Position numbers and translations under genes: made by a program. This document shows, piece by piece, positions 1 through 32,000 of a stretch of DNA of 32,000 bases (the first letter of the stretch is position 1; every line of letters starts with the position of its first letter). The notes below the pieces were generated by a model. It had not been told where the DNA came from and ran no database searches. It worked only from the letters and a program-made list of their open reading frames with translations. The stretch covers positions 240,001 to 272,000 of the forward strand of contig CP025011.1 in the NCBI GenBank assembly GCA_002952755.1, written 5' to 3'. This stretch comes from Candidatus Saccharimonadota bacterium (GTDB lineage: Bacteria; Patescibacteriota; Saccharimonadia; Saccharimonadales; UBA4665).

Positions 1-1
1 C

Positions 2-1459
2 ACCCTGTTCGGCGCCAGTGCTTTTGTTATTGTTACTTTGGTTCTAAATGGGCAGGTTGCTTCAGTCTCAGAGCGGGTAGTTTCGGCCTCTTTGGCTGTT
101 GCGTTGGCGATAATCTTCCGTCCGGTAAAGCGCTTCTTTGATCGCATCACGAATAAACTTTTTTATAGGGATGCATATGACACTCAGGTACTTATAGACA
201 GCCTTAATCACATTTTGGTGGCGACAATCGAACTTGATACTCTTTTGTACGACACCTCAAAACTTCTCCAGGACACGCTTAAAGCTCAATATTGTATCTT
301 TGCGCTATTCCCATTAACTAAGCAGCGCAAACAGGTTATTGGCACGTCCAAACAATTCGAGGATAGTGAGCTACTAAGAATCGCCCGGCTTGTGCCACGA
401 GTGGCTCAAACCAAGGTTATTCTTACGGATAGTCTGGATACTATTCAAGACAAGCGGCTCTATATGCTGTTACAGTCGAACGATATTGCTATGCTTGGCA
501 GTATTGGCACTAATATTAAGCAGGCCCACGAGATTTTAGGATATGTATTCCTCGGTCCTAAGAAAAGCGGTAATCCATACAGTAGTCAGGATCAAAAAGT
601 TTTGGACGTTGTTGTAAATGAGCTGGTCATTGCTATTCAGAACGCTTTGCGCTTTCAGGAAATTGAGCGGTTTAACCTCACTCTCCAACAAAAGATCGAC
701 GACGCTACCCGTAAGCTGCGCCACACCAATGACCGTTTAAGGGTCCTTGATCAAACTAAAGACGACTTCATTAGCATGGCTAGCCATCAGCTGCGCACCC
801 CACTCACATCGGTGAAGGGCTATGTAAGTATGGTGCTCGATGGGGATGCCGGCAAAATTACCAGCCTCCAGCGTAAGCTGCTCAACCAGTCGTTTATTAG
901 CTCGCAGCGGATGGTGTACTTGATTTCTGACCTCCTCAATGTTTCAAGATTGCGTACGGGTAAGTTTATTATTGAGGCGGTACCAACTAACCTCGCTCGG
1001 GTAGTCCAAGAGGAAATTGAGCAGCTGGTCGAGGCGGCGAAAAGCCGCGACCTGGAACTTACCTACCATAAGCCAGAGCATTTCCCGACATACATGCTGG
1101 ACGAGACCAAGCTACGCCAGGTAATCATGAACTTCATCGACAACGCCATGTACTACACTCCCAGTGGTGGGCATATTTCTATCACCATTGCCGATAAGCC
1201 TAAAACCATAGAATTTACCGTAACCGATGACGGTATTGGTGTGCCTACTCACGAGCAGCACCATCTCTTCACAAAATTTTACCGTGCGCCGAATGCCAAA
1301 CGGGCTCGGCCGGATGGTACCGGCTTAGGCTTATTTATGGCAAAAAAGGTGATTATCGCCCAAGGCGGCGCGATTATTTTCAAGAGCAGGGAAGATCACG
1401 GCAGCACCTTTGGCTTCACGTTTGCCAAAGACAAGCTGCAGCTGATAGAAACGAAATAA
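2..1459 (+). CDS. Sensor histidine kinase, 5'-partial (frame open to the window edge)
   Basis: The frame of ORF 38..1459 has no stop back to nt 2, and the extra residues are hydrophobic (TM-like). H-box MASHQLRTPLTSVKGY, N-box VIMNFIDNAMYYTP, G1 DDGIGV and G2 GTGLGLFMAK indicate HisKA + HATPase_c. Confidence 0.9.
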   Translation, partial: TLFGASAFVIVTLVLNGQVASVSERVVSASLAVALAIIFRPVKRFFDRITNKLFYRDAYDTQVLIDSLNHILVATIELDTLLYDTSKLLQDTLKAQYCIFALFPLTKQRKQVIGTSKQFEDSELLRIARLVPRVAQTKVILTDSLDTIQDKRLYMLLQSNDIAMLGSIGTNIKQAHEILGYVFLGPKKSGNPYSSQDQKVLDVVVNELVIAIQNALRFQEIERFNLTLQQKIDDATRKLRHTNDRLRVLDQTKDDFISMASHQLRTPLTSVKGYVSMVLDGDAGKITSLQRKLLNQSFISSQRMVYLISDLLNVSRLRTGKFIIEAVPTNLARVVQEEIEQLVEAAKSRDLELTYHKPEHFPTYMLDETKLRQVIMNFIDNAMYYTPSGGHISITIADKPKTIEFTVTDDGIGVPTHEQHHLFTKFYRAPNAKRARPDGTGLGLFMAKKVIIAQGGAIIFKSREDHGSTFGFTFAKDKLQLIETK

Positions 1460-1524
1460 GGGCTTCTTAAACTTGCAGGAAGTTTATTGCTTTTTAATAG
1501 TTTCTGTGCTAGGATATAACCATT

Positions 1525-2007
1525 ATGCCAACAGAGTTACTGAATCGACCTGCGCCTGAAATCAACTTTGATAATCTCTTCGGTCCTGGATTCACGGCTG
1601 AGATGGACGCTCTTGACAGTCGTGTAACTGGCGAGGTGACTGCTACTGCAGTAGTGCACTCTTTGGGGGAAATTAGCCTGGAAGGCACCGTTTCCCAGGA
1701 AGAGATTGATAACTTTGCAGCGACAGACAGCCTCCTGTCCGATTCAGATCTTGCTTTCCTAGAGGAAGCCGGTATCGCCTCCGCATCGTTTAACGGAACT
1801 TTGGCCGAAGATGAACAGCAGCGCCTAGCTGATATCGACCAAACGATGTCCATGGCAGCTTTCGACTACCTGAATTCCGATGCCGGCCGCCAAGCGCAAG
1901 CAGCACAGCAAGCGGAGCGCCAGCGCCGTATCACTCTAGATCTCATTGAAAAAGACGAGAAGAAAAAGAAAAAACTCCAGCAGAGCGACGTTGACCTCGC
2001 AGCGTAA
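1525..2007 (+). CDS. Hypothetical acidic protein with a Lys-rich C-terminal tail
   Basis: 160-aa ORF with AGGA about 10 nt upstream of the ATG. It is D/E-rich and ends ...EKDEKKKKKLQQSDVDLAA. No motif recognised. Confidence 0.5.
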   Translation: MPTELLNRPAPEINFDNLFGPGFTAEMDALDSRVTGEVTATAVVHSLGEISLEGTVSQEEIDNFAATDSLLSDSDLAFLEEAGIASASFNGTLAEDEQQRLADIDQTMSMAAFDYLNSDAGRQAQAAQQAERQRRITLDLIEKDEKKKKKLQQSDVDLAA

Positions 2008-2179
2008 GTAATAGTATATGTATATATAAATTCATACGACCGTTGACCGGGCGTATTTCATTTATATCGAGATTTGGCTAGCTAGCTTGCTATTAAGATT
2101 TCTGTGGATAAGAGTGGCAATATTCGCAAGTGTGTGCTAAAGTTATATATAACGATCGTGACTGACCGCTCAAGTTCTC

Positions 2180-2217
2180 GAAAATCCTTTTGCAATACGC
2201 AAGAGGATTTTCTTTTT
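2180..2217 (+). terminator. Rho-independent terminator-like hairpin
   Basis: 14-bp stem gaaaatccttttgc / gcaagaggattttc (one U-G pair), 5-nt loop, followed by TTTTT. Confidence 0.6.
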
Positions 2218-2335
2218 ACCCCTGTTATGTTACAATAGCGCAGTTGATTACGCGATGATAAGCGAGCTATTCAGGGTTGTGGAGGCGTCGACTGAAGCGT
2301 AAAAAACAAAGACAGCGTATACTCTTATACGTTAT

Positions 2336-2410
2336 GGTCCCATCGTCTAATGGTTAGGACACCGGGTTTTCATCCCGGCAACCGGGGTTCGAATCCCCGT
2401 GGGATCACCA
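2336..2410 (+). tRNA. tRNA-Glu: tRNA-Glu (anticodon UUC), CCA encoded
   Basis: 75 nt fold by hand into a cloverleaf: acceptor GGTCCCA/TGGGATC, D-arm GTCT..GGAC, anticodon stem CCGGG/CCCGG with loop TTTTCAT (TTC at 34-36), T-arm CGGGG-TTCGAAT-CCCCG, discriminator A, CCA. Confidence 0.95.
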
Positions 2411-2442
2411 TTTCGTACCAATAATATTTTCCCGAAACCGCC

Positions 2443-2491
2443 GCACAAACACAAAACTCCGGATATCAGGAGTTTTGTGTTTGTGCCTTTT
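2443..2491. terminator. Bidirectional terminator hairpin between tRNA-Glu and the toxin gene
   Basis: Perfect 18-bp stem gcacaaacacaaaactcc / ggagttttgtgtttgtgc, 8-nt loop, T-run on the + strand. It sits between convergent tRNA (+) and the 2509..2817 gene (-). Confidence 0.8.
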
Positions 2492-2508
2492 GTCAAATCA
2501 AGGCAGCC

Positions 2509-2817
2509 CTAAAGAATCTTACCTAAATCTCTGCGTCCATATAGTAAGCGTCTCACTATCATTGTGTGCTCTATGACGACGTAGAAAATCAGGTAGCTAC
2601 CTACTAGAATTCGTCGATACTCGTGTTCCCTCCGACGCATCGAGGGGTATACTGCTGCTTGCAAAGGGTTCTCGAGGCGCTTTTTTATTGCTCTTTCTAT
2701 GTCGTAAATGAATGACTTTGCTGCGATCTCATTTTTGAGATCTAACAACATATAATTTGTGACCCTGTCTAAATCGTCGTAAAAAAGTGGTGAGTAGCGA
2801 AGCTCGAAGTTAGCCAT
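2509..2817 (-). CDS. Type II toxin, RelE/ParE family
   Basis: 102 aa with a typical RelE/ParE layout (N-terminal ...YSPLFYDDL..., C-terminal ...YRILVGSYLIFYVV...IVRRLLYGRRD). It overlaps the upstream antitoxin gene by 8 nt. Confidence 0.8.
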   Translation of the reverse strand: MANFELRYSPLFYDDLDRVTNYMLLDLKNEIAAKSFIYDIERAIKKRLENPLQAAVYPSMRRREHEYRRILVGSYLIFYVVIEHTMIVRRLLYGRRDLGKIL

Positions 2818-3076
2818 TAACTTTCTTTCTGATTTTTGAGAAGACCTCCTTGTGTGTCAATGCCTCTGGGTGACGCTCTGTAAAAGCATCGGCTTCGTCC
2901 AAGGAGCGTTCAATATAATCGAGATGTGCCATTTTGCTAAATTTATCAAAGCTTAAAGTAACCATAGAGGCTTTGCCGTTGGTGGTAAATATAATGGGCT
3001 TATCGTTGTCGTGTATTTCTTTTTCGACTTCTGAGAAGCGATTCCTCAGATCTGATATGGGTCTAACGTCTAGCAT
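2810..3076 (-). CDS. Type II antitoxin, Phd/YefM family
   Basis: MLDVRPISDLRNRFSEVEKEIHDNDKPIIFTTNGKASMVTLSFDKF matches the Phd/YefM N-terminal pattern. I prefer the ATG at 3076 (AAAGGA upstream). The ORF-track start at 3103 lies inside the operator palindrome. Confidence 0.8.
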   Translation of the reverse strand: MLDVRPISDLRNRFSEVEKEIHDNDKPIIFTTNGKASMVTLSFDKFSKMAHLDYIERSLDEADAFTERHPEALTHKEVFSKIRKKVNG

Positions 3077-3095
3077 AGTAGCGTATCCTTTCGTA

Positions 3096-3115
3096 GTTAT
3101 CATAATTATGATAAC
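3096..3115. promoter_or_regulatory. Perfect 20-bp palindrome, likely TA operator overlapping the promoter
   Basis: gttatcataattatgataac equals its own reverse complement and contains CATAAT -10-like hexamers on both strands. It lies immediately upstream of the antitoxin start. Confidence 0.6.
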
Positions 3116-3219
3116 ACGTTTAAGGATCTACTCCAACATAGTCAGTTCGATGACGGGCTTGACCGTAGAGTGGCCGGAGCTGTCAAGTGACTTAAACTCT
3201 TGTAGTCAGCTCCCAAGAA

Positions 3220-3285
3220 CTTTCAACTGACAATGAATATATTCCAACTCACCGAAGAGGGTTTCGACCTGACTCGTCGTTAGCC
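3220..3285 (+). repeat. Intergenic repeat family, copy 1
   Basis: ctttcaactgacaatgAATATATTCCAACTCACCGAAGAGGGTTTCGACCTGActcgtcgttagcc. The core is near-identical to the copies at 4548..4625 and 9168..9245. Confidence 0.75.
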
Positions 3286-3407
3286 TTACCATTGTATGAT
3301 ACACAACAACAAGACGCAACCACGCGTCTCTCGTTTGCTTTAGCGGCAGCCCGATTACCGCAAAATAGGAAAACATAGTAGATACACTGGGAAAATATGA
3401 AGTTTTA

Positions 3408-3416
3408 TGCTATAAT
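3408..3416 (+). promoter_or_regulatory. Extended -10 promoter element (TGcTATAAT) upstream of the glycosyltransferase
   Basis: tgctataat at 3408-3416, with SD AAAGGAG at 3494-3500 and ATG at 3505. The same TGcTATAAT string precedes marR. Confidence 0.4.
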
Positions 3417-3504
3417 TATAGACAGTTAGAAGATCCTCTTAAGAATACTCCTTTAGCAAATCTGCTTTCTTAAACCCTTTTGGCAGATAACTAAAGGAGT
3501 TTTT

Positions 3505-4500
3505 ATGATTTCATTCGTATGGCCCGCCGGCGAGCCTATGCTTGCTGGCACAGGAGGTTCAGAGACGTACACTGCAGGCCAAGTACGTGAACTTTTACGC
3601 CGTGGCATCGCTGCCCAGGTTGTCTCGGTGGGCCATGGTCTAAAGGATGGCCGCAAAGACTTCAGCGATATTCCCTTTTTGTCTCTGACTGATGAAAGAC
3701 AAATTAGCGATCTGCCCGGAACGGTCGTGTTCGTCAATCGCCCCTACGTTGTGCCGACACGTCACAAAGCGGCCATTATCCTGCACTGCGTAACCCCAAA
3801 TAATGGCGGACGCAAAGTGAAGCGGGAGGATATTATTAGCAACACTCTCATTGCCACAAGTATTTACAGCGGGCAGCAATGGGCCCTATCTCTCGATGTG
3901 CCATACAGCCGAATGCACATCGTATTACCATTTGCAGACCCCATTTTCAGTAACATCAAACGAGCAAAACCGGCAAAGAAAATCCGTATATTGTACGCCG
4001 GACGCTTCCATCCAGAAAAAGGGATCTACACAATTCTAGAGATGATGCACGAAAAGGAAATGCGACACAATGGCTATAGTGTCAGCCTTGTGGCTGCAGG
4101 CCAACATGTTGAGACTGGGCGTACTATTGCAAAAATGCTGCACGACTACCGATACGCTAAACTTATTCCTGCGCAGAAAACAGTGGCTGCAATGGCGCAA
4201 CTACTCGCCCAAACGGATGTGCTACTCGTGCCGTCTGTATTTGCCGAGCCATTCGGAATGCTCTCTGTAGAGGCTCAACATGCTGGTTGTCGAGTTGTTG
4301 CTAGCAATATTGGTGGTTTGCCGGAAACAAACTGCGGGCTGCTCACGTTGGTCGAACCCCGCAACCCCCGTGCACTCATGACCGGGATCGCCGAAGCCGT
4401 TGCCCTTGGCCAAGCCACCAAAAAAGAGCGTGAGCTTGCGGGTGGTGAGTTTGGCCTGGGTGCATCGGTTGACGGACTACTGAAGACGCTCCGCGTATAA
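3505..4500 (+). CDS. Glycosyltransferase, GT4 (GT-B fold) family
   Basis: GRFHPEKGIYTILEMM and the EX7E motif EPFGMLSVEAQHAGCRVVASNIGGLPE. Strong SD AAAGGAG. Confidence 0.85.
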   Translation: MISFVWPAGEPMLAGTGGSETYTAGQVRELLRRGIAAQVVSVGHGLKDGRKDFSDIPFLSLTDERQISDLPGTVVFVNRPYVVPTRHKAAIILHCVTPNNGGRKVKREDIISNTLIATSIYSGQQWALSLDVPYSRMHIVLPFADPIFSNIKRAKPAKKIRILYAGRFHPEKGIYTILEMMHEKEMRHNGYSVSLVAAGQHVETGRTIAKMLHDYRYAKLIPAQKTVAAMAQLLAQTDVLLVPSVFAEPFGMLSVEAQHAGCRVVASNIGGLPETNCGLLTLVEPRNPRALMTGIAEAVALGQATKKERELAGGEFGLGASVDGLLKTLRV

Positions 4501-4547
4501 CCCCATGCTGAAGGACTGGCATCCATCTTTCTCAGGCGATATCCAAC

Positions 4548-4625
4548 TCTAGCGCTTTCAGTCGGGGCTCAATATATTCCAACTCACCCAAGAGGGTTTC
4601 GATCTGAGTAGTCATTAGGCTCACC
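4548..4625 (+). repeat. Intergenic repeat family, copy 2 (carries an intact 27-codon minus-strand mini-ORF, 4532..4615)
   Basis: tctagcgctttcagtcggggctcAATATATTCCAACTCACCCAAGAGGGTTTCGATCTGAgtagtcattaggctcacc. The minus strand reads ATG-MTTQIETLLGELEYIEPRLKALELDIA-stop. Confidence 0.75.
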
Positions 4626-4710
4626 AGTAGAAAATTACACCTTAGAGATAGCACCTAGATTTCATTCTGAGAGATCGGGCGTTTTTCTTATCTGCTAAAT
4701 ACTTCGAATT

Positions 4711-5289
4711 TTATTTCACCTTGCTGTACCATTTTGCAAATACGTCAAATAAGGCTGGCTGCCAAACATTAGCTTCGAAATGATGCAATTCCCCCTTGGT
4801 CATTTGCCCAAAGGTTTTGTCGTAGCCATCGGGTAATTGGATAAGGCCGAAGTCATTGCCTTGCAGGCCAGAGGGAATACTCTCAACAATCTGACCACAA
4901 ATGTATCCAACAAAGCGTTTTTCAACCTTGTCATCTCGATATACTAAGACATTGGGCCATTCGTATGAACGCTCATCCACGCTTTCCATAAGCTTGAGGA
5001 CCCCCGCTGCGCCAATATACTTTTCGGTGAACTTCACAAATGTCTTAGGGAAACCGCCCAGCGCCTTAATGTGAAAAGCACCGTCAATAATAATGACCGG
5101 CTTCTGGAGTTGTTCATAGGCAAATGCTGCCTTGCCCCTTGCTACTTCTAGTATATCTTCGCTGCGAGATTCAGGGAGCTCTATCTTGGCTTGCTCCAGG
5201 GAAATGTCGTGCCTTTCCAGGAACTCTTTACCTTGTTGGTATTTCCAGGCGCTAGTTGTTGCAAAATAAAGCGGGTGTGCGTTTGTCAT
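4711..5289 (-). CDS. Non-canonical purine NTP pyrophosphatase (Ham1/ITPase/RdgB-like)
   Basis: 192 aa. FATTSAWKYQQ..., ELPESRSEDILEVARGKA and VIIIDGAFHIKALGGFPKTFVKF parallel the ITPase motifs (T-x-N-x-x-K; E...A..KA; DDSGL..aL.G.PG). Confidence 0.7.
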   Translation of the reverse strand: MTNAHPLYFATTSAWKYQQGKEFLERHDISLEQAKIELPESRSEDILEVARGKAAFAYEQLQKPVIIIDGAFHIKALGGFPKTFVKFTEKYIGAAGVLKLMESVDERSYEWPNVLVYRDDKVEKRFVGYICGQIVESIPSGLQGNDFGLIQLPDGYDKTFGQMTKGELHHFEANVWQPALFDVFAKWYSKVK

Positions 5290-5609
5290 AGGTATATCTT
5301 AAGCTGATCTGCCTCGAGAACCGCAATTATAGCCGGGCCGTCTGCATATACTAAATCGGTCCTTTGTGTAACTACGGCTAGTCCTAGGCCACCCCCCCTG
5401 GTGGCGTGCCGCTTGCCGGGTACAAACGGAGGGGCTTTAATATCAAAACCTGGCCCCTCGTCCTGTACAGCCAGATCAGTCAAGTCGCTACTGGGCAGTA
5501 AGCCATTCTCCGCATCTTGCTCATAATAGCTTACGAACAATTGTAGATATATCTTTAGAGCCAGGCTTGCGACAACTAGGATTGCCTGATTGACCTTTCT
5601 TCCCAGATC
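5286..5609 (-). pseudogene. Truncated HATPase_c (RsbW/SpoIIAB-like anti-sigma kinase) remnant
   Basis: G1 box QDEGPGFD and G2 box RGGGLGLAVV are present. The frame is open up to a TGA at 5610-5612 with only a TTG (5540) as a start. An ATG at 5637 lies in a different frame. The 3' end overlaps the ITPase start by 4 nt (ATGA). Confidence 0.5.
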
Positions 5610-5688
5610 TCAGGTCTGGGTAGTTTTTGTTATTCATCCCTCTTTATATTTTAACAAATACTCACTCGCCGTAGGTGTTATATAAGAG

Positions 5689-7431
5689 GTGAGTTATAGT
5701 TATTGTATGATTGATCAAAAAAATAAAACGTATGATTATCCAAGACTGCGACAGTATATAGGCCAGTCCGTAGCCGATACTCTTAATGTAGACGTTTCAG
5801 AGGTGACAATTGAAGAAGCTGACAAGACGAAAATATCTGCCGACTTAGCTGTACCTTGCTTTCGCTTTGCACGACAACTTAAGACTAGCCCCCAAGAGAT
5901 TGCGAGCAGTTTAGTTGAAAAACTAAGTATTCCCGAAGCAGCAGGTATCGAAGCCGTGTCTGGGTACCTTAATATCAAGTTGAAAGCGAGTTATCTGGCA
6001 AAAACTTTGCTTCAGGACTCACAGTTACATAAAACCTACGGCTTCATTAGTAAGGCAGAGCCAGAAACGGTCATTGTTGATTTTATAGGACTGAATCTAG
6101 CGAAGCCCTTTAGCGTGGGTCACTTGCGACCTACTGTACAAGGCTGGGCTTTGGTTAATTTATATAGAGCATTGGGCTATAACGTTGTTGGGGACAATCA
6201 CTTGGGTGATTGGGGTACACCGTTTGGAATGTGGGCGGCAGCTTTTACGCTATGGGGTGACGAAGCTAAATTGGCAGAAGACGGTGTCTACGAGCTTGGG
6301 CGGCTGTACGTGTTATTCCGAAAAGAGAGTAAAGACAAGCCAGAACTACTCGACGAAGCAAAGGTTTGGCTCAAGAAGTTAGAAGCTAAAGACCCAGAAG
6401 CTATAGTATTACAAGAACGCTTCTCAGCAATCTCGATTGCTCACATGCACGAGGTGCTACGGCGACTTGATATTACCCCTGACGAAAATATCGGAGAGTC
6501 ATTTTACATACCAAAAGTCGAAGCATACCTAGACGACCTGATTGCAAGAGAGCTAGCGATTGAACAAGACGACGGCACAATAATCGTTAAGCTAGAAGAA
6601 TATGGTATTGACACCCCTATTTTGTTACGAAAAAGTGACGGCTCCTACCTATACGCGAGTACGGACATATTGACGATTGACTATCGTACAGAGCGGTGGA
6701 AGCCCGAGAAAATAATCTATTCAGTTGGTCAAGAACAACAATTTCACTTCAAGCAAGTTTTTGCCCTAGCTAATAAGCTAGGTTATAAGGTTGAGCTTGA
6801 ACATGCATGGTTTGGTTTGATTGAAGAGATAGACGAAGACGGTAACCGCCGAAAGATGAGTTCTAGAAGTGGCATATCTTATTTAGAGCAATTACTTGAT
6901 CTGGCAGAGAGCAAGGCTCGTGCAATGCTGCCAGATGACAGCGGAGTGTCTGATAACGATATACGTTTGATAGCCAACGCAGCAATCAAGTTTTCCGACT
7001 TCTCACAGTCTCGTAAGCTCAACATTTTGTTTGATTGGGATACAATGTTTAGCCTGACTGGTTACTCTGGACCGTATTTACAATATGCAGCAGTTCGAGC
7101 AAGGGCTATTTTGCAAAAGGCAGAACAAGTGAGCGATTCAAAAAACGTAGCTATGGAGGGCTACGACTGGGAAGCAGAACGAGAACTACTTTGGCTGGCT
7201 TATAGATACCCCAGAGAACTAGAATCTGCTGCTGTTCAGAATGAACCATTTGTAATCGCTGCGTACTGTTTTGAATTAGCTAAAGCACTGAACAGATACT
7301 ACGAAAACCATCAAGTCCTTTCAGCCGAACATGGTGTGCGAGAAAGGCGTCTTTGGGCAGTCGGGTTAATCGAAAACATACTCACTTCTGCTCTAGGTAT
7401 ACTTGGTATATACGTGCCAGCGCGAATGTAG
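5689..7431 (+). CDS. argS: Arginine--tRNA ligase
   Basis: 580 aa. HIGH-type motif PFSVGHLRPTVQG, KMSKS-type motif KMSSRSG, and a C-terminal DALR-like anticodon-binding region. Alternative start ATG at 5707. Confidence 0.93.
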   Translation: MSYSYCMIDQKNKTYDYPRLRQYIGQSVADTLNVDVSEVTIEEADKTKISADLAVPCFRFARQLKTSPQEIASSLVEKLSIPEAAGIEAVSGYLNIKLKASYLAKTLLQDSQLHKTYGFISKAEPETVIVDFIGLNLAKPFSVGHLRPTVQGWALVNLYRALGYNVVGDNHLGDWGTPFGMWAAAFTLWGDEAKLAEDGVYELGRLYVLFRKESKDKPELLDEAKVWLKKLEAKDPEAIVLQERFSAISIAHMHEVLRRLDITPDENIGESFYIPKVEAYLDDLIARELAIEQDDGTIIVKLEEYGIDTPILLRKSDGSYLYASTDILTIDYRTERWKPEKIIYSVGQEQQFHFKQVFALANKLGYKVELEHAWFGLIEEIDEDGNRRKMSSRSGISYLEQLLDLAESKARAMLPDDSGVSDNDIRLIANAAIKFSDFSQSRKLNILFDWDTMFSLTGYSGPYLQYAAVRARAILQKAEQVSDSKNVAMEGYDWEAERELLWLAYRYPRELESAAVQNEPFVIAAYCFELAKALNRYYENHQVLSAEHGVRERRLWAVGLIENILTSALGILGIYVPARM

Positions 7432-7469
7432 ACAAATGTATATATACCTGATGTTGTATAATATAGTTA

Positions 7470-7670
7470 TAGGGTCCTAACAATCTCTTCACTTTAATAA
7501 TAAGGAACAATAGGTACGACGAAAAACAAGCTAGAGTAAGGTACGGTTCTACTCATAGCTGGGGTGTGATCAACATCTGTTGTTTACCTAGTAACTTACT
7601 CCATCCGGTAATCTCCTCTCAGAGTAGGTTCCATTTCGACTCTATTTAGGGTTACCCTTTTCAGCAATAG
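7470..7670 (+). ncRNA. Candidate small non-coding RNA (unclassified)
   Basis: TTGTATAAT -10-like element at about 7453-7461, no ATG on the + strand from 7470 to 7683, an internal 11-bp helix gagtaaggtac / gtaacttactc (one mismatch), and a terminator hairpin at 7671-7704. No match to RNase P, tmRNA, SRP or 6S signatures that I can recognise. Confidence 0.25.
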
Positions 7671-7704
7671 ATAAAAAATACACCATGCAAGGCGTATTTT
7701 TATT
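7671..7704. terminator. Bidirectional terminator-like hairpin (argS side / qor side)
   Basis: aaaaaatacacc-atgcaa-ggcgtatttttt: the stem has one A-C mismatch, with an A-run before and a T-run after. It lies just downstream of the minus-strand gene ending at 7730. Confidence 0.5.
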
Positions 7705-7729
7705 GAATGGACTGCTGTTTTGAGCGGGA

Positions 7730-8668
7730 TTATTTAATCTTAACTACTACCTTACCTCGGGGATGTCCATCCTTCTGATAGTCAAAAGCGTCACCGACTT
7801 CATCAAATAGAAATGTTTTGGCTACTTGTACTTTTATAATTCCCTGGTCGATTAATGCTCCTAATCCCATAAATGACTGAGGTGACACACTCTCGGATTG
7901 TTCAACATACATAACGCCATACTTTTGCACTAGTTCCGGGTGGCGCTCCCACAACATAGTGGTGATTTTGCCGCCTGGTTTCAGCACCGCAAATGATTTT
8001 TCGAAGGTTTCACCGCCAATGGTATCGAAGACCGCGTCGTAGTCGCGAATTATCTTAATGAAGTCTTCTTTCTGATAGTCGATGACAACATCGGCGCCCA
8101 AGTCTGTGATGTAATCCTTGTCCTTCCCACTAACGGTAGTAGCAACGTGCGCCCCAAGATGCTTGGCTACTTGCACGGCGAAGGTGCCAATACCACCTGC
8201 GCCACCATGAATAAGGATCCTCTGGCCAGCTTTAACCTGTAATACTTCAACGAGCACATGCCAAGCCCGTAAGCCGGTCATCGGGACAGCTGCTGCTTGC
8301 TCGAAACTCAGGCTAGCCGGCTTTTTCCAAACAAACGACGCATTAGCAGCTGCTAACTCGGCCAACGAGCCGGAGCCATTGCGGTTATAGCCGGCCATGC
8401 CGTAGACTTCATCACCTTTTTTAATATGCTTGACCTCGGCTCCGACTTCTCTAACTATGCCCGCAAAATCACTGCCAGGTGTGAAGGGGAATGGCAATTG
8501 CATAAAGCGGCTCAGCTCACCTTCAACCATTTTCCAGTCAATGGGATTGAGCGCCACCGCCTTAATTTCTACGAGTACAAAACCTGCATCGATAGGTGGT
8601 TGACTGGCGTCTTCGTTAATCTCGATGTCTTTAGCTGGTATGTAACGAGTGATCTGCGCGGCTTTCAT
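7730..8668 (-). CDS. NADPH:quinone oxidoreductase / zinc-type alcohol dehydrogenase superfamily (MDR)
   Basis: 312 aa. Rossmann motif ILIHGGAGGIGTFAVQVAKHLGA and a GroES-like N-terminal region, EIKAVALNPIDWK. Confidence 0.85.
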   Translation of the reverse strand: MKAAQITRYIPAKDIEINEDASQPPIDAGFVLVEIKAVALNPIDWKMVEGELSRFMQLPFPFTPGSDFAGIVREVGAEVKHIKKGDEVYGMAGYNRNGSGSLAELAAANASFVWKKPASLSFEQAAAVPMTGLRAWHVLVEVLQVKAGQRILIHGGAGGIGTFAVQVAKHLGAHVATTVSGKDKDYITDLGADVVIDYQKEDFIKIIRDYDAVFDTIGGETFEKSFAVLKPGGKITTMLWERHPELVQKYGVMYVEQSESVSPQSFMGLGALIDQGIIKVQVAKTFLFDEVGDAFDYQKDGHPRGKVVVKIK

Positions 8669-8682
8669 ATAGGCTCCTTTGA

Positions 8683-8719
8683 TGCTATAATGCTTTACAT
8701 ATAAAGTATCTTTATGTGT
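8683..8719 (+). promoter_or_regulatory. marR promoter (TGcTATAAT) with an adjacent inverted-repeat operator
   Basis: Extended -10 tgctataat at 8683-8691. Inverted repeat acatataaag-tat-ctttatgtgt at 8697-8719 (9/10 bp arms), lying between the divergent qor-like and marR genes. Confidence 0.5.
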
Positions 8720-8744
8720 CTAACAATACGCAGAGGAAATTCCA

Positions 8745-9167
8745 ATGTCAAGAGTAAACAAAATAGCGACTATCCGATCCCAACTTCGAGCTTTCAGCAC
8801 ATACGCCTATCTGTTCCAGCAACAAGTCGCTGACAAGATGAACCTCCATCCGACTGATTTTCATAGTGTTCACTTACTGGATACGCACGGGGAAATGACG
8901 GCGGGCAGTCTTGCAACCCGCCTGAATCTCACTACCGGCGCTACGACCGCAGTAATCGATAGACTCGTCGCCCTCGGGTACGCAGAGAGAGCGGCTAGCG
9001 ATACTGATCGGCGGAGCACTATCATTAGGATACGGCCTGCCAGTATCAAAAGGATGAAAGTCAATTATTCATCGTTAGACGAAAAGATTCAAGATAAGTT
9101 AGGACAATTTTCAGATGTTGAACTCGATGTCATTGAGCGCTTTATGCGAGCTCTGACGGAGCTTTGA
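8745..9167 (+). CDS. MarR-family transcriptional regulator
   Basis: 140 aa. Winged-HTH LATRLNLTTGATTAVIDRLVALGYAER...DTDRRSTIIRI. Divergent from an oxidoreductase, the classic MarR arrangement. Confidence 0.85.
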   Translation: MSRVNKIATIRSQLRAFSTYAYLFQQQVADKMNLHPTDFHSVHLLDTHGEMTAGSLATRLNLTTGATTAVIDRLVALGYAERAASDTDRRSTIIRIRPASIKRMKVNYSSLDEKIQDKLGQFSDVELDVIERFMRALTEL

Positions 9168-9245
9168 TCTCGAGTGCTTTCAGCCGTACCCAAATATATT
9201 CCAACTCACCGAAGAGGGGTTCGACCTGAGTAGTTAGGCACACCA
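9168..9245 (+). repeat. Intergenic repeat family, copy 3
   Basis: tctcgagtgctttcagccgtacccaAATATATTCCAACTCACCGAAGAGGGGTTCGACCTGAgtagttaggcacacc. It starts at the marR stop codon. The minus-strand mini-ORF has lost its ATG (3-nt deletion relative to copy 2). Confidence 0.75.
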
Positions 9246-9341
9246 TATTGAAATTAACAATAAGATTTACAAATTTTAGTTCTAGAAGTTTATCGCCAAA
9301 TCTAATCTGTAAAATAGTTTGGCTCCCTTATACTATTCACT

Positions 9342-9752
9342 ATGAAAGTAAGCCCACAGAACATACTGCCTACGCAGAACTTTCTTAAGCCGCAGACGCT
9401 CACATTTATTTTGGATTGTATAAGAAGGGGTAATCTTGATGAATTACCACCGAATCCTATAGTCCGTGAAGACGATGAAGGTAGCTTAGTTGCGATTGAT
9501 GGTCATAATTTGATAGCAGTTAAATTATCACGAAACGAAGACGTAGATGTTCATTTAGCAAAGTCTGCTGATGATGGATTACCTGCGATTTCTGACGCAA
9601 ACATACAGCGCAACGAAGACCTTAAGAACAAGTTTGATAGTGTGCTAGAAGATAGAAAGCGGTTAGAAGCCGAAGGGGTCATGTCGTTTGACGATTTAAT
9701 TGCAAAGTACCCCGATATTTTACGGATTTCAGAATCTCATTCCCATGAGTAA
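9342..9752 (+). CDS. Hypothetical protein, possible ParB/sulfiredoxin-like domain
   Basis: 136 aa. ILPTQNFL and VAIDGHNLIA resemble the ParB-N (I-x-P-x-Q ... DGHHR) pattern, but the HR dyad is not conserved. The gene is visibly AT-rich. The ATG lies 7 nt after a TATACT hexamer with no SD. Confidence 0.45.
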   Translation: MKVSPQNILPTQNFLKPQTLTFILDCIRRGNLDELPPNPIVREDDEGSLVAIDGHNLIAVKLSRNEDVDVHLAKSADDGLPAISDANIQRNEDLKNKFDSVLEDRKRLEAEGVMSFDDLIAKYPDILRISESHSHE

Positions 9753-9887
9753 TCTCAGCGATAATTGTTTATAGATCGGGCGGCGTAGGATCGCCGACAT
9801 AATTTACGATACGCTTTTCAAAATGCCTAATTTCGACATCTTTAAAATTAGTGAGAGTATAGAGTAATAACCCAAAAAAATACTTTT

Positions 9888-10787
9888 CTAAAGATCGAAT
9901 CGATTGGGGGCTGCTACAAGTATTCTTTCGCCATATCTCACTGCATACCCGCCAACCTGCACGCCGTCCGAAATGTCTACCACCATATTGCCTCCCATCC
10001 CCAAGTCATAACCTTGGGCTATTTCAAATTGCTGTTTGTCTAGTAAGTTATATTTGGCCGCATAGCAACCTAGCGCACCAGCTGCTACGCCCGTAATCGG
10101 GTCTTCGTTCTCGTCGGCCAAAGGATTGAACTGACGAGCGTAAAAGTCCGTTCCGTCAATCGGTGATTCTGCCGTAAAAGGGTAAATGCCGCGAGCGGTT
10201 GTACTGCGGCAATAATCTTTGATCGCTTCTATGCTGCCTCGATCGTAGCGAACTGCACGCAGTGATTGCAGGCTCTTCAGCGGCACAAGTAGTTTTGGAG
10301 TGCCTGTAGAGACTACTTGCAAAGGTAGGTTCTCAACAAAATCACTTACGGCGATGCCGAGCATCTGTGCGACACGTCCTTTATTCTGTTCAATAGCGCC
10401 AAATTCGGGGTCTTTTTGTTTCATCACGATTCGGCCATCGTCATAGCAAGTTACATCCAGCTTCCCGGCACGGGTTTCTTGTACCAGAGCTACTTTGCCC
10501 ATCTCGCCTACCTGTACTTTCCTTTGTTGTAATAATGTGTTGAAAGCAGCAATAGTAGCATGGCCGCATAGGTCTACCTCCTGATTCGGTGCAAAGAAGC
10601 GCAGGCGGTAATCCGCCCCGTCCATAGTTGGGGATTGGACAAATACTGACTCGGCATAGTTAAGCTCAGTAGCTGCCTTTTGCATCTGTACATCGGAAAG
10701 ATGGTCGGCATCTAATACAACTCCAGTGGGGCTGCCCTGTTCGGGGTTTTGAGTGAACGACTTAACTAGGTGGACGTCTATTTGCAT
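9888..10787 (-). CDS. PhzF-family isomerase-like protein
   Basis: 299 aa. NPEQGSPTGVVLDAD and FFAPNQEVDLCGHATIAAF are typical of PhzF/YddE. Confidence 0.85.
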   Translation of the reverse strand: MQIDVHLVKSFTQNPEQGSPTGVVLDADHLSDVQMQKAATELNYAESVFVQSPTMDGADYRLRFFAPNQEVDLCGHATIAAFNTLLQQRKVQVGEMGKVALVQETRAGKLDVTCYDDGRIVMKQKDPEFGAIEQNKGRVAQMLGIAVSDFVENLPLQVVSTGTPKLLVPLKSLQSLRAVRYDRGSIEAIKDYCRSTTARGIYPFTAESPIDGTDFYARQFNPLADENEDPITGVAAGALGCYAAKYNLLDKQQFEIAQGYDLGMGGNMVVDISDGVQVGGYAVRYGERILVAAPNRFDL

Positions 10788-11136
10788 TCTTTTATGATAA
10801 CAAGGATCTATTCGTTATCTGTGCCCTAAATCGTTAAGTTGCCAGCCTAACATCCCTAATGTTACCCATGAGCGCCGCCCATCTTAGCTAATATGGTATG
10901 CGAAAAACTAGTTTTGCGTATATTCTCGGGCTTAGCATCTGACGAAATTTATCAGCGACAATTTGATCGGTATAAATGTTAAGGAGCGGTATTCTCTTCA
11001 GAGTTTTGTACCGGTCGTAGGTATTCATACCGCCGCCGAGGTCGTACGCTTAGGTTAGCATGCTATCGGGTCGGTCCAAAAAGTCAAAAGATAGCCGTGG
11101 CTTCACTTTGGCGATACGGTCTGGCGCGGCAGCGAG

Positions 11137-11709
11137 TTATTCTACTAGCTCTTGGAATAGCTCGGGGAACTCAGGACCCGGCATATTGTGGCCAATCCTA
11201 AAATGGCCATACCTCTCAAACTCAATGAGTCGAGCTGAGGGCAGAGCTCCAGCAAGTTCATGAGCATATGCCTGGATAGCCGGATCGTCGTCTGTCGAAT
11301 TAAAGATAGTAAGCCTGCCAACGCGCTCAGTTAACGCAGTGTCGAGCTCGTAGTTCGAGAACTCACCATACCTACGCTTTCTATCGCGGTAAGGTCCAAC
11401 CCATACAACCCGATCAACGCAAAGATTTCTATTTTCTGAGAGCCACCGTGTCAGGAACTCTGCCCCTGCACTATGACCAACCAAGCTTGTATTCTCGTTA
11501 ACTGGGCCTAGGGATTCAAAGACCTTTTTCCAATCTTCGTACACCGGTTCGTACGGGCGTGGCATGATTGCTATTGTGGCGGGTACGCCAATTTTCCCTA
11601 TTTCAGTGGCCATCCATGGGAACCAATTAGCTTCATGAGGTTTGGGCTCGGCGGGATCCTCATATCGTTCCTTGGTCGGCTTGCCCGGAACTAATAGAAG
11701 ATTCTTCAT
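11137..11709 (-). CDS. Alpha/beta serine hydrolase (YdeN/RBBP9-like Ser_hydrolase family)
   Basis: 190 aa. LLVPGKP..., NWFPWM, nucleophile elbow LVGHSAGA, and a C-terminal D/H (FNSTDD...YGHF). The start overlaps the hisB(N) stop by 4 nt (ATGA). Confidence 0.75.
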   Translation of the reverse strand: MKNLLLVPGKPTKERYEDPAEPKPHEANWFPWMATEIGKIGVPATIAIMPRPYEPVYEDWKKVFESLGPVNENTSLVGHSAGAEFLTRWLSENRNLCVDRVVWVGPYRDRKRRYGEFSNYELDTALTERVGRLTIFNSTDDDPAIQAYAHELAGALPSARLIEFERYGHFRIGHNMPGPEFPELFQELVE

Positions 11710-12188
11710 AGTACAAGTCTAACAGCCTTATCGAAATTGCCGTTCGTTTCCATAGGCAAAAACCGGACGCCTATATTCTCGGCTAACAATCTATCGCTCT
11801 CACGATCACCGCAGACAAATGAAGACACATCCAGTGTAGCGGTGGCCAGAAGCTCGTCGAGCAGTCCAGCCTTTGGCTTACGACAGGTGCAGTCGTCTTC
11901 AGGAAGGTGCGGACAGATAAAGGTCTTGGTAAAGACGATCCCCTTTCTTTGGAATATGTCGAGCATTCTTTGGTGTACTACTTCAAAATCAGCCCGAGGG
12001 AAGGAGGGAGTGCCAAGCCCATCCTGGTTTGAAATCATCATGAGCATATACCCAACTCTTCGCAGGGCTAGTAACCCCTCAATGACGCCAGGTAGAATGC
12101 GCAGCTTTTCTAATTTGTCGATTTGATAGGTGTCTTGCGGCTCGAAAATAAGTGTGCCGTCGCGGTCAATAAACGCGTACTTTTTCAT
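11706..12188 (-). CDS. hisB: Histidinol-phosphatase, HAD-type (HisB N-terminal domain only)
   Basis: MKKYAFIDRDGTLIFEP...MISNQDGLGTPSFPRADF...ICPHLPEDDCTCRKPKAGL...GDRESD aligns by eye with the E. coli HisB N-domain (YLFIDRDGTLI...ITNQDGLGT...ICPHLP..C.CRKPK...GDR.TD). ATG at 12188 is preceded by AGGGGAG. No IGP-dehydratase domain follows. Confidence 0.85.
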   Translation of the reverse strand: MKKYAFIDRDGTLIFEPQDTYQIDKLEKLRILPGVIEGLLALRRVGYMLMMISNQDGLGTPSFPRADFEVVHQRMLDIFQRKGIVFTKTFICPHLPEDDCTCRKPKAGLLDELLATATLDVSSFVCGDRESDRLLAENIGVRFLPMETNGNFDKAVRLVL

Positions 12189-12278
12189 AATTGCTCCCCT
12201 AAGGACTTCTGGTATCGCTCTAAACTGCTCCATTGCTCGCAGGGTGCCCGGTGTGCCTGGCCTGCTCTCATGCTCAGT

Positions 12279-13580
12279 TCATAGCACCTCTATGGCTTCT
12301 TTGTAACGAAACTCCATAGCCCGTCTGTGGGCATCCAGACCTTCTTCGGCGGCCATCATAGACACAACCGGCCCAATGGTTGCAGCGCCAGACTGTGTGA
12401 CCTGCTGAAAGGTGATGCGCTTTTGAAAACTGGCAACTGAAACGCCGCTATAGGCGCGGGCATAGCCATACGTTGGCAATGAGTGGTTCGTGCCGCTGGC
12501 ATAATCCCCGGCTGATTCACAGGCGTATGGACCGACGAAAACAGACCCCGCGTTAATAACATCAGGGATCAACCCGTTGGCATCAGCAATATTGAGTATT
12601 ACATGCTCTGGCGCATAACGATTGGAAAAATCTATCGCACTTTTGACTGAAGGCACAAGCAATGCGAAGCTGTTCGCAAGTGACTGTCTGGCGATGTCTT
12701 TTCTCGGTAGCGAGGCGAGTTGTTCTTCCAGCTGTGATACTACTGCGTCAATCTTCGTGCTGCTCGTACAAACTAATACTACCTGCGAATCCGTGCCATG
12801 CTCAGCTTGGGCAAGCAGGTCGGCGGCCACAAAATCCGCTCGCGCCTGTTCGTCGGCAACGACCAGCACTTCGCTAGGGCCAGCAGGCATATCAATAGCT
12901 GCCCCATTTGGATCAATAGAGACGAGCATTTTGGCGGCGGTGACATATTGGTTGCCGGGGCCGAAGATTTTATATACTTTCGGTAGGCTTTCGGTCCCAT
13001 ACGCCATAGCTGCGACTGCTTGCGCACCGCCAATCTTAAAGATTTCGCTTACGCCACAGAGACGGGCAGCATACAAAACAATGTCAGCAACGACACCGTT
13101 TTTACTCGGCGTACAAACAACAATTTCTTTGCAGCCGGCCAGTTTTGCCGGAATCGCAAGCATGAGCAGAGTGGAGGGAAGCGGGGCAGTGCCGCCAGGA
13201 ACATATAGCCCCACCTTTTCAATACCACGCATCTCAGCAAAACAGGTAACGCCGGGTATAGTTTCGATCTTTACCTCAGCTTTTAGCTGGGCTTTGTGAA
13301 ACATTTCTATATTCTTGGCTGCTTGCGCGAAGGCGCGCTGCGCCTCTTTAGGTATACGCGAGCAGGCTTTGTCTATTTCTTGGTCGGTAACCTGGAGACC
13401 GTCAGCATTCTTGTCGCCGCACTTGGCTTCGTAGCGTCTCACGGCATTGTCACCATTCCGCCGAACGTCGTCTAGAATCGACGCAACAACCGGTGTGGCT
13501 GTATCGAAGCGGATTGCCGGACGCTTACAGAGCGCCTGCAACTGATCTCCAGTGAGTTGGGCAACGTTATAGCATTTCAC
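12279..13580 (-). CDS. hisD: Histidinol dehydrogenase
   Basis: Motifs GGAQAVAAMAYGTE, AGPSEVLVVAD, LLAQAEHGTDSQVVLV and the C-terminal GLDAH. A GTG at 13580 overlaps the hisG stop (GTGA) and gives about 433 aa. The ORF-track ATG at 13619 would overlap hisG by 43 nt. Confidence 0.92.
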   Translation of the reverse strand: MKCYNVAQLTGDQLQALCKRPAIRFDTATPVVASILDDVRRNGDNAVRRYEAKCGDKNADGLQVTDQEIDKACSRIPKEAQRAFAQAAKNIEMFHKAQLKAEVKIETIPGVTCFAEMRGIEKVGLYVPGGTAPLPSTLLMLAIPAKLAGCKEIVVCTPSKNGVVADIVLYAARLCGVSEIFKIGGAQAVAAMAYGTESLPKVYKIFGPGNQYVTAAKMLVSIDPNGAAIDMPAGPSEVLVVADEQARADFVAADLLAQAEHGTDSQVVLVCTSSTKIDAVVSQLEEQLASLPRKDIARQSLANSFALLVPSVKSAIDFSNRYAPEHVILNIADANGLIPDVINAGSVFVGPYACESAGDYASGTNHSLPTYGYARAYSGVSVASFQKRITFQQVTQSGAATIGPVVSMMAAEEGLDAHRRAMEFRYKEAIEVL

Positions 13581-14242
13581 GATATTTCTCTCTGTGTAAC
13601 TCTGTTTGGAGCGCGCCACACAATAGAGGGCGAAACGTCGGCCAGCTTTGGCCCGATTGTCAGGTCATTCATTATCGCCGTATCGCCACTTTCTACTAAA
13701 TCGGCGACTGCATCGGATACGCCAAGTGCTGGCATTATCTCGGCAGAGCCGGCTGGCCTAAAGGGGCTTACCCTTATATTCAGTGGCGAGTCAGCCTCGC
13801 GCGCGCGTTTGATACTGCGATCTAAGAAGTTCGGATAGCTGGTTGCTACGAGAACGGGCTTCGCTTCAGGGTCACGCAGCCTTGCGTTGAGGGTCTCGGC
13901 ACTTTGGCGTGGCAGTAAGAGGTTAAATGAACACATTGGTTCACCAATCGCGCCGTAGAGAAGATTGGAAGCACCGGGGTCTTCTGGTATTTGTTCTTCA
14001 CACACATCAGTGCCCGCCAGCCCTATATCTGCATACCCTTCGGCTACAATAGCGGGCACGTCTTTGCCTTTGACCCGGATATATTCCCATGCGTCCTTTC
14101 GTAGACGAAGACGGCGGTCGTCAAATCGTGGAGCAGCGACGCCATATATTTCTTCAAATGCTTTTAAGCAGCAATCGTAATCCCTGCCACTTGGCACGAC
14201 GATCCGAGACGCCGCGCCTATATCTAATTCTGGGGTAATCAT
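13577..14242 (-). CDS. hisG: ATP phosphoribosyltransferase, short form
   Basis: 221 aa. VPSGRDYD..., VKGKDVPAIVAEGYADIGLAGTDVCEE, and GSAEIMPALGVSDAVADLVESGDTAIMNDL, which matches the GSVE.AP..G.AD.IVDLV.TG.TL..N.L signature. Confidence 0.88.
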   Translation of the reverse strand: MITPELDIGAASRIVVPSGRDYDCCLKAFEEIYGVAAPRFDDRRLRLRKDAWEYIRVKGKDVPAIVAEGYADIGLAGTDVCEEQIPEDPGASNLLYGAIGEPMCSFNLLLPRQSAETLNARLRDPEAKPVLVATSYPNFLDRSIKRAREADSPLNIRVSPFRPAGSAEIMPALGVSDAVADLVESGDTAIMNDLTIGPKLADVSPSIVWRAPNRVTQREIS

Positions 14243-14276
14243 AAACTAAGGTTCCTAAATAAGTTTGTTGCATACT

Positions 14277-14305
14277 ACATACGCCAGCATCGTGCTGGCG
14301 TATGT
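14277..14305. promoter_or_regulatory. 13-bp perfect hairpin between the yerC-like gene and hisG
   Basis: acatacgccagca-tcg-tgctggcgtatgt. On the coding (minus) strand it is not followed by a U-run, so it may be a partial terminator, a processing site or a regulatory hairpin. Confidence 0.5.
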
Positions 14306-14323
14306 CCTTTTTAAGAAGACTGG

Positions 14324-14695
14324 CTACTGCCCGGCACGATCTGGCGGTATATGCCCGTGATGAGCATGTACGATCTTAAGGGCGGCTTCGTAGCCACCTT
14401 CACCGTTCTGCATCCAATAGCTAATACGGGCAATGGTGCGGCTGCTGAGCTTTGTCTTTTCGATAATCTCCGTGTACTTCTTACCTTGTTGCAGCATTCG
14501 AGCGGCTTCGAGGCGTGAGCTGATTTCTATGATTTCTTTCTCGGTCATAACATCGCGAAGGAAGTTTTGCATAGTCTGAGTGCTGACAATAGCAGCTAGC
14601 ACAGCAGATAATTGCCGTGCAGTTCCCGTTTCCCAGACTGAGATAGAGGAGGGTTGCATGAGCGTCACTTTATCAAGGTAAAGCAAGGATGTCAA
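14324..14695 (-). CDS. TrpR-related YerC/YecD-family DNA-binding protein
   Basis: FLRDVMTEKEIIEISSRLEAARMLQQGKKYTEIIEKTKLSSRTIARISYWMQNGEGGY is the YerC/YecD pattern. TTG start at 14695, alternative ATG at 14659. Same strand as hisG and immediately upstream of it. Confidence 0.8.
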   Translation of the reverse strand: MTSLLYLDKVTLMQPSSISVWETGTARQLSAVLAAIVSTQTMQNFLRDVMTEKEIIEISSRLEAARMLQQGKKYTEIIEKTKLSSRTIARISYWMQNGEGGYEAALKIVHAHHGHIPPDRAGQ

Positions 14696-14865
14696 CGGAT
14701 TAGCCTGAGCGTATAACTTTTTCCCGATAGGCAGAAGGTCTGCGGCACCTCCTCCGTCATCTTCATGCGTTATAAAGAGGCGTCGACCCCGGCCCCCGAC
14801 GTGCTTGCCTCAATCAAAATACGCATGCTAAACTAGGCGGGCTAAATATAAAACTAGTGTAGGGG

Positions 14866-16893
14866 GTGAGCATGGTAAAAACACTATTACTGGCACGACA
14901 TAAACTGCGGCGACCGGCTTCGACGCTTGGGGCCATCATCGCTGCGGTGGGTCTCTTATTCGTCTCTAGCAGTCCCATGGCAACCTTCGCCCAAGGCGCC
15001 TCAACAAGTCGCCAACAATTATTCTTTAGCGCAGCCCAAGAATTTGAAGTGCCAGAAAGCGTTCTTCTGGCACTTTCGTATAACGAATCACACTGGGTAT
15101 CGAACGCCGGTATGAGCAATGACGGTGGCTACGGGCTTATGGATCTGCGCACCTATCACAGTACAGTCATGAGTGGCCGCGATGGTACGACCGTCACTCC
15201 TGCTAAGCAGCAGGCGAGTTACTATACCCTCGACCAGGCCGCGCAACTACTGCGCGTATCGCCAGCAATCCTAAAAGCGGACGACCAGCAAAACGTTCGT
15301 GGTGCGGCCGCAGTGCTCGCCCAGGATGCAAAACAGCTCAATAGCGGTAATTTGCCAGTAGATCTGGGTGACTGGTACAGTGCTGTTGCGCAGTTCAGCG
15401 GAGCTGTCAATTCGGCATCGGCAAGTTCATTTGCTAACGATGTTTTTACCACCATCAAGGGTGGAATCAGTCTTACTACGCCTGACGGCCAGGTAATGAA
15501 CCTTCCAGCTTCACCTTCCGTGCGGCCAAACATAGAGGGTATGTCGGCTCTGGAATTCAAGCCGACATCTATGAATCCGGTTAAGAATATATCTAACTCA
15601 ACTCCCGAATGTCCCAGTACTCTTAACTGCCGCTTCATTTCTGCCTTCTATGGGCCGGACGACCCAAATGACCCCACCAACTATGGCAATTATGATTTTG
15701 CCAATCGCCCCCAAGATATGCAGATTAAATACATCTACATCCACGACGGCGAAGGCTCATACGACAGTATTGTTAACCACTTCCAAGACCCTTCGGCCTA
15801 CGACAGTGCGCAATACGTCATTTCTTCCCAAGGCGATATCACTCAGATGGTACGCAATAAAGATGTTTCTTGGGGTGTTGGCAACTGGAACATGAATATG
15901 CACGGGATTAACATCGAGCACGCAGGCTTTGGCGCCCAAGGCGCTAGCTGGTACACACCAGCGATGTATCAGGCCTCTGCTACGCTCGTGCGTTGGCTTG
16001 CTAGTACGTATCACATCCCACTCGACCGTCAGCACATTCTCGGCCACGACAACATAATGCTTCGTCCAGCGGCAGGGCAATGGGCACAGCACTGGGATCC
16101 GGGCCCCTATTGGGATTGGAACTACTACATGGATTTAGTGAAGGGTAAAACGCCCGCACAGGCATCGGCTGACTATGCAAAGACTTCTGTCGCTGATTTC
16201 TCGCTAAAAAAGGGCGATGTTGTAACTATCTCGCCGAATTTCGCGACGAACCAGCCTCTTATTACTGATTGCCAGACAGGTACATGCGTGACACTGCCGA
16301 AACAAGGCGCAAATTTTGTGTACTTGCATACACAGCCCGACACCAACGCACCCTTTTTGACCGACCCTTACTTACATTCGCAGGCTACAAGTGACCCCTA
16401 TTTGTACATAGACGGTCCGGTTGGCAATACCCAAGATAACGATTGGGGAGATAAAGCTCCGAGTGGCTTTAAGTATGTCGTTGCTGATATACGAGGCGAT
16501 TGGACTGGTGTTTGGTATTCCGGGCAAATAGGTTGGTTCTACAACCCTCATGGCGAAGGACGTACTGCGCACTGCGGCACGAGCGCAACACTGGCCCCGC
16601 GCCGTGGCTTAAGCTCGGTCCCGGTGTATACGCTGGCATATCCCGAAGCCTCTGCTTATCCTTCGACTATCCCCGTACAGCCGCAGCCAACAGCGTACTC
16701 GATACCCGCCGGACAACGATACACTACAACGGGTAAAGCTATCACAAGCGACTATTTTTATGACTGGACCTGGAACTATAGCGCCCCAGATGACCATAAG
16801 ATAGTGGTGGGCAACCAGAAGTACTATGAGATCACCTACAACCACCATATCGGCTTTGTAAAGGTTGAAGACGTTGATGTAACGTCCAACTAA
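14866..16893 (+). CDS. Secreted multidomain peptidoglycan hydrolase A: SLT-like lytic transglycosylase + N-acetylmuramoyl-L-alanine amidase (Amidase_2/PGRP-type) + SH3b-like C-terminus
   Basis: Signal peptide (LGAIIAAVGLLFVSSSPMATFAQGA). SLT motif ALSYNESHW...GGYGLMDL. Amidase core IKYIYIHDGEGSYDSIVNHF...WGVGNWNMNMHGINIEHAGF...HILGHDN...HWDPGPYWDW. SH3-like GDWTGVWYSGQIGWF and YYEITYNHHIGFVKVEDV. The likely start is ATG 14872, 5 nt after AGGGGG. Confidence 0.85.
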   Translation: MSMVKTLLLARHKLRRPASTLGAIIAAVGLLFVSSSPMATFAQGASTSRQQLFFSAAQEFEVPESVLLALSYNESHWVSNAGMSNDGGYGLMDLRTYHSTVMSGRDGTTVTPAKQQASYYTLDQAAQLLRVSPAILKADDQQNVRGAAAVLAQDAKQLNSGNLPVDLGDWYSAVAQFSGAVNSASASSFANDVFTTIKGGISLTTPDGQVMNLPASPSVRPNIEGMSALEFKPTSMNPVKNISNSTPECPSTLNCRFISAFYGPDDPNDPTNYGNYDFANRPQDMQIKYIYIHDGEGSYDSIVNHFQDPSAYDSAQYVISSQGDITQMVRNKDVSWGVGNWNMNMHGINIEHAGFGAQGASWYTPAMYQASATLVRWLASTYHIPLDRQHILGHDNIMLRPAAGQWAQHWDPGPYWDWNYYMDLVKGKTPAQASADYAKTSVADFSLKKGDVVTISPNFATNQPLITDCQTGTCVTLPKQGANFVYLHTQPDTNAPFLTDPYLHSQATSDPYLYIDGPVGNTQDNDWGDKAPSGFKYVVADIRGDWTGVWYSGQIGWFYNPHGEGRTAHCGTSATLAPRRGLSSVPVYTLAYPEASAYPSTIPVQPQPTAYSIPAGQRYTTTGKAITSDYFYDWTWNYSAPDDHKIVVGNQKYYEITYNHHIGFVKVEDVDVTSN

Positions 16894-16903
16894 GATCACA
16901 GAA

Positions 16904-16950
16904 TTTGAAACTAGAAAACGGGGTGGTCAACCCCGTTTTCTAGTTTCAAA
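16904..16950 (+). terminator. Strong terminator hairpin
   Basis: Perfect 20-bp stem tttgaaactagaaaacgggg / ccccgttttctagtttcaaa with a 7-nt loop, 11 nt after the stop of hydrolase A. Confidence 0.85.
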
Positions 16951-17055
16951 GTTTGAAGTTGATCGGGCGAGACGCGCAAGCTCCTACCATGAGCAGAATC
17001 GGTAAGATAACTCATACCATACGCAATACCAGATAAAGTAATATCAAAGGGTTTT

Positions 17056-18285
17056 ATGCAAAATGCACTGCGCCGGACGTTTACCTCGCTAGCAGTTCGT
17101 AATTTTCGATTGTTCTTTATCGGGCAAGGTATATCGTTGTGCGGCACGTGGATGCGTACGATTGCTTTATCATGGCTGGTGCTACAGCTGACCCATTCCG
17201 GTGTACAACTTGGGGTAGTGACGGCAGCTCAATTTTTACCAGTCTTGCTACTGGGTATGTTCGGAGGTGTAATTGTCGACCGTACAGATAACAAACGGCT
17301 ACTCATCTTTACGCAGATTTGCCTCGGCGTTATCTCGCTCCTACTGGGCATACTGGTTATCACGCATTCGATTGAACTCTGGGCAATATATGTGCTTGCG
17401 GTGTTTTCTGGCGTTATAACGGTGCTAGATACGCCGGCCCGACAAACGTTTTTTGTGCAGATGGTAGGTGAGCAGCAGCTGAAGAATGCAGTGACGCTCG
17501 ATGCTATTATGATAAATGTCGCTCGCGTGGTGGGCCCTTCTATGGCTGCAGGATTAATCGCAGGGGTTGGAATCGGCTGGTGCTTCATTATCGATGCCTG
17601 CACGTTTGTAGCGGTACTTGTCGCGCTAATCATGATCCGTCGGAGTCACCTGCATCATGTAGAGCCGGCTCCGCAGGTACCGGGTCAGTTGCGCGCCGGG
17701 CTACAGTACGTTCGTTCTACCCCGGCCCTTCGTACATCTTTGCTTATGATGATAATAATCGGAACATTTGCGTACGAGTTCCCGGTCGCATTGCCATTAT
17801 TTGCAACCAAAACCTTCCACGGTAATGCGACTGCCTATGCCCTCATGACGGCTGCTATGGGGCTCGGTGCAGTTGGTGGGGGATTGTATACGGCGGGGAG
17901 GCCACCCTCTTCTCTGCGCCGGCTTATACTAAGCGCAGTATTATTCGGCTTAAGCATGATGATCGTTGCCGTGGCTCCCAACCTCGTAACTGCACTCATG
18001 CTCCTGGTCGTAGTTGGAGCGCTCTCCATCCTATTTATATCGCTCAATAATACAACAACGCAGCTTACGAGCACGCCACAAATGCGTGGCCGGGTTATGG
18101 CATTGTGGTCTATGGCGTTTCAAGGGACGACTCCCATTGGTGGTCCGATTATTGGTGCTATCGCAGATCACAGTAATCCGCGCGTTGGATTAGCGCTAGG
18201 CGGTGCATCTGCTGTGGTCGCCGCGGGTATTGGTGTGTTTACTGCTGGCTACCGACTACCCAAGAGGGAACAGAAAAATCCTTAA
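17056..18285 (+). CDS. MFS transporter (EntS/DHA3-like, MFS_3 type)
   Basis: 409 aa, about 12 hydrophobic segments. The N-terminus FTSLAVRNFRLFFIGQGISLCGTWMRTIALSWLVL...GGVIVDRTDNKRLL is typical of the PF05977-like efflux subgroup. Confidence 0.85.
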   Translation: MQNALRRTFTSLAVRNFRLFFIGQGISLCGTWMRTIALSWLVLQLTHSGVQLGVVTAAQFLPVLLLGMFGGVIVDRTDNKRLLIFTQICLGVISLLLGILVITHSIELWAIYVLAVFSGVITVLDTPARQTFFVQMVGEQQLKNAVTLDAIMINVARVVGPSMAAGLIAGVGIGWCFIIDACTFVAVLVALIMIRRSHLHHVEPAPQVPGQLRAGLQYVRSTPALRTSLLMMIIIGTFAYEFPVALPLFATKTFHGNATAYALMTAAMGLGAVGGGLYTAGRPPSSLRRLILSAVLFGLSMMIVAVAPNLVTALMLLVVVGALSILFISLNNTTTQLTSTPQMRGRVMALWSMAFQGTTPIGGPIIGAIADHSNPRVGLALGGASAVVAAGIGVFTAGYRLPKREQKNP

Positions 18286-18581
18286 ATCACTTATGGGAGA
18301 AGTGGCCAAAGGCATTATGACTCTCTTATGGGCATGATACGTCGCCAGAAGATCATAAATCTTCTATATTGAGGTGGCTTTTTAGGCGAGTACAGTTCTA
18401 AAGCTTAACTCGCAGAAGAGCCTCGCTGCCGGCGCCATGATGCAATTATGCGCCTGAAGCGCGGGTAAGGGCCTTTCATGATTCTTTGCGGGGCTTTTGC
18501 AATGCTACTTCCGCGCTCTGCGTATACGTCAATGATGGCTTCACTTTGGATTAAGTAGAATCGCTTGGTATCATAGGGTAG

Positions 18582-19223
18582 ATGGCTACTCAGAGAAAAT
18601 CTGCGACAACATGGGCGGGCCTCATAGGGCCGAGCGTATTGCTAGCTCTTATTGGTGTCACTCACCCCATGGATCTCAACGGTCATACCGCGCTTTACTG
18701 GCGTAATATGCACGTTGTTTTGTTGTTTGTATTCCCGCTTTTGGCCGTGGGTCCTTACATCTTGCTGAAGCCAGCTGGCCGATGGCTGCGCTGGATGGCG
18801 AACATACTCTTATATGGGTTTGTTTTTCTCTACACGGCGCTTGACCTGCTGAATGGAGTCGGTGCTGCACATGTCTACCGTGAAACGTCTTCTATGACCA
18901 TGGTAACGCATCACGGGGTTTATTCGGTGATGGGCTCAAAGGATAGTATTGTGGCGATTTTGGGTATTGGCAATAAGCTCGGGAATATTGGTGTGTGGCT
19001 GTATCTTGTAGTTTGTATGCTGGTTGCCGGGTGGTATGTACGGCGCTACTTTGCTTCGCAAAGTCGCTGGGCTGTGTTGGCCGGAGGAGGGCTATTGGTG
19101 GCAGCTAGCATATCGTTTTTAGATTCGCACATCTATTGGCCGCGAGGTGTATGTACTATGATCGCTTTTGCAATAGCTTTTGCCCTGCTTGGGCGCGCTA
19201 CTTCGGTTACTAAGGTTAATTGA
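18582..19223 (+). CDS. Hypothetical integral membrane protein
   Basis: 213 aa with about 6 hydrophobic helices. No motif recognised. Confidence 0.6.
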   Translation: MATQRKSATTWAGLIGPSVLLALIGVTHPMDLNGHTALYWRNMHVVLLFVFPLLAVGPYILLKPAGRWLRWMANILLYGFVFLYTALDLLNGVGAAHVYRETSSMTMVTHHGVYSVMGSKDSIVAILGIGNKLGNIGVWLYLVVCMLVAGWYVRRYFASQSRWAVLAGGGLLVAASISFLDSHIYWPRGVCTMIAFAIAFALLGRATSVTKVN

Positions 19224-19384
19224 GAACAATCAATCTGGCTTGCCGTGACGGGGCGTCCTACATTCTGATTGCGATGGCTGGTTCAGGCTCGAATTTGTGT
19301 AGGTTCGGTGGCATCCGGGTTAATTATATGGACTACTAGTGAGTTATTCTTTATTACCGTATTTAAAATGCTACTATAAGGTTC

Positions 19385-20482
19385 ATGCTTACAAACGAGA
19401 AAATAACACCTGGCCATCATGCCAACCTTGATCCGCAAAATGTCGCCGTCCTAGCCGCAGAATTTGGCATTGCGCCCACTGCAAAATGGGAGGCGGTGCC
19501 CAGTTTTACGAGCGTCTTGTTCAGGACGGTTCATGGGGCCAGCGAGAGCGGGCCCGACGGCCAAGGATATATACTTAAGGTATCTCCAGTGGACATCGAA
19601 CAACCTGCCGAGCCACGTAATCGTATTGAAGCTCGGCGGCTCCGCCTGAGCCATGCTTTTGCCGGCTTGCTTAGGCCCGTATTGCAAGCCATGGAGCCAC
19701 CTGTGGCGGTTGTGGGGTACGAACCAGTCATTACCCGCTCAAACCAGGGAGACATTATGACTTTTTACGGCGAGTACGGAAATCCGGCAGTCGTTATGAA
19801 GGAAATGCCCGGTACGCCAGCAAGCAGCAAAGCTCCAGAGGGCCAGGTGCCGAGCATTGAGCAACCGAAATACCTTGCTCAGCTAGCACGTGTCCAAGCG
19901 GCTACCCATGCTATGCGTACAGAACCAAGCCTTTTAGCACTTGCCAATGAACTAGGCGACCAAGAGCTGACATGCGTCGAAGATTACACCGGGAAATTCC
20001 TACGCCCGCTCCCGGAAGATGTCGTCGTTCCTAGGCGTTGGCAAGAGATTACACAAAAAGCAAACGAGTATTGGCCTCTTCTGGAGAGTGGTGTGGGATT
20101 TGTTGATCTATGGCATAGCAACACGATGGTAGAAGCGAGAACGGACGAAGCAGGCGAAACTCATGACGTCTTGACAGGTATTTTTGATATTAATGATACC
20201 CAGAAGGCGCCCCGGCTGTGGGACACGGCGGTGACGGTGTGGGGACTCTTTGTATGCAGTGGTGGTAAGTTCGAAATCGTTACAGAGTACATGGCTGCCT
20301 ACAGCGAAGAGCTGGAGCGCCTCGAAGTTCCCCTGACAGATATTGAAAAAGAAGCGCTGTGGTATATGGTGGCGGCACGGGCATTTACCGCATGGCAGGG
20401 TGCTAAAATTGCTAATCCACTATCCGCCGCCAACGACGAAGAACATATTGCGCAATTGCTTGCCCATACAGTGCTGGCGTAG
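19385..20482 (+). CDS. APH/ChoK-fold phosphotransferase-like protein, paralog A (catalytic loop intact)
   Basis: Beta-3 Lys GYILKVSP, hinge VVMKEMPGT, catalytic loop FVDLWHSNTMV (D-x4-N as in APH HGDLxxxN), and metal-binding GIFDINDT. Confidence 0.7.
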   Translation: MLTNEKITPGHHANLDPQNVAVLAAEFGIAPTAKWEAVPSFTSVLFRTVHGASESGPDGQGYILKVSPVDIEQPAEPRNRIEARRLRLSHAFAGLLRPVLQAMEPPVAVVGYEPVITRSNQGDIMTFYGEYGNPAVVMKEMPGTPASSKAPEGQVPSIEQPKYLAQLARVQAATHAMRTEPSLLALANELGDQELTCVEDYTGKFLRPLPEDVVVPRRWQEITQKANEYWPLLESGVGFVDLWHSNTMVEARTDEAGETHDVLTGIFDINDTQKAPRLWDTAVTVWGLFVCSGGKFEIVTEYMAAYSEELERLEVPLTDIEKEALWYMVAARAFTAWQGAKIANPLSAANDEEHIAQLLAHTVLA

Positions 20483-20610
20483 GTATTATCGGTTCCTAGC
20501 ATAGTAAGCTGAACGCTTCTCCACTCTATCGAAGGCGGTCGACCAGTGGTCCATTAATAGACAGAGCTCGCTACACGTTGTATTGTAATGTTTTAACTGA
20601 GGTTTAGGAC

Positions 20611-21099
20611 ATGTCAATTGAATCGGATGTACAAGTAGGGTTTGACGAATACCTTGCGGAGACGCTTAACAACCCGTTATTCTGGTACCAGCAGCGTATC
20701 GGGGGGCTGGTTTTACCTCCGTCCATCACTGAAGGCGGTGACCTAGTTGCGGTACGCTTCGGATTCCCCGTCCATGATGCGAGCATTCAGAACTTTGGAA
20801 GCAGGCGCGGCTGGTTAGTGGCGTCTCAAGTTGGCGGAGTCCACCGTGTCGATATTGTATCCGATCCCTCCTATCTAGCGGGCTACCGCGGTGGCACTCA
20901 ACGACGAGAAGGGGATCATACTGCTCGCAGGAATATTGGAAACGGAATACCCTCCATCTCTACAAACCGAGATAAGAGTGGAGCTGCCGTTACCGTTACG
21001 GTACCTGTGAACTCTAAGGGCAATATAGCCTACACCCCCATTTTGAACGGCGACCCCCTAACGAATTATGAAGGCATCGGGTTGGCCACCGAGGGGTAG
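20611..21099 (+). CDS. Hypothetical protein
   Basis: 162-aa ORF with GAGG 9 nt upstream of the ATG. No signal peptide, no recognised motif. Followed by a 9-bp hairpin (21111-21141). Confidence 0.55.
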   Translation: MSIESDVQVGFDEYLAETLNNPLFWYQQRIGGLVLPPSITEGGDLVAVRFGFPVHDASIQNFGSRRGWLVASQVGGVHRVDIVSDPSYLAGYRGGTQRREGDHTARRNIGNGIPSISTNRDKSGAAVTVTVPVNSKGNIAYTPILNGDPLTNYEGIGLATEG

Positions 21100-21466
21100 A
21101 ACTGTAGTAGTTCAGGGTTGGCTTGGGGAAGTAACCCTGAAATGCCCAGCGTTCACGCTTTATGATCGACTACACCAGCTTATTAGTATGGTCTCAGAGC
21201 CGAAGCGTTGCAGAGCGCCGAAGCCCAATATGCACAACGTCCTGATCCGCTAATTGCATATTTGCGTTGGGGCTACCGAGATGGGCATGACCTCAATGAT
21301 TGGCCTGACGCCTACGCAGGCGCAAGCAAGCTTACGGCGACCGCGCTGCATTAGCGCGTGCCCTCTATACGCTGGCGACCTTAGCGATTCGTGAAATTAC
21401 TTTAGCCTGAGCTACGCGGTTTTATACCAGCTTGATAATAATGCAAGTATATTATAGGGTATATCT

Positions 21467-22096
21467 ATGAAGAAGCGTTCTTCGTTGGTAAAGATAACGA
21501 CGGTCCCTAGTAGGTTTATTCAAGAAGGCTTGCCCGAATTCCCCGTAGATTACGAAAGATTAATTGCAGTCTCTAGCCCCGCGGGGAATCTTATCTGTAA
21601 AGGCGGCGACTTGTTAACGGGTGAAGTATCCGGACTGGTTGTCACACGAAAATTTTCTCGGCGTCTTACAAACTTTGTAGGCCGATGGTTGGTGCCCCGG
21701 GACCCAGAGGTGGATAAAAATGCCCTAGCCGCAAACGCCAGCTATATATGTCATAGCTTTGCTCTGGAAATGAAAACCGGCAAAGAACAAACCCTAGGTA
21801 GTTCAATAGCCGGAATTACTCGCTTGCGCCCCCAGGCTACACCCATGGAAGATGTGCACCGGCCTTTGCCTTTTGGGACTCAGGCTATCATCATTGATGG
21901 GAAAAACGGCGGAGTGCTCCATAGCAGCATAGCAATTGGCATGGCGCCAGATGGAGCACCTAATGGAGCACGCGATCCGGCTGACCACCTGCAGGTAATG
22001 GATGGTGGTGGTCATATAGGGATTACTTCGTTGCCAGAGATGGTCGATTACTATACGACAGTTAGAGAAAGAATGCCGCAAGTTTTCACCGTATAG
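21467..22096 (+). CDS. Hypothetical protein, possible papain-fold (NlpC/P60- or CHAP-like) Cys/His hydrolase
   Basis: 209 aa, no signal peptide. Candidate nucleophile in ASYICHSFAL and candidate His in GGVLHSSIAIG (compare xCSGF ... GHVxIx in NlpC/P60 and CHAP). This is motif-level only. Confidence 0.5.
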   Translation: MKKRSSLVKITTVPSRFIQEGLPEFPVDYERLIAVSSPAGNLICKGGDLLTGEVSGLVVTRKFSRRLTNFVGRWLVPRDPEVDKNALAANASYICHSFALEMKTGKEQTLGSSIAGITRLRPQATPMEDVHRPLPFGTQAIIIDGKNGGVLHSSIAIGMAPDGAPNGARDPADHLQVMDGGGHIGITSLPEMVDYYTTVRERMPQVFTV

Positions 22097-22136
22097 GTTT
22101 TGGGATTACGACTCTTAGTAGAGATAATCTCGCGCC

Positions 22137-22209
22137 TTAAGGAGGCAGGGGCATGGCCTTCGGGGGACAGCTGAAGTCCTCCGGTAGTGTATCCGTTGGC
22201 CTGCCTTAA
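22137..22209 (+). promoter_or_regulatory. Stem-loop-embedded 18-codon mini-ORF with a consensus SD, upstream of the M15/hydrolase-B operon
   Basis: AAGGAGG (22139-22145), 7-nt spacer, ATG 22153 ... TAA 22209 (MAFGGQLKSSGSVSVGLP). The outer helix ttaagg(agg)cagg / cctgccttaa pairs the SD region with the stop-codon region. Inner 8-bp hairpin cgggggac-agctgaa-gtcctccg. Confidence 0.3.
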
Positions 22210-22305
22210 ACTAAATAGCATTGAAAGCAATAAGATTTTTCATAGGTTGCACCTGCAAAGTCTTGTACCGTTGGTGGGTTAACTCTAATTCATAAAGGGC
22301 GGGCG

Positions 22306-23067
22306 ATGAAGCAAAAGAGTAGTGCACGATTTCGTATAGCAAGTATGTTCGTGGCAATTTTGACGGCGGTGACGCTTACGAGCAATAGTCTCGGACAGGC
22401 GCATGCGCAGCTGAGCGCTGGCAATCATCATTCGGCGCCAGTATGGGAAGAAGCAAATCGCACGATCACACTTAATCCGGCCAACCCAGCACCGCCGGAG
22501 GTGGTGGCGCAGTTAGTGTCGCTGAATGTGGCATATCACGACTTTGAGGGGCGGCAGCGCCAGGGCATTGTAGAGGTTAATCGCGAGCTGGAGGGGGATG
22601 TCATCACCTTCTTCAAATACGCCTATTATATGAATTTCCCGATCCGTGAAGTGGCAGTTTCCAGCGACCCCCGCTTCCAGTGGGACGACAACAAGCTTAT
22701 GGCATCAGATATCACCTCGTGCTTTAACTACCGCACGATTGCCGGCACGAACCGGCCGTCACAACACGGCCTGGGGAGGGCCTGCGACTTTAATCCCCGC
22801 GAGAATCCGTACATAACGCTTGATGACCAAGGGAACCCGGTGGTTGCCCCGGCCGGAGCATTATGGAAGCCGGGCGAACCAGGCACACTCTTTGCCGCCA
22901 ACCCGCTCATCCAGCTGATGGATGCACGCGGCTGGACATGGGGTGGCACTTGGACACTCCAAGACACCGACGGGGCGGTCATAGACTACCAGCACCTGCA
23001 AAAGAGAGCTGCACCGTTGCCCACATCTGGGCCAACGCCCACGTTAGCTACAACAAAGGGTGAATAG
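22306..23067 (+). CDS. Secreted LAS-family (M15, VanY/L-Ala-D-Glu peptidase-like) metallopeptidase A
   Basis: Signal peptide (FVAILTAVTLTSNSLGQAHA). Zinc motif SQHGLGRACD (H-x6-D). C-terminal GWTWGGTW...DYQHL (D-x-x-H). Confidence 0.8.
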   Translation: MKQKSSARFRIASMFVAILTAVTLTSNSLGQAHAQLSAGNHHSAPVWEEANRTITLNPANPAPPEVVAQLVSLNVAYHDFEGRQRQGIVEVNRELEGDVITFFKYAYYMNFPIREVAVSSDPRFQWDDNKLMASDITSCFNYRTIAGTNRPSQHGLGRACDFNPRENPYITLDDQGNPVVAPAGALWKPGEPGTLFAANPLIQLMDARGWTWGGTWTLQDTDGAVIDYQHLQKRAAPLPTSGPTPTLATTKGE

Positions 23068-23096
23068 AAACTTTAGCTACGTAAAAGGAAGAGCGA

Positions 23097-25049
23097 ATGA
23101 TTATTAAGCTTGTCGCATCGAAAAGTAAACGTGTAATGCTTGCACTTAGTGCAATATGCGCCGTAGTGGCTTTGGCTGTGGGCGCAGCGCTGCCCGCGCT
23201 TGCTGCTTCGGCTCAGACTAGTCTGGCAGGCAATTTTGCTGCAGCCGCTCAAGAGTTTGGCGTGCCGCAGAGCATACTATTGGCTGTTTCGTATAATGAG
23301 TCGCACTGGCAGTCGAATGCCGGCATGAGCTCTGACGGTGGCTATGGCATCATGGATTTGCGTACCTATGCTTCAACGGCTGTAAGCGGCCGCGACGGAG
23401 ACACTGTCTCTGTTCCAAGGCAGCAGGCGAACCATTACACGCTTGATGAGGCCGCGAGTTTGCTCGGCGTTTCTAAAGACACAGTAAAGACAAACGAGCA
23501 GCAAAACATTCGCGGCGGTGCAGCGGTTTTAGCGCAAGAAGCACGTCAGCTCAATGGTGGAAAACTGCCTACATCGGTAAATGACTGGTATAGCACTGTC
23601 GCACAGTACAGCGGCGCTACAACTAACAGCGGCGCTACTAATTTTGCTGACGATGTTTACGCCAGTATTGGTAGTGGTACGTCGCTAACAACACCCAGCG
23701 GGCAAGCCATGAACCTGCAGGCTGTCCCGGGTTTGCACCCCAACAAGACTATCAGTGCGCTTGGCCTCAAAAGTGTTTCTCTAAACGCTCACAATGTGCT
23801 GGGTAGTAATCCTGAATGTCCATCAACGGTGCATTGCCGTTTTATCCCCGCTGCCTATGCGCAGAATGATCCCAACGACCCAACTAATTATGGTAACTAC
23901 GATCCAGCTAACCGGCCTCACGACATGCAGATCCGGTATATCTTTATCCATGACGGCGAAGGTAGTTACGACAGCATAATCAACCACTTCCAGGATCCAA
24001 CGGCGCTCGACAGTGCACAATATGTCATTTCAACCCAAGGGGATATTACTCAGATGGTCTTGAACGAGCATGTTTCTTGGGGCGTGGGCAACTGGAACAT
24101 GAATATGCACGGCATTAACATTGAACACGAAGGGTTTGCTGCCCAAGGTGCAAGTTGGTACACTCCTGCAATGTACCAGCAATCCGCGACACTGGTGCGC
24201 TGGCTGGCGAACAAGTACCATATCCCGCTCGACCGTCAACATATTTTAGGGCACGATAGCGTAATGCGCCTATCTGCCACTAAGCAAGCTGCACAGCATT
24301 GGGACCCAGGCCCTTACTGGGATTGGAATTACTTTATGGATCTCGTAAAAGGTGATACCCCTCCCGAAGTTACGCCCGACATAGCCTACCCCTTGCAACA
24401 AGGTGATGTCGTAAAGATCGCGCCGCATTTTGCAACTAACCAGCCCGTGGTCACCGATTGCCAAACCGGCACTTGCATTACGCTGCCTAAGCAGGGAACG
24501 AATTTTGCGTACCTGCATGCCTGGCCCAACAGCAATGCCCCACTGCTAAGTGACCCCTACCTGCACACTGATGGCTCGGCGGGGACGACTCAGGATAATG
24601 ATTGGGGCGACAAAGCGTCAAGCGAAGAAAAGTATGTAGTTGCCGCCGTGCAAGGCGACTGGGTAGGAATATGGTATGCAGGCCAGATTGGGTGGTTCAA
24701 CAATCCGTTTGGTGCTCATCGGGTTGCTAACCTGAGTTCTAGCGCCACTGTCACACCGCGGGCGGGCCGTAGCTCCATCCCCGTATACACGAGCGCCTAT
24801 CCCGAAGCCTCGGCTTATCCAGCGGCTATACCCGTGCGACTTCAGAATACGCCCTACACTATGACGGCTGGCCAGAAATACACCGTAGACGCTAAAAGCG
24901 TTGGCAGCGACTATTACTACGATGCGACCGCTAATTACAGCTTGCCAGATGACCACATGATCGTCGTCGGCAAGCAACGCTACTACGAGATTACCTTCAA
25001 TCACCACGCCGGATTTGTAAAAGTTGAAGATGTAACATTGAGGCAGTAG
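23097..25049 (+). CDS. Secreted multidomain peptidoglycan hydrolase B (paralog of 14866..16893)
   Basis: Collinear with hydrolase A over the full length: AVSYNESHW...GGYGIMDL, IRYIFIHDGEGSYDSIINHF, WGVGNWNMNMHGINIEHEGF, HILGHDS, HWDPGPYWDW, GDWVGIWYAGQIGWF, YYEITFNHHAGFVKVEDV. Signal peptide present. SD AAAGGAAG; starts 29 nt after the M15 gene. Confidence 0.85.
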   Translation: MIIKLVASKSKRVMLALSAICAVVALAVGAALPALAASAQTSLAGNFAAAAQEFGVPQSILLAVSYNESHWQSNAGMSSDGGYGIMDLRTYASTAVSGRDGDTVSVPRQQANHYTLDEAASLLGVSKDTVKTNEQQNIRGGAAVLAQEARQLNGGKLPTSVNDWYSTVAQYSGATTNSGATNFADDVYASIGSGTSLTTPSGQAMNLQAVPGLHPNKTISALGLKSVSLNAHNVLGSNPECPSTVHCRFIPAAYAQNDPNDPTNYGNYDPANRPHDMQIRYIFIHDGEGSYDSIINHFQDPTALDSAQYVISTQGDITQMVLNEHVSWGVGNWNMNMHGINIEHEGFAAQGASWYTPAMYQQSATLVRWLANKYHIPLDRQHILGHDSVMRLSATKQAAQHWDPGPYWDWNYFMDLVKGDTPPEVTPDIAYPLQQGDVVKIAPHFATNQPVVTDCQTGTCITLPKQGTNFAYLHAWPNSNAPLLSDPYLHTDGSAGTTQDNDWGDKASSEEKYVVAAVQGDWVGIWYAGQIGWFNNPFGAHRVANLSSSATVTPRAGRSSIPVYTSAYPEASAYPAAIPVRLQNTPYTMTAGQKYTVDAKSVGSDYYYDATANYSLPDDHMIVVGKQRYYEITFNHHAGFVKVEDVTLRQ

Positions 25050-25091
25050 TTGCCCTAGCGGCTGGAGTTTTTCAGATTACGAACCTGGCTA

Positions 25092-25748
25092 TCACTTCGA
25101 CTTATTAGGAATCACCAGAGGTTCCTCGGGGCGTAAGTGATAATTCAGGAAGCGTGCTAGTAAGATGACGCCGCCAATACCGAAGTGTATAACATTGGTA
25201 TCAAAAGTTGTCGGCGCACGACTATAGCTACGAAGTAGATACCTGATCATTATATGTAGTTCATCTAGGTTAATGTAGACACTGCCCTCCAAGCCAGCTT
25301 CAAGTGCTGCTGCTTCATCGAAGAAAACAGTATGGTCAAAGACAAATGGTTCATTTCCGATGTTGTGGCGGCGCACTTCTTCTCTGCTATTTTGGCTAAG
25401 TTTGTAGAGAGCCCCCCATGCTCGTGTGACGGAACTCATCCTACCTTGAGTTAGCTTAAGTTCTTTTGTAGCGAACGAGTGTAGATCATGGAGATCCGCT
25501 ACCGGTACATTGTCGATTTTCTTTAGCTCGGGTTTTTCGCTTTGAGCGTGTGCACCTTCGAGCGTTTCGTTTTGATATGCATCGTAGGCGGCCCTAACTA
25601 CCGTGCAAGCTTCAAATCCTAACCTGTAGGCATCGTCAGGCGTGCGCTCTGAATTATCATCTTTCATTGCCTCACGAAAAGGCCTCTCAGCTTCAGCCAG
25701 AACGTACGCTAAATCTGAATCTGTAATTACTCCCGCGTTTAGAATCAA
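25092..25748 (-). CDS. Hypothetical protein (third gene of the orphan operon)
   Basis: 218-aa ORF, TTG start 33 nt after the upstream gene's stop. No recognised motif. Short hydrophobic stretch HFGIGGVILLARFL near the C-terminus. Confidence 0.55.
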   Translation of the reverse strand: MILNAGVITDSDLAYVLAEAERPFREAMKDDNSERTPDDAYRLGFEACTVVRAAYDAYQNETLEGAHAQSEKPELKKIDNVPVADLHDLHSFATKELKLTQGRMSSVTRAWGALYKLSQNSREEVRRHNIGNEPFVFDHTVFFDEAAALEAGLEGSVYINLDELHIMIRYLLRSYSRAPTTFDTNVIHFGIGGVILLARFLNYHLRPEEPLVIPNKSK

Positions 25749-25781
25749 GCTCCATAATAGCAGCCGCCCTTCTTTAAAGCC

Positions 25782-26456
25782 TCATGACTCCAGAAGCGGT
25801 GTGCTTGCATGGGTGAATATATTGCGCCAAGCTTGTTCGAAACGGAGGAGCTTTGAGTCGAACTCTGGCTCGTATACATCGATACCACCAAAGCTGATTT
25901 CAGATGATTCCGCATCTTTGTTATAGCTCATAAGGCCAAGGGCAAGTGGTTCGATGTTGGACTGCTCTATGCCTCCTGGTGGGAGGACGTCCCAAAAGCC
26001 AACCTTTGGAACGCCGTTTTCTATGCCTTCGAAGTAGGCGTTCGAGAGTTGGTTGGCAGGTCCAGCCCAAACTCTAAGCTTCAAAGCTATGTCGCCCAAT
26101 CGGGCCACGCGCACGTCTTCCTCAACTCCCGCGAATACGCGTTTTTGCCAGTCTAGCAATGGGTCTTTCTGTCCCGTTTGCCCCGGCACTACCAGGAGCC
26201 GTGCGGTGTTTTGAAAATTGGCGGCAAATTTTTTATAGTCCGCTGTAACTGTCGATTGTGCATCGCCGCCAAGAGGAACATCCCCGGGATATATATCCGG
26301 GAAGCTTTGAACATACAGCGCTTTGCTTCCTGTCGGTAGCGTTAGCTTACCGCCAAGCAGATAGTCATCTTTGAAGCCGTCAAAATTTCGGTAACGAGCT
26401 GAGGGTTGTGGCAGTCTTGGCCCGGATGAGAATTTCATAGCCGTTACTATGAACAT
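25782..26456 (-). CDS. Hypothetical protein (second gene of the orphan operon)
   Basis: 224-aa ORF, no signal peptide or TM segment, no recognised motif. Composition typical of a soluble protein. Confidence 0.55.
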   Translation of the reverse strand: MFIVTAMKFSSGPRLPQPSARYRNFDGFKDDYLLGGKLTLPTGSKALYVQSFPDIYPGDVPLGGDAQSTVTADYKKFAANFQNTARLLVVPGQTGQKDPLLDWQKRVFAGVEEDVRVARLGDIALKLRVWAGPANQLSNAYFEGIENGVPKVGFWDVLPPGGIEQSNIEPLALGLMSYNKDAESSEISFGGIDVYEPEFDSKLLRFEQAWRNIFTHASTPLLES

Positions 26457-26571
26457 TCCGTCTTCGGATGTCTATTGTTTTTTTGGATGACATGTAGCGA
26501 GATTTTGGAGGCTCCCGGAACCCCGTGTTTTATGTTTCGTATTTCAACTCCCCAACCTGAGGTTATTGGGG

Positions 26572-27585
26572 CTATGAACTTGCGAATTGCATGGCCAGGC
26601 TTGCTAATCGTGTCACTTCCACATCGGCGGTGGCCTTGGCTAGGTGCTGTACATCCTCGGTTTGCCCCTCCAGATTAGGCGTTAGGCCCCTTACTAACCC
26701 GTTCAATACCCTGACCGAGCCGTCCTGGCGCACGACATAATCGAATGTAAGGTAGTTTTGACGGCCATATTTTGCTGCAAATGCGCTTTCAACTAACGCA
26801 TGGAGTACTGCGAGCTGAGGAAGTCTATGAAATACAAGTTCGGGCTCGGCGAGCTTTAATTGGGATGCAAATTGTTTACCTATGTCGCTATGAGGGTCAG
26901 TTAGGCGTAGCTCAACTGCGGGTACTTGGCTTAGCGGTAGCCACAATGGACTGAAGACACGTAGCGCGTGCAGATAGTCAACGTTTGAGTCCGGAATGTC
27001 TACGGTGAGGCCAAGTTGATCTATTAATTCCTGTGCGTTTATAAGCGGTTCGGGCCGCTGCCAAATAGCAGTACTAACAGGGGACTCTTTAGTTTGCTCA
27101 CCAAAGTCCGCTGTTTTTATAAGTTGCGCCCGCGCTCCCGGGGCTTCGCTAACGTCGCTAATTTTGTTTGGTTTTATAAAAATAAGTTCATCGGCCTCCG
27201 GATCTTTGAGGTCGGAGATAGGTCTGGTTTCGATGCCATATTCTCCAAGTCCCAGCTCGCTCAGAGCAGTCGCAAAGCCTTGGCGTGTGGCGAGTTCGGT
27301 ACGTGCGGTAGCCGAGTTGTATCCATGGCCGGGTGTATATGCAGATGGGTCTCCGTCTGGCCAAGCTATATCCCGTAGACGCCAGGCATAGTGGCCTGGT
27401 TCTAAGTCTAAAGAGCGAATACGGCCTGACGTATCATATGTATCTGGATCGCCGGCATCTACAAGAAATGTCCGGATATCCCCAGTCGCTAACGCAGCCG
27501 ATAGGTATGTCTGACGTGTTACTAATTGATTAGGTAACGGTGCACGACCTTCGATGACAACTGTCGGCTGAAACACTTCGGCCAT
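26572..27585 (-). CDS. Hypothetical protein (first gene of the orphan operon)
   Basis: 337-aa ORF with GGGGA SD 3-4 nt upstream of the ATG. No signal peptide or TM segment, no recognised catalytic or nucleotide-binding motif. Confidence 0.6.
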   Translation of the reverse strand: MAEVFQPTVVIEGRAPLPNQLVTRQTYLSAALATGDIRTFLVDAGDPDTYDTSGRIRSLDLEPGHYAWRLRDIAWPDGDPSAYTPGHGYNSATARTELATRQGFATALSELGLGEYGIETRPISDLKDPEADELIFIKPNKISDVSEAPGARAQLIKTADFGEQTKESPVSTAIWQRPEPLINAQELIDQLGLTVDIPDSNVDYLHALRVFSPLWLPLSQVPAVELRLTDPHSDIGKQFASQLKLAEPELVFHRLPQLAVLHALVESAFAAKYGRQNYLTFDYVVRQDGSVRVLNGLVRGLTPNLEGQTEDVQHLAKATADVEVTRLASLAMQFASS

Positions 27586-27610
27586 TGTTCCCCTTTTTTG
27601 GAATTTTACT

Positions 27611-27640
27611 GGCGCTCCTACGAAAATCCATAGGAGCGCC
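27611..27640. promoter_or_regulatory. Perfect 10-bp hairpin between the M15-B stop and the orphan-operon start
   Basis: ggcgctccta-cgaaaatcca-taggagcgcc. The T-run is on the + strand only, so on the coding (minus) strand it acts as a U-less terminator or a 5'-leader structure. A minus-strand TATACT lies upstream of it. Confidence 0.5.
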
Positions 27641-27683
27641 TTATTTTAAGATGTTAGTCCTTTAGTATAATTTAGCCGAGGTA

Positions 27684-28664
27684 CTAATGTCCATCGACAG
27701 ACCAGTGAGGATGGTCGCTGGCGAGCTTATACACGTTGTAGCTGGCTCCTACGGCCCAGAGGTCGGAGTTAGTAGCGCCGCTGCGTGGCGCTTTGATTTC
27801 GACCTGTTTGCCGTTGCCGTCGGTAATTGTCATCGTTCCCGACCAAGAAATGTTCATATCGATTGCTAGGCCTTGCGTATGATTAGAAGTAAGTGATGGC
27901 TCGTGCACTATCTGGTAGTCCTTGACCATATCCGCAGCTGCTTTTTTCGATGCAGCATGGTCGACGGAGCCATTAGACGTGGTGTGCACCCAGCACACTG
28001 CAACATCGGAGCGGAGTGGTACGTCTGTCGGGTCCATGTTCTTTCTGGCTATTTCGTATGCGTAGTGCATAAGGTAGGCGCGCTGCGGTGGGCGGTATGT
28101 TGCCGAAATGCTCACCGAAGCGCCGGCATTTTGCAATGCACCTATGAAGTTGTTGGCGTTGGTTCGGAACGGGTCGACTAAGTCGCTCGTTGAGGTGCTG
28201 GTTGGGAACTGGCTAACCCAGGAGGAACCGCTTAGCGTGGTGTTGGGTTGGCAAGGACCGGGAGTGATCTCGGCGGTTATAGTGGCGGTTTCATCGCCAT
28301 CATAGCCGTTGACACAGCCATATACATTGTCGTTATCTGGTGTTACGAATGTTGGAAACGTCACCGTAGGCGAGTCCACCTGTACAGTTTGGTCGAATAC
28401 GTTCCCCGTGTCGTAGACATGCAGTGTTTCGCCTTCGGTTGCGTCATCTGGATCGTCGATGTCGTTGTAGGCAACGGTGAGTTTGACCTTAGAGTAACGG
28501 CCGAGCGGATTTGCGTTTATAGCCGTCGGCGAGCTGCAGTCGCTGCTAACAGTGACGGTTGTTGTCACCGGTTGCGGCGTGCTAGCAAAAACCGGCACTG
28601 ACGTGAGTAAAGGACTCGCACTGACGATGCTGGCAGTCGCAATTAGTAGTTTTTTAAATTTCAT
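27684..28664 (-). CDS. Secreted LAS-family (M15, VanY-like) metallopeptidase B with an N-terminal beta-rich domain
   Basis: ATG at 28664 is preceded by AGGGGGG. Signal peptide MKFKKLLIATASIVSASPLLTSVPVFAS. SATYRPPQRAYL (S-x-x-R...Q..L), SNHTQGLAID (H-x6-D), and C-terminal DHPHWS. Confidence 0.8.
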   Translation of the reverse strand: MKFKKLLIATASIVSASPLLTSVPVFASTPQPVTTTVTVSSDCSSPTAINANPLGRYSKVKLTVAYNDIDDPDDATEGETLHVYDTGNVFDQTVQVDSPTVTFPTFVTPDNDNVYGCVNGYDGDETATITAEITPGPCQPNTTLSGSSWVSQFPTSTSTSDLVDPFRTNANNFIGALQNAGASVSISATYRPPQRAYLMHYAYEIARKNMDPTDVPLRSDVAVCWVHTTSNGSVDHAASKKAAADMVKDYQIVHEPSLTSNHTQGLAIDMNISWSGTMTITDGNGKQVEIKAPRSGATNSDLWAVGASYNVYKLASDHPHWSVDGH

Positions 28665-28849
28665 ATGCCCCCCTACTACTATTTTTATATCAACCTGCAT
28701 GGTACCACACTCAAAGGTTAGTGCAATATGGTGTATCATAATTCGGGCACAAAACTGTAAGAAAAGTCACTCTTACAACAAGAGCTAAACGCTACACTTA
28801 ATTGCCAATTTGCAGCTATTACTATTTTTACTACTTAGGGGGCAAGAAA

Positions 28850-29908
28850 ATGACTACTGGCTATATAACTCCTGGCGAGCAATCTCGAATACGTGAAGCT
28901 GATGTACCGGATTTTGTACACGAAGAGTGGGACATTGTTGTGGGTGACGTTATGGAAAGGCCGAGCCACACTGGCAGGGTATTTACCATGAGGAGTATGG
29001 CTACGCGAGGGGTCGTATTCGGTGATAACGCAGTAGAAGCTGAAATTGCCGAGGGGGAAGATCTGGTATTTAAGGCATTTCCCAATAAAGTCCCGGCCAG
29101 CCGATTATATTTGGCGGATGCATTAAGCGATGTCCTAAATGCTGCCGACATACACGTCGATGGAGATCCAGAGCGCATTAAGGTGCAGAAGTACTTATCT
29201 ACAATCGTTTCGAGCGACGCGGTGGCATGGCATGGAAATAACCCCACAATTTTAGCCCGCCTCATCCCTGGCGAAAAACTGTCCGGCGATGCTTCGCCCT
29301 TAGAGTTTGACCGTTTGGCAGAGATGCACGCCAAAGTGCACAATCATTTCCAAGATCCCAAGCTTCTAAGGGCAGTTGGGGACGACGAAAGCCTAAAGAT
29401 TACCAATACAGACGGGTACATGGAACGATTTACGCGCCAAACTCCGGAAATAATCGCTCAGATGCCGGAGGCATGGAGGGCTATACTCGATGTCGTTGAT
29501 GAGAACTTTCCGTATTTGCCGCAGGGGGTTGTCCCGGTAAGTATGTGGATGGGCGACGTGCCGTTCCTAGATGGTCGGCCAAGAGGCTTATATGACATTA
29601 ACGAGACAGAACATACATCACCCTTGCTGTGCAAAGGTATGTCTGTCTGGGGTTTGTACGTAGCTACGGGAAGCTTTGAGGCGGTTACGCGATACGCTCA
29701 AGTGTATCAGGAACATCGGGAACTAACGCCGCCCGAAGTTGAGCAGTGGCCCTATCACGTGGTTGCCCGTGCAATTATGTCGTGGCAAGGGGCTAAGCTC
29801 GTAGAGCATTTGACCCCGCCCGGGGAGCGATCAGCAGCCCAACGAGATGAAGAGCGGATCAACACGCTGCATGATCGTTTCAGAGAGTCGGGATTAGTAT
29901 CAGTGTAA
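28850..29908 (+). CDS. APH-fold kinase-like protein, paralog B (catalytic loop substituted)
   Basis: ATG 28850 lies 7 nt after AGGGGG. Aligns with paralog A at the N-terminus (YITPGEQ vs KITPGHH), beta-3 LVFKAFP, hinge ILARLIPGE, GLYDINET, WGLYV and SWQGAKL. Where A has VDLWHSN, B has VSMWMGD (Asp to Ser, Asn to Asp). Confidence 0.65.
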   Translation: MTTGYITPGEQSRIREADVPDFVHEEWDIVVGDVMERPSHTGRVFTMRSMATRGVVFGDNAVEAEIAEGEDLVFKAFPNKVPASRLYLADALSDVLNAADIHVDGDPERIKVQKYLSTIVSSDAVAWHGNNPTILARLIPGEKLSGDASPLEFDRLAEMHAKVHNHFQDPKLLRAVGDDESLKITNTDGYMERFTRQTPEIIAQMPEAWRAILDVVDENFPYLPQGVVPVSMWMGDVPFLDGRPRGLYDINETEHTSPLLCKGMSVWGLYVATGSFEAVTRYAQVYQEHRELTPPEVEQWPYHVVARAIMSWQGAKLVEHLTPPGERSAAQRDEERINTLHDRFRESGLVSV

Positions 29909-29948
29909 TCTCTACCTAGCTTAACTACAGATACGCTATGATTGCTAT

Positions 29949-30386
29949 ATGCATATAGACCCTCGCCTCACCGAAATAGATGACGCCCTCTACCGTATCG
30001 CCACCAGAGTACTTGTTATCAAGGGTAGAAAGGTACTGCTAGTCCGGGAAAAAGATGACGACTGGTGGAGCTTCCCGGGCGGCGGCGTTGATTACGGGGA
30101 AACTATCCGCGATGCCTTGATCCGCGAAGTGGTTGAAGAGTTAGGTGTCGTCAAGGAGCATATTACCGTGGACGAAGCGCCGGCTTTTATCTCCATAGGG
30201 GCAATTGCAAATGGTATCCCGAGATGCAATATCTTTTATCGTGCCAGCGTGCCAGAAGAAGAAATAAAACCCACAGAAGATGTTATTACCCACGCATGGT
30301 ACGGCGTCGATGAGTTTAAAAACCTACGCATGGGGCCGATGGCCGACGACGTTATTATAGAGTTATGCAAGCTGTTTGGGAGTTAG
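29949..30386 (+). CDS. Nudix hydrolase
   Basis: Nudix box GGGVDYGETIRDALIREVVEELGV (G-x5-E-x7-REUxEExGU). Confidence 0.85.
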   Translation: MHIDPRLTEIDDALYRIATRVLVIKGRKVLLVREKDDDWWSFPGGGVDYGETIRDALIREVVEELGVVKEHITVDEAPAFISIGAIANGIPRCNIFYRASVPEEEIKPTEDVITHAWYGVDEFKNLRMGPMADDVIIELCKLFGS

Positions 30387-30451
30387 GCATGAAAATCTGA
30401 GCGCACATCCGGATATCTTTTTGGTATCCTGATAGTAGGAGTTTGCTACTT

Positions 30452-30922
30452 ATGATCAAAGTTGCCGTTCTCTGGATTATAAACGAGCATGACGAGGTAC
30501 TGTTGGCGCAACGCGCACTGCATAAGGCGCAAGATCCGGGCGTGTGGGGACCGGCGGTAACTGGGAAGCTCGAACCGGGCGAAACATTCGACGAAGCACT
30601 GGCGCGCGAGGTAGAAGAAGAGTTATGTCTAAAAACAGCAGATTATACTCCCCGTTTTTTGTTAGAAATAGATTACAGCCATCCCGACGGCGAAGTCCGC
30701 AGATTCGGTATTTACGCTACCACTATTCCTAAAGCAAAAGCGAAGATCATTCGCATAGATATGAATGAAGTTGCCAGGATTCGGTGGTTCACTATGCCCG
30801 ATCTTGTAGAAAAGATGGCTCAGCATGCGAAGGAACTGGTGCCGTCGGCAAATTCGGTCTGGCCGGACACCTTCAAGGCAATGTGGCCTAAAACGCATGA
30901 GATCCTGCGATCCAGTGCATAA
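30452..30922 (+). CDS. Nudix hydrolase (second, tandem)
   Basis: Nudix box GKLEPGETFDEALAREVEEELCL. ATG 30452 is preceded by AGGAG (the ORF-track TTG at 30443 is less likely). Confidence 0.85.
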   Translation: MIKVAVLWIINEHDEVLLAQRALHKAQDPGVWGPAVTGKLEPGETFDEALAREVEEELCLKTADYTPRFLLEIDYSHPDGEVRRFGIYATTIPKAKAKIIRIDMNEVARIRWFTMPDLVEKMAQHAKELVPSANSVWPDTFKAMWPKTHEILRSSA

Positions 30923-30992
30923 TCTGTACAACCGGAAGGAAATACTATCTAGTGCGTCTGTTGGAGTAAAGTAAACGGCTGTTCTAGCGAGT

Positions 30993-31508
30993 CTAAGAAC
31001 TGGTCTCCTTGGTGAATGTAATCTCGTCGTACCTGGGAGTATGCCATTTTACGAAGCGAAAGGTACCCCGATGCCGCGTGGTCCGCGTGCCAGTTTTAAT
31101 CACCTGCCGTATACTAAGCCGGCCAATAGTAGAGAGCGTGATCTCCTTTTTAGATTCAGGGAATCTTGCCAGAATTGTATCTCGCAACGCATACCGGTCG
31201 GGCTCTTTGAGTGGTTCCAGCTCGTCGAGCAAACCTGTCGCTATGCCGCGTTCATCTTCAGAGAAAGGGAGATCGAACCGAGTTTTTAGCTCTTTCTGTT
31301 CTTTGGTGTGCCAAGTAAGTATGGGTTCGATTTCTGTAGCATCAAGTCCCACCTCTAGGGAGCTAATGCCATGCGCCAAACGCCCAGGAAGTAACAAGCC
31401 TGGGTAATAGTCAACGCCCTCCGATTCGGCAGCCATTATACGCAGGTCCACTACGGACACACCTAATCGGGACTCGATCCCAGCAAGAGCGTTTTCTATA
31501 TCAGACAT
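30993..31508 (-). CDS. Hypothetical protein
   Basis: 171-aa ORF with balanced soluble-protein composition. The overlapping + strand ORF 31009..31407 is Ser/Arg/Cys-rich and judged a shadow. No motif recognised. Confidence 0.5.
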   Translation of the reverse strand: MSDIENALAGIESRLGVSVVDLRIMAAESEGVDYYPGLLLPGRLAHGISSLEVGLDATEIEPILTWHTKEQKELKTRFDLPFSEDERGIATGLLDELEPLKEPDRYALRDTILARFPESKKEITLSTIGRLSIRQVIKTGTRTTRHRGTFRFVKWHTPRYDEITFTKETSS

Positions 31509-31822
31509 GTATTCGAGATGATAGTAGAATATTTGCCGCTACGCAATCTTATTTTAATGAGTAGACGCTCGGTCATCGCTCTTGCTTCGAGGAATTTCGC
31601 TCCCACAGCTATTGGCTTAGTGGTGTCGAGCTGCAGCTGAACTCTTTCGCCCGCTAAAGATTGAGATGATCAATAGCTAGCCCGATGCCGGTAACTAGCT
31701 GATTAGCAGCAAATGCGCTTGACCGCTCCTAGCGGAAAGGCATCTGCGCACTCACCAAGAGTCAAACGTTGTGCACCAGACCGGCCTTAGTGGGCGAGCT
31801 ACATAGATGTCAAGGAAGACGG

Positions 31823-31865
31823 TTGACATATACTATATATGGTGTCATAATTATACTATATGTCA
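31823..31865 (+). promoter_or_regulatory. Sigma-70-like promoter overlapped by a 14-bp inverted repeat
   Basis: TTGACA (31823-31828), 17 nt, CATAAT (31846-31851). Inverted-repeat arms tgacatatactata (31824-31837) and tatactatatgtca (31852-31865), 13/14 complementary. Confidence 0.45.
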
Positions 31866-32000
31866 GATATCTTAGGAGAATTTTCAGATCCAGGCGCATC
31901 CATTCCTTACTACGGCGATCGGATGTTGACGCCTGTAACTCTCACGGATGATGATGTGGACTCTAGAATGGCGTCCACTCAGCTTGCTAATCGTCTACTA
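31860..32000 (+). CDS. Unidentified protein, 3'-partial (runs off the window), apparently leaderless
   Basis: ATG at 31860 lies 8 nt after the -10 hexamer. 47 codons stay open to the window end (MSDILGEFSDPGASIPYYGDRMLTPVTLTDDDVDSRMASTQLANRLL). It is not in the ORF track because it is under 60 aa within the window. Confidence 0.4.
   Translation, partial: MSDILGEFSDPGASIPYYGDRMLTPVTLTDDDVDSRMASTQLANRLL

What the first reader, a model, noticed from the sequence alone, without database searches (positions are those of the whole stretch)
14866..29908. Cell-wall-degrading island built from duplicated modules interleaved with orphan genes
Within 15 kb there are four secreted peptidoglycan-active enzymes.

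- Two are full-length paralogs (14866-16893 and 23097-25049) that each fuse an SLT-type lytic transglycosylase motif (SYNESHW...GYG[LI]MDL), an Amidase_2/PGRP-type MurNAc-L-Ala amidase core and SH3b-like repeats. By eye roughly two thirds of aligned residues are identical, and the DNA is also recognisably similar.
- Two are different LAS/M15 metallopeptidases (22306-23067 and 27684-28664; H-x6-D plus a distal His).

Together they could cut the glycan strand, the stem-peptide amide bond and peptide bonds. Between them lie an MFS transporter, a polytopic membrane protein, two divergent APH-fold kinase-like paralogs, and six cytoplasmic ORFs with no motif I recognise. An island this dense, showing paralog expansion (hydrolase x2, M15 x2, kinase-like x2), suggests an accessory arsenal. 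Possible roles are host or prey wall attack, muropeptide harvesting, or a dedicated wall-remodelling machine with its own immunity or regulatory partners. It does not look like routine housekeeping autolysins.
Basis: partly seen in the sequence, partly recalled or inferred. Interest (0 to 1): 0.7.

Follow-up and report, generated by a model that had tools for sequence, protein, structure and literature searches.

The report
Duplicated cell-wall hydrolases in a Saccharibacterium
A stretch of chromosome from an uncultured Saccharibacteria-type (ultra-small, host-attached) bacterium carries four exported cell-wall-cutting enzymes, two of them old duplicates. Related genomes show that they and the unknown genes between them are not a conserved "island", so this is a useful catalogue of candidate wall enzymes, not a new kind of system.

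Summary
The sequence observation holds. hydA (14866-16893) and hydB (23097-25049) are 67% identical. Each has a signal peptide, an SLT-type lytic transglycosylase, an Amidase_2 domain and a tandem SH3b-like C-terminus. 22306-23067 is a Peptidase_M15_4 enzyme. 27684-28664 is a secreted LAS-fold peptidase from a clade with no above-threshold Pfam match; its relatives sit in T6SS clusters and a prophage tail module. The two kinase-like genes are real but very rare paralogs.

The organism is inferred to be a Saccharimonadales (Saccharibacteria) bacterium.

The "island/arsenal" reading is only partly supported.
- The hydrolase family is widespread in Saccharimonadales.
- In nine relatives it lies in nine different neighbourhoods, four with core genes (Mur ligases, MurB/MraY, groES/EL, dnaK operon).
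- Only the M15_4 gene recurs beside it (2 of 9).
- No orphan, MFS, kinase-like or LAS gene is near it in any relative.
- There is no integrase or tRNA flank, and codon usage is native.
- The two M15 enzymes are not paralogs, and I count five orphans, not six.

Most likely this is autolysin-type wall-remodelling equipment of the epibiont, duplicated in this lineage. Use against the actinobacterial host wall is unexcluded: the closest non-CPR homologues are from Actinomycetota.

The parts
14866..16893 (+). hydA: secreted three-module peptidoglycan hydrolase. Signal peptide about residues 1-43; SLT-type lytic transglycosylase about 53-205 (Glu75 in YNES); Amidase_2 residues 284-414 (His293, His394, His409/Asp411); tandem SH3b-like region about 446-675. 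Gene callers start it at 14872 (673 aa).
   Evidence: Pfam Amidase_2 98 bits, SLT 20.4 bits. 67% identical to hydB. Motif positions. 72-78% identical orthologues P0003, P0004 and P0007.
16899..16955 (.). 26-nt-arm hairpin directly after the hydA stop codon. A likely terminator that separates hydA from the MFS gene.
   Evidence: Inverted repeat I1. Fold dG -36.6 kcal/mol, z = -9.8.
17056..18285 (+). MFS transporter of the MFS_3 family. By my recollection this family includes the EntS exporter.
   Evidence: Pfam MFS_3 207 bits, MFS_1 124 bits. Not found near the hydrolase in any relative.
18582..19223 (+). Polytopic membrane protein of 213 aa, with about six hydrophobic segments by eye and no family assignment.
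   Evidence: No Pfam, NCBIfam or PADLOC hit.
19385..20482 (+). APH1: divergent APH-fold kinase-like protein. Its catalytic-loop Asp241/Asn246 (VDLWHSN) and metal-binding Asp268 are present.
   Evidence: Pfam APH 34 bits. Only 5 hits among 1.84 billion representative proteins. Motifs.
20611..21099 (+). Orphan ORF of 162 aa, cytoplasmic.
   Evidence: No hit in Pfam, NCBIfam, PHROGs or PADLOC. Native codon-usage score 0.15. One-member cluster at 90% identity.
21467..22096 (+). Orphan ORF of 209 aa, cytoplasmic.
   Evidence: Same searches, no hits. Codon score 0.12. Two-member cluster at 90% identity.
22306..23067 (+). Secreted LAS metallopeptidase of the Peptidase_M15_4 family, 30 bp upstream of hydB. 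This is the only neighbour that recurs beside the hydrolase in relatives.
   Evidence: Pfam 50 bits against a cut-off of 25. SxHxxGxAxD at 152-161 and His230. Orthologues 68% (L019) and 77% (L030) identical, both adjacent to the hydrolase.
23097..25049 (+). hydB: paralog of hydA with the same three-module build. Glu68; His285/His386/His401/Asp403; SH3b-like region about 438-650.
   Evidence: Pfam Amidase_2 93 bits, SLT 23.3 bits. AF2 of residues 415-650 with pLDDT 92. Foldseek hits that are tandem-SH3b carriers by my knowledge of those entries. Family profile hits AmpD 1j3g (E 8e-6), AmiD and MltF.
25092..25748 (-). Orphan ORF of 218 aa, last gene of the minus-strand run.
   Evidence: No family hit. 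Codon score 0.19.
25782..26456 (-). Orphan ORF of 224 aa.
   Evidence: No family hit. Codon score 0.19.
26572..27585 (-). Orphan ORF of 337 aa, with no signal peptide by eye.
   Evidence: No family hit above noise. Codon score 0.19.
27684..28664 (-). Secreted two-domain protein. It has a signal peptide (MKFKK...VFA/ST), an N-terminal beta-rich domain of low confidence, and a C-terminal domain of about 185 aa with a LAS fold. The domain has no above-threshold Pfam match. The ORF can be extended to 28700 or 28739.
   Evidence: 381 homologues, mostly stand-alone proteins of about 185 aa. Invariant H262/D269/H320/R191 in 326-aa numbering. pLDDT 94-98. Foldseek hits Ply500, VanY, VanX and LysB4. 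Relatives lie in T6SS clusters and in a myophage tail module.
28802..29908 (+). APH2: paralog of APH1, with the called start at 28850 (352 aa). Ser replaces the catalytic-loop Asp (VSMWMGD), so it is probably a pseudokinase.
   Evidence: 28% identical to APH1, E 2e-27. The same Asp-to-Ser change occurs in a 59% identical relative, L024.
14324..14695 (-). TrpR/YerC-type small regulator, transcribed divergently from hydA. Context only.
   Evidence: Pfam Trp_repressor 54 bits.
29949..30922 (+). Two NUDIX hydrolase genes downstream of APH2. Context only, outside the finding.
   Evidence: Pfam NUDIX 65 and 70 bits.

Best explanation
This is an ordinary, non-mobile stretch of the chromosome of an uncultured bacterium. 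I infer it to be a Saccharimonadales (Saccharibacteria, Patescibacteria) member from the source names of its closest hydrolase relatives. It happens to hold most of a wall-remodelling tool kit.

The core is a lineage-wide secreted autolysin-type enzyme, present here in two old copies, hydA and hydB.
- After export, the C-terminal tandem SH3b-like domains would hold the enzyme on peptidoglycan.
- The N-terminal SLT domain would cut MurNAc-GlcNAc bonds, giving 1,6-anhydroMurNAc ends.
- The Amidase_2 domain would strip stem peptides from MurNAc.

A secreted Peptidase_M15_4 enzyme is encoded 30 bp upstream of hydB. It recurs beside the hydrolase in some relatives and would trim or cleave stem peptides. 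A separately transcribed secreted LAS peptidase adds a second peptide-bond activity.

Shown: the domain content, intact catalytic motifs, exported-looking N-termini, the age of the duplication, and the lack of conserved linkage to the other genes. Inferred: the bond specificities, and that the main substrate is the bacterium's own wall (growth and daughter-cell separation).

The MFS, membrane protein, kinase-like pair and five orphans are lineage-restricted neighbours. Nothing ties them functionally to the hydrolases.
For: - Domain assignments.
- Catalytic residues are conserved in both copies and across 45 homologues.
- The family is widespread. There are more than 2,339 hits at E<=1e-10. The top 120 cover at least 91% of the query at 47% identity or more. 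Where named, they are mostly Candidatus Saccharimonadales, Saccharibacteria or Patescibacteria.
- Some relatives' loci carry core genes: Mur ligases with sortase, LCP and Tat (L016); MurB and MraY (L017); a Mur ligase and groES/EL (L021-23); hrcA-grpE-dnaK-dnaJ and adk (L031).
- M15_4 is adjacent to the hydrolase in L019 and L030.
- Among the top 120 hits, only this genome shows two copies on one contig, judged by longest-contig length.
- hydA groups with orthologues at 72-78% identity and hydB falls outside that group. Divergence is even across domains, at 64%, 84% and 67%. Both copies therefore look maintained.
- There is no integrase or transposase, and no tRNA lies next to the block (the only one is at 2336-2410). 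GC content is flat. The orphans have native codon usage.
- A strong hairpin isolates hydA as its own transcription unit.
Against: - No experiment or expression data exists for any of these genes.
- Having two copies is unusual for the family.
- The closest homologues outside the CPR are from Actinomycetota, at 41-44% identity on contigs of 68-72% GC. Actinomycetota is the phylum that hosts cultured Saccharibacteria (PMC10633639).
- The LAS domain clade is otherwise found in T6SS clusters and a phage tail module. Those are contexts of breaching a wall, often someone else's.
- The held part of the annotation tables for the cultured oral Saccharibacterium Southlakia epibionticum lists no Amidase_2, SLT or M15_4 Pfam hit. 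The family may therefore not be universal housekeeping equipment.
- Only +/-10 kb was seen in nine relatives.
Confidence: 0.55

Rival explanations
1. Host-wall attack or feeding kit. One or both hydrolase copies, the M15_4 enzyme and the secreted LAS peptidase are deployed at the attachment site. They thin or open the peptidoglycan of the actinobacterial host so that the epibiont can extract nutrients. The duplication reflects specialisation, for example self versus host wall.
For: - The organism is inferred to be a Saccharimonadales member. Cultured Saccharibacteria grow as epibionts on Actinobacteria (PMC10633639 abstract).
- The nearest non-CPR homologues are Streptosporangiaceae (full length) and Streptomyces (amidase plus SH3b part), at 41-44% identity.
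- The LAS domain is 45-50% identical to proteins in T6SS clusters. One forms an effector/immunity-like pair in E. coli; another is the C-terminus of a 1,162-aa protein next to VgrG in Rahnella. Relatives also occur in a myophage tail module.
- Two hydrolase copies on one contig is seen only in this genome among the top hits.
Against: - There is no conserved linkage to attachment or secretion machinery.
- Some relatives' loci carry core wall or chaperone genes near the hydrolase.
- The binding and catalytic domains of the two copies have diverged evenly, with no sign of retargeting.
- No immunity-like exported small protein sits next to any of the four enzymes. The downstream orphans lack signal peptides.
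- No paper in the searched library links this family to host interaction.
Confidence: 0.25
2. Muropeptide harvesting and salvage module. The secreted enzymes release anhydro-muropeptides and peptides. The MFS transporter imports them, and the kinase-like and NUDIX proteins process the sugars. This would resemble AmpG/AmgK-type recycling.
For: - A transporter, two APH-fold proteins and two NUDIX genes lie between and beside the hydrolases.
- APH1 keeps its catalytic residues.
- By my recollection, AmgK belongs to the APH fold.
Against: - The transporter is MFS_3. By my recollection that family includes the exporter EntS and not the importer AmpG.
- APH1 has no AmgK, AnmK or MurK signal. NCBIfam gives only a 31-bit homoserine-kinase hit against a cut-off of 271. 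No PDB sequence hit was found. It has 5 relatives among 1.84 billion representatives.
- APH2 lacks the catalytic Asp.
- None of these genes is near the hydrolase in nine relatives.
- Intergenic gaps of 130-370 bp and a strong terminator after hydA argue against an operon.
Confidence: 0.08
3. Horizontally acquired genomic island or prophage remnant that brought lysis genes and cargo orphans.
For: - The orphans and the kinase-like pair have almost no relatives anywhere.
- The LAS domain occurs in prophage-like contigs.
- The neighbourhood around the hydrolase varies between relatives.
Against: - No integrase, transposase, phage structural gene or PHROG hit was found.
- No tRNA or direct repeats flank the block. 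The only tRNA is at 2336-2410.
- GC is 0.50-0.53 throughout, and the codon score of every orphan is within the range of core genes.
- The hydrolase family is absent from IMG/VR. It gives only 26% identical amidase-domain hits to phage endolysins.
Confidence: 0.05

Closest known systems
Staphylococcal bifunctional autolysin Atl/AtlE (Amidase_2 amidase, SH3b-like repeat domains, glycan-strand hydrolase)
   Same: One exported polypeptide combines a MurNAc-L-Ala amidase of the Amidase_2 family, a glycan-strand-cleaving domain and SH3b-like wall-binding repeats. The AtlE repeat structure 4epc is among the fold hits, at rank 18. Atl's role in daughter-cell separation (my knowledge) is the model for the best explanation.
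   Different: The glycan-cutting module here is an SLT-type lytic transglycosylase at the N-terminus, not a C-terminal glucosaminidase. There is no evidence of proteolytic processing. There is no sequence similarity outside the amidase core.
AmpD / AmiD / T7-lysozyme-type Amidase_2 zinc amidases
   Same: The family profile hits AmpD 1j3g (E 8e-6) and AmiD 2bh7 (E 2e-3). Pfam scores are 93-98 bits. The His...His...Asp-Pro-Gly zinc-site pattern is invariant.
   Different: The enzyme is secreted and multidomain. An invariant His (QHWDPGP) occupies the position that I recall as a Lys in AmpD and T7 lysozyme. The NCBIfam AmpD model scores 33 bits against a cut-off of 143, so it is not an AmpD orthologue.
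Family-1 lytic transglycosylases (Slt70 / MltF / VirB1-type SLT domain, PF01464)
   Same: The E-S catalytic motif and a GLMQ-like motif (GYG[LI]MDL) are present. Pfam SLT matches 35 of 45 family members. There are weak profile hits to the MltF catalytic domain (E 0.03).
   Different: The Pfam score is marginal: 23.3 for hydB, and 20.4 for hydA against a cut-off of 21.3. The fold of this module was not modelled here. 6 of 45 relatives have Gln in place of the catalytic Glu.
LAS / M15 zinc peptidases: VanY, VanX, Listeria phage endolysin Ply500, LysB4
   Same: The 253-aa protein matches Peptidase_M15_4. The C-terminal domain of the 326-aa protein has H-x6-D plus a distal His, and its best fold matches are Ply500, VanY(B), VanX and LysB4.
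   Different: The 326-aa protein scores below every Pfam or NCBIfam cut-off. It has no PDB sequence hit even with a 50-sequence profile. TM-scores are modest at 0.37-0.48. Bond specificity (D-Ala-D-Ala, L-Ala-D-Glu or cross-link) cannot be read from the sequence.
T6SS-associated wall peptidases (TagX-type VanY-superfamily accessory endopeptidase; peptidoglycan-targeting effectors with immunity partners)
   Same: Relatives of the LAS domain, 45-50% identical, are encoded inside an E. coli T6SS cluster and next to VgrG in Rahnella. TagX is described as a VanY-superfamily L,D-endopeptidase needed for T6SS transit through the wall (PMC13584744).
   Different: No T6SS or other contractile-system gene appears in the 32-kb window, and I know of none in this monoderm lineage. 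The protein carries a Sec-type signal peptide and a private N-terminal domain. No immunity-like neighbour is present. I did not compare it with a TagX sequence.
Two-domain VirB1-like hydrolases of Gram-positive conjugation/T4SS (TraG of pIP501, PrgK), also reported in Patescibacteria T4SS loci
   Same: An SLT domain is fused to a second peptidoglycan-cutting domain in one exported protein (PMC12102498).
   Different: The second domain there is CHAP, not Amidase_2. No T4SS genes lie in this window or next to the hydrolase in the nine relatives' loci examined.

Membership tests
Amidase_2 (PF01510) MurNAc-L-Ala amidase: hydA, hydB | HMM score above the curated cut-off | tested here: met
   98 and 93 bits against a cut-off of 26. 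45 of 45 homologues match.
Amidase_2 (PF01510) MurNAc-L-Ala amidase: hydA, hydB | Zinc-binding His / His / Asp(Cys) triad conserved | tested here: met
   H285, H386 and D403 (hydB numbering) are invariant in 45 sequences. The equivalent residues are present in hydA. The assignment of these residues as ligands is by analogy to AmpD (my knowledge).
Amidase_2 (PF01510) MurNAc-L-Ala amidase: hydA, hydB | Amidase activity on peptidoglycan | not testable with these tools
   Needs recombinant protein and muropeptide analysis.
SLT / family-1 lytic transglycosylase (PF01464): hydA, hydB N-terminal module | HMM score above the curated cut-off | tested here: inconclusive
   hydB scores 23.3 and hydA 20.4 bits against a cut-off of 21.3. 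35 of 45 relatives match at E<=0.01.
SLT / family-1 lytic transglycosylase (PF01464): hydA, hydB N-terminal module | Catalytic Glu in the E-S motif | tested here: met
   YNES at residues 72-75 (hydA) and 66-69 (hydB). Glu occurs in 39 of 45 relatives and Gln in 6.
SLT / family-1 lytic transglycosylase (PF01464): hydA, hydB N-terminal module | Lysozyme-like fold | not tested
Bacterial SH3 (SH3b) wall-binding repeats: hydA, hydB C-terminus | Match to SH3_3 or a related HMM | tested here: not met
   No hit better than SH3_1 at E 0.21. Only 2 of 45 relatives hit SH3_3, with best E 4e-4.
Bacterial SH3 (SH3b) wall-binding repeats: hydA, hydB C-terminus | SH3b-type beta-barrel fold in tandem | tested here: met
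   All-beta AF2 model with pLDDT 92. Foldseek probability 1.00 to YrvJ, Psm 4krt, 3npf, 4r0k and 6bim, which carry tandem SH3b domains by my knowledge. Single SH3b domains 2kt8 and 9ovi align with TM 0.62-0.70.
Peptidase_M15_4 / LAS: 253-aa protein | HMM above cut-off, plus H-x6-D and a distal His | tested here: met
   50 bits against a cut-off of 25. SQHGLGRACD at 152-161 and His230.
LAS (M15/VanY-like) fold: 326-aa secreted protein | HMM above cut-off | tested here: not met
   M15_4 scores 15.2 bits and VanY 12.4 bits against a cut-off of 25. 12 of 50 relatives give sub-threshold hits.
LAS (M15/VanY-like) fold: 326-aa secreted protein | Conserved zinc motif H-x6-D with a distal His, and the LAS fold | tested here: met
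   H262, D269 and H320 are invariant in 50 sequences. Foldseek top hits are Ply500 (E 1e-3, prob 1.00), VanY, VanX and LysB4. TM-scores are only 0.37-0.48, so this is a fold-level call.
Mobile genomic island / prophage | Integrase or transposase, flanking tRNA or repeats, atypical composition | tested here: not met
   None in the Pfam or PHROGs scans. The self-blast shows only the hydA/hydB match. GC is flat. Codon scores are native.
Conserved multi-gene system (operon or gene cluster) | Co-occurrence of the components in related genomes | tested here: not met
   In nine relatives' loci only M15_4 recurs (2 of 9). No other window gene is within +/-10 kb of the hydrolase.
APH / protein-kinase-like fold: APH1, APH2 | HMM above cut-off and the catalytic D-x4-N loop plus a metal-binding Asp | tested here: inconclusive
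   APH1 scores 34 bits against a cut-off of 23 and has VDLWHSN and FDIND, so it meets the test. APH2 has no Pfam hit and Ser replaces the catalytic Asp, so it does not.
AmgK/MurK-type amino-sugar salvage kinase | Detectable homology to a characterised sugar kinase | tested here: not met
   NCBIfam gives only a weak homoserine-kinase hit. No PDB sequence hit was found. There are 5 relatives among 1.84 billion representatives.

The most novel reading that the evidence does not exclude
The duplicated SLT-Amidase_2-SH3b hydrolases, their M15_4 partner and the secreted LAS peptidase could together be the tool kit with which an environmental Saccharibacterium opens the wall of its actinobacterial host. 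The LAS peptidase's catalytic domain is otherwise found in T6SS clusters and phage tails. On this reading the hydrolase family was exchanged between epibiont and host phylum. The second copy would be a host-directed specialisation, and some of the private neighbouring genes would control or protect against it.
Probability: 0.15. Interest if true: 0.7.

Novelty: new member of a known kind. Interest (0 to 1): 0.35.

Why it matters
How Saccharibacteria and other Patescibacteria breach or tap their hosts is largely unknown. The papers found in the searched library concern pili, T4SS and host defence, not wall hydrolases.

This work yields three concrete things:
1. A widespread, uncharacterised Saccharimonadales hydrolase family of defined architecture, with actinobacterial homologues.
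2. A recurrent M15_4 partner gene.
3. A LAS-fold peptidase clade with no above-threshold Pfam or PHROGs match. It links a secreted CPR protein to T6SS-cluster proteins (116 of 5,426 E. coli genomes) and a prophage tail-module gene.

These are testable candidates for either cell division or host-wall attack. The result also corrects the idea that the block is a functional island.

Tried and rejected
1. Concatenated-orphan search. I sent the five orphans as one 1,150-aa query to the 5.8-billion-protein search. It returned nothing, not even the proteins themselves. Candidate selection by shared words was evidently swamped, so this says nothing about the orphans and cost the last search.
2. The exact look-up of hydA with its GTG start failed because gene callers use a later start. 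P0247 could not be looked up.
3. A metagenome scan with the APH alignment found one 2-kb contig only.
4. The promoter and terminator consensus scan was no better than shuffled sequence.
5. Rfam found only the tRNA.
6. PHROGs and PADLOC gave nothing for the orphans. I therefore rejected the phage-remnant and defence-system ideas.
7. I considered orf337 as an ATP-grasp ligase paired with the LAS peptidase, in a van-like arrangement. No HMM supports this, so I dropped it.
8. I considered the downstream orphans as immunity proteins for the LAS enzyme. I rejected this because none has an export signal, whereas the E. coli relative's neighbour does.
9. Tse4 of Acinetobacter was checked as a possible relative of the LAS domain. 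Its peptidase models on LytM, so it is not the same family.
10. L001-L003 are 100% identical to the window, so they give no information on strain variation.

Full report
**What is in the sequence**

ORF listing and HMM scans show a run of 13 genes between 14866 and 29908. In order they are:
- hydA (14866-16893, +)
- an MFS_3 transporter (17056-18285, +)
- a 213-aa polytopic membrane protein (18582-19223, +)
- APH1 (19385-20482, +)
- orphans of 162 aa (20611-21099, +) and 209 aa (21467-22096, +)
- a Peptidase_M15_4 protein (22306-23067, +)
- hydB, 30 bp downstream of it (23097-25049, +)
- on the minus strand, a run of four genes: a 326-351-aa exported protein (27684-28664/28739), then orphans of 337, 224 and 218 aa
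- diverging from that run, APH2 (28802-29908, +), followed by two NUDIX genes

Upstream lie ordinary chromosomal genes: a histidine kinase, tRNA-Glu, a toxin-antitoxin-like pair, a GT4 glycosyltransferase, a Ham1 family protein, ArgRS, an alcohol dehydrogenase, MarR, PhzF, hisB-like, hisD, hisG and a TrpR-like regulator.

**The two large hydrolases**

hydA and hydB are 67% identical over 620 residues. Their DNA is 66% identical over 1,850 nt, and the similarity stops at the ends of the coding regions. What was duplicated, or what remains recognisable, is therefore the gene alone.

- Amidase_2 is unambiguous. Scores are 98 and 93 bits against a cut-off of 26, and 45 of 45 homologues match. A family profile hits AmpD and AmiD structures. 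The His/His/Asp-Pro-Gly pattern is invariant.
- The SLT module is marginal by score, at 23.3 and 20.4 bits against 21.3. It is supported at family level, with 35 of 45 members matching. Both window copies have the E-S catalytic motif. Six of 45 relatives carry Gln instead of the catalytic Glu.
- The C-terminal 236 residues gave no usable HMM hit. An AlphaFold2 model built on 45 homologues is confident, with pLDDT 92. Its best PDB matches are proteins that carry tandem SH3b domains by my knowledge of those entries: B. subtilis YrvJ, endolysin Psm, the Bacteroides dipeptidyl-peptidase VI proteins and Trichomonas NlpC. These have E 5e-5 to 1e-3 and probability 1.00.

Both proteins begin with a basic stretch, a hydrophobic stretch and an AxA-like site. 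I read that directly from the sequence, as no signal-peptide predictor was available.

**The two metallopeptidases**

The 253-aa protein is a clear Peptidase_M15_4 member, at 50 bits with SQHGLGRACD and a distal His.

The second protein fails every curated model: M15_4 at 15 bits and VanY at 12 bits. A 50-sequence profile finds no solved structure by sequence. Even so, H-x6-D, the distal PHW His and an Arg in TYRPP are invariant among 50 homologues. The model of residues 140-326 has pLDDT 94-98. Its top fold matches are Ply500, VanY(B), VanX and LysB4. I accept it as a LAS-fold peptidase from a clade with no above-threshold Pfam match.

The two peptidases are not paralogs (E 0.5).

**Relatives of the second peptidase**

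This was the most informative side result. Its 185-aa catalytic domain has 381 homologues. Most are stand-alone proteins, some fused to PG_binding_1. The few that sources name come from Cyanobacteria/Obscuribacterales and Proteobacteria MAGs.

- In E. coli a 187-aa relative, about 50% identical, sits inside a T6SS cluster between an AAA ATPase gene and tssB. It lacks a signal peptide. It is followed by a 96-aa protein that has one, which is an effector/immunity-like arrangement. It occurs in 116 of 5,426 complete E. coli genomes.
- In Rahnella aquatilis pRA1 the domain ends a 1,162-aa protein, one small gene downstream of VgrG, in a run of T6SS genes (ClpV, ImcF).
- A Rhizobium plasmid copy has no T6SS gene within 7 kb.
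- IMG/VR holds 37 loci with the domain. In the one I annotated, the gene lies between the sheath/tube genes and the tape-measure/lysozyme gene of a myophage tail module. Fourteen of the 37 belong to that same prophage lineage.

The domain is therefore repeatedly associated with machines that must pass through peptidoglycan. Here it is instead Sec-exported behind a private, poorly modelled beta-rich domain.

**Which organism**

The identical protein is recorded on a 1.45-Mb contig. Metagenome contigs from several runs match the window at 100%.

The closest hydrolase relatives (47-69% identical to hydB, covering at least 91% of it) are mostly named Candidatus Saccharimonadales, Saccharibacteria or Patescibacteria where a name exists. 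They lie on contigs of 48-55% GC.

Among GTDB species representatives, the best matches are Streptosporangiaceae (full length) and Streptomyces (amidase plus SH3b part only). These are 41-44% identical and lie on contigs of 68-72% GC.

I therefore take the organism to be an environmental Saccharimonadales bacterium. This is an inference from one protein family, not a phylogenomic placement.

**Is it an island?**

I fetched the neighbourhood of the hydrolase in nine independent relatives.

| Locus | Notable genes within 10 kb of the hydrolase |
|---|---|
| L015 | hypotheticals, Fic, an IS fragment |
| L016 | Mur ligases, sortase, TatA/C, LCP |
| L017/18 | MurB, MraY, a C39-like peptidase |
| L019 | M15_4 directly upstream |
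| L020 | sugar-nucleotide genes |
| L021-23 | Mur ligase and groES/EL |
| L029 | a Crp-like regulator |
| L030 | M15_4 directly downstream, convergent |
| L031 | hrcA-grpE-dnaK-dnaJ and adk |

A tblastn of every window protein against these loci finds only two things. One is the hydrolase. The other is the M15_4 protein, at 68% and 77% identity and both times adjacent. No MFS, membrane protein, kinase-like protein, orphan or LAS protein appears.

Other tests agree:
- The block has no integrase, transposase or phage gene.
- No repeat or tRNA flanks it.
- GC is flat.
- Codon-usage scores for the orphans (0.12-0.19) fall within the range of the core genes and are far above the alternative frames.
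- Most intergenic gaps are 100-370 bp.
- A 26-bp-arm hairpin (dG -36.6, z -9.8) follows hydA.

**The duplication**

hydA is 72-78% identical to P0003, P0004, P0007 and P0011 from other genomes, but only 67% identical to hydB. hydB falls outside that group in a neighbour-joining tree. Its best partner, P0002, is 69% identical. So the two copies separated before this lineage split from those relatives, or one copy was acquired from a related lineage.

Both copies keep all motifs. They have diverged evenly across domains: SLT 64%, amidase 84%, SH3b 67%. Nothing suggests that one copy has a retargeted binding domain.

That is weak evidence that a single copy is the norm.

**The other genes**

- APH1 is a bona fide APH-fold protein by HMM and motif. 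It has only five relatives among 1.84 billion representative proteins, including itself and, judging by its length and alignment, APH2.
- APH2 has Ser in place of the catalytic Asp, as does a 59% identical relative on a small metagenome contig. The upstream neighbour there is a HAD-like ORF (by eye), not the LAS protein.
- The five orphans have no hit in Pfam, NCBIfam, PHROGs or PADLOC. At 90% identity each forms a cluster of only one or two members.
- My attempt to search the orphans remotely as one concatenated query failed technically. Their wider distribution is therefore untested.

**Interpretation**

The best-supported reading (about 0.55) is that these are autolysin-type wall-remodelling enzymes of the bacterium itself, in the manner of staphylococcal Atl. 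Wall-binding repeats hold a glycan cutter and an amidase on the sacculus, and a LAS peptidase partner works alongside. On this reading the neighbours are unrelated lineage-specific genes.

The main rival (about 0.25) is deployment against the host wall. Three observations make it worth testing:
- cultured Saccharibacteria live as epibionts on Actinobacteria (PMC10633639)
- the hydrolase's homologues outside the CPR are actinobacterial
- the LAS clade is linked to T6SS clusters and phage tails

In addition, the held portion of the annotation tables for Southlakia epibionticum shows no Amidase_2, SLT or M15_4 Pfam entry. The family may therefore not be universal in the phylum. Those files may be truncated, so this is weak evidence.

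Salvage-pathway and mobile-island readings are poorly supported.

No paper in the searched library characterises this hydrolase family in Saccharibacteria.

**Verdict**

The enzymes are new members of known kinds, and the "island" is not a demonstrable unit. Interest is moderate to low (0.35). It comes mainly from the candidate role in an epibiont and from the LAS clade with no above-threshold Pfam or PHROGs match.

Noticed in passing
window 3236-3291, 4547-4626, 9169-9245: Three copies of an intergenic element of about 60-80 nt, 81-88% identical, with core AATATATTCCAACTCACCGAAGAGGGTTTCGACCTGAGTAGTC. It shows no significant fold on either strand (z -0.3 and +0.5). It could be a small dispersed repeat or a regulatory site.
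   Followed up: partly
window 11706-14242 (minus strand): hisG (HisG domain, 76 bits), hisD (by eye and in the gene calls for L001) and, by my reading of the sequence, a HAD-type histidinol-phosphatase-like gene lie in a genome inferred to be Saccharibacterial. To my knowledge this group generally lacks amino-acid biosynthesis. The contig is also large for the group, at 1.45 Mb.
   Followed up: no
window 2336-2410, 2443-2486, 2509-3103: tRNA-Glu(UUC) is followed by a perfect 18-bp-stem hairpin (dG -30.8, z -7.8). After that come two small overlapping ORFs that look like a toxin-antitoxin pair by eye.
   Followed up: partly
alignment A1, column of hydB Glu68: 6 of 45 hydrolase homologues have Gln instead of the SLT catalytic Glu, while their amidase sites are intact. 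In some lineages the N-terminal module may have become a non-catalytic glycan binder.
   Followed up: partly
L027 7989-8845 (E. coli 2012C-4221) and L025 3058-6546 (Rahnella pRA1): A LAS-fold domain with no above-threshold Pfam match (PGAP calls it 'peptidoglycan-binding domain-containing protein') sits in T6SS clusters. In E. coli it is a 187-aa protein followed by a 96-aa signal-peptide protein, found in 116 of 5,426 genomes. In Rahnella it is the C-terminus of a 1,162-aa protein that, by eye, also has CHAP-like and SLT-like segments. It looks like an undescribed effector or accessory hydrolase family.
   Followed up: partly
L032 7992-8570 (IMG/VR UViG 2859720988_000003): The same LAS domain is encoded between the sheath/tube genes and the tape-measure/lysozyme gene of a myophage tail module, with no PHROG match. 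14 of the 37 IMG/VR loci belong to this prophage lineage. The other 23 were not examined.
   Followed up: partly
window 28802-29908; L024 1099-1968: APH2 and its 59% identical relative both have Ser where the kinase catalytic-loop Asp should be (V[ST][MF]WMGD). This suggests a conserved pseudokinase, whereas APH1 keeps D-x4-N.
   Followed up: partly
L015, L017, L019, L020, L029, L030, L031 and window 29949-30922: One or more NUDIX genes lie within 10 kb of the hydrolase in seven of nine relatives' loci and in the window. This may simply reflect NUDIX-rich genomes and was not tested against a background.
   Followed up: no
L016 12085-12732 and L029 2473-3141: A Crp/cNMP-binding regulator gene is the immediate neighbour of the hydrolase in two relatives. 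In the window the adjacent regulator is instead TrpR-like (14324-14695).
   Followed up: no
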